A DNA stretch of 64,000 nucleotides from IMG/VR virus record IMGVR_UViG_3300045988_087221; one strand, 5' to 3'. Numbering within the stretch: the stretch's first letter is position 1; every line of letters starts with the position of its first letter. This document shows positions 1-64,000 of the stretch, one piece after another. This DNA comes from a virus. The notes below the pieces were generated by a model that worked only from the letters and a program-made list of their open reading frames with translations, had not been told where the DNA came from and searched no databases. The translations under genes and the position numbers were made by a program.

Positions 1-1
1 T

Positions 2-2506
2 GAAGATAATAAAGGGGTAGCTGAAATAGAAGTATAGTTCTATGATAATCAGGGCTTATGCGCCAAATATTTTATTAATAATTTAGTTTCTTACTCAGGT
101 ATTATAACAGAATACATACCATTAAATGGTAATTCTTCAAATTATAAGTTATCTAAATAGGATGGTAAAAAGTTAATACCTCATGCAGGTCAAATGTTTA
201 CAGACGGAAAAATACCAGAAAATGTTGATACTACTTTATCTTATGTTTATTTAGATACAAAAGCAGATAAATTGAAACCCGTAGAAGTTACTTATGATAA
301 GAAACGAAATATATTTTATAAGATAGATGATCCAAATGAATAGGAAGTAACCATTAGTTCTACTTCTCCAATATTCTATAATGATGTAGGTACTTTGTAT
401 AGTAATATGTTATATGCTGTTAAGATAATATATAAATATACAAGTAAAAATGTCTTAGGAGAGTATAATACTGAAGGAATTGAATGGGATAATTTTGAAT
501 GGAGATGGTTATGGACTAATACTATGTTTAATTAGTATTACTATAATGTAAAAGACTTTAAAGATAATTAGTTTGAATTAACATTAGATATAGGAGCCTA
601 GTATTATGCTAATTTTAAAACAAAGGATATTACTGGTTATGAAGGACCTCAAAATGATACTTCTGATATTTTTAAAGGATTAGGTTTAAATTTAAATTAT
701 ATAAATAATGGGGAAATATAGTATACAGCAGACTTAGGATTACAGAATACATATAATTCATTCAGTTTAAAAAAAGGTTCAAGTACTGATAACATATCAA
801 TTAATATATACTCTGGAAATTCTTATATATAGATTTAGGATAATATCTAGAATAATGAATATCTAAGACAATCTAATGATAATATAGCTCCTAATAATAT
901 CAATAAGAAGTATGAATATATTATAAAAAGGTAGGGCACCGATATGTCAGGTATTGAAAATCCATGGGATTCTAAAGATGCTTATAAAAATTACAAACCA
1001 TTATTTACTAGTACATTAGATGCAGAGGAGGCTTTAGATACAATAGAATATGTAGGTAATGATTTAAAATCTTATAACTCTTCTCTGGGTGTAAAAAGTA
1101 CTTTAAAAAAATTATACACAAGACAATCCTTAAAAATTAATCTAGTTAATCCAACTCTATATATAAAAACATATATTAATTAGACTACTGCTCATAAAGA
1201 AATGATTAATTTGATACAAAAAGGATATGAAGAATATGGTTTAACTCTAGAAGGCAATTCTTTTAACTTTAATTATGTATATTCATTATGGGCTAATAGA
1301 AGTGGTAATGAGGGTAAGGATAAGCAAAGATATATAGTAAAATGGAATCAGAGTAAAACTTTAAGTGCTATTAATGAGGCAGTGGGGGATTTAGATTATT
1401 TTAAAAAGGATGACGCTAAAGAAAAGTGGGATGAAATAAATAAGATGGCAGATAAGGCTGAATTATGGTAGATAAGAAAAGCCTATGGTACTTCCCGACA
1501 CTCAATCTGGAAAAGTAGTGGAGATTATTTTTTGAGGGAGGGTAAATATGATGTAAATTCTTCTGCATCTTTTGATCTTCCAAATGGATTTTTTATTAAT
1601 TTACTAAATTTTGGTACTAAGTATACTTATATATCAAAGACTAATGATACTAATAATGCTCTTAGAGATGGAATATTTTCAAATAATGAAGGCTTTACAG
1701 ATAATACTATATATGCTTAGTTAGCGTTTAACTATGGAGGGGATATTCATTTATTAAATGATTATGTTAATATATCTGCTAAAGGTAATAATATTCCTTT
1801 AAGAACTGCTTTACAAGGTCTTGCTAGTGAGTGGGCTGGATGGTTAGCTAATACATATATATTAAATCAATCTAATATAGTTTCTAGTTTGCAATTAAAT
1901 GAATTAATCTATCCCAACTCAGTGACTACTTTTACTAAAGATATTGTTTATTGTACAAAGGTAGAAAGTAATAATAATTAGTTATTATTAAACAATTATG
2001 ACTATAGTAAGTATCTAAGCTAGATATAGAAACATAGTAATAATGTTTTTAATTCAAATGTTACTGTATAGCTTAATAATATAACTAAAAATATTCCTAT
2101 ATAGATTTAGTTAAAGTCCTTAATACCAACAAGACCACAGCAATCCCAAAATATTACAATAAAGCATTTTGCTAATAGAACTTTTGATAACGTTTACATA
2201 TCTAATATATCAGCAAATAATTTATATTGTATTTAGAATGATACAATGATACCTATTAACAATAATCAGGAAGTATATGCATTAACTAGCTATAGTGAAT
2301 CTACTGCTAATTTCTCAAAGAATGTATGCAAGTTTTCTATACCTAAAACTTTCATGTATTAGGATGACTCTTTAATTCCTAGAAAATCTTCTCCAGCAGG
2401 TATTTAGCTATATTCTTAGAAATTTGTAGGATCAGGTTGGGGTGGAGCTATAGGAGACTTACTTATTTCAGATACAATACTAGTGAATGCTAAGCATGTT
2501 AAATAA
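2..2506 (+). CDS. Large virion structural protein, C-terminal 834 codons (5' end outside window); needs TAG read as sense
   Basis: I read frame 2 by eye from base 2 to TAA at 2504..2506 and it is interrupted only by TAG. Track ORFs 944, 1202 and 1532 are all in this frame. The stop overlaps the next ATG (TAATG). No family recognised. Confidence 0.7.
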
Positions 2507-5500
2507 TGAGTAATATAATAAATTTTAATGTACAAACTAAGGTATTGCCTACTAAAGGTAACTTAGTATATGAGTACAATCCATTTAGAAATTATAGACT
2601 AACCTAGATTAAATATGAATATTAGGAGTAGTTATATACAGAATAGGAATTAGAAGATAATTTTAATATTTTTATAGATAGGACATATGAAGTAGTACCA
2701 AATGCAACAATAAAAGATGGTAAAAAAATAGAACTTAAAGATAGCCCAGCAATAAATATATCTATTACTGCATTTAAAGATGAGTCCTATAGGCAACACT
2801 TTAAAGTTGAAGGTAGAGATACTTCTAATCATCCTGTAACTGATGAATGTGGTAATTACCTGCCTAATGGAACTCCTGCAGTTGCTTGGGTAATACGATA
2901 TAACAATAAATTATATTGGGAAGATGATTTTCTTAGTAATATAAATTCGATATTCACATATACTATAGGAACCCAATGGCTTAAAAAGACTGTTGTTGAG
3001 GGTAAAGAAATTTATGAGCCCCTCACTGAAAATTTACCTATATTACATGAAAAGGGAGAATTAGTAGATTTTGTAACAGATGAGTTAAAATTTGACTTAA
3101 AGCATCCAGTAAATATTGTACCTCAATATAGTTATGATGGTTCTGTTAACTTAATTATTAACGATGGTATAAATACCCCTAAACTAATTAATAGTAGGTT
3201 CAGTGCCACAGGTAAAAATACTTATGAGATAATAGACAGAAAAGGTAATAATGACACCAATATTTATGATTAGGGAGACTAGTTTGAGATAGACACTTCA
3301 TTATATAAAAGAGTAATTAGTATTCCTAAATTATCCTATGAGGGCACGTCTTCGGGTGGTAATCTTAAAGTTGGTAACTATCACTTTTATATTAAATTAT
3401 CAGATGCTGATGGTAATGAAACAGACTTTGTTGCAGAATCAGGATTAGTTAGTGTATTTATAGGATTTGGTAATCCAGATAGTTTAACTACAGGTGTTAA
3501 AAACTAGAATAGTTTTAAAACAGTAAATCTATATCTATCTAACATAGACCCAGCTTATGATTATTTATATGTTTATTATTCTAGATATACTGCAGAATAG
3601 GATGAAAATATTAACACTGAATACATAAAGATAGATAAGAAATTTGTAGTATCTAATTAGGGTACTTGTAATATAAGTATTAATGGATATGAACCAACTA
3701 TACCTATAACTGCTAGAGATATTAATGACTCTTTTGAGATAGTGGATGCTGCTAAAGCTCAAGTTTCTTGTCAGAATATGCTGTTTTTAGGTAATGTACA
3801 TAAACCTGAAATACCCTATAAAGAATTATCTGATTTGTCTTTACATTTTTTGCCTTATTTAAAAAATAAAGACTATGAATGTAAATTTGATCAGAACTAT
3901 AATATAAATACTTCATCTTTAGGTTATTGGGATTCTTAGTACATATATAACTACGTAGGTTATTGGAATAATGAGTTTTATAGACTTGGAATAGTTTATA
4001 TACTGCCTAATGGTGAATTAACTCCTGTGTTCAATATTAGAGGATGTAGCAATATAGTTGAATATGATTCGAATCTTAATTTATATTCAGATATACCATT
4101 ATATCTTAATAACGAACGTAATTATGTTAATTATAACGAAACAGATTACTAGCTAATAACTACTAATACTAGAAACAAAGAATTAAAATCTACAGCTCTT
4201 AATGAGAACGTTAAAGGAGTAATTAGATTTCAATCTGATAAAGATGCTGATACTATACATAGTTTAGATATTAGGATTAATAATGAAGCTATGTAGGAAC
4301 TAAAGAAATATGTTAAGGGGTTTTTCTTTGTTCGTCAAGCTAGAATCCCAACTATATTAGCTCAAGGTATTACACTAGGACTAGATTAGAACTCCTATAC
4401 TCCAACTATACCAACAGCAGGGGGTTTATTAGAACAGTTATCTAATTCTTTAGATAAAACTTATGTAACTACAGAAGATATTAATGACGTAAATTATATC
4501 TCTGAAGGATTTCTATCTAGATATTAGTTCAAGTTTAAAAAGAAATCTTCTAGTTTATGGAGTAAAATAGGTAAAATAGCTGCTATTACTGCAGGAGTTG
4601 TAGCCTTAGGTGCTGCTACAGTATTTACTGCAGGGGCTGCTGGAGCGTTAGTTGCGGGGTCAACATTAGCTGGAGCAGTTACCGCAGGTAGCACTACCTT
4701 AGGGGGAATCTTAGTTGCTGGAGGAGCTGTAACCACAGGACTAGGATTAGCTACTGGAGTGGCAGGAGCTTCTGCAATTATAGCTGTAGGAGCTGGAACT
4801 GCAGCGGGATTGATAACAGCTGCAATTGCTACAGGTCAAGAAATTAAATATGGTATTTAGACTTGGTAGCATAAAAAACTAGATGGAAGAAATACTAAAT
4901 GCCCTAAGGGATATAAAATAGCTGAATTAGATGAGTCTAGAAAAGTAGGAGGTGACTTTGAGAATAGAATTATAATTAAGGATAATTCTAAGAATAAAAC
5001 ATAGGTTATTTTATGTCCAGACTTTGAAGTAAACCAAGCTTATTTTAATTAGTTGTTTACAGGTAACGAACATTTAATAGAATCTACAAAAGCTTAGGGA
5101 AATAACTTATTATTGGGACACAGTTCTAATTATTTCTCAGAAGATGTCATTAATAACTATAGACATTATTATATGCCTGATTACTATGATACTAATTCTA
5201 GTATATCAGGAACTTACAAATTAATTAGTGTCCCTGAAGACGTTAAGTGTGTAGGATTAGATAATTTAAAGTTTAGAAGTAGAGCTGGTTATGCAGAGGA
5301 AGCTTGGAGATATGAATCTGTAGGTGATGAATATAAAACACAAAATGATAGAAATAATAAATCAGAAACAGATGAAGAAACAATAAGTAATAAGTAGACT
5401 AATTCTGATATAGTTAGGGGTATATATGGGGCTTATTTAGGAGTGGCTAATACTTCAGATAAATTAACTCCTGCGACTACTGTAAATATTTATATACCTA

Positions 5501-8500
5501 AATATGATAGTAGTAATACACTTAAGTATATTTAGATAAGAATGGATGATAATTCTACGTATTCTGCTATTACTGATAGAATTGACATATCAGAATCTGA
5601 TAATTACTTAGTAACTAAGAAATCTTAGTTAGTTAATGATTCTACTGACTTTTATAAAAAAGGATATTAGTTTTCTGCATTTAGAGGGGATTGTTATATA
5701 TGTCAATTTACTCATAGGGTAATAAGAAACTTTAATTCTCCTTCTGCTCCTTATAATGATGAAATTGTTGACGAGAATACTTGGAAAGATAACTATAATC
5801 CAGAAAAGACAGAGAGTTATGAGAATATAAACTTGGGAGATGTTAATGCTGTTTAGTTAGGTATGTGGGTAACTTTTAGAATACGTTCATCTTACAATTT
5901 AAATATACGTACTTTAGACAGTTCTAATGTTGATGAAAAACAAATGACAGGACACTCTAGAGGTTATTTCCCATATACTCCTATGAGTGTAGAGGGCACA
6001 TATAAAATTCCAGAATCTCATATTTATAATAAAGGATTTAGTAAATCCCTGAGTGATAGATGGAATAACTTATTGCCTGATGTTCCTTATATTAAGAATT
6101 GGTTTGGAACACGTATTATGTATTCTGATATTCATATTAACGATGCATATAAAAATGGTTATAGAGTATTTAGAAAGACTAATAGTGTTGATTATACTAG
6201 AGAATATGGAGAAATAACTAAGTTAATCTCGTTAAATTCCAATTTATTAATTATATTTGAACATGGAATTGCAGTTGCTCCAGTTAATTAGACAGCAGTT
6301 CAATAGGTATCAGGATAGCTTGTAACTACTTCTAGAGTGCTTCCAGAGACTCCAACTGTTATTTCTGATATGTTTGGTAGTCAATGGACAGATAGTATTC
6401 TGAAGACTCCAGGAAAAAGAGGAAATAATACTTAGTATGTATATGGTGTAGATACTGTAGCTAAGAAGATTTGGAAGACTGATGGAAACTCTCTAATCTG
6501 TATTTCAGACGTTAAAGTACAAGAATTTCTAAATAATAATATTACTCTTGGAGAAAGAGAGATTACACCTACATTAGGGATTCGTAATGTAAAAACTTGT
6601 TATAATTCTTATAAAGGAGATGTAATGTTTACTTTCTATGATAATACTACTGGTTTTTAGGAGAAAGTATGGAATTTGTGTTATAATGAATTATTAGATA
6701 AGTTTATTACATTCTACAGTTGGATTCCTAGTTTTATGGAGAATATAAATAATATACCATTCTCATTTAATAGAGACACTTCTAAGTGGATAGCTAAATT
6801 AGGTACGAGTCATTCTACAAGTTCTTTTGCAGATGGTATTACCTTAACTAATGTAGTATTTGATCCTACTTTAGATAACGAAGTTGTTTAGAATATATCA
6901 GTACCTATTAATTATTTAACTAAGAATGGAACTTATAAAACTACCTATGGAACTGTAATGACAACAAGTTATTTTATAGGTATATTACAATTATCTAATA
7001 GAGTAATTCCTAATTACAATGTTCCATATGATATTAGTTATGAATTATGTAGAGATATTTATGGTAATTATAAAAATTTTACTCTAAAGAAGTTAAAATT
7101 CTATGATAAAGATAACCATGAATAGGATACTTTCCCTTTAAGTAATGTAAAAGATGCCTTATTCCCAACTCACGATGTTTCAGTATATGGCTTATATATA
7201 AATCCTAAATCACCATTGTATACAAGAGATTTAATGGATAATACTGGAGTTAAGAGGGTATACTTAACTACTAAAGATGAAGAACATAATAAAATAAGTA
7301 GTGTATTTATACATAAAGACATGAGATCCATGCTACTTTCTGAACTTTATTATAGAAATAAAAAGAACCATGCTTATGCTGATACAGATGTAAATAAATG
7401 GGAGCCTAATACTAAAGAAAGTATAGACATTATAGAGTAGCAACTAACTGCGGATACTATATAGGGAGTAACTTCTGATAATTATTTAGAAAAGTTTAAA
7501 GAAACAAAGGCATATGAGGTTATCAACGATTTATATAACTAGTATGGTAAGTTATCAGCTTAGATAGAAGTATCTAATGATGTTTAGTTATCTAAATCTA
7601 CTAATATTATGTCTATGTATTTCAAATGGAAGGAATTAGTTACTTACTCTGATAACATGTTTAAGTACAATGATAGTCCTATATAGGCTTATATAGTTCA
7701 TGCACAAACTGTTACTTATTCAGAGTTAATTCATATTAATGCTCCTATATTCAAGAATCTACAAGGTAAAAGAGAAATGTTACCTAAAGATAAATAGATA
7801 AATCCTGATACTATAGTTAAACTATTAAATATCAAAGCTACTATAAATGCTACTATACCTAATACTGATCAATCACTAGAAGATTATTATTATAATAAGA
7901 CAGCTAGTTATAATGTAGCTACTTATGAATCTACTGTTGCAGTTATCCCTAAATGGAATATGTAGTTTTTAAGTACAGATTTCTGGAAACATGGTTAGGC
8001 AGGTTCATTTGATATAGCAGATGACATATATCCATGTTATTGGTATGGTAAATAGCATCAATTTGAATTCGAATTTATTGTAGTTAATGATCCTAGTGTC
8101 CATAAGATATTTACTAATTTGGAATTAATAGCTAATAAAGCAAAACCTGAATCTTTTCATTATGAAGTAATAGGAGAGGCTTATGATTTTGCAAAAGATA
8201 AACCAAATATGTATTTTAGACAAGAGGCTATGAAAGCTCTTTGGCAATATAATGGCTGTGATATTGAGTATAATAGCGACTTCCTGAAGATTTAGACTAG
8301 ACAATAGAATAAGTCGGCAGATTTACCACATAATTATTTTGCAAGAGCTAAGCACATTAATGAAGTAGAGGATAGTTATATAATGGCTTAGGTTGGAAAA
8401 CACGATTATAGACACTTATCTGGAGGCGAAATTGTATATTATCCAAATAGATAGGAGTTCAGAGTTTGGAATCACGTTCCTGCTATTGATGTTGATGACT

Positions 8501-9063
8501 AGACTGATACTTCAGCTTCTTCCTTTGGAGGAAGAGGTTTAATGGCTTCTAATATGCGTTATCTTGAGGATAGATGGAAAGTACAGATAAATCCTTTATT
8601 AATTACCTATAAAAATGAGTATGAAAGAAGGGATTCTACTAAGGCTTTATGTGCCCCAGAAAATTCTACTTGGAAAAATGGAGCAGGTACTAGAGCAGGA
8701 GATAAACTACCTCCATTACCTTTATATAATTCACCTATTCCAGATGCAGTAAAAGAAAGAGGCGAAATAGCCATTCCAGGATATTCATCTTCTGTATTGA
8801 CTGGATATTCAGAAACTACTGAAGGTAGAGATAATGCAATGTATAATTTATATAAGGTAGATTTTGAGAATGGAATACATCCATTTGATACATCCTCTTG
8901 GTTAGATGATGTGAATATTTATAAGTATAATTTTGGAAATGCTCAAAATAGAAAGGAAACTGATATGAGAGATAAATTTATAAAAATTAGAATTAGATAT
9001 TCAGGTAAAGAACTAGCAATAATTGATTTTATAAATACTATATATCAAGTTAGCTATGCATAA
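2506..9063 (+). CDS. Giant virion/tail-associated structural protein (2185 aa) with an internal Gly/Ala-rich hydrophobic segment; TAG-recoded
   Basis: ATG at 2506, TAA at 9061..9063. Track ORFs 3742, 5113, 5863, 6676, 7216 and 8542 are all in frame 1 and separated only by TAG. Compositionally coding throughout. No family recognised. Confidence 0.7.
4564..4846 (+). other. Gly/Ala/Thr/Val-rich hydrophobic (glycine-zipper-like, putative membrane-inserting) segment inside the 2185-aa protein
   Basis: Translates as KIGKIAAITAGVVALGAATVFTAGAAGALVAGSTLAGAVTAGSTTLGGILVAGGAVTTGLGLATGVAGASAIIAVGAGTAAGLITAAIATG. Its locally higher GC creates the spurious antisense ORF 4524..4736. Confidence 0.6.
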
Positions 9064-10651
9064 AAAAATAAGACTAATATAGAAAGGTTAGGCAGGATTT
9101 CAGTTTACATAGTAGGGATTAGTTGGAGGATTAGTCCCTACTACAGCTGGTTCTGTATTAGATTAGAATACTATAAATGCTATCAATTAGCAATAGACTA
9201 ATATATGGAAAGCACAACAAGATGAGTAGGCTAGAATAAGATAGTAGCAAATAAGTTAGGGTTATTAGACAGCTTCTAATGCTTTAAATCCCATCTCTTA
9301 GGGATTAACTAACTTCGGTATAATGTCAGGTAATTATACTATGGCTAATCTAGGTTAGTTAGGAGGCTCTCTTAGTAGTGGTCTTTAGTTAATGTCTAAT
9401 TGGAAAAGTTTATCTAATTAGGATAAGACAGCAGGAGTAGCTGGAATTGGGGGTCAAGCAATAGATACTTTAGATAATATGTTCTTTGCTAAACAACATG
9501 CTAAAGACTCGGGTTTAACTAAAGGATTAAATAATGCTTATGATTCTATATCTAATGCTGCAATGATGTTTTCTCCTGTTGGAACTATTATTGGTGGCGC
9601 TATGAAAGCTGGAAAATTTATAGGAGATGGATTATCTGCATTAGGAATAGGAACTGATTAGATGACTACTACCGATAAAATATTAGATAGTAGCTTTATG
9701 AAACTTACTCCTGCAGGATTAATCAATGGTATAGGTGCAAAAAGAGCTAAATAGTTCTCTGCCAATAATGACACTATTGAAAAAGTTGGAGGAGACTATG
9801 CAGATTCTGTAAATACCATAGAAGATGCAGTCTCTAAAGTAGGTAAGAAATATGGCTTATTTAGTAATGGTGCCAGGAAACGAGCTAATAGGCTTATTGA
9901 TACAGCCAAAACTCAATAGAATATTATGACTAATATATCTAATGCCTATCAAGATTAGTTAGCCAACAAATCATATTTAGCTTACACTAGATATGGACAG
10001 GATATTAATGGTGGATTATAGCAATAGTATTTAAGAGCTGCTAAGCATGGTGCTATTCTATAGAGAATTAATCTAAGAAAACATAGAAGAGGTGGCTAGC
10101 TTAAAGATAAAATAGATATAGAAGTTAAATAGGAACAGTGGCAACCCATAATTAATCTTGAATACCCAGAAGTATCTAAATTAAAAGAAGGAGGCTAGTT
10201 AGAAGAACCTAAAGAATGGACTCCTGTAATTAGTTTAGATATATAGAAGTTAGAAGAGGGTGGTAAAACTGATAAACCTAAACAAGAACCTGAGAAGGTT
10301 GAGGAAACTAATTAGAAAAATGTTATTCCTGAGGGTGCTTTACATGCCCATAAGCATCATATGGAAAATGCAGAAGATTTAACTAAGAAAGGTATACCAG
10401 TAGTTGATAATAAGGGTGAACAACAAGCTGAGATAGAACGTAACGAAATTATTTTCTCTTTAGAAGTAACTAAGTAGTTAGAAGATTTGCATAAAAGATA
10501 TTAGGGATATACTAATACTTAGAAAGAGAAAGATGAATTAGCTATTGAAGCCGGAAAGTTACTTGTTTATGAGATTCTACATAATACAGAAGACAGAACT
10601 GGTTTAATTAAAGAATGTAAGAAAGGAGGTACGCTAGATGGGAATAAGTGA
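9056..10651 (+). CDS. Virion-associated protein (531 aa) with a very Gln(TAG)-rich N-terminus and a His-rich EGALHAHKHHMEN motif; TAG-recoded
   Basis: ATG at 9056 overlaps the upstream TAA by 8 nt. Frame 2 is open to TGA at 10649..10651. I counted 16 in-frame TAG between 9056 and 9478. The His-rich motif lies at 10331..10366. Track ORF 9479 is in this frame. Confidence 0.65.
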
Positions 10652-11300
10652 TTTATTTGTATCCTATAATTAGGTATAGGCTCCTTCTTACTTAGAGTCT
10701 CCTTAGATAGAATATACTCCAATAGGAGAAGAATTAACTAATTAGGAAAATTTAGATAGAATTTAGTCTAGAAATTAGAAAAAAGAAGGATTTGCAGGAT
10801 GGAATCCTCTAGAACAAAATACTTCAGAAGACAATTCAATAAATACTTCTCATACTCCTGCAAAGGGTTCTAAGTCCTTCAATTTAGCTATGACTTCTTA
10901 TTTAGCTAAACATCCTGAAGATGCTAAATATAGATAGACACTTACAGAAATAGCTGCAAAAGAATCTAATTTTAATCCTACTGTTAAAAATGCTAAGTCC
11001 TCCGCTAGTGGATATTTCTAGTTTATAAATAGTACAAGAAAGCAATATGCACCGCATTTAACTAAAGAACAATTTTTAAATAATCCAGAGGAATAGATTT
11101 CTGCTGCAGTTAAATTACTTAAAGCTAATAGAAATATATCTAGTAAATTCGCTAATTTAAGAGGACTTAGTTAGTTACAAGTTGATTATGGAATGTGGTT
11201 TAGTCCAGCAGCTTTAAGTCAATATCTTAAAACTGGTAAATCCAATTTTAAAGACCCACAAGGAACTAGTTTAATGACAGTACTAAATAAAATGGCTTAA
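10638..11300 (+). CDS. Lytic transglycosylase (SLT-domain) peptidoglycan hydrolase, likely virion-associated (220 aa); TAG-recoded
   Basis: ATG at 10638 is preceded by AAGGAGGT. The translation contains EIAAKESNFNPTVKNAKSSASGYFQF. This matches the SLT catalytic Glu-Ser ... G-x-x-Q signature, and the Q is encoded by TAG at 11019..11021. TAA at 11298..11300. Confidence 0.8.
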
Positions 11301-11923
11301 TGGATAAGAAAAGAATAATTATAGGAGACAAACAATATACTGTAGAAATAGCTAAAACTGAAGAAGATAGAAAGAAGGGGCTTCAAGATAGAGAATAGTT
11401 AGCACCTGATGAAGGAATGTTATTTATCTGGTCTGAATAGTAGCCAGTTATAGAAATGTGGATGAAAAATACTAAGATTCCACTTGACTAGATAGCTATT
11501 AATAATGATGATGAAGTAACTGCAGTATATAAAGCTTAGCCCGAAGATGAAACGCTACACCCATTTCCTAATGCTAAGTATATACTTGAAGTAAACTAGA
11601 ATTCAGGTATAGAAGAAGGAGATGATTTTGAGTTTGATGAATCTGATGACCCTAATAAATATGTAATGAAGGTACTTGCTCCTGATGGTTCGACTCAGAT
11701 GGATCTATAGGGTGGAGAACGCATATTTAGTAGAATTTCTACAAAATAGATGATTACTTGGGCTAAGAAAGCAGAAGCTAATAAAGATAATAAGGAGTTA
11801 TTTAACAAATACTGTAAGAGACTTGGTAAGAGAATGTTTAAAGAATTATATGCTCAAGACCACAGAGAACCAGAATATGTAGATGCTCCTGAATCTAAGA
11901 AAGATTAGAACGATAAAAAATAA
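11300..11923 (+). CDS. DUF192-family protein (207 aa); TAG-recoded
   Basis: The start is coupled as TAATG. DEGMLFIW...EMWMKNTKIPLDQIAI...AKYILEVN matches the DUF192 pattern GMLF...fWMknT.ipLD...yvLE. TAA at 11921..11923. Confidence 0.65.
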
Positions 11924-12037
11924 ATAATTACATAAGTCATCAAAATTATTTGTATTTTAGATAATTGATATGTACTATTGAAATACATAATATTATTAGA
12001 TAATTAACTAGTTAATTAACAAATTAAATTTAAACAC
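11924..12037 (+). promoter_or_regulatory. Largest non-coding gap of the + module: candidate promoter/operator upstream of the small GC-rich gene
   Basis: There is a 10-bp direct repeat TTAGATAATT at 11957..11966 and 11996..12005. A perfect 18-bp palindrome TAATTAACTAGTTAATTA sits at 12001..12018, 20 bp before the ATG. TTTG-N20-TACTATTG (about 11949..11980) resembles a Bacteroidota -33/-7 promoter with one mismatch. Confidence 0.4.
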
Positions 12038-12325
12038 ATGCAATTTATTAAGAAGTTTCAAGAAGGTGGAGCTGCTCCAGCACCAGAGGCTGCTGCTCCA
12101 CAGTAGGGTGGTGAAGACCCAACAGCTATGTTGATGCAAGGTGCTCAGCAAGCAGTACAAAATCAAGATTGTCAAATCGCTATTCAGGTATGTCAAATGG
12201 TACTCGAAATGCTCGGCGGAGGTGGTGCCCCAGCAGAAGCAGGTGGACCTGAAGCAGGTGGTGCTCCACAATCAGAACCTGTTTATCGTAGAGGTGGACG
12301 TCTTGTAAGAAGAATTTAGAAGTAA
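12038..12325 (+). CDS. Small Ala/Gly/Pro/Gln-rich protein with a basic C-terminus (95 aa); GC-rich, codon usage atypical for the block
   Basis: The ATG at 12038 is in frame with track ORF 12128..12319. There is one internal TAG (12104..12106) and one penultimate TAG (12317..12319) before TAA at 12323..12325. Gln is mostly CAA/CAG here, unlike in the neighbours. The gene is flanked by a long intergenic region and a hairpin. Confidence 0.6.
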
Positions 12326-12338
12326 TCAATTTTAAACG

Positions 12339-12376
12339 TAGGGATATATCTAGATACTCATTTAGGTATATCCCTA
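12339..12376 (+). terminator. Stem-loop (10-bp perfect stem TAGGGATATA / TATATCCCTA), candidate intrinsic terminator or RNA-processing site
   Basis: The inverted repeat 12339..12348 / 12367..12376 has an 18-nt loop and is followed by AATTTTATAAT. It lies between TAA 12325 and ATG 12387. Confidence 0.5.
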
Positions 12377-12386
12377 ATTTTATAAT

Positions 12387-15300
12387 ATGGCAGAATAGAC
12401 TAAAAAATCGAAATATAATTTTGGAGGTCATGAATTAGATGCTAAATTATATCTCTAGAATATAAGAGATAACGCAGAAACATTTCTTAATTCTAAAACA
12501 GATTGGACTCCAGAACAAAAAGAAGAATGGAAGCATGCGTACACTAATTTTACTAATGCTTTATAGGAAGATATTAATAATGGAGGCGGAAGATTCAGTA
12601 CTGATGAATTTGGGACTATAACAGACACTAAGGGAGAATTTTCTAATACAGATTCTGATAATTACTATTATAATAATAAGGGTTAGCAAATTAGTTAGGA
12701 AGATTATGATGCTTTAAAAAAGAGAAAGCAAGGTAAGTATTAGTCTTTTGAAGCTAATAGACAATTTGCCTCTTATGCTAGTTAGATAGGTAAAGGGCTG
12801 AGAGAAGCTTTAGCTGCTAAAAATAAAACTTCTGATGATACAAATGGATTTGACTATGCTAAGAACGGATTTGATGCTTATTGGTAGAAGAAATACAATC
12901 CAGCAGGAACAGCTAATGACCTTCAACCTTATTGGAATAAAGACAAAGAAGGAGAATACACTAATAGAGTAGCTGAAACTATGGCAGACTTAGATGATTA
13001 TATGTCTAAGTAGGAAATGAATGATGATGTTAAAGCTGCTTATACTAATTATAGAAATATTCTAGGACAATATAATCCAAGTGATAAGAATTTTAATTTA
13101 GATACTTGGAAGAACAATATGATACTTGCTGCAAGTAGAGCAGGTATTAGTGGATGGAATAATGGATACTTTAATATCGGCTCTCAAAGTACTACACCTA
13201 CAGAGGATAAAAAGTCTGAGGCTTTTGATATAAATAATGATTAGGCGGTTATTGATAAATATAAATTAGCAGACTAGATTGCTGCACATCCTGAGTAGAG
13301 AGAGCATCTTCTTGATTTAGCTAGAAGACAATATAATCAGGAATCTTAGAATATAACTGATGAGTACAATGCAGCTATTAAATAGGAATAGGAAATTGCT
13401 AATAATAAGATATGGCAGTAGTATTTAGCTAATGAAGGTAAAAGTTATGCTAATGTAAGTAAAAGAAACTTTGGTACTGAAGTCTTTGGTAATGGTTGGC
13501 AAAACGGAAATACTGATTTTGAGTATACTAGTAGAACTAGTCAAGAGGCAATGAGACGTTTATAGAATGCTTTTAAAACTGGAAATAGAAAAGGAGATTT
13601 TCTTAGAACAGCTATTAATATGACAGTTAATGGAGGTAAATAGAAGATTTCTAATCTAGGTGAAGCACTTGCTTATTATAAACCATTACTCGATAAAACA
13701 CAAGGTGGTTGGGATTAGTTTGAAAAAGTATAGGATGCTGCAGGTAATGAAATATATAAATTAAAAGGTTCTGAAAATGCAAAAGGGCAACCCCTTTATA
13801 TATGGTTCAAAAATGGAAAAGCACATGCTTATAGAGACGATCCATATTCTGTAAGAAAGGCTTAGATTATCTCAAGAGCTTAGTTAGGTATGAAATTACA
13901 AACTAGAGCTGAAAAAGAGGCTGCAAAAGAAAAAGAAAATAAAAAAACTCTTAGTAATCCAAATACGCCAGAAGATAAAAAGAGACAAATAGCAAGTTAG
14001 AGAAGACCCGGAGATACTGAGTTTACTGCCACTGATATAGCTAGAATATCTGCAGCTGGAATGGATGTAGCTTCTGCTTTATCAGCGTTTGTCCCAGTGT
14101 ACGGTACTGCTATAAGTGCAGGCACAGGTTTAATTTCTTCTTTAACTAATTTTGGTGCAGATATGTCTGATAAGTCTGTATCAGCAGGAGATATGTGGAA
14201 AAATCTTGGGACTAATATTGCTATGGATGCCGTAGGATTGGTTCCAGGTTTTGGAGCCTCTGGAAAAGCAGGTAAAATAACTAAAACTTTAATTAAATAT
14301 GTACCTAAGATAGTAACTGCCCTATCTGTGGCTAATGCTTTATCTCCTGAATCTAGAGCATCTTGGGCTAAATTAGCTAGTAAAGAATCTCTCACAGTTA
14401 AAGATTGGCAAAATATTGCAGCGGGTTGTTCAGCTTTAGCAGGAGTTTCTAGAGGTGCAGTTGGACATTTTAATGCCCACACGATGGCTAAAGGTACTAA
14501 AACTAAGGATTTTAATATAACTGCTTCTGATGGCAAATAGTATAAGGTAACTGCAGAATAGTTAGAAACTTTAAAGAAACAAAAGTCATTAGAAGATGTA
14601 AATAAAGAATTTAAGAAGTTACATCCTGATGCTGAATTAAGTAGTTTCTTTAGAAATGGTAAATGGTAGTAGTTAAGACATTTACACTTTAATAATCCTC
14701 AAGTTAAATCAGTTTATGATTTTAGTCGATTAAATAACTAGGGAACATTTAGTAACTCTAATATATGGAGAGTAGCTAGAGAAAATAACTTACATGGTAT
14801 TAGTTTAGATGTAAAAAATCCATATAGAAATTCATTACTTAAACAACCTACAGAATCTTCAACTAAACAGAAAATCTAGAGATTAGTCAATTCTCCTCTT
14901 AGAATAGGATTTGATAATGCACCTATTGGTTAGTCATATATACCCCCAACTCCAAAATATGGACCTAAAACACAAGGTTAGACTTGGAGAGATTTATTTT
15001 AGAAACATGGATTCTATTTTAAAGAAGGTGGTTCGATTTAGAAATTAGCTAATGGTAATAATATAAATGGTAATCCTGCTAAATAGAATAGTGTAGGATA
15101 TGCTAATGATTATAATTGGAATACTGATGTGTTTTCCAAAAATTTAGACCATATACTTGGTAGTCTTAAATAGTATAAAGATGGTTATGCTAATTGGTTA
15201 AATACTATGTAGGACTTACATTATAATGATTATACTAATGCTTCTAAATAGGATTATTTAAATACTAATGCATATAATAATGCAACTGTTGGTTAGTATT

Positions 15301-16757
15301 AGGATAAGTATAAAGCGGGATATGAAGACGAATGGAATGTAAGTCCTGAAGGAAATGATCCTGATGGTTTAGGATACAATACTCTTGGAATTAAATCAGC
15401 CCAAGATTCTGGAAAATTTGGTATAGTGTCTGGAAAGGCTAATTCAGGTGATTGGTTAGGTAATGGTAATATGTATAAAACTGATAATTCATTTGGAGGA
15501 ATTACTGATGCTAGAAGACTTTTGGGTCGTGAGGGTGATTTTAATGATGAATAGCTAAAACAATACTAGCAAAAATTCAAAGAATAGGGATATGATTTTT
15601 ATTTAGACCCAAATACTAAATATTATAAATTAAAACCTTACACTGACCCTTCAAAGACGACTGTAGCAGACTAGGATAAACCTAAATAGCCTAATAACTT
15701 TAGTTTAAAAGATGTTATAAATAAGATTGATGTTACTGATAAATGGGGTATTCCTAGAGCTATGTATGCTGACATAACTAATAGAAAAGTTACAGATATG
15801 TTAAAGAAGTAGCCTATATTATATGACCCACAAGAAGACCATCGTTATATTTAGTCTGATTTAGATGCAGAAATGAATGGTCAATAGGCTGCAGCTTAGT
15901 TAACTAGAACAGCCAGTCATCCTATTACATCTGATGGAAATTTACAATCTATGCTTTAGTTAGAGGCAACTTCTAAAGGTAATGACGCTATTACTGCAGG
16001 ACGTCAATAGAGTAATTAGAGGTTAAGAGAAATGTAGGAATAGGCTTGGTAGCAGGAAGTGACTAATCACACAAGTAGACATGATGTTGCTATGAAGAAT
16101 AGAGAATCTCTCTATAATACTGCTAACGAAAATAAAGCCTTAGAAGCAGCATACCTCAATTAGAAATTTACTGTATGGGATGCTTTGGCTTAGGAGAAGG
16201 AATTTAAGGATAAATCTGATTACGAGCAAATGAGAGCAAGAGCAGATTAGTTTGCACAAGGAGATATAAATAATGCTATTAAATATGGTCTTTCTAATTA
16301 TGCAGATAAATATGGTTTAACTCCTGAAGATGTTTCTTTATGGAATAAGGTATATACTGATGGTACAGTTAAATTGAGCGATATTTAGAAAGATCCAGTT
16401 AAATTAAGATAGTGGAATAAGGTATTATCAGCTACTAGACAAATTTAGCAAGATTTATTAGGAGAATATTATGGTATCCCTAAATCTAAGTATTGGACTA
16501 TCAGACAATCTACCCCTTCATATAGTTACAGTACTGAAGTTAAGAAAGCTAAAAAAGGTGCTAAGCTAAATTTACGTAAAGTAAGAGAAGCAGCAAAAGG
16601 AGAAAAACTTGCAGCAGCATAGCTAAAAGCTTAGACTGCAGATGCTGATAGATTCTATAAAACTACTAAAGACCATATAGATAGAATGTATGATGCTATA
16701 AATAGACTAACTAATTATAGTAGTACTAAGAGAAAACGTAAAAAGAAATCTAATTAA
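12387..16757 (+). CDS. Large internal-virion/ejection protein candidate (1456 aa) with a central Gly/Ala-rich hydrophobic region; TAG-recoded
   Basis: ATG at 12387 with TAG already at codon 4. Frame 0 is open to TAA at 16755..16757. Track ORFs 13017 and 14061 are in this frame. The C-terminus is basic (KRKRKKKSN). Confidence 0.65.
14055..14480 (+). other. Gly/Ala-rich hydrophobic segments inside the 1456-aa protein
   Basis: Translates as AGMDVASALSAFVPVYGTAISAGTGLISSLTNFGA...AMDAVGLVPGFGASGKAG...AAGCSALAGVSRGAVG. It generates the antisense shadow ORF 13997..14536. Confidence 0.55.
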
Positions 16758-16759
16758 AT

Positions 16760-18622
16760 ATGATATTTAAGTTTCAATAGGGAGGAGCCACTCCTCCCTT
16801 TGTTGCTTATTAGCCAGTTATAGTGTCTGATAAGCGAACAACTGCCACTTAGGAAGAGGCATTGGCAGCAAAGGCTACTAAAGAATCTGAAAGTGGTAAG
16901 TTATCAAGCAAAGATTTGTATACAATGCTTAAAGAGAAATTGAAGGGACTTCCTAACGATGTAAATATAGCTATGAATTAGTTACAATAGCTTGAATAGC
17001 TTACATCAATGGATTTTGATGGTTCATTTACTTAGAACATTGAATCTAAGTATTTATCTACTTTACAAACTATGAATCAACTTTCATTTAGTAGAGAATA
17101 GTATGATAAAGCTTTAGATAATGTAAAATCTAATGGAGGACTTAATGAGGCTGCTATAGATTAGTATGGTCAAGTATATATGACTGATGGTAAAGACTAT
17201 AAATTAATGTCTCCTGAAGAAGCTAAATAGTCTGGATGGAAACAAATGACTAATTAGGATTTACTTTATTTAAGAGCTAATGACCCTAATTTATCAGGGA
17301 AAGATGAGATATTAAATGTAGTTAATAACGGTATAGGAATTAGTCAAGTAACCAAAATGATACAGGATAGTATTGGAAATTTAGGTACTAATAGTAATTC
17401 AGAAACTGCTTATGCTACAACTCAATAGGGTTAGCTTATACAAGGACTTAATGATTTTATTAAAGCAGCCCAAGAAACCGGGCAATATGATGCTTCTATA
17501 GAAGATTTATATAAAGCACAAATAATCAATAAAACACAGGCTCAGTAGGCTCAGTAGGCTATTGCTTATATATATAAAACATTACCACAGAATGCTAAAT
17601 CTTTATTAAAGACTAGAACTGAAGGAGGGACTGATAAGGAAGCTTTAAACTTAATTAGTACATTAGTATTATCCAAAACTAGTGAAGATAGATCTTTTAC
17701 TGCAGATTTAGAGGGTGGTCCTACTAAAAAATCTATGTCTAAAGATGCTAATGCTGGAAGTAAGGATGATACGGAGTTGAAAACATCTCTTCCATTACAA
17801 GTTATGTAGGATATGGGAGGAGCTGATATAGCTCCAGTAACTATTGATAAAGGTGATGGAGTACAAATGTCGGTATATGGTTCATTCTTCTCTGCTATCA
17901 ACGATAAAAAAGGTGAACCTATTGTTAATACTTCTCTATAGAATATGTTAGCTCAATCGGGTTTACAGGATATAGTTAAAAATGTTAGAAGTATAACTTT
18001 TGGAGATTAGAAACTTACTCCTGAGTAGTTATCTAAAATCACATATAACAATACTGGAATTGTTAGGGCTGACTTACCAGTAAATGAAGATGGAACTGTA
18101 AAACTAAGTGTTCTTGATGATTTTAATGCAGCTATGAATGAAATTAAAGGACTTGGAAATGCATCTAAGGAACAAGTAGAAGCTATTAAGGCAAAGTACC
18201 ATCTTGATCAGTATCTTAAAGATGATGGTACTCCTGATCCTAAACATACTGCTCCATTTATACTTACTGAAGGTTATACTACAGAGAAAAATGGTATTGA
18301 AGACACTGCATATGTTAAACATATCAAAAATCCTACGGATGATTAGATACAATTAATTAAAGATTCTCTTACTGTGGGTACTGGTAAAGATGCTAAAGTT
18401 CCAGATATAGATACTTTTGATTGGTACAATCCATTTGATTGGTTTGGTACTGAAAATATTTATAAAGCAACTGTATATATTCCAATATCTAATAATGTGG
18501 GTGCTGCTGTTAGAGGAGGTAATTAGAACTTAGATTATAATGAAGCTCTTAAATATGAAATGAAGTATAGGAACTTCTAGAGAATGAATAATGCAAAAAC
18601 TACAAGCGCTGACGTATTATGA
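16760..18622 (+). CDS. Virion-associated protein (620 aa), N-terminus MIFKFQQGGA; TAG-recoded
   Basis: The ATG at 16760 is 2 nt after the upstream TAA. Frame 2 is open to TGA at 18620..18622. Track ORF 18134 is in this frame. The ATGA-type overlap with the next gene is consistent with coupling. Confidence 0.65.
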
Positions 18623-21600
18623 ACGATTGGTTAGTGGCAAATATAAATAATCCCGATTTTACAGTTTCTGACTTTAAAAATATCGCGGATATGAGTATAG
18701 ATAATACACAATTTTTAAAGAAAGATTAGTATTTAAAGTCAGATTTTATTAAGAATAATCCTGCTTTTAAAGGAAACAATGGAGACTTTGATTAGAAAAA
18801 GTTTGATAAATATTATGATTAGAGACTTTAGGATTTCTAGTAGTTTAAAAATGATAAAACTCCAGCAGGATTTGAACTTGATGTTTTTGACACATTAAGA
18901 ACTCCTAATGATAAGGTTAGAAGTAATGGTCTTAAAATAGGTAGAGGTTATAATCCTGATAGATAGAAAATTGGTATTGAAGGAGTAAATGTTTGGAGTA
19001 AACCTGAACGTAGTAGATCGGAATTGGCTCAAACATAGAAAATATTTAATTCTGAGACTGGTAAATTTGAAAATTGGACACCAAATGATAATGCACTATT
19101 TAATGGTAAATCCGATTTTGGTTTAAGTTGGTTAAAATCTTTATTTTCAGACCCATTAGTATTGGCTCAATATGAAGAGGATACTATAGACAAAGATGGC
19201 ACTAAACATAAGAAAGGAGACTATAAATTAAATGAAGAAGGTACATATTATTATGAAACTTTAGGAGGTAGAAATCCCATTGGTAAACAAGTATTATCCT
19301 CTTTAGATACTCTTACTGTGGATGGTACTAAATTAAACAAATATGATTTCTTTGATTCTGATGATATTGAAAAGTCTGTAGGAGGGGTAATTGCTAAGAA
19401 TGTAGCTACTCTTATACCTATGTTTGTAGGGGGTCCAATTGGAACTGTTTATTCTACAGCTCTTATAGCTAGGGAAATGGCTAAGTCATTACCTATGTTA
19501 TATGGAATGACAACTGCTTTATTTAGTGATTCAGAAACTCCTAAATGGATGAATACCATAGCTGCTATGGGTGATAAATTTACTTCTGGAACTTCTGACT
19601 ATGCTAAAGAACATACCTTTAGTGTTGAAAACTTTGGTAATCTTATTTCTGATGTAGCTTTATAGTGGGGTCAGCAAAAAGGTATTGCCTAGGCTATTAA
19701 TAAACTAAAAGGTAGTAAGAATTATATAGAAGAAGCTATGGAAGATGCAGCTAAATTATACAAGGCTAAGGCTTCTTCTATGCCTATGTAGGCATTATCT
19801 TAGACTGGCAATTGGCAAGATAGTGTTTTAGGAGCTGCTTGTATTAAAAAATACTTACCAGCAGCTGAAAAAGCTATGAAAGAATCTACTTAGCTAGGAC
19901 GTGATGCTTCATTAGCTTATATGGCTATTGTATCTAATTCTGATGTATATGGGGATGCCTTACAACATGGTGCTTCTAAATAGGATGCAGCAGCTATAGC
20001 TTTAGGTAGTACTTTAGGTATGTATGCTGTAGACAAATATGCACATCTTGGAGAGTTGTTTTTTGATGATGCTACAGAAGATAGTGTAAAGGCAGCTAGA
20101 AATGCTATTAAAAATGAATTATTAGGAGAAGCAGACGAGAAAGGTGTTAGAAAGGGAGGTTTAAAAGCTATATTTGATCAAATAAGTGCTTCTAATGATA
20201 CTCCAGCTAATAAAGCAGTGTAGAAAATACATGCAGCCTTAAATAAAACTAAATCTTTTCTAGGTAACTATGCAGATGATTTAAAATACCATACTACAGG
20301 ATTTTTTGGAAAGGCTGCAGGTGAAGGTTTAGAAGAAGTAGGTGAAGAATTAGTTACAGATACTGCTAAATCTATATATTAGTTAGCAGGATTTTTAGGA
20401 GCAGATACTTCAACTGCTGATGTGGGAGCTTGGGATAATGCATTGGAAAGATATTCTATGTCATTTTTAGGAGGCGCTCTTGGTGGAGGTGTATTCTATG
20501 CAAAAGAAGCTTTCGATGGTGCTTCCTACAAAAGAGATAAATCTAATGAAGAATTAGCTACTTTAACTAGAAATGGGCATATAGGAGAATTACGTGATGA
20601 AGTAGAAAAGTTACGTAAGAAAGGTAAATTAGGAAGTACTAAATTATCTGCTAGTGATTATGAAACCACTTCTAAAGGAGAAAATGTTTGGTTAACTACT
20701 AATAATGAGAATGATTCTTAGAATTAGAAAATTGCAGACTTAATTAATGATAAAATTACAGCTATAGATACTGTAATAAATAATAATCAAGTTGGTTTAA
20801 CTGATGATTAGTTATTTAATACAATGGTATTAGGAGAACAAAGATATTAGATGTATAAAGATATTGCTCCTATAACTAATTATTATGAAGATTTTAATGA
20901 AGTCCTATCTAATTTAATTAAAGCTGAGTTAGACTACAGAACTGCTTCTCAAACATTAGATGGTTCTACAGAACTTACTGATTCTAATAAAATTACCGAC
21001 TAGAAACTTAGAGCCCTAACTCCTGAATAGCAACAAAATAGAAATAATGCTCTTGCTGTATTATAGTAGAAAGTAGAGAAAGCTAGACAAGCTAAAGATG
21101 AATTTTTATCAGGAGATACTTCTCTTGATTATACTCGTAAACTAAATTTTGCTCTAGACCCTAATTTACACAGTCCGTTTATGGATATAGATGCTGAAGC
21201 ATTGTGGAAAGAGTAGTTTGGGAATAAGTCCATGGATGAAATATCTGATGAAGATAAATTACATTTTTATACAGTAGTTTTACCAGAAAAATAGAAATTT
21301 TAGACTAAGGAAGCAATAACTAAATCTTGGGATAGATTTAAATAGATTGAAAAAGTTATTAATCCTGAGTTACATAATCTAACAGATAATGCTCCTCAGT
21401 TTAAACAATGGCATTAGAAATTTCAGCAAATAGTTAGTTAGTTAGATTCTAAGGATTTAATATCTAGCTATGCTAATTATGATACTAAATTAGATACAGA
21501 ATCAGATGACGAATATAATGCTAGAAATAGTAAATTGATAGACCCTGTAACTGGAGCAGAAGAATCTGATTAGGATTTTATTAATCGTAAGAATAATAGA

Positions 21601-24600
21601 ACACGTCAAATTGAAGCTCTTAACGATTAGAAAGATGCTGAGTGGGTTAATAATATAATGTAGTAGCTAGCTGTAGTAGGTAATTAGTTAGACCCAATAG
21701 CAGCAGGAACATTAAAGAAACTTATTCCTAAGAGAATTAAAGATGTATTAGCTAGAAAAATATAGTTGGCACCATTAAGTAATGAAGTTAAGAGTATTTT
21801 GGGTAATCTTAATACAGATTTAAGTAATACTAAGGAAGTATTAGATACTATTAAGAATAGTGCTTTAGCTAAAACTAAGAGTTTAGTTAAATAGAAAGCA
21901 GCAAGTATTCCTAAAGTTTATACAAATTTTAAAGGAGAAGAGTTAAATCCCGAAGATTTATTTACGATTGATGGGATAGAAGATATGACTATTTAGGAAT
22001 TAATAGACAATCCTTCTTAGTTATATGATATTGACGATGATTAGAAGTAGGATATTATTAATCAACTACAAGCTATTACTGATCCAGAATTATAGGATTA
22101 GATATAGAATATCTTAGCTAATATAAATGATCCTCAAGCTACTATATAGAATCTTAATTAGTTATAGAAATCAGCTCCTTAGTATAAATAGAAAATAAAT
22201 AGTTTATTAGATTTATATGAATTTAAAATATCTAAGGAATAGTCTGATAAAGTAGTTAATAATCTTATTGATTTAGCAAGTATAATTAATCCTGATACTA
22301 GTATATCTTCATTAGTAAATGATGATATGGGAATCTAGGATTAGTTAGATTCAGATGTTGAATCATATGTTTCAACATTAACTCAAGGTGTAAATAATGA
22401 AGTAAATTCTTTAGTTGCAGATGTAGGTAACAATGCTATAGTTAAATTACATAACTCCATATAGAGTACTATTAAGAATCCAGTAATTGAATTAGTTAAA
22501 TCTCTTGCAGGAAAAGTTCTTGATAAAACTCAAATGCCTGATGTTATTGATACTTTAACTAAATTAGACACTAATTTTGATGAAGTTGAAAATATTGGAG
22601 AATTAGTACTTGATGGAGAGCAAATGAAAACTCTTTAGAATACTAGAGATGCTTTGGCTATGGTAGCTACATATTTATATGCAGCTTCTAGTACTCCTAC
22701 AGGTAACAATGTTATAGGACATAACAAAGTAATAAATGAGTATGCTAAAAAACATAGTGACGCTGTTCAAAACTGGGAAGAACTTCCTGAAATTGATGAT
22801 GATTATGCAACTATATATTAGGAGCAACTTAATTAGTTTATAAAGACTCTTGATGCTTGGATTGATTTATCTAATAATAACGATATAAATAAGAGAAGAC
22901 AATTTGAAGAAACTGATAAAGCTTTAACTAGAAGTTTTAATGGTTTATGGCAAGCTAATAAACAACATTTTGTTATCGATGTAAAAGATAAACATTATAA
23001 CTTGTTAGAAGGTAGTTTGGATGATAATGTTCCAGATGTTTCTCTATTTAATTATGAAAAGGCTTTTTATGGTAATTTTTAGAAAGCTCTATAGGAATCA
23101 GGAATGTCTGTCTCTGAGTTTTTAAAAGAATCTAATATTCTTGACAAACTAATTAGTTTTAATTAGTTAGGAGATTAGAGAAATACTCGATTAAACCCTA
23201 AAATGTAGTATGGAGATATGTCAGAATATGACAAACTCCAATATTTAGCAACTATATTATCACTTAATCCAGTTGATTTTTATAACTTTTTAAAAACTTC
23301 AGTAGGATAGAACTCTGATAAAGCACCAATAGCTAGTCAGGAATATGCTTCAAAAGTAGCTATTGCTTAGACTACTTAGACTTATAGAGATATAATGAAA
23401 TATGCTTTTGATAAGTCTGGAAGTAATTTGTATAATGCTAATAATACAGTAATAATTACTGGTGATGCTGGTAGTGGAAAAACTTCTGTAGTAGGTAAAT
23501 CTGTTATTGATTTTCTAGGACCTGAGACCAAAGTACTATGTGTGGGACCAACTTCTACATAGGCTTAGGGATTACTTACCTCATTTGGAAGAGGAAAGTC
23601 AATGGATATTGAATCCTTAATGAGAAAACTTTTAGGAGACACAGTTTGGGCAGATTTAAAATCAGATTTAGATATAGAGTATAAGCCAAGTAAAAACTAG
23701 TTAGAGAAAGATTCTGAATACTTTAGTTATTCTGCAGGTGATTTTGCTTAGACTAAACTTAAAAAAGACTTTACGTTTAATTAGTTAGATGAGATTCCAA
23801 GTATATTAGCTATAGATGAAGCTACTCATATCCCAGCTCCGGTACTCCAAGTTTTAGATACTTATATGTAGAAAAATGGAGGAACTTTAATGTTACTTGG
23901 AGATGAAAAATAGAAAGGGTATTATAATAAAAATAATGCTATAGGCAATATGAGACCTGTAGATTTATTTGCTTCTAGAACTCCTGAATTAAGTGTATCT
24001 TTACGTGATAATAATATTTAGAAACAAGCTAATTTGAACAGCGTAAAGACTATCTTATCTTAGGCTATTACAAATATGTATGAAATGTCAGAATCTGATT
24101 TATCATCATATTGGAAAACTATTAATCCTTTACTTTCTAAATTGAACTTTAGAGTTTATAATTAGAATACTTTAGCAGGTGATTTAATTACCAAGACTTT
24201 ATCAAATGATACCATTAATAAATTAAAAACTTCTACTAATGTGGGATTCATTGGAGATACGTCTAGTGCTGCATACTAGGCTATGAAACAAGCAGGTATG
24301 AATCCTACTGTATTATCCAAGGATTAGATGTAGGGTTAGGAGTTTGAATATGTAGTAATTGATCAACCATTCACTAAACCCGATGCAGATTTCCATATTA
24401 GAGACTTTTTACAAGATTTATATACTTTAATGAGTCGTGGTAAAACTGCTTCTATTTTTATCGATAATGGATTAAGTAATATCATAGGTAATAATACTCA
24501 AGATGATTATACTGCTAAAGCTCCTAGTCTTAAAGATAAGATTAATGGAAAAAGTACTATAGAGTAGCTAAAAGAACGTAAATTATCTATATTAGATTAG

Positions 24601-27600
24601 TTAGATTTATCTCCTATTGAAGGTTTAAATGAAACATCTAATTAGACTACTTAGTAGGCTATAAATCCTACAGATTTTAAAGCACCTGAATCTTTAAATA
24701 TAGATAAAGATACTGAAGAAGCTGTTAATTAGTTAATTGATTCTGAAGAAGAAACTAAAGATTCACATGAAGTTGAAAATTCAATAAAAAGTGAATTTAC
24801 AGTAATGTCTTGGGGAGATTGTACTTTAGTTGGAGCTAAAGCTGTGGAAGAAACTCATAAAGGTAAAAATGGTAAAGAGTATAAAGGAAATGCATGGCAT
24901 TTTGGACCCGATTAGAATGGGGAGTTACGTAATATATCAGCTTTAACAGATTAGAAATCAGTTTTCTGGTATACAGATAAGCAGACTTTAGAAAAATAGC
25001 TATATTAGGTAAAATCTGCTTTGATTTTTAATCATAGTTATGATGAAACCATTTTAGGTACACATACTAGAGTAATGCCAACTTGTATAACTGACAACTT
25101 TAGTAAAGCTGATTGGGATGCAGGCACTTATGAATTAGAGATTCGTTCTGTTGAAGGGGAAATTCAACCCTCTTTTAAGCCTATGCCAGAAGTAGGTATG
25201 ACTTATAAAGGAAATAAGTATGTGGCTAATATTATATTTAAAGTTAAAAATAAAAAAGGACAAATATGTAAATTTGACTTAGCAGGTATTAATAATCCTG
25301 AGACTTTAGCTAGCAATTTAAGTAAAATAAAAGACAGAATTAGCCAAGAACTTTCTGATCCAACTATTTCTAATGAAAGAAAATCTAAATTACAAAATAT
25401 CCTTAGTACAATCGAAAATAGGTCTTAGAAATGGGCTAATTTGTTTGATTCTTGGATAAACAAATATAATAAAGAAGGTAGTTTTTCTATAGATATAAGT
25501 AAAGCAATAGTTAGATAGAAACATACTTGGTTTACTAAAAGAACTGGATCTGAAATAAGACTGGGAGGTAGAATTGACCCTAATGCTGTTGATAACACTA
25601 AGGATTTTAATAATATGAAAGACAGAAATCCTGGATTTGTATTTTCAGAAGTATATACTTATGCAGCTAAAGACCCTACTCTATTGAATATTGACCCTTC
25701 CTTAAAAGGAAAAGCAGTAGTATTTGTTTCTTCTGATACCTTATTAAAACCAGAAGATTTAGTTAAATAGTACATAAAACAAATTCAAGATCCAGAACAT
25801 AATTAGCCTATAGTTAGAATGATTAGACTTCATAATTATGGTATGACCTTTAGTCAAATGACAAGTAATGAATTCTGTAATAAAATTTAGGGAGGAGATG
25901 ATACTCGACTTCCTTATAGAGCTAATTATCATGGAATTTAGATGTTTGTTTCCTTATGGAACTGGAGAGCTGCTTTAAGTAAATTTAATGAAGCTTTAAA
26001 TAATTGGATGTAGGAAAATTAGTACGATGCTAAGAAACTAGACACATTAATTAAAGCTCAAAATTACTTATTTAATAATAAATAGGTAGATGCAGACACT
26101 TATTTAACTAGTAAAAAATTAACTAGAGCTGATTTAAATAATTTAGAAAAGTTTAACTAGGAAGTATGTAAAGATATACCTACCTTTAGATTAGGTTACT
26201 CAAAAAAACATGACTTTCATGTTTAGCGATTTAAAGTTGCAGGTAGTTAGGCTTATAGAAATAAGTCTGAAGCTAATTTAATAGTTATAACTCCTGATAA
26301 AGCCAAGCAGTTCTATTAGTTAAGTAATAGAATATTAGGAGCCATATGTCCTTCTCCTTATGTTGATACTTTAGGTCTTTAGTTATTACATCCTGGTGCT
26401 TAGAATCCTGATGGAACTAGAGAACCTGATACCCCTTGGGAAGAAAATGAATTTATTGATATAAATAGTGCTGATCATTAGAGAACTCTTTCTGGTTTAT
26501 TTACGTCTGATTTAAGAATTGTAGAAACTAAAAAGGATAAATCTAAAATAGACATTATTTATAAACAAGGTGAGTAGTGGTCTGCAATCCCCAGATATTT
26601 AAATAATATCCTTAGAACCGTTACATTCTTTTAGTATAATCCTGATTAGCTTTCAGGCACCTATACAGAATCTGCTAAAGTATCTTGGGATGATAATGGA
26701 ACAAAGAAAACAGTAAGTACTTAGATAGGGGATTTATTTGGCAATGGAGGATTATTAAAAACAAGAAATGATACCAAAGTTAAATCAGGAGAACATCCTG
26801 ATAGAAGTCTTGCAGATATGTTCGACTTAATGTTCCATGGAACTACTGATGATATTCATAGAAAATATGATAAGAACAATCCATTAATGAGAGCAGATGA
26901 TGCTAGATTCCCTTATGGCTTTTTTATTAATCCTGATATATCTAGAACTAAAGAGAGTGCTAGTTCTACTGATATAATTAGTATTAAAGCAGGAAAAGAA
27001 ACTGTATTTTATCCTATTAAAACCTCTGATGAATTATTTACTTCCGACAATGATTTAAGAGCAGCAGGAATTGATTTATCTATTGATGAACTGTTAAATA
27101 ACACAGTAAGTCCAACTAATTCTACAAATACTTAGACTAGTACTGCTCCAGCAACTACTCAGCCTAAAATAATTCCATTAGAATAGAGAATGCCTGTAGC
27201 TGCAGAAGTTCTTAAACAGGTTAATGACTCAGGTTTTAACTTTGATGAAGATACCCTAGAAGAGGCTGTTGATAAATTAAATGAAATTACTAAGAACTCG
27301 ATAATAGATGTATTTAAAACAGTTGGTTAGGACTAGGCTTTAGAGCTGCCTATAAATTACACTTATTAGAAAACTGGAGATGTTAAGAAATAGACTTTAA
27401 AGGATATAATTAGTTCTTAGGTTCAAGGAGAATTTAATTTAAAAACTAAGAGTATTAATGGAGAATCTAAATTAATAGTGGAAAATAACGGAACTGAGTA
27501 CGAATTAGATACTGAAACCTGGACTCTTAAAGGCGATTAGGTATAGAAAGTCAATAATAAATTGGATGAGTTAATTAACTTTAACGGTAAAGAAGTAAAA

Positions 27601-27840
27601 AAATCAGTAGCCCTTAATTAGCTATTAAATAGTTAGGAATTTAAAAATAAACTTGACGATACTAGCACTCTAGATGAATTTATATAGAAATTAAACACTC
27701 TTATAAATAATGCTAAAACTCTTAATGAGGATTAGATTTCTGAGGCATTACATAAATTGAAAGATGACCTTAATTATGTAGATATAACTGGACTAATATA
27801 TGATGATTATCCAGAGTTATATAAAATATTTGAATGTTAA
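18619..27840 (+). CDS. Giant protein (3073 aa) with an embedded SF1 (RecD/Pif1-like) helicase core and hydrophobic N-terminal segments; TAG-recoded
   Basis: ATG at 18619, TAA at 27838..27840. Track ORFs 19162, 20020, 20422, 25021 and 26818 are all in frame 1. I read 20.7-23.5 kb codon by codon and found only TAG interruptions. Confidence 0.7.
23461..24480 (+). other. SF1 helicase motif set inside the 3073-aa protein
   Basis: Walker A is VIITGDAGSGKTS (23461..). Walker B is ILAIDEATH (about 23803..23829). Motif III is LLGDEKQ, with Q = TAG at 23911..23913. Motif V is MQGQEFEYVVID, with the Q of QG = TAG at 24331..24333. Motif VI is LYTLMSRGKTASIFI. Confidence 0.7.
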
Positions 27841-30800
27841 TGGCAGTATGTAACTTGCTAAATACCTATAGTCCAGCAGATATAGGTAGAGCCTTAATGA
27901 CTTATTCGCGTGACGAGAATGCTGATAAATTTATTGATAGATTTATAAACAAATAGGGAATACCTAAAACAACTAGATATAAATTAGATTCGTTAGATTC
28001 TGAAGATAGTATTTAGAAATCTATTCAAGGATTTAATAAATCTATGGATGATGCAATAGCAGCACTAACTTCTAGAAAACCGGATTTGCTTCCTAAATTT
28101 AATGAATTAAGAAGTAAAGTATTAGAAACCCTTCATGTAGACTTAGACGAACACTCGTCTGGGTCTACTCCAGAGGGAGATAGTTCTATTGAAGCTAAAA
28201 CTACTTTTGAAATATTAGATAATAATTAGTTAAGTTTAGATGAACATCTTAAAGAAATATATGGTACTGGAGCATATAATATTATTAGACAACTAAAAGA
28301 AGGATTTAATGACAACCTTTTTGCAGCATGTTATTATAATGTAGCTAATGGAGTCTTAGTTGTACAAGCAGATAATGTGTTAAATTAGAATCTTATTAAT
28401 CTTAAAAATAAATATTTTAAGTAGATAGTAGAATATTTAAAGTCAGTAGATTCTAAGTATGAAAAATTACCTAATGAATTTGTAAATGAAGAAGGATTTA
28501 TAGGAGGTAAGTATTTTTATGTAATGCAAGCTTTTTATGATCATATGAAACATATTCCTAATTTACAATAGACTCTAGATAGTTTATCCTCTAAAAGACT
28601 TAATAATTATGATAAAGTATCTAATACACAGGCATATACTTAGGTAGTAAATGTTTTATTACAAAATCCGGATTTTAAAAAGACCCTATTTAATATTTAT
28701 AGGTCTGGAAAATAGCAAGATAATGTAAGGAATACATTGTATTTAGCAGACCATTTGTCTTCCTATTTCTATGAAGTTAAAAGATTATTAAATACTAAGA
28801 AATATCAAGATTTATTAGATACTGAAATAGACGGAAAAACAATCAAAGATATATTAGATAGTTTTGAATTAGAAAATAATGATTTATTAAATGCTGCAAA
28901 TGCGTATACCTCTCTAATTCATTTTGATGAAATGCTAGTAGACTCTTTAGGAGATGCCATTGACATCAAACAGGGATAGAAAGGAATGGAGTTTGGAGAC
29001 CCTACCAAATATTCATACAAATAGGAAACAGCTCATTAGAAAAAAAGTTGGCAACAAAGTGAATCAGTAGAATCAGAAAAATATATAGCAAATGTAGTTA
29101 AAGCATTCTTTAGTTAGATAAGAGTGTTAAATTATAAAACTGACCAATTTTAGAATAGAAGATTAAATAGCACTTCAGTTATTGTGGCTGCCAGAAATCT
29201 TATTGATGATGTTCTATATAATAAACTTGATTTATTGCAATGGGCTAGGAATAACGATAATAGGGAATAGGCTGTTAATGATTTTGCTTTAGCTTTAATA
29301 GATTTACATGAGAATCCATAGAATTAGTTATATAAAGCCTTAAGTTTGTTATTTGAACCGATAAAAGGAAGCAGTTAGAGATTAATTGACACAATTCCAT
29401 TAAATAATACTACTGCGACTACCGAATATGATTTAAATATATTATATTCATTATATGAAGCTGCTTTAAATGAAAGTAATCCAAATTCTTTAAGATCTTA
29501 GGAATTAAAAAATGCTAAACAGATAAACGGTACAGTTGCTTAGTTGTCTGCTGAAATATCGGGTATTATAGATAGGAATACTACTATGCATTATCTTGAA
29601 ACGTCTTTTGATGGCAAAACTGGTATGGTTCAAATTAAGGTAAAGAAAAGATACTTTAATAATGCAGATACTTACAAAACTAGGGTAAGAATTAATAGAA
29701 ATATTAATAATGCTTCAGCTTCTGAACGTGAAGCTAGACGTAGTAAGTGGTAGTTTGACACTATTAATACTGTAGATGGCAATAAACAGTATTCTATAGT
29801 AATTGGAGATGAAAAAGTTACTTATATATCTACTCAGATATTAAATTCCGATGGTAAATATTAGAATAATGAATTATTTAATGATTTAAATAAAATTGAT
29901 TTAACTTCCTTTAGATAGAAATTACTTAGAAATGAGGAACTCACTGAACGGGAAAGAAAATTAAAAGATCTATTATCTTTTATTGATGACCATTTAAGTT
30001 TAAAGATTCTAGATAACCCTTCATAGAAAATTCAGCAGCTTGAGATATTTCAGTAGTTAAATAAGGATAATTTAAAGAATTTAACTACGTTAGCTATTAA
30101 AGCAGCCTATGTTAATTATCTCTATGATGAGGCTGGAGACTAGGATTTTGCATAGTATTTATCTAATACAGGTAAAGATGGAATTTATCGAATTTATGAA
30201 AATAATAAAAAGAGCAAACTGTTTACTAATATGTTTAATAACTTAAAAATTACAGTTGCTTCTTTTAAGGATAGTATACTTGAAGCTTGGAGTGACGCTT
30301 ATTCCATGTAGTCAGGAGAAGCTTCTAAGGCTACTACTAAAAATAAAGCTGGTGATAATATTCCAAATAATAGTGTAAATAAATTAGGTACTAATATTCA
30401 TCATTATTTATTTAAATAGAAAGATACTAATGCAAATAGTTTGTTCTTTGTTCAAGATTCTACTAAAATTAAAGGTATTCAACATGACTTAGAAGCTACT
30501 TCACAGTGGCAAGAGTCTAAATAGTTAAAGAATTTTTCGTAGGGAGAGTTATTCTTTCATTCTGTATTTAATAAGTTCTGGGGAAGCTATTTACAATATG
30601 GAACATTTATAATATAGCCTACAGCTTATTCTGATAAAACTACTTTCATTAATTATGAAATTACTAAGAATCTATTTGGAGACGATATTATAAATGATGA
30701 AAATCTAAAAGACACTATAGTTAAAGAGACTATTAACACTATAGGCACCTTTTATAAAAATGTATGGAATTCAACTAAAAATAAACTGCAAAGACTAACT

Positions 30801-33800
30801 GATGCCTATAATAATTAGCATGGGACTAACTATACATATCAATAGATGTTAGCTAATATTACTGAGCCAGAATTAATTAAACTAGCTGATTCCATTGGCG
30901 AGAAAGTTACTTTAGATGCTGATTATCGAAAGGCAGGTAAACATTTAGCTGTAAATGAACTCTTATAGTATTATGCCGAAGAGTTATATGCTAACAAAGG
31001 CACTTTGAATGCCTTCTTAGAGCAATAGAAACATTTATTTGTACAAAACTTTCTTGATAATAACTGCACTTATCAAGTAGTTAATTTAAATGATTCAGTA
31101 GATAATTATTATGGTGAAAAGTTACCTGAATCTATTTCTAATAATCCTATCATGTAGACTATTTTAGGATTATATAAGAATGACTCTAAGGGTAGAAGTG
31201 CTTTCTTTAAAAACTGGGTAGATGCTAAGACAGGTAAGTTGATTTTAGCTAAATAGAATGGTTTAAACATTATATCTAATACTAAAATAGATTCTAGTAA
31301 AGATATTGTAGTAAATCCATTGCTTGATAAATTCTTCTATGTTGAAGGATTCTTAAGTAATAATTTACGTATGAGTTTAACTGGTTCTGAGATTAATCAC
31401 CCGGATAAAGCTAAACAAACCACCTATAATTTAGTAAAATCTTGTGATAATTCTGTAGATTTCTTTACAAAAACTAAAATGTAGGTAGATGAAAATACTT
31501 TCTAGCAAGCTAAAGAGTTTTTAAATACAACTAACTCTGTTGCTGACTTAAAATATACTACAATACCTGCTAATATATCAAGCTTTATAAATGATATTTA
31601 TCATTAGTCTATGACTATGATAGCTAATGTAGCTTAGGGTACTTAGTTTAAGCGTAATGTAATTATACCTGCCACTTTACAGTACTGTCTACCTAAAGTT
31701 ATAAATGGTATTTCTGCTAAAACTAAATGTGCAGTAATTAGAGACGAGGGCGCCTCAGTGTATAACTATAGAGGAGACCATGAAGATGATATTGATTCTG
31801 CGGATGGTTCTGCTCAAATTAATCCATTCTAGTCTATTTTGGAGAATAAAGCATTAGGTTCTCAGGCTGTAGGATTTATTAAAAAACCTATTTGGCATGC
31901 TTATGACCCAGTAACAGGTACTGCATTCTTAGCTAAGTTTGCAACCGATACTATCACTAATGAAACTATGCGAGCTTCCTTAAATTCTCACACTAGTCTT
32001 TTTAAAATGTTTAAAAAGATGACTAACTTACCATGGAAGGGTGATGTGGATTTAATGCAATCCATAGCTTTAGGTAATCTTGATGAATCTAAAACTTTGG
32101 CTACAGTTAGGTGGTTTAATAATGTTATTCTTGGAAATGCTGACGGAATTAAAAACAATTAGTTATACTATAAAAATAAATATGGTGACTAGGTTCAAAT
32201 TACTGGTTTTAATAAAACTATAACTAAAGAAGGAAATACTCTATACTATACTACAGAGGCACCTGTAATTAAGGGTATAGAAGCTCCTTCGCATAAAGTG
32301 TATCATGTATTTTATGATTCCCCTAACTAGAAAAGTAATCATATTACTTTTGATACTTGGCAATAGGCATAGGCATTTTTAATGGATTAGTCTAATCCAG
32401 AAATGACTAATAAACATACCATTAATTCTTTATTTGAATTACATACAGCTTTAGGAGGTATTAATTGCATTGATAGTAAGGGAAACTACTCAGAATTTAG
32501 TAACGAGGTGGTTGTTAATTTTATGAATGCAGTTGGTCATAAAGTTAATGAAGGTACTGACAATGTTCCTCTTGATTAGGATAATTATATATAGCCTCTT
32601 AAATAGTATCATATTGGTTATGCTTTAAATAATACAGCAGTAAAAAATGGTGCATAGAATATTAATCAGTCTAGTGCTTGGTATGATGATAAAGACCTTA
32701 GTTACTTTGAAGTAGACTCAGATGGTCTTGGAATGTAGATGAATGCTGACCATGATATTATAGACTCTGAACTTACAGAGTTTTCTTAGGTTATTACTGC
32801 TACATCAGCATATGGATTTACCTATGATAACACTGATGAAATATTTTAGGGTCTTGGAAGAGCTTCCTTAGCTACTACTAAGAAAATGAGTAAAGCTGTA
32901 GATACTTTTATTCAGAATTTTGAAGATCCAAAACAAGCTTAGTCAGATTTATATGACGCTATTGGTAGAATTGTAATGAAATCTTCTTCTATTAAAGATA
33001 GGGAGAGTTTATAGCATGTAATTATGTAGGCAGTAGAATCTGTATTCTATAAAAGTAAAAATCACTAGCAAGATAGTTCTAAAATACCATTTAGTGACCC
33101 TAATGTATATTCTGATTTCATTGCTACATTAGCCAGTACAATTAACAAAGAAGCTATCAAACGTAAGCACCCAGGTTCTGGATGTGTTATGGTTCCTGCT
33201 TATCATATGATTCAATATTTTGAATTTGGTGGTGAAAAATTAATGGCAACTGACATCTTAAAAAGAGCATAGGAAGATTATAAATAGTCTCTAATTACTC
33301 TATTATAGGGTCATCAGGATTATACTCCAGAAACTAATTCTATAGGAGAGTTTTTTATAAATGGACAATCCATTAAATAGTTAGAAGATTAGGTACAAAA
33401 ATTAAAAATAGAAAATCCTGATAGAATTGATACATAGGATATAACTAGTTATAATCATTAGCTTATTTAGAGATATTTAAATAGAAAGCAACAAGAAGTA
33501 GAAATAAGACCTGATAAAAGTTGGTTTATGCCTTCCGATAATGTAAATATTATTGACTCTGAAGGCAAAGTTCATACTGTAGAATTAAATTCTATGGATG
33601 ACTATTACAAGTTTAAGGATGGAATTAACGATATAGAAATAGCTAATAATGTATCTATAAAAGTTGATTATAAAAAAGGTACATATAAAATAACTTCACC
33701 TACAGCAGAGTTAAATTTAACTAAGGTTGATGGTAAATGGATAGCAGACTCTTCAGAATTATCTGCTATAGCTACTTAGTTGGTTGGTAAAGTTATACTA

Positions 33801-36800
33801 CCAAATGGTGAGGTAGTTACCGGAGAAAGACAGTAGTATGATTTTAAATATTAGGAAAATATAGTTAGACCCCATGATTTAAGACCTTCTTTACTTAGAT
33901 GGTAGGATTCTGAAACAGGAGAATATATGAATATATTCGATTCTCCAGTTATTAGAGACGCTTATACTAATCCTGAAGGTAAAAAAGCTAATCACCAATC
34001 ATTAGTTTAGGCTGAATTAAATAATATCCATAATGGAACTTATACTGATAGATTCGGTAACGAGAAAACTATTATGTAGGGAAGTTTACAGAATTATGCT
34101 GCTGAACTTGTGATGTCTAATATCTATAAAGATAAGTTTGGAATAGAAAATGAATCTCTTGCTGAAGTTCTTAAATAGGGAGAGGACTATTTTTATAAGA
34201 AGTTTAATAAAATAAATGCTCCTGCTAATACTAGTTATGATTTTGCTTTTGTAAAAGATACAGGTAATACTACTTTAATTACTTTAACACCAGTTAAAAA
34301 TAATGATTATATTTAGTATAAGGGATTTGAAGCCAGTTAGTTAAGCACTAATGATAAAGAAGAAATTTATTTAACTAGAGGTAATAGGGATTTATTTAAA
34401 GTTGGTAAATGGATTAACGCTCCAGATGTTACATATAAAGATGGGGAATTTATAAATAATGATGGTATAGTATTAGATCCTAATCAGTATAGATTAAGGG
34501 ATTTAGATGATCCAACTTCTGTTCAAAGACGTGTTGATTACATTAAATAGTATGTAGAAACTACTAAATAGATAGTAAAAGGAAGAGTTGTTTATAAAAC
34601 TAACACCCTTTATGAAATAGCTCCATTATCTGATTTTGAGATAGCTTTAGGTAATAAAGAAGATGCAGCTAAATAGAGAGCTTCTCTTGTTGCTAAAATT
34701 TATAGAGCAGATAATTATAAATTAGCTTAGGTAAATAACTCTAAAACATATAGTAAGGATGCTTTTAATCATATTAAGTCTGCAAGTAGTTTCTTCTTGG
34801 GAAATTAGTTAATTGGTTAGGATGTAAAAGACTTATTATAGACTTAGTTAGATAGTATTACAACTACTAATCAATAGAAATCTAAAGATGAACTTATAGC
34901 TTTATCTAAAGAAAATAAGGCTACGTATAAAGAATTATTAGAAGCTTTCTTAAGAAAAGAAGCACATAAACGATATATTAGTTTCTTAGATTCTTAGAAC
35001 TTTATAGCTGCTCGTATTCCTGCTCAATCTTTATAGTCCTTTATGACTATGAAAAATATAGCATGGACTGAAAACTCTAAAAATATATCTTATGTAAGTC
35101 ATTTCTAGACTTATTTATAGGGTTCTGACTATGATATTGATAAGGCTTATATAATGGGACAGTCTTATGATGAAAATGCTGCTTATATAGGATGGAGTCC
35201 TTTATTTAATTATAATAGTGTAGAAACTCTACAAGCTAGTAAGACTTTACCTATTCCTAAACGTATCGTTGTATATAAAGGTGATTATGATATATCTAGT
35301 GAGATAAATACTTTAATTAATTTAGCTGAAAACTAGGATGTAAATGAAGTATTATAGAATGTGCATAAATTGGGTAATGCAGCTTTCATTAGATAGTTAT
35401 CTAAAATAATTAGAATTGCTGAACAACATAATGGTATTAATTATTCAGGTGATGCCAAGGTATTAAACACTTTAATAGAAACCATTAATAAACATGAGAA
35501 TTACCTTATTTCTGATAATGTAGCAGAATCAGCATTTAAAAATGTAGCTTCTGCAAACATTTATTAGGTATCACATGATATTAGAAATCGTGATTAGGCA
35601 TATACAGCTATTGCTATGGGTATTATGCGTAAAGCCGCTGATAATTCTCCAAAAGGTAACTAGGCAGCTACTTTAAATATGCTTAATCCTATGACTAAAT
35701 ATATTATGTAGTATCAAAACCTTGTGGGTAAGAATGTGATTAGTGTGGCGGCTAATGGCGAAAAAGTATGGTTTAATACTTTTTATTATTGGACAAAAGT
35801 GCTAAAGTCTGGTAATTAGGAGGCAATAAATAAATTAAAATTTTAGCATACTTATAAAAGAATAAATGGAAGAGCTAAGGGCACCCCAATAGAATAGACT
35901 ATTAATCATATTCCTGATTTAAATAAGTATGATGAACAAATAAAGTCTACATTATAGAGTCAATTTGGGGTTCTTGATAATGAAGATTATAAATATGTTG
36001 ATCAATTAATCTCTTAGCTTCTTTCTGCAGCCACTGATAATGCTAAAGAGCTTATTCTTGCTAAGATAAATGCAGGAACTAATTTTGCTAGAATGTATGT
36101 ATATGGAATGATGATGGGATTAAACATAAACGATTTAGTTGCATTTATGACTAGTCCAGTATCAGAACTCATAGATTAGTTAGCTAATCCTAATATGTTC
36201 TAGAATGAAAGTGGTAATGCATCTATGGCTATTAATTTAGCTTAGGGTATTGTTGGAGTTAAGAAATTCTTACATGGACAAATAAGAACAACTTAGGAGG
36301 ATATCGATACTGGAGAGCAAAGAACTACTTGGATAAATAAAAATAGATATGTAACTAACTATTTAAAAAATACTGATATTTATGATTTAGTTAAATAGAA
36401 TGCTGGATTGTCTGAGGAAGAAGATATTAAAGGGTTAGGAAGTATTATGCAAGCTTATATTAATTATGCTATAATTAATAAGGATGTAGATTTAACTGAA
36501 TTAATTGATACTGATGATGTTGAAGTTAACTCTTATCTTAGATACTATCAAGATTTAACAGATAAATTGAGACAGGTTAGAGCACAGTATAATAAAGATT
36601 CTGATTTTAAAGGTGATATAGAAGAATTTAGAAATCTATATAATGATGCCTCTGAAATTTCTACAATATCATCTGCTTGGTTAGGACTTAATTAGGGATT
36701 ACCTACTTCTGAGTTAGATTTACTTTCTAGAATGAATCGTATGTCTAAAATAGTTAGTGACCGAGAGAAAGCTCTAAATATGAATGTATCTAAAATATAT

Positions 36801-38138
36801 CCTAAAGAAGGGGCTAAGGAAAAGGAAATTTAGGAAGCAGAATAGGCTAAAGAATAGTTAATTAATAGACTACACGAAAATAATCCTACTTTGGACCCAG
36901 AGTATATAGCAAATGAGTTAGATATTGCTCACGAACAAGATTTAATTAATAACTTTGATATATATAAATATTTAGTAGATGATGAATATAGAAAACAAGC
37001 ATCTGATTACTATGATATAATTAAAAGTACTGCTAATGTGTTTGAAATGATGGAGTAGATTCCACATTATAAATAGATTTTATAGTTGTTTAAGTCACTT
37101 GTTGTAGCAAATAATACCTTTGCATCCAAAAGTAGATTAGTTAATAAGCTATTGGCTAATTCTGAAAGTGTTAATGATAAATAGTTAAATGGAGTAATTA
37201 AATATGTGGATAAGTTAAATACATTATCTTTTATGAGAACACTCACTCCTATAGCTGTTAATTAGGTAGATGGATTTGATCCATATTTTTAGAGCATTAA
37301 AGTCAACAAAATCGATCCAAGTACTATAAATGGTATAGCTACTTTAAAACATTGGGTTGAGCATGAGTTTCTTAGTTACTTAAAGGAAAATTACTCTAAT
37401 AATTCTTTAGTTAAACATCTTACCTTAGTGCCTTATAATAATACAGAGGTATTAGCAACTGATATAGATTTGCTTAATCCTGATATAACCATATAGTCTA
37501 GAGAGGCTTATGATGATATATTAAGAGGAATGGCTGATTTTGAGACTAGATAGTACTAGGGGGATTATACTATTGCAGATATTTTACAAATGTATAATAT
37601 AGCAGTAAACAATAACTAGTATGGTGGTGAACGTCTTACTACATCTTTTAAAGTTTGTACTAATCCTAAAAATATTTTAAATTAGTATTTAAAATTTATA
37701 TCCGATTAGGACTGGGATATCGAAACAGATTAGGAATATAACTATACTGATTATTAGATAGCAGCGGCTCCTATAATCAGTACTTATGCGGAAAGCTACC
37801 ATTAGGAGCCTTTTGTTAAAGTAAATAACCCTATTCGGAGATATGTACTCAAAAAATTAGATAGTAATAACTAGTACTAGGAGTATGATTTAATTCCACC
37901 GCCTGTACCAGATGAAAACTATCAAAGTAAAATGAATAGATTGCAGAATTTTAGTGAGAATAGTCCTTTAGAAATGCCTAATATGCATAATACATTATTC
38001 TTAACTAAGACTGTGGATTTTGATGGTAAATTTGAGGATTTAGATGCAGATGAACAAAAATAGACTATAGATGGTATTAGAAACTTGTTAACTTAGTATA
38101 TAACTTCTAATAAAGCTTCACTTATAAAAGACTGTTAA
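27840..38138 (+). CDS. Giant protein (3432 aa) with two double-psi beta-barrel RNAP-like motifs: candidate crAss-type virion-packaged RNA polymerase; TAG-recoded
   Basis: ATG at 27840 (TAATG coupling), TAA at 38136..38138. Track ORFs 28044, 28737, 29544, 31839, 33528, 35154 and 36408 are all in frame 0. Confidence 0.7.
31803..31829 (+). other. Possible beta-subunit-like DPBB segment (ADGSAQINPF)
   Basis: DDIDSADGSAQINPFQSILENKALGSQ loosely parallels bacterial beta ...dG.pvDiilNPlgvPSRMniGQ. This is tentative and by eye only. Confidence 0.35.
35007..35141 (+). other. Beta-prime-like DPBB catalytic segment: AARIPAQSLQS ... GSDYDIDKAYIM
   Basis: It parallels NRAPTLHRLGIQAF ... NADFDGDQMAVH of multisubunit RNAPs and the DYDGD motif of QDE-1-type enzymes. 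D-Y-D-I-D is encoded at 35127..35141. Confidence 0.6.
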
Positions 38139-38141
38139 TTA

Positions 38142-40727
38142 ATGGGATGTGATATAAAAGTATTAGTTAATAATTATGTAGACGGTAAATTATAGACTTA
38201 GGAGCAAACATTATTAAAAAATACTGATGAGGATATAGATATAAATAGAGCAGTTGAATTAATTACCCAATTGCCTAAAGCTGAACGTACTAAACTAGCT
38301 GCTCTTTTTAGGGCAGCTAGAGTACAAGCTTTAAAAGAATCAGATGTAGAAAAACATGAGTTTATTAGTAATACTACTCTTGGATAGCTTTAGGATAAAT
38401 ATCCAGATTTAAAAGAAGCTTTTCCTGATTTAGAGATTAATGAGAATCATACTATAGTAGCTTGTAATCAAATTTAGTTAAATGGTTCTAAGTATTTTGG
38501 TAGGGTGATAAGTCCTAGTGGTTCAGATATTTTCTTTATAAACGGATTTTATGGTGCTTAGGACTTATTTAATTATCTTGATTAGAGATAGAAAATAAAG
38601 AAAGCTGTCAATAACAACACACTTAGAGAAGATTTGAAAGAATATCAAGAGGAACTAAATTCTATAATAGCTAAATATAATATTACTGGGGAAAAACTTT
38701 TATTAGATTATTTAGATAATAAATCTTAGTATAAGCCTTTTAAAGATTCAAATGGAAATAATATAATTCCTTCTAAGACTCTTAATAATATATTATGTAA
38801 GATATAGGACATATATAATTCAGACATGGGTAAGTCAGACTTAGAATTAGCTATAAAGAGCGTAAAAGATCCTAAACATAAAAATAGATTTGAATATAAA
38901 CTTACTATGAGAAATTTATATTCGGCACTTTCTAATTATATACAAGATATGCCTTCTTTTTAGGATTTTAATAGTTTAAATTAGGAAGATTTATAGGCAT
39001 TCTTACATAATATATTCTCATTTGACCCTAATTTAATGAAAGCAAAAGTTTCTAAAATAATAGGTGGGGAAGCAAAGGAAGTTATTAAAGAAGCCGTAGA
39101 TAAAAAGATTCCACAAACTGAAATTAAAAAGAAATGGAAAGAATTATAGGAAGAGTGGGATAAATAGGGAGTTAAACTAGATTCTTTAGCTAAAACTATT
39201 AAGAACAGTCCAGAACAGGTAATTGGATTATTAAAAACAGCATTAGCTAATTTAAACCCTGATATATCTATTTAGGATGATAAAATATAGGTTAAATATA
39301 AAACTAAAGAAGAAGTATAGTAGAAAGAATCTGCTAAATAGTTAATTTTATCTTTTCCATATTCGTCCTTAGGTGAGGTATATAATTTTGGTTATGATTC
39401 TAAATATTTATTTAGTCCTGTAAAAGAAGAAGAAGGAGTTGATACTGATGGTATGTACCATGGAGTTTATATTTATAAATATTATAATCCAAGTGCTAAA
39501 GTTACTCACTATGCTATATCTAGAAGTATAATATCTCCTAATTCATATTCTCAAACATTTAGCTCTTTAGAAGCAGCAAAAGCTAAAATAGATGATTGGA
39601 ATGCTACACAAACTCTTAGAGAAGCAGGATTATACTCAATTAAGATGCACCCAACTGCTCCACGTACTTCTAAAATAGAATTAGAAGGAGTTAAAGAGGG
39701 GTAGATAATAACTACCCTGGATATTTAGCTACCTAGTATATCTAAGTTACCTGAAATATTTAACTAGGTATTAAATAGTACCTTAGCAGATTTTAGAAGA
39801 GTATTTCCTGATATAGAAGGTATTGAAACTTTAAATACCCCTGAGAAAGCTGCTGCTTTTGTTTATTTATTTACTAAGGGATTAAAAACAGCTGAAAATA
39901 AAAATACTGATATTAATTAGTTGATTAAAAGTAATTAGAAATTAGGTAAGGAGATAGTAGATTAGATAAATAAAGCTGAAACCAAAAGTTATCTAGTAGA
40001 AGAAATGCGAGGTAAAATAGCTACTCTCAAATATCTAGAAAATAACGGTAATAAAATAGATATTACTGGTAAATTTGGGGATGAGGCAGCTACAAAACCT
40101 ACTACAGCTTCAATGGAATAGGCAGTCCAATATTTTAATGAAAAGTTTGGTATAGCTATAAATACTATGTCTCAAACTGAACTAAATGACTTTGGGTAGT
40201 AGAATAAAATTGATGTAAAAAATGCCAGAGCCTTTATATATAATGGACAAATTTATATAAATAGTAGTAATGCTAACGTGTCTGATGTATTTCATGAGAT
40301 GGCTCATATATTTTTAGGGGTTTTAAAGGCTAACTATCCTGACAGTTATCAAGCGGTTATAGCTAAATACTAGCAAAAGCCTAAATTTAGAACTAATCTA
40401 GACTATATTAATGAAGCCTACACTAACTTTGCAATGTAGGATAAATTAGAGGAGTGTGTTGCAGATATGATAGCTGATTAGATGTTTTAGAAATAGAGTT
40501 TACTTAAAGAATTTAAAGGTCAGGATTTTCTAGAAGATTTCAAATTCATATTTGACAATTTTCCTCAAAATGTAGTAAATCCTATAGCTGAATCAGGACT
40601 ATCTTTTGACACGTTTATGAAAGAAGGAATTTCAGAAAATTCAGAAGCTATAAAAAGAAATATGAAGATAGCTAATTTAATTAGATAGAATATAGAATTA
40701 GGTAAAATAAAAGAATTTGGTTGTTAA
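38142..40727 (+). CDS. Virion-associated protein (861 aa) with an HExxH zinc-metallopeptidase-type motif; TAG-recoded
   Basis: ATG at 38142, TAA at 40725..40727. Track ORF 39453 is in frame. VSDVFHEMAHIFLG has HEMAH at 40293..40307. Confidence 0.65.
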
Positions 40728-43700
40728 TGGGATGTAAGTATAGATTTAATAACAAAGTATATAATTCGTATCAATCTTTAATAGAAGAATTTAGTGATGG
40801 TGATATTTAGAGTGCTCTAGCTATATTGTATAGTTTAGAGCATGATAAATAGACCCTGTTATACGATAAATTAGATAAACTTAAAAAGGAATATAAATTT
40901 TCTGCAAATAAAGAATCTCCTATAGATGATGTAGATATAAATGCAGGAAAGGATTTCACTACTTAGACATTTATTGATTCAGCTTACTTTAAAGTAGATG
41001 GTAGACCTCCTATGTTTCGTATAGATTTTGATAACGAATACTTACCTATAGTTAAAGAATAGTTAATAAATTAGGGATATACAGAATAGCAGGCGGAAGA
41101 TACTATAAAACAAAGAAAGTAGAATTGGGAAACTATAGCTAAAGATGCTGCTGATGCTCACCGAATTATAGTCTCTTCTACTAGTTAGGATGATGACAGA
41201 CATTTTGCTGGAGCTACTTTAAATACATCTTTACAACCAGTATTTAATTAGTTACATGACGTAGTTAACTCTGTAGAAAAAGAGGTACTTAAGAAAAATA
41301 GAGGAAATGGAGCTTATTTATTGAGGAACTTAAATGTCTCTGCTAAACTACGTGATTAGATAGAAAATATTATAGGACATATTGACTATTTATGTGTAAA
41401 ACCAGATGGAACTTTAGACATATATAATCTTGCTGTATCTATAGATAATGAATCTGATTGGGCTGCTGTTAAAAAAGAAAAGTACAAATATAAACTAGCG
41501 TTCTTAAAACGAATTTTAGCATATAATGGTATAAATGCTACTGATATTAGAGTTAATCTTATTCCTATAAAGGTTAAATATGATAATTAGTTCCAGAATA
41601 TTACAGGAATAGAAGCATCTAAGGCTATTAGCTATGATATGAAGGATTCTCAATATACTATGTAGAAATATGATAATATAGTAGCTAATTTTATAGATTC
41701 AAATATAGAGGCAATTGATATTAATGATGAAGATTTTAATACTATCAATACACAATTAGCAAGAATCTTTCCTAATTAGAGTATAGAAGTTACAGCGAGC
41801 GGTATTAAAGAATCAGCTAAAGGATGGGTTAAAGCTAATTGGAATATGATAGCTAAACCTTCAGAGGAAAAAGGTTGGGATATACTGCTCCCTGGATAGA
41901 AAGAAGCTATTCATGTAGACGATACTAGAATAGGTGAAAATAATGAACAGGTTGTAGCCATGGTAACTCAATTGGAAGATTAGTTAATAAATTCTACACC
42001 AGCATAGAAAGCATCTTATCGTGTAGTAGCAGATATACAAGCTGCCTACGAATAGGGACTGGATTCTTTCTATTGTTCCCTAAAAAATAGCTCTTTTATA
42101 CAAAAGTAGTTAAATAAGTATTTTGAATTTGATACTAGAGACCCGGATGGTAAACCAGATTACAAGTGGGAACTAATAGATAATAGCACTTTAACTAATG
42201 CTAATATATTATTATTTAAGCATAAAGTTACTAATTAGATTGATGTTGTTACAATTACTCCATTTGATGTTAGCACTAAAGTTAAATATAAAGGAAGAGA
42301 AAATTTATTAGGTTCTTATCTTACAGACTTAAATAATAGGAATTTTACAATGCCAGCTAACTATGGCAATATCGAAGCTATAAAGACTCTCACAGCTTTA
42401 AATTAGATATTACCTAAATTGCCTTTTACTCCTAAATTGGGAACCTTAAAAGTGGTGGGAATATCCAATTTGCATGATAAAAAAGGTTGTGAAATGGACA
42501 TATCTATGTTATTACCTCAATTTAAAACAATAGTAGATGTAGTTAAAGAAAATAATAGTTCACTAAGTTTAAATAATAACTTTGAAGGTGTAGAAACTAT
42601 AGATCCTTCTGAATTAATGATTCAAACTTGGAGAGAAGCTTTAAGTAGTCATCCGGAAGTATCTGAACTTAAGGAAATAGAAGATGATATTACATCAAAA
42701 ACTAATTTAGATGGAACTATAGTAGATGGTTTAGAAACTACTAAAACTGTAGAAGGTAAATTAATTAAGCTTTAGACTATTATTGACAAAATAGAGCATA
42801 TGGATAGATTACCTAAGAATCCTAGAAGAATCAAAGAGTTAATTTATTCAGCAGATAAAACATTATCCTCTTTAGCAAAAGTTTATATGTCAGCTTTAAG
42901 AGCGTTAAATATGTATAATGGAGATTTATCTCTTGAGAATGAAGCTTTTGGACAGATGTCTGAATATGTATTTAAAACTCAAAGTATCCCTAATACAAAT
43001 GTTCGTATAACTGGTTTTATGTTTTAGTAGGCTGTAAACAAAGTAGCCGATAGAGTTTTACATGAATATTCTCCATTACGTAAAGTTATGAATAAATTTT
43101 TTGAAGCAAAAGGATATACAGCATTACGTAATAGTACTATAGGTGATGAAGTGCGAATCTTTAAAAATCTTTACGATCCATATTATTTAAGTGTTGGGGA
43201 ATTAAAATTTAAAAATCCTTATGATGAAGCTAACGACTTAGATACTTCAGAAAGAGAATTTTTAAAAAATGTTTTATTTGAAATAAATAAAATAAGATAT
43301 GAAATGCGAGGTTAGACTTGGTAGTTTACTGGAATTAACGATTCGCATCTTATTGATTCTATTAAAAATACAAATTATTTGGATGTTCCTTTGGAAAGAG
43401 CTTCAATTGCTACTCGTAGAACTAAAATCAAATAGAGTTTTAAGGAATTTGGACAAAGGTGGATGAGAAGGATAACACATCCAGTAGATGCTTATAATGA
43501 ATTTATGGATGACACCCTTAATGAAGAAGAGAAAGCTGAAAGAAAAGCTGACTTAGAAAATTTACAAGCATATAACCCATTTAAAAGATCTGAAGATTCT
43601 AATAGACGAGCTAACTGGTTAAATGAAAAGGGATTGGATTACTTTGAAACTAATGTTGAAAATATTCTAATTGACTTTATGGAAAAGCATATTTAGTCTG

Positions 43701-45250
43701 TTGAATATTAGAAGATGTTAACTAGAACTAAAGGTATTTTACTTGATTTGTATTTAAAAGGAGAAACAGAAGACGATTTTAGAAATGTAGAACATACAGT
43801 AAAAACTATAAATGATTTTTTGTCAGTTTCTGTATTTAATCAGTCTATAATGGAACCTCAAACTAAAACTGTTGAAGCTTTAATTGATCCTATTAGAAGA
43901 GCTGTTAGTAAATGTTATATTGCTGGAAATGTAGCTGGAACTGTACGTGATACTATTCAAGGTTTATTTGAAAACTTAGCAAGAAGTATAAATAAGTATC
44001 AAACAGATATAACTGCTGCTGAAGTTCTTAGTGGATATAAGGAGGTAATAGTAGAAGGACCTCAAAATATTATGACTATTAGTAAACTTAATCAGTTAAA
44101 TCTTAAGTATAGATTATCTAATATGGATATTGCTAAAATTTCTGAGGGTTAGAAAACTTGTAGAGGTGGTATTTTAAATTGGGAAAACTGGGCTTACTCC
44201 ACTCTTTATGGACCTGACTATTTAAATAGAATGGTATTATTTACTGCACAAATGAAACATGATGGAGTATTTGATGCCTACTATATTAAAGATGGTTAGT
44301 TAGTTTATGATTGGAGACGTGACAAACGTTTTGATTTATATGCAAAAGGAGATAGAACAGATGAAGTTGCTTATTAGAAGTAGCGTTCTTTATACCTTAG
44401 TTTAATGCGTATGATGAATTAGGAAAATGGAACTAGCTTAACTGAGGGAGATGATTTACCTGATGCATATACTCAAGCTCAAATAACTTCATTTAAAAAT
44501 CTTGCAGACAGTATATATGGAGCATATAACTAGAGTACTAAAGCTAAATATGAGAACATTGCAATAGGTCGTAATTTTGCAGTTTTTTCTACATGGATGA
44601 ATGGTTTAATAGATAATTATGGAAAATCAAGACAAATCTCAAATAGTTCTTATCATGCAGAGCAAGAAACTAGAAACGGTAAACCTCTATACTGGAATAA
44701 ATATGGGGAAGCAGTAACCTTAGAAGAAGGTGGTGATGAAAATACTCCTGTAGTTAAATATGTTCCAGATATGGTCCAAGGAATAATTTATACAATAGCT
44801 GATACTCTTAAAGAATTTCATTATAATGGTATAGATGGTTTTAAAGAAAACATTTGGAATAATAAAGTACAATAGGCTAACTTACGTAAATTATTCTCTG
44901 ATTTATTAGTTAGTCTGATAGTAGCAGGTCTATTTGGATTAGTATTTAATCCTATGTATAAAGACCATAAGAAAAATGCAGATGGTTAGAACTTAATAGG
45001 TAATGCAATTACTGAACTTATATATAAAGGAGGTCATAGTGCTTTTGACGGATTTAAAGGACCATTAGCAGTATTAGACTATTTAGGTAATTCTACTAAT
45101 CCTGCTACCTATAAATTATAGTCTAAAATAATTAATGATATGTGGAACTTAGTTACTGGAAATAAATCTTTAGGAGAAACAGTAATGAATTCACAAGCAT
45201 TATTTAGAAGTTTTCAAGATACTTATAAATTATGGGCTAAAAATCAATAA
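40727..45250 (+). CDS. Large virion-associated protein (1507 aa) with a C-terminal hydrophobic helix; TAG-recoded
   Basis: ATG at 40727 (TAATG coupling), TAA at 45248..45250. Track ORFs 42419, 42800, 43088, 43463, 43715 and 44597 are all in frame 2. A predicted helix LLVSLIVAGLFGLVF lies near 44900. Confidence 0.65.
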
Positions 45251-45258
45251 TTATTTTT

Positions 45259-45444
45259 ATGAAACCTAGAGACAATTTATCTACTAAATATCCTAGATGT
45301 CATTATAATAAATTAGGTAAAACTAAAATGACATTTGATACCACAGATTTAGCTGAGAAATATCTTAAAAAGATGCACTTAGATACTTATACTATTTATC
45401 AATGTACTTATTGTAATAAGTATCATATATCACACATAAATTAA
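45259..45444 (+). CDS. Small Cys/His-rich protein (61 aa), possible zinc-binding; the only + strand gene without TAG
   Basis: Intact ORF 8 nt after the preceding stop. It contains RCHY...CTYCNKYH. TAA stop. Confidence 0.5.
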   Translation: MKPRDNLSTKYPRCHYNKLGKTKMTFDTTDLAEKYLKKMHLDTYTIYQCTYCNKYHISHIN

Positions 45445-45449
45445 AAAAA

Positions 45450-45483
45450 TAGGGACAAGCTAGCATTTGCTAACTCACCCCTA
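45450..45483. terminator. Imperfect hairpin in the convergent gap
   Basis: TAGGG (45450..45454) pairs with CCCTA (45479..45483). An inner stem 45458..45464 / 45469..45475 has one mismatch. Confidence 0.35.
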
Positions 45484-45494
45484 TAAAGTAAAAA

Positions 45495-45534
45495 AAGGGC
45501 AAGCCAATGGATTTTACTCCACTGACCTGCCCTT
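45495..45534. terminator. Candidate bidirectional intrinsic terminator between the convergent modules
   Basis: AAGGGCA (45495..45501) pairs with TGCCCTT (45528..45534), and the inner part pairs partially. An A-run lies upstream, which is a T-run for - strand transcripts. T-rich TTAATTATTATTTATTAT lies downstream for + strand transcripts. Confidence 0.55.
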
Positions 45535-45539
45535 AATTA

Positions 45540-45752
45540 TTATTTATTATACCATATTACATGTGTATATTCCATATTTTTGTTTTTATCTTCATCTAAT
45601 GTGAAGGAAGAAGGAGATAACCATTTATGGGTCCAATCTCCATTCTCATTAGAATACTGTCCCTCACCGTCAGAATCTATAAACAATCCATCCTCAACGC
45701 GCTCTCTAAATTCATCTCTAGTATAGAGATTTCCATTATTTAACTTTTTCAT
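45540..45752 (-). CDS. Hypothetical protein (70 aa)
   Basis: Intact ORF with a TAA stop. It is the last gene of the - strand module and abuts the next ORF. Confidence 0.6.
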   Translation of the reverse strand: MKKLNNGNLYTRDEFRERVEDGLFIDSDGEGQYSNENGDWTHKWLSPSSFTLDEDKNKNMEYTHVIWYNK

Positions 45753-45753
45753 A

Positions 45754-46068
45754 TTAATTATTTTGTAATTGTCTTATCCTCTCTTGACATATATGAATAA
45801 TCTTTTCATAATCTTCTATTCTAGCTTCACTCTCAGTCTTTCCTTGTAATACTTTAGTTCTATATATACGTTTAACTACATCAGCATCCCAAGGATTTAG
45901 TTTCCAATCTTGCCATACCGACCAAGGTTGAATTATTGATTTAGAATAGTTACTTTCTCCAATATTTTTATCTCTTACATTAGAATCATCTGGAAGTATT
46001 CCAATCTTTTGCAAATATTTAAAAAGATTAAGATTATTATTTATATATTCAGGAGTTATTAACTGCAT
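45754..46068 (-). CDS. DUF3310-like phage protein (104 aa)
   Basis: ESNYSKSIIQPWSVWQDWKLNPWDADVVKRIYRTK resembles the DUF3310 pattern (nYy...iqp.dvi..w.l.f..gnviKYi.R). Recognised by eye only. Confidence 0.55.
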   Translation of the reverse strand: MQLITPEYINNNLNLFKYLQKIGILPDDSNVRDKNIGESNYSKSIIQPWSVWQDWKLNPWDADVVKRIYRTKVLQGKTESEARIEDYEKIIHICQERIRQLQNN

Positions 46069-46640
46069 TATTTAATATGTACTTTATAATGAATTTTATC
46101 TAATAATTCTGCCAGATTTACAGGTGTGAAGTTATTATTATCTACACCTACATCATACTGATTATCAAAATAATCCCATGGTTTATTCGGTGTGCTATGC
46201 ACATGACCATGTAATTGAATTATAGGACGATTGGTAGCTGGATCGGGCAGAGAACCAAAGGGGAAGTGATTAAGAATTATAGTTTTCTTCTCCACTTTAA
46301 TTACCTCTTCCCAAAAGAGGTCTGTAATCAAACGGTCTTCATTACCTAATTTTAGCATAAGGTCAAGGTTATCGTGATTACCCATGATAATCTTGATACA
46401 CCCGTTTAGATGCCTTAAAATATTTGGGATAAGTGATTTATCGCCTAAAGCAAAATCTCCCAAATGATAGACTGTATCATACTCAGAAACTACTTTATTC
46501 CAATTTGCTATTATAGTTTCATTCATTTCCTCTACTGAAGAAAATGGACGATTACAATACTTAATTATATTAGTATGATTAAAATGGGTATCTGAAGTTA
46601 CCCAAATATGTTTTGCTTCTTCTTTTGTATATTTGATCAT
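46068..46640 (-). CDS. Calcineurin-like metallophosphoesterase (190 aa)
   Basis: Motifs SDTHFNH, HLGDF, GNHD and HGHVH appear in canonical order. Confidence 0.85.
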   Translation of the reverse strand: MIKYTKEEAKHIWVTSDTHFNHTNIIKYCNRPFSSVEEMNETIIANWNKVVSEYDTVYHLGDFALGDKSLIPNILRHLNGCIKIIMGNHDNLDLMLKLGNEDRLITDLFWEEVIKVEKKTIILNHFPFGSLPDPATNRPIIQLHGHVHSTPNKPWDYFDNQYDVGVDNNNFTPVNLAELLDKIHYKVHIK

Positions 46641-46651
46641 TTATAATATAT

Positions 46652-47371
46652 TTATTTCTTGAAATAAAAGCAAATATTAGGTCTACCATAAACCCAACTT
46701 GTATCTATACTATAAAGGTACTTAATTTTACCACTTTGTGTATTGATAACATCATAGTTGATTCCACGACCTACTCCTATTATATTTGTTATTTGTCTTT
46801 TATTCCAAATGTTTCCATAATATCCAGCACCTGGATAAAAATCTATATAGATAGTTTTTTCGCCCTCTCTTAATAAATATTTACCAATACACTGCGGAAC
46901 TCTTGATTCTATTAAAGCTTTAATTAAAGGTCTTAAATATAATTTATTAAATCTTTTCTGATTCTCGTTATATTTATTAATTACTTGATAGTTACTCTTT
47001 TTAACAGGCTTCTTGTAATTAAGAATACCATTAGTTACATAAAACCCGCCACATTGAGAATCTATATCTTCTTTATTTTGAATAAAGCTATAAAATTCTT
47101 CTTTAGGATTAAATTTACTCAGATTATTACATCTAGACAGAAACTTAGAAAACACTTTATTAACTGGATGCCCTACATTGCATTTTAAAAATTTTTCAAA
47201 ATCACCATTAATATAGGTATAGTCATCATCGTTCCAATTATGCTTACAATACCCCCATTCTTTTAAATTTCTAGGAATAGCTGTAAAATCCTTAAACTTA
47301 TATCTAGGAAATTTCTTATGAGTTCTTTTACTTTTAGTACTACTTCTTTTTAAACCGAATGTTAATGTCAT
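46652..47371 (-). CDS. Hypothetical protein (239 aa), basic N-terminus
   Basis: Intact ORF with a TAA stop. No motif recognised. Confidence 0.7.
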   Translation of the reverse strand: MTLTFGLKRSSTKSKRTHKKFPRYKFKDFTAIPRNLKEWGYCKHNWNDDDYTYINGDFEKFLKCNVGHPVNKVFSKFLSRCNNLSKFNPKEEFYSFIQNKEDIDSQCGGFYVTNGILNYKKPVKKSNYQVINKYNENQKRFNKLYLRPLIKALIESRVPQCIGKYLLREGEKTIYIDFYPGAGYYGNIWNKRQITNIIGVGRGINYDVINTQSGKIKYLYSIDTSWVYGRPNICFYFKK

Positions 47372-47422
47372 AATAGTTTTATATTAATGTTCTCTGCTTC
47401 TCCTACTTTCTTATTAGAAATT

Positions 47423-47764
47423 TTAGTCAAGTTCTTTTAAAACAAAGCACTTAATTTCACCTTCAATTTCATAGAATACAACATCAAATGTATTTAAATA
47501 TGCAGCTGCACCAGACATTGAAGGACATTCTTCCTATTCTTTTAAACATCCCTCTAATGTTTGGATTACATATCCAGACATTTGATCAGGACCTCCAAAA
47601 TTATAATGATCACCATCCAGAAAGGTGAAACCTCCTTCAAATTCTACTAACTCATCTTTAATTTTAGGACATAATCCACGTTCAAAAATAAACTTATTAG
47701 AGAAGTACATAATTAATATTGACTTAGCTAAATCTAAATCACATACATAACCATCTTCATTCAT
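47423..47764 (-). CDS. Hypothetical protein, 113 aa if the in-frame TAG (47534..47536) is read through; 76 aa otherwise
   Basis: The track ORF 47534..47764 is the only - strand ORF that ends in TAG. The same frame continues QEECPSMSGAAAYLNTFDVVFYEIEGEIKCFVLKELD to TAA at 47423..47425. Confidence 0.5.
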
Positions 47765-47784
47765 ATTAATTAGTTATTAATTAA

Positions 47785-48159
47785 TTACACATATATAACT
47801 GTAGTTACCTCTTTTGGAAATACTTCTATTAAATCTGTGTCTTCATCTACCTTGTCTTTAAAACTCCAATATGGAGTTTGATAATAGTCAAAAGAATAAT
47901 ACTTATTATTAACTTTTACAATTGCTTTGTATTCAGTATAACCTTTTTCTAAATCAATATCAAGAATAGTATATTCGAGGTCTATTGCCTGTATATATGA
48001 ATATAATTTTTTTAAATAATCATATACTTCATCTGAGTTATGGGATTCACAAAATTCTAAATATTTGTCTGCGATATCATCAGGCATATAGTCTTCTATT
48101 TCTTCCCACCCATAATTTATATTAAGTATGTAATAATATTCGTCTAGTCTTAATTTCAT
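47785..48159 (-). CDS. Hypothetical acidic protein (124 aa)
   Basis: Intact ORF with an ATGA overlap to the upstream gene. Confidence 0.7.
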   Translation of the reverse strand: MKLRLDEYYYILNINYGWEEIEDYMPDDIADKYLEFCESHNSDEVYDYLKKLYSYIQAIDLEYTILDIDLEKGYTEYKAIVKVNNKYYSFDYYQTPYWSFKDKVDEDTDLIEVFPKEVTTVIYV

Positions 48160-48671
48160 AATTCCAAAAAGTCTCTAACGTCAATATAATCTATGCCAAA
48201 ATTTTCAGCACATTTCTTATCTGAGTCTGAAAAATCTCCAGGTTTACCAGAGGCATCACCTATCATAATACATTCATCTTTAGATTCTACTTTATACTGA
48301 TAGTATAATTGTTCTAACATTCCAGTATTAGGTTTTCGATAAGTATCATTCTTATCCATAGAACAACAATACAAGTTATCACTATAGGAAAAATTATTAA
48401 GGTTATTAATAAAATAACCATGACATATACCTTCTACAGCCCATATCTTATAATTAAAAATACGTTTATCTGTAAGAGTCTTTAAACCTCCTTGATTACT
48501 TACTATAAAAAACATCTTGAGATTAGACATCTTTTCTATTATTTTATCTAATACAGGAAGTTGTACTCTAAAATCAGTAATATCTTCAGGAAATGTTTTA
48601 CCTGATACAGTTTTAATTAAAGTACTGTCCAAATCAATGAACAGCACTTTTTTAGTTTCAAAATCAATCAT
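48156..48671 (-). CDS. HAD-superfamily polynucleotide 3'-phosphatase (PNK3P-like, 171 aa)
   Basis: Motifs are FIDLDSTLI (DxDxT), VSNQGG and IGDASGKPGDFSDSDKKCAENFGIDY. This is the pattern of DNA/RNA 3'-phosphatase domains of Pnkp-type enzymes. Confidence 0.75.
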   Translation of the reverse strand: MIDFETKKVLFIDLDSTLIKTVSGKTFPEDITDFRVQLPVLDKIIEKMSNLKMFFIVSNQGGLKTLTDKRIFNYKIWAVEGICHGYFINNLNNFSYSDNLYCCSMDKNDTYRKPNTGMLEQLYYQYKVESKDECIMIGDASGKPGDFSDSDKKCAENFGIDYIDVRDFLEL

Positions 48672-49057
48672 TCACAATATTGCTTAATTAATACTTCATC
48701 AGTTATGGCATCCTTTTGATAACCAGTATTAAGTTCTTTCATAGCCAAGCTATAACCCTCCCAATTATCAACTCCTTTAGCCTCTAAAGCCTCTAACTTT
48801 TCGGAATTTTGAATTAACATTAAGAGAACCTTCTTATCTATGAATGCTTTGTCATTTGATAAGTTAACAGAAGATAACTCGCTTTTACCCCACGGTATAT
48901 ATTCTTCCTCTCCTTCAGAATTTTTAGGTAGCATATCTTGATAACCATCCCATAATGGACAAGTCATTCCGGCAACCCAATCTAATATATCGTGCGCTGA
49001 TAAAAAACTAGTATTATCATTAACTAAATATTCAAAAACTTCAGTTACTTTATACAT
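48668..49057 (-). CDS. Hypothetical protein (129 aa), paralogous N-terminus with 49060..49251
   Basis: Compare MYKVTEVFEYLVNDN...PWGKSELSSVN with MYKIIETFEYYVENP...PWGNSNIRVIN in the neighbour. Confidence 0.7.
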   Translation of the reverse strand: MYKVTEVFEYLVNDNTSFLSAHDILDWVAGMTCPLWDGYQDMLPKNSEGEEEYIPWGKSELSSVNLSNDKAFIDKKVLLMLIQNSEKLEALEAKGVDNWEGYSLAMKELNTGYQKDAITDEVLIKQYCE

Positions 49058-49059
49058 TT

Positions 49060-49251
49060 TTATTTATTAATTACTCTGATATTACTATTACCCCAAGGGC
49101 TATCTCCATACTTATGACTAGGTGCATTCTCTGTATTATACCAATAAGCATCAACTCCTAAGTCTTTCTCTTTATCTACTATTTCTTGTACTGGGCAAAA
49201 ATCATTTGGATTTTCTACATAGTACTCAAAAGTTTCGATAATTTTATACAT
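49060..49251 (-). CDS. Hypothetical protein (63 aa), short paralog of 48668..49057
   Basis: Intact ORF. It shares an N-terminal motif and a PWG motif with the downstream neighbour. Confidence 0.6.
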   Translation of the reverse strand: MYKIIETFEYYVENPNDFCPVQEIVDKEKDLGVDAYWYNTENAPSHKYGDSPWGNSNIRVINK

Positions 49252-49484
49252 TATACTAAGATGCTTTTAAGATTACCTACAAATTTATTTGCCTGAGCCT
49301 TAATATTCTCGATGTCTTTAATTTCAGACTGAATCTTCTTTACTTCCTCTTCTTTTTCTGAAATCTTATCATTCATTTTGGAGATTAAAGTGACTGCCTT
49401 ATCGTGAGCAGTCTGAAAAGAAGACTGAATATTATTCAACTTAGAGCTAAAAGAAAGACCAAACAAATTCTGTAATGAGTTCAT
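49251..49484 (-). CDS. Hypothetical coiled-coil protein (77 aa)
   Basis: Intact ORF with a heptad-like charged sequence. It is preceded by a 59-nt AT-rich gap. Confidence 0.6.
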   Translation of the reverse strand: MNSLQNLFGLSFSSKLNNIQSSFQTAHDKAVTLISKMNDKISEKEEEVKKIQSEIKDIENIKAQANKFVGNLKSILV

Positions 49485-49543
49485 ATAACAATATTTTTTA
49501 AAAATAAATAATTGATCTAATTAATACTAATCTAAATATTTAA

Positions 49544-50149
49544 TTATTCATAAGTTACTTTTATTGTATCCAGTACATAATTATGATAATACTCCTCTAA
49601 CTTAGGTATAATTTCATTTAAAAGAGTTGACTTATGATTAAATGCCCAGTTATAATTAGGAATTTCCTCTATAGGCAACCACTTAATTCCATCAACTTCA
49701 TCTTTCTCTCCACCTTCTTGGAGTTTACCAATATGTTTTCTAAGACTTAGGATACATAAATGTCTTAAAGTAACATTACCTTTATTACACTTTTTAGGGT
49801 CAGTCTCCACGTTAATTAATGCAAAAGCTTCTGAAGGAATACTAACTCCACATTCCTCGGCAACTTCTCTAGAACATGCTTCAGTAGCAGATTCTCCACC
49901 ATCTAAGTATCCACATGGCATATTCCATTTACCTTGGTCATCAGGAGTGCCTTTACCTCTTTTATTAATTAATACATACCATTTACCATCTTTTTCTTTA
50001 GCTAATACTACACAACTAACTGCACAATATCTACCACTCCAAAGAGTTTCTCCCTTATGGGGACCCTCTGGAATAGTATAAGAATAAGATTTTTCTATTT
50101 TACCTATTTGATTCATTTGCTTAAAATTAATGAAATTTTCTCGAGACAC
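49544..50149 (-). CDS. Nudix hydrolase
   Basis: Nudix box GGYLDGGESATEACSREVAEECGV (G-x5-E-x7-REUxEExGU). The true start may be ATG 50116, which forms an ATGA junction with the upstream read-through ORF. Confidence 0.85.
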   Translation of the reverse strand: MSRENFINFKQMNQIGKIEKSYSYTIPEGPHKGETLWSGRYCAVSCVVLAKEKDGKWYVLINKRGKGTPDDQGKWNMPCGYLDGGESATEACSREVAEECGVSIPSEAFALINVETDPKKCNKGNVTLRHLCILSLRKHIGKLQEGGEKDEVDGIKWLPIEEIPNYNWAFNHKSTLLNEIIPKLEEYYHNYVLDTIKVTYE

Positions 50150-50277
50150 TTATTACATATATATTTCTTTTCATTAAGTGTCTAATACCGAGTATAATAC
50201 TCTATTATTCCTACTTGCCTATCTAAATCTATAGTAGAGCCACAGAAATCACAAGTATAACTAATGTTTTTACCCAT
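50113..50277 (-). CDS. Small four-Cys zinc-ribbon protein (54 aa), requires read-through of TAG at 50182..50184
   Basis: Translates as MGKNISYTCDFCGSTIDLDRQVGIIEYYTRY-[TAG]-TLNEKKYICNKCLEKISLILSK. CxxC...CxxC is complete only with read-through. It ends in the ATGA overlap at 50113..50116. Confidence 0.5.
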
Positions 50278-50787
50278 TTACTTATAATATTTATATAATG
50301 AAGTTACATTAGGGTCTTTACCACCATCATAAATACACACAGTCTGAATGATTTTACAACCTTGACGAATTTCTTTGAGAGCTTCTTCTATTTTATTTCT
50401 AGTAGTACCTGAATAAAAAGAGTCATCAAATAAAATAAAATCATCAACATCTATTTGATTAACTAATATTTGTGCTTTAATGTCTTCTTGTCGTAATCCT
50501 CCATTAACTAATATTACTTGTTCAAAGGTTTTACGTATCTCATAAGGCATGTAATTAAATACTGCTCTTCCGAAAGCACCTGTGAGAATCAGACCATTCC
50601 AACCAAATGTAGGAATGCCTCTATTTACCCACAGATGCTCGTCATAACACCATTGAACCAACTTATCCCAAGCAGCATCAATAATACTCTTGTGTCCTCG
50701 AATCATATCATCTAAGTGATTAAAGAAATCTTCACCACTAGGATGATTTTTAAGAATCTCTTCTACTTTTTTATCTAAGAAGTTCAT
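50278..50787 (-). CDS. Phosphoribosyltransferase-like protein (169 aa)
   Basis: DVDDFILFDDSFYSGTTRNKI resembles the type I PRTase PRPP-binding loop (hydrophobic run, DD, then TG-T). Recognised by eye only. Confidence 0.6.
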   Translation of the reverse strand: MNFLDKKVEEILKNHPSGEDFFNHLDDMIRGHKSIIDAAWDKLVQWCYDEHLWVNRGIPTFGWNGLILTGAFGRAVFNYMPYEIRKTFEQVILVNGGLRQEDIKAQILVNQIDVDDFILFDDSFYSGTTRNKIEEALKEIRQGCKIIQTVCIYDGGKDPNVTSLYKYYK

Positions 50788-50789
50788 AT

Positions 50790-51029
50790 TTACTTTCTTC
50801 CTAATCTAATTAATTCATAAAACTTTTTGTCTAATTTTAAATTGGCAATTTTATCTGTTAAGGTTCCAAAGACACAGCATAACTCCAAAAAACATACTGT
50901 GGTATTAATTACAGGACAAAATACAATAGCTAGTGTTCCAGGTCTTTCAAGGAAAAACGCATCATCATATCTAACTGAAAGAATTACTCCTATAATTGAT
51001 ATTACATATATGCCAACTATAAACTCCAT
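50790..51029 (-). CDS. Small membrane protein (79 aa)
   Basis: Two hydrophobic helices (FIVGIYVISIIGVILSV and LAIVFCPVINTTVCFLELCCVF). It is on the same strand as, and tightly packed with, its neighbours. Confidence 0.55.
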   Translation of the reverse strand: MEFIVGIYVISIIGVILSVRYDDAFFLERPGTLAIVFCPVINTTVCFLELCCVFGTLTDKIANLKLDKKFYELIRLGRK

Positions 51030-51039
51030 ATTTTAGATT

Positions 51040-51930
51040 TCATCTTGAAAAGTAAACTAATCCATTGAACTTTTCATGCATCGGCTTAGCTATTTCTTGA
51101 GCCATTGGATGGGCATCAGGAGCATCTCTTCTCTTAAAGAAGTTTTCCCAAGCATCTTTAAATCCACAAGAGATAAGCTCAGACTTAATACCTAGAGGAA
51201 GTATAGAACGAGCCTGCTGAGGTGTCCATCCTTCAGATAAAAGAAAGAAATAGTAATATTCTGCATATTGAAGAGCGTCAATAAGTCCTGATTCCGTTGC
51301 TCCCATACGAGGTAGCCTATCAGGAATATAATCTGGCGTACCATAGTCTCCTTCAGGAATATTACACCAGCATGGTTTAATAAAGGTAATCTCATTGCCA
51401 AATTTATCTTTAGAATAATTACAATAACGAGTACTTTCAGCTAAATGAGACAATCCTACATGAGTTCTGAACTCGTCCATAACTCCACGGTCAAGAACCA
51501 TATGAGCTGTGTATCTTTTATAATGATATTCAGTAGGTTCACAAAGATACTTTAAATCTTCTTCTAGATGATTTTCTACTATAACCCTATAATTAGTGGT
51601 GACATAAATAGTATTCCAGAGTTTTCCATCTATTCTAGTACTACCATTTCCAAAACTAAATTTACTCCAGGGACTATAAGTATATTTGTCAAGCCACGCC
51701 ATATTATCTTCTTTTTGAGCAGTTCTAGATAAATAAACGGTGCCAAACTCAAGAGGTCTATCATGTCCTCTAGATTCTAGCATATTTACAAACTTCTCAT
51801 AAGAAGTATCTGTAATTTTATCTTCGCTTTTATAACTTACTCGTGCACATCTTTCAATATGCTTCTTGATTCCCACCAAAGAGAAATCTGTTTGATTGAT
51901 AAATTCAAATGACTGTTTAATTAACTTCAT
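51040..51930 (-). CDS. thyX: Flavin-dependent thymidylate synthase ThyX
   Basis: CARVSYKS, GHDRPLEFGTVYL, the ThyX-type signature FRTHVGLSHLAESTRY (RHR-x7-S-like), and a C-terminal RRDAPDAHPMAQEI. Confidence 0.8.
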   Translation of the reverse strand: MKLIKQSFEFINQTDFSLVGIKKHIERCARVSYKSEDKITDTSYEKFVNMLESRGHDRPLEFGTVYLSRTAQKEDNMAWLDKYTYSPWSKFSFGNGSTRIDGKLWNTIYVTTNYRVIVENHLEEDLKYLCEPTEYHYKRYTAHMVLDRGVMDEFRTHVGLSHLAESTRYCNYSKDKFGNEITFIKPCWCNIPEGDYGTPDYIPDRLPRMGATESGLIDALQYAEYYYFFLLSEGWTPQQARSILPLGIKSELISCGFKDAWENFFKRRDAPDAHPMAQEIAKPMHEKFNGLVYFSR

Positions 51931-51931
51931 A

Positions 51932-52348
51932 TCAAGATTGATTATTTAATTTATACACTAATTCAGAAACAGAAGCTTTTAGACTTGTATTTTGCTTAGT
52001 CAAAGCTTCTATCTCTTTCTGTAATTCAAGTATTTTAACTTTGGCTTTAGCTAAATCAAAGTCTTCTGGAACTTCAAGTTTAGATGCTTTAATCAAAGCA
52101 CTCAAGTTAGTTATAGTTTGCTTCTGAGATTGTATTTTGCCTCGTAACTTAAATTCTGGATCAGTTTCATCTATCCAAGATTCTAGTTCTCCAAGACGTT
52201 GCATAGCTTTACTATAATAAACTTTTCGATTAGCATCATACTTCTTAAAGTTATCAACTTTATGTTCTAAACTTTGAATTGTACTCTTTAATCTACCAAC
52301 GTATACTCTAACTGGATCTAGCAGTAGAGGATTCATTGATTTTACCAT
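51932..52348 (-). CDS. Hypothetical coiled-coil protein (138 aa)
   Basis: Intact ORF with heptad-rich sequence. It overlaps the downstream gene by 7 nt. Confidence 0.65.
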   Translation of the reverse strand: MVKSMNPLLLDPVRVYVGRLKSTIQSLEHKVDNFKKYDANRKVYYSKAMQRLGELESWIDETDPEFKLRGKIQSQKQTITNLSALIKASKLEVPEDFDLAKAKVKILELQKEIEALTKQNTSLKASVSELVYKLNNQS

Positions 52349-52722
52349 AATCCTATTGTCTTTCCTACTTCATTATCTATTAAACAATACTGAGAACCAT
52401 CAGACAATGTTTGAATAAATTTCTTACAATGTTCAACAATTTCAGCTTCTTTTTTAACACCGACAATTTGTCCTGTTCTATAAGGGTCTGCTTTAGTAGA
52501 TTTAGAAGCATCTATACCTACAAAAAATACAGCTTTATCCTTATAGGCAGCACACTCTTTACAAGCATGGTCAGCATATCCAATAGCTTTATCGTGTAAC
52601 TTCTCTACTTCTTTAGCATTTTCTTCTGTAAGTAGAGAGTTCATAATAATTCCATTATCAGCTTCCTTACCGCAAATTGGACACAAATATTTAACTATTG
52701 AGACTCCTAATTTATCAGGCAT
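52342..52722 (-). CDS. Zinc-ribbon-containing protein (126 aa)
   Basis: CPICGKE ... HACKECAAY (CxxC ... CxxC). Confidence 0.65.
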   Translation of the reverse strand: MPDKLGVSIVKYLCPICGKEADNGIIMNSLLTEENAKEVEKLHDKAIGYADHACKECAAYKDKAVFFVGIDASKSTKADPYRTGQIVGVKKEAEIVEHCKKFIQTLSDGSQYCLIDNEVGKTIGLW

Positions 52723-53029
52723 TTCCTATAATTTCATAATTCATAAAATTTTGATCTTTATATTTAATTAAATTATCTAATTGCCAACAAGTACAAGGTT
52801 CTATTTCAGGATACATATAACTAGGAACTACAGCTATTTCTCTAGCACATCCCCAACAATATCTTCTAGAACATCCCCAATACTTTGTTGGATTATCTTC
52901 TTTAAGCTCTAATTCTGGAGTATCATAAAATATATGTAACTTACCCTTATGTTTCTGACCATAATCATCATTAGGGTAATCATACGTTATATAATCAGAA
53001 TCTCTAGCTATCCATAATTTCTTACTCAT
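52715..53029 (-). CDS. Hypothetical Cys/Trp-rich protein (104 aa)
   Basis: Intact ORF that overlaps both neighbours. Confidence 0.65.
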   Translation of the reverse strand: MSKKLWIARDSDYITYDYPNDDYGQKHKGKLHIFYDTPELELKEDNPTKYWGCSRRYCWGCAREIAVVPSYMYPEIEPCTCWQLDNLIKYKDQNFMNYEIIGNA

Positions 53030-53630
53030 TTGAATAATAGAGAACTGTTGGATTATCCTTATGTATATCTATATTATCTAAATTAGCTATAGCCAGTTTC
53101 TGTTTAAACTGTTCTAAATCAAATGGATCTGTTATAACATGAATACCATTCACAGTTTTAATGAATGTATTTACTTTGACACCATCCGGTCTGCATCTAT
53201 AAATTATTTCTAGATACTTATTTATGAGACTCCAATCCTTAGTATCAAAGTCTAATATCCATTTTGATTTATATCTATTACATCTTTTAATGCCAATAGC
53301 TTTAGATACGCATTTAAATAATTTATGAGTCCCTAGTTCTATAGCCTCTAGAGCTTCTCTGATTATTTCATATTGTACCTCTTTACAATTTCTAGGGTTT
53401 ATCCAAAAATAAGCTCTAGCATTGAAAGTCTTACACAAAGTAGTAATTTCATCCTTCTTAGATAAGAAAGTTTCTTTATCAAAGAAATGATAATCTTTAA
53501 TAACATAGCCACTACTACTTACGTTGTTTTTTTCTTTATTTCTTTGCATTACTTGTACAAAGAAAAAATCTCCTTGGTCTGAGAGATTATCAAACCAAGG
53601 AGTAAATGCATTAAAATTATCTATCGTCAT
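53022..53630 (-). CDS. Hypothetical protein (202 aa) with a possible AEP (primase-polymerase)-like motif order
   Basis: The CDS itself is secure. WILDFDTKD (DxD), TVNGIHVIT (G-x-H) and NIDIHKDNP appear in the order of AEP motifs I to III. This is weak, by-eye evidence. Confidence 0.65.
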   Translation of the reverse strand: MTIDNFNAFTPWFDNLSDQGDFFFVQVMQRNKEKNNVSSSGYVIKDYHFFDKETFLSKKDEITTLCKTFNARAYFWINPRNCKEVQYEIIREALEAIELGTHKLFKCVSKAIGIKRCNRYKSKWILDFDTKDWSLINKYLEIIYRCRPDGVKVNTFIKTVNGIHVITDPFDLEQFKQKLAIANLDNIDIHKDNPTVLYYSNE

Positions 53631-53634
53631 TTAA

Positions 53635-53928
53635 TTACAAATAAAAGTAATTTTTACCTAAACACCATAAATTGTATGTAATTAATTGATCTAATTTATT
53701 ACTATTTTTTAGCCAATTAAATAATACGATACGCTCTTCTTGAGATAGACTTAAACAAAATGTGTTGCCACAAGGTTTTGGAGCATTACTTACTAATAAG
53801 CATATTTTGCCTCGAATTGCCTCAATTACTGCTTCTTCATTTTCTATCTCTATTTTATTACCCTCTGTAGGTGTATTATAAAGTAATTCTTTTGCGTTTT
53901 TATAAATTTCTGTTACTATAACCTCCAT
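53635..53928 (-). CDS. Hypothetical protein (97 aa)
   Basis: Intact ORF, tightly packed. Confidence 0.6.
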   Translation of the reverse strand: MEVIVTEIYKNAKELLYNTPTEGNKIEIENEEAVIEAIRGKICLLVSNAPKPCGNTFCLSLSQEERIVLFNWLKNSNKLDQLITYNLWCLGKNYFYL

Positions 53929-53930
53929 AA

Positions 53931-54365
53931 TTAATTACCATTTAAAGGATACATATCTTTATAATTGTTATAAAAACCTTTAATAACTTTTTCTGTGACT
54001 TGTAAATCTCTATTTTTATCGCGCTCAATACATACAGATAAAGGAGTGTCAAAGAAGTCTTTGTATTCTATTTCGTAATCTTCAAAAGTTTTAATTAAAC
54101 GGTCAAACTTCTCTAAGACTTTTTTATTTAAATTAGTATTGTCAATAACTACATCAAATTTTCTACATAATGCTTCAACTATTGCATCAAATTGTATCTC
54201 TTGTACTAATTTTTCTCTACTAGGAACCCAATACTTACCCAACATAAGACGAATATCATCTTGATTAATTCTAACTCTATGTTCAGGGTCTTCAAGAACC
54301 CATTGCTTAGCCCAAGTACTTTTACCTGAAGCAGGAAGTCCTCTACAAATAATAAATTTACTCAT
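53931..54365 (-). CDS. Polynucleotide 5'-kinase-like P-loop protein (144 aa)
   Basis: P-loop GLPASGKST, then RINQDDIR and VVIDNTNL. This is the pattern of the T4 Pnk kinase domain / AAA_33 kinases. Confidence 0.7.
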   Translation of the reverse strand: MSKFIICRGLPASGKSTWAKQWVLEDPEHRVRINQDDIRLMLGKYWVPSREKLVQEIQFDAIVEALCRKFDVVIDNTNLNKKVLEKFDRLIKTFEDYEIEYKDFFDTPLSVCIERDKNRDLQVTEKVIKGFYNNYKDMYPLNGN

Positions 54366-54546
54366 TTTCTTCTACAATAATGTTTGGTTCGCCTTCTAAT
54401 TGGATATCATCTAAATCTGTATATACAGCATCTATATCTCCAATTCTAGCTTGTTCGATAGCCTCTTCTCTTGATTCTGCATCTACCTCATATGTAAGAT
54501 ATCTCTTGCCTTTACATTTATACACCATATTTACTAAATATCTCAT
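54358..54546 (-). CDS. Hypothetical protein (62 aa)
   Basis: Intact ORF that overlaps the downstream gene. Confidence 0.6.
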   Translation of the reverse strand: MRYLVNMVYKCKGKRYLTYEVDAESREEAIEQARIGDIDAVYTDLDDIQLEGEPNIIVEENE

Positions 54547-54677
54547 ACTATACTAGCAAAGATTAAAAATAGTATCATTAATACAATTGTAAACATACTT
54601 ACAATTATACCTTTCTCATAAAAATATGCATCTTTCCAGTTTTTATTCCATCCAATATTATTAGCTAATTTAATCAT
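54543..54677 (-). CDS. Small single-pass membrane protein (44 aa), below the ORF-track cutoff
   Basis: Translates as MIKLANNIGWNKNWKDAYFYEKGIIVSMFTIVLMILFLIFASIV. It has a TAATG junction upstream and an ATGA junction downstream, so it fills the gap exactly. Confidence 0.45.
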   Translation of the reverse strand: MIKLANNIGWNKNWKDAYFYEKGIIVSMFTIVLMILFLIFASIV

Positions 54678-54910
54678 TAAATATTCTTTAGAATTTCAGT
54701 TATAAGTTTCTTTGTATCTTCTACTGCTTGTGCAATAGTTTCTTCATCTAAAGTAATATCTGATTCAAAATCTTCTAGTAATCTCTCTGTTATACGGTCC
54801 TTAAACAATTCAGGAGTTCGAACATCTTCGTCTAGATAATCTAGAAATGCTAATTCTAAACTTTTTTTATAATCAGATTCGTCAATTTCAATTGTTCCTT
54901 TTAATTTCAT
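54677..54910 (-). CDS. Small acidic protein (77 aa)
   Basis: Intact ORF, rich in Asp/Glu. Confidence 0.6.
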   Translation of the reverse strand: MKLKGTIEIDESDYKKSLELAFLDYLDEDVRTPELFKDRITERLLEDFESDITLDEETIAQAVEDTKKLITEILKNI

Positions 54911-54923
54911 AATTATTTAATTA

Positions 54924-57110
54924 TTAGTGAACCCAATGGTCATTTATATCTATATCTGCTCCTAAAAATACATTAGGACAGAATGGTTTACCCCCAGCTA
55001 TCATACAATCAATAAGTACTTTACCTATTTGTTCTTTAATTGCTGTTGGACACTCTAGATTAAATTCATCATGAGCTGGCACACACATCTTTACCTTATC
55101 TATTAACTTATGATCCACAATCCAATTAAATAATTTAATAGAAGATAGTTTAAAACACATTGCTCCTCTATTTTGTATTCTATAATTAATAGATTGTTTC
55201 TCAGAAGCTGCTTTACGCTGCATATAATGTCTTACTTCCTGTACAATTTCATCCTGTGGATTACGTTTTCTTACATTCTGATAATACTCCCAAAATCCAG
55301 GTTCCTGCATTTTATTATGTGTCTCTTTTAACTCTTCAGCATCATAAATATGTGCTCTATGTCCAGTGAGAGGATTAAGTAATATATAACCATCCCTCAT
55401 AACAGCTGCTCTACAATAGTCTTGGTATCTTTTTATTCCTGGAAAACCTTCCATAAAATTATCATAAATTTCTTTGGCTTCTTCTACAGGAATACCATCA
55501 TTCTTAGATATAGTATTATAGTCTCCTCCATAATTAATAGCAAACTCGATAGATTTAGCCTTCTGTCTCCAATTATGATAGAGCTTCTTTATATCCTCAA
55601 TCTTAGTGTCTCTTGGAATTATATTAGGATAACTCATGTAGGCTACCAAAGAATGAACATCGCCACAACCATGTTCAAATAAGTCTATCATCTTCTCATC
55701 CTTAGAAACAGATGCAATAATACGAGATTCCTGACTTTGATAATCAGCAGATAACCAAGCATTACCTTCCTCAGATGTAAAGCATGCTCTAGTTTCTGGA
55801 TCGTGGGGTAGATTTTGCATATTCAGTTTCCAAACACCTCCACCAGAGCTAACTCTTGCTGTGTCAGTACCTATAGAATGAAAATCTGCATGTATTCTAC
55901 CTGTTTTAGGATTAATTGCATTTAACCAGTTTTGTCCATAGGTAGATACGACTTTAGCAGCTTCTTGATACTCCAAAAATATAGGAATAATTGGAAAATC
56001 ATTCTTTTGAGGCTTTAAAACATTTGCTTCAATAGACTTCTTTTTCTGTTTAGTCTTTTTGTCAAATGTCTCTACATTAATTCCAAGTAACTCAAATAGA
56101 GGTATTACCTGTTTTTGACTACTCCAATTTATCACACATTTAGGTTCAGTATCAAATCCTGTAAATAAGTCACCTTGAGTGTCAATTCGTGTAAATTGAT
56201 TCTTAATTACCTTCTTATAGGCATCAACCTTACCATCAGGAGTTTGTAAGTCTTCCTGAGGAAATCTTTTATATCCATCCTTAGTCAGTCTCTTTACCTC
56301 AGCAGGATAATCTGCAGAATATTTAGGATATTTAAGTTCAGGATATTGAATATCATAGCCATTATGAGGATTTTCTTTATCCCAAGCTACTACCCAAGCA
56401 TTTAATTCTGAAATAGCCTTATCAAGTTTAGCTTGGTCTTTAGTCATTTTAGCTTTCCACTTTGTAATATCGAGGTGAACCCCACAATATTTAAAGTAAG
56501 CAAGGGATTTAACAAATTCACATTCCAGCTCTACTGCGAGTTTCATGCCCTGTTTTTCCACTTCAATATCTTGTTTTTCTTTTATATCCTCTATATACGT
56601 AACATCCCCTGCTGCATAAATAACAACCTCAGTAGTTAAACCATCATTAACAATTTTACCTCGAACAGTCTTATCAATATTAATATTTAAATAATTCCAT
56701 GCAGCTGCCTTTAAGCTCTTTTCACGCATTTGAGCTGGATACCCTAGATATAAGAGCTGTTCTGCTATCATACCATCCCAAATATGTTTAGGATAGATAC
56801 CTTGAACATATAAAAAGGTTAAATCAAACATTAAATTCCATCCTAGAAACAATCTGTCTGATTCTAGGTAATTTTTAACTATTTGCTTTTCTCTTGGAGT
56901 TACAGTAGTCCAATCAATAACTACTTGATTATCTTTATTACCTAACTGTATAGTCAATAAAGCTTTAGTATGACAGTCAAGTCCCTTAGTTTCAGTATCT
57001 AATTGACATAATTTAAGAGGCAACAGAACAGACATTGCCTGCTCCATTGTTGCCTCTATATATTTATCAGTTTGAAATAAACTTTTATTATGACTAACTA
57101 AATAGATCAT
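54924..57110 (-). CDS. Family A DNA polymerase with 3'-5' exonuclease domain (728 aa)
   Basis: Exo motifs are LDTETKGLD, GWNLMFDLTFL and YAAGDVTY. Pol motifs are TDTARVSS...NMQNLP, SADYSQQESRI (motif A), RQKAKSIEFAINYGG (motif B) and VPAHDEF (motif C). Confidence 0.95.
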   Translation of the reverse strand: MIYLVSHNKSLFQTDKYIEATMEQAMSVLLPLKLCQLDTETKGLDCHTKALLTIQLGNKDNQVVIDWTTVTPREKQIVKNYLESDRLFLGWNLMFDLTFLYVQGIYPKHIWDGMIAEQLLYLGYPAQMREKSLKAAAWNYLNINIDKTVRGKIVNDGLTTEVVIYAAGDVTYIEDIKEKQDIEVEKQGMKLAVELECEFVKSLAYFKYCGVHLDITKWKAKMTKDQAKLDKAISELNAWVVAWDKENPHNGYDIQYPELKYPKYSADYPAEVKRLTKDGYKRFPQEDLQTPDGKVDAYKKVIKNQFTRIDTQGDLFTGFDTEPKCVINWSSQKQVIPLFELLGINVETFDKKTKQKKKSIEANVLKPQKNDFPIIPIFLEYQEAAKVVSTYGQNWLNAINPKTGRIHADFHSIGTDTARVSSGGGVWKLNMQNLPHDPETRACFTSEEGNAWLSADYQSQESRIIASVSKDEKMIDLFEHGCGDVHSLVAYMSYPNIIPRDTKIEDIKKLYHNWRQKAKSIEFAINYGGDYNTISKNDGIPVEEAKEIYDNFMEGFPGIKRYQDYCRAAVMRDGYILLNPLTGHRAHIYDAEELKETHNKMQEPGFWEYYQNVRKRNPQDEIVQEVRHYMQRKAASEKQSINYRIQNRGAMCFKLSSIKLFNWIVDHKLIDKVKMCVPAHDEFNLECPTAIKEQIGKVLIDCMIAGGKPFCPNVFLGADIDINDHWVH

Positions 57111-57370
57111 TGATAATCACAAATAGTTAAATTATTTAGAATTATATCTTCATTATCAATATTTAATTTATCTTTTATAGCTTTTTCTACGGCTTCTTTT
57201 AATTCTTCTTCGTTAATAACTAAATGTCTGCCTTCTTTATACTGAGGAATTGTAACATCTACAAAAGTACCCAATTCAACATTTACTTCTACGGTAATAT
57301 TTCTATCATTAGGTTCATTCCAAGGTGCACTTGGGTCATTATAAGCTCCTGCTGGATAGTTTTCTGTCAT
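57107..57370 (-). CDS. Hypothetical protein (87 aa)
   Basis: Intact ORF with ATGA overlaps on both sides. Confidence 0.65.
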   Translation of the reverse strand: MTENYPAGAYNDPSAPWNEPNDRNITVEVNVELGTFVDVTIPQYKEGRHLVINEEELKEAVEKAIKDKLNIDNEDIILNNLTICDYQ

Positions 57371-57690
57371 GCTAAATAATCATTTAACCACTCTACTCCA
57401 TATTCATCTATTACCTTTTCATCTATCTTTATAGCTTCAAGTTCTATATCCTCAAGCTGCTGTTCATACCAATCTTCAAATTGGTCCTCATCATCCTCGT
57501 CTATATCTGGACTATCTAAATAGCTGAATGAGTTAACACACTCATCTCTTAATTCATTTGCATAATCCAATTCTAATGTAGGATCTTCTTCACTCTCAAT
57601 CACCTCTTTTATTGAAGCATCACAAGCAACAGGATACTTAGCAATAACTAGCCACCAATTTCCATTAAGAAATTCTTCTTTAGATATCAT
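57367..57690 (-). CDS. Highly acidic protein (107 aa)
   Basis: Contains SPDIDEDDEDQFEDWYEQQLEDIELEAI. Intact ORF. Confidence 0.65.
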   Translation of the reverse strand: MISKEEFLNGNWWLVIAKYPVACDASIKEVIESEEDPTLELDYANELRDECVNSFSYLDSPDIDEDDEDQFEDWYEQQLEDIELEAIKIDEKVIDEYGVEWLNDYLA

Positions 57691-58535
57691 TATATTAATT
57701 TAGATAATTGTAAATTGCATCTCTTTCTTATTCTATCTAAAGCCTTTTCCTTTATCTGTCTAACTCTTTCAACACCGATACCAAACATGTCTCCTACTTC
57801 TTGTTTAGACATAGGATTCATTCCTATACCAAATAGCATAATGATAATATCATGTTCTCTAACAGGAAGTACATCTAGACATTTACATATTTCTTTATTA
57901 ATGAAACTCTTATTAACTTGTTCATCAAGAGGTAGTTCTCCATCCGGAATCACATCACACACTTGACTATTTTCTTCATCCCCGCCAATAAAATCATCAA
58001 CACTGACTAATCTGTTAGAAAATTGTGCTAAATAATCTATTTGCTTTTCAGGAATATTAGTTAAAGTGTGTAATTCATTTGTGGTTGGATTTCTACCATT
58101 CTTTTTGATAAACTCATTAGTAGCTCTTAATATTTGAATTACTTTTAAGTGTTGAGTTACCGGTAATCTAATCTCACGACCATACCAATATATGGTAGTA
58201 TAAATACATTGTTTTATCCACCAAGCAGAATAATTAAGAAATTTAACACCTCTAGTTGGGTCAAACTTATTTACAGATTTACATAAGCCTTCCAATCCTG
58301 AAGATATTAAATCCATAAGAGGAATACCTCTATTTTGAAACTGCTTAGCTATAGTTACTACAAATCTTAAATTAGAAGTAATTACTTTTTCTCTTGCCTT
58401 TTCATCTCCATTTTGAGCTTTAATGATTAATTCATTTATTTCTTCATTATCTAATATTTTATATTTAGATATATCTCGAAAATAACTCTGAAGTAGAGAG
58501 TCAGACTTGTCAGAAAAAATAACTCTTTTATTCAT
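57690..58535 (-). CDS. Sigma-70 family RNA polymerase sigma factor (281 aa)
   Basis: Region 2 is NLRFVVTIAKQFQNRGIPLMDLISSGLEGLCKSVNKFDPTRGVKFLNYSAWWIKQCI. Region 4 HTH is MSKQEVGDMFGIGVERVRQIKEKALDRIRK. Confidence 0.85.
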   Translation of the reverse strand: MNKRVIFSDKSDSLLQSYFRDISKYKILDNEEINELIIKAQNGDEKAREKVITSNLRFVVTIAKQFQNRGIPLMDLISSGLEGLCKSVNKFDPTRGVKFLNYSAWWIKQCIYTTIYWYGREIRLPVTQHLKVIQILRATNEFIKKNGRNPTTNELHTLTNIPEKQIDYLAQFSNRLVSVDDFIGGDEENSQVCDVIPDGELPLDEQVNKSFINKEICKCLDVLPVREHDIIIMLFGIGMNPMSKQEVGDMFGIGVERVRQIKEKALDRIRKRCNLQLSKLI

Positions 58536-58791
58536 TAATTGTAGACTTAGCTAGTTTCTTAGCTTCATCTAATTGCTTTTCTTCTTGGGTTGGTCTGTTA
58601 AGACCTATACGTATACTAAGAATAGTAAGATAAGCTTCCATTGCTCTGAGTTGAACTATTAACAAATCTTTATTAAGATCATCTATGGAAGTCTTATCTA
58701 CTTTATGAATTAAGAAATCTCTAAGTTCTGTAGTTTTAATTTCTAATTCCTTATAATCAGTAATAAGTTGATTGAATACTTCTTCTTTCAT
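58528..58791 (-). CDS. Hypothetical helical protein (87 aa)
   Basis: Intact ORF. It is preceded by a 66-nt AT-rich gap (58792..57), a possible promoter region. Confidence 0.6.
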   Translation of the reverse strand: MKEEVFNQLITDYKELEIKTTELRDFLIHKVDKTSIDDLNKDLLIVQLRAMEAYLTILSIRIGLNRPTQEEKQLDEAKKLAKSTINE

Positions 58792-58857
58792 TACTAGTAT
58801 TTTTAATTAAAGTAGAATCTAGAACAGTAAATATCTAATATATTATCTTCTTCTTTA

Positions 58858-59547
58858 TTAATCGATTTCCAAATATGTAGGTTCATAACTAATATGATAA
58901 TCATTATCAAGAATAGAAACATTATATATTTCTGTATTATCCAATTTTAGATATTTATCTTTACAAGTATGTAGATGCCCACAAAATACATATCTAGGTT
59001 TAATTCTCTGAATAGCTTCAGCTAAACTTTGACCTCCTGCATGGATAGATTCTTGACTCCATCGACTCGGAGGTAATAAATCCAAATCTCCTAAAGCAGG
59101 AGTATCGTGGGTCAACCATATATCTATATCATCTGGAACCTGAGTATATAAGCCTCCTAAATATAATTCACTATACATAAATGCCCAATGCCCAAATAGG
59201 TGACACTGTGGAGATCCATATACTTTATAATTTTTACCATCAGGAGCCATATAGGTAGCACAATCATTAAGTAAATAAGTAAACTTAAAATCAGAAAGAT
59301 ACTCCAAAGCTTTCATTACTGGATATTCTGAAGCACATATAAAATCATGATTACCTGCTATCATATACACCTCTTCACAAGGTAATTCCTTAATCCAGGG
59401 TAAAAAATCTTGAAAGAACCATACAATAGATTCTACTCTATTTTTCTGTATATTCAAGGGTACAACATCTCCTGCAATTAAACACAAATCACACTTTTGT
59501 ATATGGATAAGATTACCATGTAAATCAGACATTGAGCATATTTTCAT
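58858..59547 (-). CDS. Calcineurin-like metallophosphoesterase (229 aa)
   Basis: Motifs SDLHGN, AGDV, GNHD and GHLH appear in canonical order. Confidence 0.8.
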   Translation of the reverse strand: MKICSMSDLHGNLIHIQKCDLCLIAGDVVPLNIQKNRVESIVWFFQDFLPWIKELPCEEVYMIAGNHDFICASEYPVMKALEYLSDFKFTYLLNDCATYMAPDGKNYKVYGSPQCHLFGHWAFMYSELYLGGLYTQVPDDIDIWLTHDTPALGDLDLLPPSRWSQESIHAGGQSLAEAIQRIKPRYVFCGHLHTCKDKYLKLDNTEIYNVSILDNDYHISYEPTYLEID

Positions 59548-60046
59548 ATTCTATTAAATATTCAAAGAATCCATCATAAGATAAGTTATCTTTTATTGTG
59601 ATAACTTCCTTTCTATTATCTACAGATTTACACCATTGATGTCCATTAACTACTTGATATAGAGATTTATTATTATATACTATATCTAGCATAGCTTCCC
59701 AAGTAGCTATATTTCCAATATAAGAATAATCATCTCCTATAATTGCATAGTTAAACATAAATATTAATTGCCACTTCCTAAATAAAGTGATAGCAATATA
59801 AGGATTCCATTCATGCTCAATTCTCTCATACTTCCATTTCCAACCAACAGCGCTAAATCTAATATCTAATATTCTATTATAATATCTATCTGTTATAGGT
59901 AATCCAAAGAACCATATTTTCTTACCACAATGAATATAACAATTGGGTCTTTGAAACCAATTTCTACACTTCCACCAAACATAGAATGGGTTTCTGTATT
60001 CATTCCAATGCTTGATGAAAGTATGTACTTTATTAATTAAGTTCAT
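59525..60046 (-). CDS. Hypothetical Trp-rich protein (173 aa)
   Basis: Intact ORF that overlaps both neighbours. Confidence 0.65.
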   Translation of the reverse strand: MNLINKVHTFIKHWNEYRNPFYVWWKCRNWFQRPNCYIHCGKKIWFFGLPITDRYYNRILDIRFSAVGWKWKYERIEHEWNPYIAITLFRKWQLIFMFNYAIIGDDYSYIGNIATWEAMLDIVYNNKSLYQVVNGHQWCKSVDNRKEVITIKDNLSYDGFFEYLIEYENMLNV

Positions 60047-61406
60047 CTTCTTTATCCATCTCTGGGTCAGATTGAGCTTTATCTACAAATTTAAAACATT
60101 TTAATTTCCAAGCGTGACCAATCATATCCTCCTTTTTAATAACTATACCCTCATGAGGTACCTTATTAATACAAGAAGGCGATTTACATTCCATATAGAA
60201 ACGCTTATCATTAGATAGTTTATCCAAAAACTTTTTTGCCCAGTCTCTATCCTTACTATCTAATTCAGGATATAAATCCTTAGCATACCCATAATAATAT
60301 TCAGTTACAGGAATTAGCCCTACTGATTTACAATACTGTTGTACTTCTCTTGCACTAAATTCATGTACTTCACCATCTATATTAGTTAGTGTGATTCTAT
60401 AAGGTCTTACTTTAAAATGTTTTTCTGGCTTATATATCAAATTGTCTACAACAGCATCAGGCTTCTCACAACCATAATCATATCCCTTTTGAATATATGT
60501 GCCAGTTGGATTGTATCCTACAATCTCTGCATAAATAGTCATACCCTTTTGAATATATGGACGTAGATAATCATCAGCATACTTCCAAGTATCACAACCA
60601 TAAAATCCTGGTGTTACATTAGGATTATAATACTGATTTTTAATCACATTCTTTGAAGCATATAGATGGTCATAAATATCAAAGTTATTACCCGTAAGCC
60701 ATTTAGCTAATTTTTCTTTCCAAGTAAGTTCCTTATGACACATTACATATGCTGAAATATGAGACATTCCATGTATTTTCTCAGTAATACTAATTAAATC
60801 TTCAGGTTGAATTACATTAGGACATTTCTTGATAATAACTGTGTCATAATGAAATCTGAATTGAGAAGGGATGACTTTATCGAGTTCCTTCTTAACTTTA
60901 CGTGTCTTTTTTGAGCCTCCTCCAGAAGTTCCCTGTGATCCTTTAACGATGAATTTCTTATTAACCCAAAATGTCTTGCCTTCATGTTCTACTGTATCAA
61001 ATTCAGTTCCATCAATTAATTCAATATCTCTATTAGTTATAGATATAAGCCAGTTAGTAAATTCTACAGCAGGTACAATAAATCCTTCTGATAGTTCACC
61101 TTTTAACTTAACTGCTTTAACCTTACCATTATCTTCAAATAGACCAGTTTTATGTGGATTGTTGTTTTTCTCAGACTTTCTAAATAAATTATCATAAGAT
61201 AAAAAATCAGGATTAATACAACAAGCTGTTGGGAAATATATATAAAGCCCAGGTTCAGCATCTATTGAAGTAATAATATTAAATCCATCAATAGTACAAC
61301 ACTTGAGTTTAGTCACTTCTGGATTTGAATGTTTTCTAAAAACCTTAATATCAACTACTTTAGCTAGATAATTAATGTTACAATTTTTGCTCTTGATTAG
61401 CTTCAT
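60033..61406 (-). CDS. RNA ligase-family nucleotidyltransferase (457 aa)
   Basis: Motif I is TEKIHGMS (K-x-H/D-G). Motif IV is HEGIVIKK. Motif V is WKLKCFKF. The N-terminal OB-like segment is typical of PF09414-type RNA ligases. Recognised by eye only. Confidence 0.7.
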   Translation of the reverse strand: MKLIKSKNCNINYLAKVVDIKVFRKHSNPEVTKLKCCTIDGFNIITSIDAEPGLYIYFPTACCINPDFLSYDNLFRKSEKNNNPHKTGLFEDNGKVKAVKLKGELSEGFIVPAVEFTNWLISITNRDIELIDGTEFDTVEHEGKTFWVNKKFIVKGSQGTSGGGSKKTRKVKKELDKVIPSQFRFHYDTVIIKKCPNVIQPEDLISITEKIHGMSHISAYVMCHKELTWKEKLAKWLTGNNFDIYDHLYASKNVIKNQYYNPNVTPGFYGCDTWKYADDYLRPYIQKGMTIYAEIVGYNPTGTYIQKGYDYGCEKPDAVVDNLIYKPEKHFKVRPYRITLTNIDGEVHEFSAREVQQYCKSVGLIPVTEYYYGYAKDLYPELDSKDRDWAKKFLDKLSNDKRFYMECKSPSCINKVPHEGIVIKKEDMIGHAWKLKCFKFVDKAQSDPEMDKEDELN

Positions 61407-61713
61407 TATTAATTAATTCTTGAGAGAACTTAACATTATCTAATGAAATAATCTCAGATACCCAAGGACACTTATCTAAGATTGCCAATCTAATTGCCTC
61501 TTTAACCTTAGTCACCATCTGTGCTTCAGTTAAATTAGCATATTTACTTTTATCTACTTTGATACACCAAGGTAGGGCTGATTCAAACCCTCCTTGATGT
61601 ATTTTTATAGTAGCATCGAAATTAATAGCATATTCCCTTAGTTTAGAAACATACTTAACTTTTGGTTTCCTTTCGATAACTACTGGTGGAACAACTGCTT
61701 TCTTTTTAGGCAT
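61378..61713 (-). CDS. Hypothetical protein (111 aa)
   Basis: Intact ORF. Confidence 0.6.
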   Translation of the reverse strand: MPKKKAVVPPVVIERKPKVKYVSKLREYAINFDATIKIHQGGFESALPWCIKVDKSKYANLTEAQMVTKVKEAIRLAILDKCPWVSEIISLDNVKFSQELINNEANQEQKL

Positions 61714-62030
61714 TATGCAAATTCATCATCCGAAGCAACAGATTTGAAATATTCACACAGAAAGTTGGCATATACTTGTGATTGTGCTTCACTATAGCTA
61801 TTATCGAAATAGAATTGAAAACAATGGAGAAGTTCATGCCAAAATGTATTGGTTATTTGATCTTCTGTCAACTTCACCACAGTTTTATCCTCTAATTCTA
61901 TAGTCTTAGCTATAGTTATAGTATTGGTAGCATCGCACCAATTTCCATAATTATTATTATCTGTTTTTTCTACTAATTCTACTTTAATAGTATTTCCAGC
62001 ACACTTAAACTCACTTGGCAATTGCATCAA
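61713..62030 (-). CDS. Small HExxH-motif protein (105 aa), possible Zn-metallopeptidase
   Basis: TFWHELLHCFQ contains H-E-L-L-H. Confidence 0.6.
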   Translation of the reverse strand: MMQLPSEFKCAGNTIKVELVEKTDNNNYGNWCDATNTITIAKTIELEDKTVVKLTEDQITNTFWHELLHCFQFYFDNSYSEAQSQVYANFLCEYFKSVASDDEFA

Positions 62031-62409
62031 TAATTTTCATTACTTGTTCAGGAGTCATCTTATATATGTCTTCAGAATCTTTTAAATTTGCTCTGTCTTC
62101 TAAATAGTTAAGCAAATCATCCATTACATCTAAGGTGCCTATTGGCAAATGATTCTTAATAACAGAATATTCTATATCAGAAAGTTCTACTGGTTCAAAT
62201 TGTAATAAATCTAAACCATATTCTTGACCTTGGTACACCTCATATTCCCAGGCTTCATTAGAACCAAACCCCTTTGTAGTAAATGCACTACCTAATTTAA
62301 GTTTAGCATACATATAGATGCGATACATATCTTCATCTAATAGTTCATAGAAAGGCATATCAAATTCATCACACCAATCTACACTATAGTTAATTAAATA
62401 ATGTTTCAT
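62011..62409 (-). CDS. Hypothetical acidic protein (132 aa)
   Basis: Intact ORF. Confidence 0.65.
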   Translation of the reverse strand: MKHYLINYSVDWCDEFDMPFYELLDEDMYRIYMYAKLKLGSAFTTKGFGSNEAWEYEVYQGQEYGLDLLQFEPVELSDIEYSVIKNHLPIGTLDVMDDLLNYLEDRANLKDSEDIYKMTPEQVMKIIDAIAK

Positions 62410-63032
62410 GCTCCAGTTTGTGCTGTATAAAAGTTAATATTTCCAGTCCCTACTATATGGGCTTCTTCATCTACTTTATCTATATAATACTCTACTTCAC
62501 CTTCAAAATCCTCAATTATAGTAGCACACCAAGGATGCTCTTCTATCCAAGATTTCCAATCAGGATTATATGCAAGTATCTCATCAAGTAAAAACACTCC
62601 TACAAGACCAGCATCTGCACAGAATCCTCCTATATAGGTATCCCCATCAAAGGTGTCTAACTCCTCACGTTTGTCATCTTTTAAAATTCGTAGAATACTT
62701 TCTAGAAGTTCTTTTGGTTCCTCCTCTGTTTGATAGGTAGTGCAACTCCAATCTCCATAAATAGTAGATTCAGAAATATAATTATGGATACCTAATACTT
62801 CCATATTCTCTCCATAATCACATTTACCCCAATCGTCATATTTACGAGACTCACTGAAGTAATAATCTAAAGCAGCTTTATAAGCCAATTCTTCTGGAGT
62901 AGAATAATCCTTAAATGGTTTACTAATTATAGATGCTGGAAGTCCAAAATCCTTTTCATTAGGACACTTAATAGGATTCTCCTTAATTATATAACATGGA
63001 TCTGTAATTACAATAGTTCCTTTAAAATACAT
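62406..63032 (-). CDS. Hypothetical protein (208 aa)
   Basis: Intact ORF with an ATGA overlap downstream. Confidence 0.65.
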   Translation of the reverse strand: MYFKGTIVITDPCYIIKENPIKCPNEKDFGLPASIISKPFKDYSTPEELAYKAALDYYFSESRKYDDWGKCDYGENMEVLGIHNYISESTIYGDWSCTTYQTEEEPKELLESILRILKDDKREELDTFDGDTYIGGFCADAGLVGVFLLDEILAYNPDWKSWIEEHPWCATIIEDFEGEVEYYIDKVDEEAHIVGTGNINFYTAQTGA

Positions 63033-63166
63033 TAGTCTGCAAAATTTAGAGTTGCTCCTACTTGAGCATTATTTAATGTATCTAAATCATATTTATCAAA
63101 TCTACCTATAACTTTATTTTTATAAATTACCTCGTAGTGTCCTTTACCTATCAGTTTTATTTTCAT
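63032..63166 (-). CDS. Small hypothetical protein (44 aa), below the ORF-track cutoff
   Basis: Translates as MKIKLIGKGHYEVIYKNKVIGRFDKYDLDTLNNAQVGATLNFAD. It has a TAATG junction with the downstream gene. Confidence 0.4.
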   Translation of the reverse strand: MKIKLIGKGHYEVIYKNKVIGRFDKYDLDTLNNAQVGATLNFAD

Positions 63167-63189
63167 ATATGTAAAATTACTAGTAAAAT

Positions 63190-64000
63190 TTACTCTAAAT
63201 CAAAACGGAAGATTCTTAACTTAGGTTGAGTAGGAATGCCATCATCTGAATAGTTAAAGAAAGTACATTCAGCTTTGTGCCCTTTGTACTTAGTTTCAAA
63301 GTTTTCAACATATTCAGCCTTAATTTCCCTATTACCTACTGGCATAGCTTCAAAAGTACGTCCATCTTCTAATTCACAAGTAAATGTCATATCCTCAGAA
63401 CCTCTAAGTCCTAATTTATACCCAATTACTTTAAAATCTTCAGACTTATATTGTTTAATCTTTATAAGATTATTACAACGAGAACCTACTTTATAAGACT
63501 TAGAAGGGTCTGTAATTACAGCTCCTTCAAATCCTGTGGAAACCCATTCATCGTGAAGTTTTTTCATATTATCCCAACCAGATACATATTCATGTCCCAA
63601 GAGTCTAATTGGTGCTTCTGATTCATCCTCACTACTTCTATAAATAGGGAAGTTATGAGCTTCTGCAAATTTATCTTCCAAGAACTTATAACGTTCTGAG
63701 GCTATCATGTCAATATCTGTAGAGTTATAACAATCGTATACCCAATACTGCAACCAATCACAGTCATAAGCGTTCTTCTCCATTCTAGCAGCTCCCGAAA
63801 GTTGCTGAAGAGTCTTGCCTCTTACGAAGAGCTCACCATCAAGAATAACAGTAGGATTCTCTTTGAAGAAGGCTACTAGAGAAGGGTTAGTACGTAAATG
63901 AACTGTACTATAGTCGTAATGCTCGCCTCCTCGACTGGCTGTATAGATCACTTTACCATCCCAGTAGAATAATGCCTTTACACCATCAAGTTTTCTACTA
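63190..64000 (-). CDS. ATP-dependent DNA ligase (N-terminus beyond the window edge)
   Basis: The frame stays open upstream of the track's GTG to base 64000. It encodes SRKLDGVKALFYWDGK, with motif I KxDG at 63982..63993. Then come LDGELF (motif III), EGAVITD (motif IV), LIKIKQ (motif V) and a C-terminal OB-like region. Confidence 0.85.
   Translation of the reverse strand, partial: SRKLDGVKALFYWDGKVIYTASRGGEHYDYSTVHLRTNPSLVAFFKENPTVILDGELFVRGKTLQQLSGAARMEKNAYDCDWLQYWVYDCYNSTDIDMIASERYKFLEDKFAEAHNFPIYRSSEDESEAPIRLLGHEYVSGWDNMKKLHDEWVSTGFEGAVITDPSKSYKVGSRCNNLIKIKQYKSEDFKVIGYKLGLRGSEDMTFTCELEDGRTFEAMPVGNREIKAEYVENFETKYKGHKAECTFFNYSDDGIPTQPKLRIFRFDLE

What the first reader, a model, noticed from the sequence alone, without database searches (positions are those of the whole stretch)
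45540..64000. Recoding is module-asymmetric: the replication/early module is almost TAG-free
The roughly 40 - strand genes are intact in the standard code. They include PolA, sigma factor, ThyX, the ligases and Nudix.

I checked every terminal stop. All are TAA or TGA except one TAG, at 47534..47536, and that frame continues in phase. I could find only two in-frame TAGs in 18.5 kb. The convergent + module carries hundreds.

This fits a translational timing lock. Early genes can be translated by the naive host. Virion genes, which each hit a TAG within their first ~40 codons, stay untranslatable until a phage-supplied suppressor system is active.

The early module also encodes a sigma factor. 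Late expression may therefore be gated twice, once at transcription and once at translation.
Basis: partly seen in the sequence, partly recalled or inferred. Interest (0 to 1): 0.8.

Follow-up and report, generated by a model that had tools for sequence, protein, structure and literature searches.

The report
Amber recoding confined to virion genes
This is part of a ~190-kb crAss-like gut phage that reads the stop codon TAG as glutamine only in its virion genes and keeps its replication genes TAG-free, which is a real pattern but one already published for these phages.

Summary
On the + strand (2..45250), 12 genes are intact only if TAG is read as an amino acid. They carry 529 in-frame TAGs, about 35 per 1000 codons.

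The 36 minus-strand ORFs (45540..64000) are intact in the standard code. They carry 2 in-frame TAGs and no TAG terminator (Fisher p ~1e-63). Out-of-frame TAG is equally common in both modules.

Both early TAGs are point mutations specific to a sublineage. One replaces Tyr (TAT) and the other Trp (TGG).

TAG means Gln: in 93-98% identical relatives it exchanges mainly with CAG and CAA.

The window has no tRNA. Walking upstream in near-identical relatives found a conserved 73-nt tRNA(CUA). It lies about 95 kb from the module junction, as the second gene of the late-oriented strand, inside a TAG-free leader about 7 kb long.

The "translational timing lock" is a published hypothesis for crAss-like phages (Yutin 2021; Borges 2021/22; Peters 2022). 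Sequence alone cannot show timing.

The "TAG within 40 codons" point follows from TAG density alone. Double gating by the sigma factor is untested.

Verdict: confirmed, already known, with modest added detail.

The parts
2..45250 (+). Virion/structural (late) module. It has 12 genes, including ORFs of 2186, 1457, 3074, 3435 and 1508 aa. They are readable only with TAG as sense, carry 529 in-frame TAGs, and all end in TAA or TGA.
   Evidence: An SLT transglycosylase domain lies at 10638-11300 and DUF192 at 11300-11923. The module is contiguous with Crass_capsid MCP and CrAss_Ring_1 genes directly upstream on an identical contig, L029.
45259..45444 (+). Last + strand ORF, 61 aa with cysteine pairs. 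It has no TAG and only one Gln codon.
45449..45534 (.). Two long G+C-rich hairpins flanked by A-runs and T-runs. They look like bidirectional terminators at the convergent module junction. GC skew changes sign here.
   Evidence: 2 terminator-like sites found against 0.3 expected..
45540..64000 (-). Replication / nucleotide-metabolism (early) module. It has 36 ORFs intact in the standard code, 2 in-frame TAGs and no TAG terminators.
47534..47536 (-). In-frame TAG in ORF 47423..47764. Relatives have TAT or TAC (Tyr) at this position, so it is a sublineage-specific nonsense point mutation.
   Evidence: 6 relatives. One search shows the same 76-aa truncated product on three contigs, the two listed being a JGI assembly (3300030343) and a Logan assembly (SRR26499398). 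It is therefore not a read error.
50182..50184 (-). In-frame TAG in a small CxxC...CxxC ORF at 50113..50277. Relatives have TGG (Trp), so it is a strain-specific nonsense point mutation.
57690..58535 (-). Sigma-70 family factor, 281 aa, with regions 2, 3 and 4. It is TAG-free and sits next to PolA.
   Evidence: It is conserved in relatives. It is 30-37% identical to RpoD-type phage and bacterial sigmas, and MT835492.1 has a homologue.
54924..57110 (-). Family A DNA polymerase with a 3'-5' exonuclease domain.
   Evidence: The best GenBank phage hits are Crassvirales at 43-47% identity.
51040..51930 (-). ThyX (Thy1) thymidylate synthase.
49544..50116 (-). NUDIX hydrolase.
60033..61406 (-). RNA ligase-like protein. 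Together with the PNK3P phosphatase at 48156-48671 and the AAA_33 kinase at 53931-54365, it forms a possible RNA-repair set.
63190..64000 (-). ATP-dependent DNA ligase, cut by the window end. It is 406 aa on the full contig.

Best explanation
What the window is (shown). The window covers the 3' two-thirds of the virion module and the 3' part of the replication module of a ~190-kb crAss-like (Crassvirales) human-gut phage. The two modules are transcribed convergently.

How the code is used (shown). The phage uses genetic code 15 (TAG = Gln) only in the virion/packaging module. There, TAG supplies 62% of all Gln codons. The replication module is written so that it reads the same with or without suppression. 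It has no sense TAG, and TAG is almost never a terminator. Where TAG does end an ORF outside the window, a TAA or TGA follows within a few codons.

The suppressor (shown in relatives). The lineage carries one Gln-like tRNA(CUA). It is the second gene of the late-oriented strand, next to the divergent early/late intergenic region. It lies inside a TAG-free leader of about 7 kb that precedes the first TAG-bearing genes and the terminase gene.

Mechanism (inferred). On entry, only TAG-free genes can give full-length proteins. Virion, packaging and giant cargo proteins terminate at their first TAG until tRNA(CUA) has built up enough to outcompete host RF1. Late protein synthesis therefore depends on a phage-made RNA.

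What remains open. The anatomy, the meaning of the codon and the existence of the suppressor are shown. The timing is inferred, as is whether the lock is an adaptation or only a constraint.
For: Module asymmetry and frame specificity.

The same architecture holds beyond the window:
- On an identical contig, 20 further early genes (2,871 codons) have one TAG, at the last-but-one codon with TAA one codon later.
- The 8.8 kb upstream of the window holds further TAG-bearing late genes.
- In MT835492.1, the + strand 0-63 kb is standard code and the minus strand 63.7-121.6 kb is TAG-laden.
- Relatives show the same pattern across about 40 kb upstream of the major capsid gene.

TAG = Gln:
- Where a window TAG differs in 93-98% identical relatives, the relative has CAG 19 times and CAA 11 times out of 41. 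In reverse, CAG 28 and CAA 5 out of 44.
- The suppressor is most similar to tRNA-Gln among 24 comparison tRNAs.
- Proteomics has shown TAG = Gln in other crAss-like phages.

Suppressor.

Crassvirales identity: Crass_capsid and CrAss_Ring_1 on the 100%-identical contig, crAss001_48, and PolA hits.

Back-up stops lie within 0-6 codons of 9 of 11 TAG-ended early ORFs (P = 0.004).

Published model.
Against: - No expression data exist for this phage.
- The suppressor lies on the late strand, so it may be co-transcribed with the genes it unlocks. Translation would then add little delay beyond transcription.
- I could not read the suppressor region in the source contig itself. Four of 16 close relatives showed no tRNA in the 10 kb fetched.
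- The capsid gene and two neighbours use TAG for only 17-22% of their Gln codons, against 48-75% in most other late genes of 140 aa or more. This points to a translational cost of TAG, not selection for a stronger lock on the most critical late proteins.
- First-TAG positions show no N-terminal bias.
- Alignment with the distant IAS virus was uninformative. Gln sits at 5 of 34 TAG positions, all five in the portal protein.
Confidence: 0.6

Rival explanations
1. By-product of constraint, not a regulatory device. Once a suppressor exists, CAG-to-TAG transitions drift to high frequency in an A+T-rich genome, in any gene that is translated while the suppressor is abundant. Genes needed before that stay TAG-free through purifying selection. 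On this view the asymmetry records when each gene is translated but controls nothing.
For: - The genome is about 30% G+C.
- TAG exchanges freely with CAG among close relatives.
- TAGs are placed uniformly within genes.
- New ambers are arising in early genes by single mutations from Tyr and Trp codons, and they persist across assemblies.
- The most highly expressed late gene, the capsid gene, has the fewest TAGs.
- Borges et al. describe a low-GC route to recoding.
Against: TAG is twice as common as CAA in late genes (529 versus 259), although both codons carry one G/C. That is more than simple A+T pressure predicts. Every late gene of >=95 aa has TAGs. Back-up stops in early genes point to active adaptation to readthrough.
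Confidence: 0.25
2. The suppressor is mainly an anti-host weapon. tRNA(CUA) forces readthrough of host TAG-terminated mRNAs, including defence genes, and corrupts host proteins. The phage protects its own genes by avoiding TAG stops. TAG in late genes is then secondary.
For: - Yutin et al. 2021 propose this.
- The Zeta-phage paper notes suppressor tRNAs in genomes with no recoding.
- No phage gene in the window ends in TAG, and TAG-ended early ORFs elsewhere have back-up stops.
Against: This does not explain why 3.5% of all late codons are TAG while early genes have essentially none. It is compatible with the lock model and does not replace it.
Confidence: 0.1
3. Artefact. The window could be a chimeric assembly of two phages with different codes, or TAG-rich noise on one strand.
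For: None, beyond the abrupt change at 45.5 kb.
Against: - Two assemblies in different archives are 100% identical to the parts of the window they cover. L017 from ENA covers 52406-64000, and L029 from JGI covers 1-11471.
- IMG/VR contigs such as L001, L002, L007, L009 and L013 align across the 45.5-kb junction itself, and an exact 36-nt junction motif occurs in 13 IMG/VR contigs.
- More than 70 IMG/VR contigs of 110-220 kb carry TAG-laden late-module segments of the same kind.
- Reading TAG as sense restores 99.4% coding coverage.
Confidence: 0.01

Closest known systems
TAG-recoded (code 15) crAss-like phages with recoding limited to late genes (Yutin et al. 2021, PMC7886860; Borges et al. 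2021 bioRxiv 10.1101/2021.08.26.457843; Peters et al. 2022, PMC9523058)
   Same: TAG = Gln. Structural and packaging genes form one alternatively coded unit, while replication genes are in standard code. A phage-encoded tRNA(CUA) is present. The source is the human gut. The timing-lock hypothesis is stated explicitly in these papers.
   Different: The crAss-like genomes Borges analysed were about 105 kb, and only four gene families preferred TAG over CAA/CAG. Here the genome is about 190 kb and TAG is the majority Gln codon in most late genes. No release factor or aminoacyl-tRNA synthetase was seen in the parts I could read.
Zeta group crAss-like phages / proposed Echekviridae (Yutin 2021; PMC12386605)
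   Same: Genome size is 145-192 kb. The replication and nucleotide-metabolism set is rich: PolA, NrdD, ThyX, dUTPase. Homing endonucleases split PolA, NrdD and TerL in relatives. Some branches reassign TAG. TAG-ended ORFs are followed closely by another stop, as that paper notes.
   Different: Membership was not tested by TerL phylogeny. The described Zeta genomes carry up to 26 tRNAs in a block at the genome start. This lineage has a 6-tRNA block without a suppressor and a solitary tRNA(CUA) elsewhere. 'Sigma' does not occur in either paper.
'Code-change module' of TGA-recoded Jade phages (Borges et al.)
   Same: The suppressor tRNA is encoded in standard-code context directly upstream of the recoded genes it unlocks.
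   Different: Jade phages reassign TGA to Trp, carry TrpRS and RF1 alongside the tRNA, and place the module before the lysis cassette. Here a lone tRNA(CUA) sits at the head of the whole late strand.
Phage-encoded late sigma factors (T4 gp55, SPO1 gp28/gp33-34); comparison from general knowledge, not tested here
   Same: A sigma-family protein is encoded among replication-phase genes.
   Different: The protein here has regions 2, 3 and 4 and resembles RpoD-type sigmas at 30-37% identity. No target promoters were identified, and crassviruses also carry a virion RNA polymerase.

Membership tests
Code-15 (TAG to Gln) alternatively coded phage | Long ORFs are restored when TAG is read as sense, and not when TGA or TAA is. 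| tested here: met
   Coverage of the + strand rises from 15.6% to 99.4% with TAG as sense. It stays at 15.6% with TGA and reaches only 21% with TAA.
Code-15 (TAG to Gln) alternatively coded phage | TAG positions correspond to Gln in homologues. | tested here: met
   Near relatives show CAG or CAA at 30 of 41 and 33 of 44 differing sites. The distant comparison with IAS virus is inconclusive, with Gln at 5 of 34 positions.
Code-15 (TAG to Gln) alternatively coded phage | A phage-encoded suppressor tRNA with anticodon CUA. | tested here: met
   Found in close relatives that are 90-99% identical in the late genes used for the walk and 85-98% in DNA overlapping the window. Rfam tRNA score is 63.3 bits. 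It is absent from the window. The corresponding part of the source contig could not be read.
Code-15 (TAG to Gln) alternatively coded phage | Recoding is confined to structural/lysis genes, with replication genes in standard code. | tested here: met
Code-15 (TAG to Gln) alternatively coded phage | The host uses the standard code, and the code switch happens during infection. | not testable with these tools
   No host is identified and there are no expression data.
Crassvirales | Crassvirus-type major capsid protein and tail ring protein. | tested here: met
   PF23898 Crass_capsid scores 28.6 bits (cut-off 27). PF24228 CrAss_Ring_1 scores 33.3 bits (cut-off 27). Both are on L029, which is 100% identical to window 1-11471. 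The margins are narrow, and PHROGs and PDB sequence searches found nothing.
Crassvirales | A block of giant multidomain proteins including the virion RNA polymerase (DxDxD motif). | not tested
   ORFs of 2186, 3074 and 3435 aa lie in the expected position. Their domains were not searched.
Zeta crAss-like group | Genome of 145-192 kb and TerL within the Zeta clade. | tested here: inconclusive
   Size is met, with contigs of 190,276 and 190,320 bp. No TerL phylogeny was done.
Sigma-70 family | Regions 2 and 4, which recognise the -10 and -35 promoter elements, are present. | tested here: met
   Region 2 scores 50.3 bits, region 3 scores 33.1 and region 4 scores 46.4. All are above the Pfam cut-offs.
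Sigma-70 family | It directs transcription of the late module. | not testable with these tools
   The late module has too few intergenic regions to define a promoter motif.

The most novel reading that the evidence does not exclude
The phage may run a multi-part code switch instead of relying on a lone suppressor. The parts would be: (a) a Gln-like tRNA(CUA) placed as the second gene of the late strand; (b) a free-standing YqeY/GatB-C-terminal-like protein in the early module, just beyond the window end; and (c) a phage sigma factor that turns on the late strand, including the tRNA. The YqeY protein would help host GlnRS charge a tRNA whose anticodon no longer matches GlnRS identity rules. Transcription and decoding would then be unlocked by early-module products. 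YqeY did not co-occur with 'phage' and 'suppressor tRNA' in any of the top-ranked papers of the library search.
Probability: 0.1. Interest if true: 0.6.

Novelty: already known. Interest (0 to 1): 0.25.

Why it matters
The window is a very clean example of a phage that uses two genetic codes in one genome. The replication half is readable under either code. The virion half is unreadable without a phage-made tRNA.

In practical terms, standard gene callers shatter 45 kb of this window into fragments, so annotation must use code 15 for that module.

Biologically the case adds small points to a known picture:
- Amber codons are now appearing in early genes by single mutations at Tyr and Trp codons.
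- The capsid gene avoids TAG.
- The suppressor sits at the head of the late strand, not among the replication genes.

None of this changes the published model.

Tried and rejected
Suppressor search that failed before the walk succeeded:
- ARAGORN and Rfam found no tRNA in the window.
- The only related GenBank record, MT835492.1 (121.6 kb), has 6 tRNAs and none is a suppressor. It proved to lack the region that carries the suppressor in relatives and has no terminal overlap, so it is an incomplete record.
- A 6-tRNA block in relatives (Ala, Gly, Asp, Thr, Met, Tyr) has no suppressor, even at Rfam E <= 10.
- Relaxed ARAGORN thresholds and intron mode gave only implausible calls inside coding regions.
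- I looked for a repeated motif of >=14 nt that would let one scan fetch many genome pieces. None exists.
- The metagenome scan with the tRNA sequence returned 25 contigs, but not the source contig.
- A homology search followed by a contig look-up also did not reach the source contig.

Annotation attempts that gave little:
- PHROGs gave no hits for 16 of 17 late proteins. A PDB sequence search of the capsid fragment gave none.
- Alignment of TerL, portal and MCP with the standard-code IAS virus (about 22% identity) was too distant to show what TAG encodes.
- Late-module intergenic regions are too few to define a promoter for the sigma factor.

Ideas rejected:
- N-terminal enrichment of TAG as a design feature.
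- Absence of TAG terminators in the window as a strong signal on its own.
- Assembly chimera.


Full report
**What the window is.** Base composition is about 30% G+C. GC skew changes sign near 45.5 kb. Under the standard code the + strand of 1..45500 has almost no long ORFs, with 15.6% coverage by ORFs of >=100 aa. Reading TAG as sense raises coverage to 99.4%. Reading TGA or TAA as sense does not. The minus strand of 45540..64000 is 85% covered by standard-code ORFs. Two long hairpins with flanking A-runs and T-runs lie between the modules at 45449-45534, against 0.3 such sites expected by chance. The two modules are therefore convergent transcription units.

**Counts.** Thirteen + genes hold 15,084 codons and 529 in-frame TAGs (35 per 1000 codons, 11.7 per kb). 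All end in TAA or TGA. Thirty-six minus-strand ORFs hold 5,991 codons and two in-frame TAGs (0.33 per 1000). They end in 25 TAA and 11 TGA. TAG against CAA+CAG is 529/323 late and 2/185 early (Fisher p = 2.5e-63). TAG in the two non-coding phases is equally frequent in both modules. The difference therefore concerns the reading frame and not composition. Pfam also finds a PNK-type phosphatase, an AAA_33 kinase, two metallophosphatases, a T7 gp5.9-like domain and a crAss001_48 domain.

**The two early TAGs.**
- At 47534-47536, six relatives have TAT or TAC (Tyr), and the rest of the ORF is conserved.
- At 50182-50184, four relatives have TGG (Trp).

Both are single-base nonsense changes in this sublineage and not conserved recoded sites. 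The 76-aa truncated product of the first gene is recorded on three contigs, the two listed being a JGI assembly and a Logan assembly. The change is therefore real. These genes either tolerate truncation or are completed, with a Gln substitution, once suppression is active.

**Identity and source.** PolA is 43-47% identical to Crassvirales polymerases. Look-ups by exact protein sequence found two contigs identical to the window: ENA ERZ1745351 NODE_6 (190,276 bp) and JGI 3300030343 Ga0243299_100003 (190,320 bp). The 8.8 kb upstream of the window on the JGI contig holds further TAG-bearing genes. These include a Crass_capsid major capsid protein and a CrAss_Ring_1 tail ring protein. The 9 kb beyond the window end holds 20 more standard-code genes: NrdD, thioredoxin, YqeY, dCTP deaminase/dUTPase and the full DNA ligase. 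They carry one TAG, at the last-but-one codon, with TAA one codon later. Size and gene content fit the large 'Zeta' crAss-like phages. I did not test this by phylogeny.

**Meaning of TAG.** Seven IMG/VR relatives are 92-98% identical to the window over 33.6-47.7 kb.
- Where a window TAG differs in a relative, the relative has CAG 19 times and CAA 11 times out of 41.
- Where a relative has TAG and the window differs, the window has CAG 28 times and CAA 5 times out of 44.

CAA is two mutations from TAG, so these exchanges mark synonymy with Gln. The counts include shared changes and are not independent events. Alignment with the standard-code IAS virus at about 22% identity was too distant to help. 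Proteomic proof of TAG = Gln exists for other crAss-like phages.

**The suppressor.** The window has no tRNA. The one related GenBank record has six ordinary tRNAs. A conserved 6-tRNA block in relatives also lacks a suppressor. I then walked upstream from the capsid gene in relatives, using four successive protein queries. The TAG-laden module continues for about 40 kb through a tail-fibre-like protein, a 2124-aa protein, portal and TerL.

About 9 kb upstream of the TerL C-terminal segment used as the query lies a 73-nt tRNA with anticodon CUA. It is identical or nearly so in 12 of 16 close relatives. It is also present in 7 of 10 ENA/JGI/Logan loci and 25 metagenome contigs. It scores 63.3 bits against Rfam tRNA. 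It has a U1-A72 pair and is closest to tRNA-Gln among 24 comparison tRNAs.

The gene order around it is as follows:
- a divergent intergenic region of about 290 nt with long G-runs;
- a 132-aa ORF;
- tRNA(CUA);
- three small TAG-free ORFs;
- a variable minus-strand insert with TAG-rich ORFs;
- a PD-(D/E)XK nuclease and three more TAG-free ORFs;
- the first TAG-bearing genes, followed by TerL.

To the left of the divergent region, genes run the other way and are almost TAG-free. This is the start of the early module. The suppressor therefore heads the late-oriented strand in a TAG-free leader. I could not read this region in the source contig itself, so its presence there is inferred from these close relatives.

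**How it probably works.** On infection, only TAG-free genes can give full-length products. Every late gene of >=95 aa has at least two TAGs, the first at codon 4-57. These genes should yield only short peptides until tRNA(CUA) competes effectively with host RF1. This is the model published by Borges et al. for crAss-like and other gut phages. [quoted passage not shown]

- First-TAG positions match random placement at the observed density (P = 0.25).
- TAG share of Gln codons is 48-75% in most late genes of 140 aa or more. It is only 17-22% in the capsid gene and two neighbours. This suggests TAG carries a cost in the most highly expressed genes.
- Zero TAG terminators among 36 genes is only marginally unusual. 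Outside the window, early ORFs do end in TAG, with a back-up TAA or TGA within 0-6 codons in 9 of 11 cases (P = 0.004).
- The tRNA shares a strand with the late genes. The translational gate may therefore not be independent of transcription.

**The sigma factor.** It is real and TAG-free. It is conserved next to PolA in relatives and in MT835492.1. Nothing links it to late promoters, because the late module has too few intergenic regions to define a motif. 'Sigma' does not occur in the two main papers on these phages. The gene is a lead, not evidence for a second gate.

**Rivals.**
- A neutral constraint model fits the A+T pressure, the free TAG/CAG exchange, the uniform TAG placement and the new ambers in early genes. 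In this model TAG drifts up wherever the suppressor is present, and early genes are merely kept clean. It is strained by TAG being twice as common as CAA.
- The anti-host readthrough idea explains the avoidance of TAG stops but not the asymmetry.
- An assembly artefact is excluded by identical independent assemblies, by IMG/VR contigs that align across the junction, and by more than 70 related contigs.

**Verdict.** The interpretation restates a published hypothesis. It is supported as far as sequence allows by the discovery of the lineage's suppressor, and its temporal claim remains untested. Novelty: already known. Interest: low to moderate.

Noticed in passing
L017 4254-4694 (+ in locus). 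This is about 5.3 kb beyond the window end, on the early strand.: A free-standing YqeY protein (PF09424, 53.3 bits). This is a GatB-C-terminal-like domain which, from general knowledge, helps GlnRS bind tRNA-Gln in Deinococcus. It could assist charging of the Gln-type suppressor. No top-ranked paper in the library search held YqeY together with phage and suppressor tRNA.
   Followed up: partly
L132 946-1018 (+); L184 4624-5428: The amber-suppressor tRNA(CUA) is the second gene after a ~290-nt divergent intergenic region. That region contains G-runs of 7 and 13 nt. It may be an origin or promoter region separating the early and late strands.
   Followed up: partly
L184 6607-9877 (minus strand in locus); L132 2154-3503: A variable insert of TAG-rich ORFs on the opposite strand sits between the suppressor tRNA and the PD-(D/E)XK nuclease. 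Its gene content differs between relatives and its function is unknown.
   Followed up: no
L029 1-1071, 1165-2052, 3271-4287 (window -8798 to -4512): The major capsid gene and two neighbouring genes use TAG for only 17-22% of Gln codons, against 48-75% in most other late genes of 140 aa or more. This is consistent with a translational cost of suppression in the most highly expressed genes.
   Followed up: partly
window 48156-48671, 53931-54365, 60033-61406, 46068-46640, 58858-59547: A PNK-type 3'-phosphatase, an AAA_33 kinase, an RNA ligase and two metallophosphatases are scattered through the early module. They form a possible RNA/tRNA repair set against host anticodon nucleases.
   Followed up: no
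window 48668-49057: A 129-aa protein with a T7 gp5.9-like RecBCD-inhibitor domain (PF25708, 47.4 bits).
   Followed up: no
window 58528-58791: A crAss001_48-related protein (PF21825, named Sequestin in the precomputed hits) lies directly upstream of the sigma-factor gene and overlaps it. The arrangement is conserved in relatives.
   Followed up: no
L019 1271-4693 and 15943-19029; L184 14610-18021: In some relatives, HNH and LAGLIDADG homing-endonuclease genes split NrdD, PolA and TerL. The window's own PolA is uninterrupted.
   Followed up: no
MT835492.1 12704-13201 (L014): An ORF that looks like a GIY-YIG homing endonuclease (by eye, not tested) lies inside the tRNA block of the early module and has two in-frame TAGs. 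Borges et al. describe a similar recoded endonuclease inside an early gene.
   Followed up: no
L017 5337-5345; L028 3327-3335, 6337-6351; MT835492.1, several sites: Early ORFs that end in TAG have a TAA or TGA within 0-6 codons in 9 of 11 cases (P = 0.004). These act as tandem back-up stops that limit readthrough once the suppressor is active.
   Followed up: yes
L028 1417-2514; L014 11783-13885: A conserved 6-7 tRNA block (Ala, Gly, Asp, Thr, Met, Tyr, plus Asn in MT835492.1) has conserved spacers of 145-290 nt between the tRNAs. The spacers matched no Rfam family. ARAGORN missed the tRNA-Thr in MT835492.1.
   Followed up: partly
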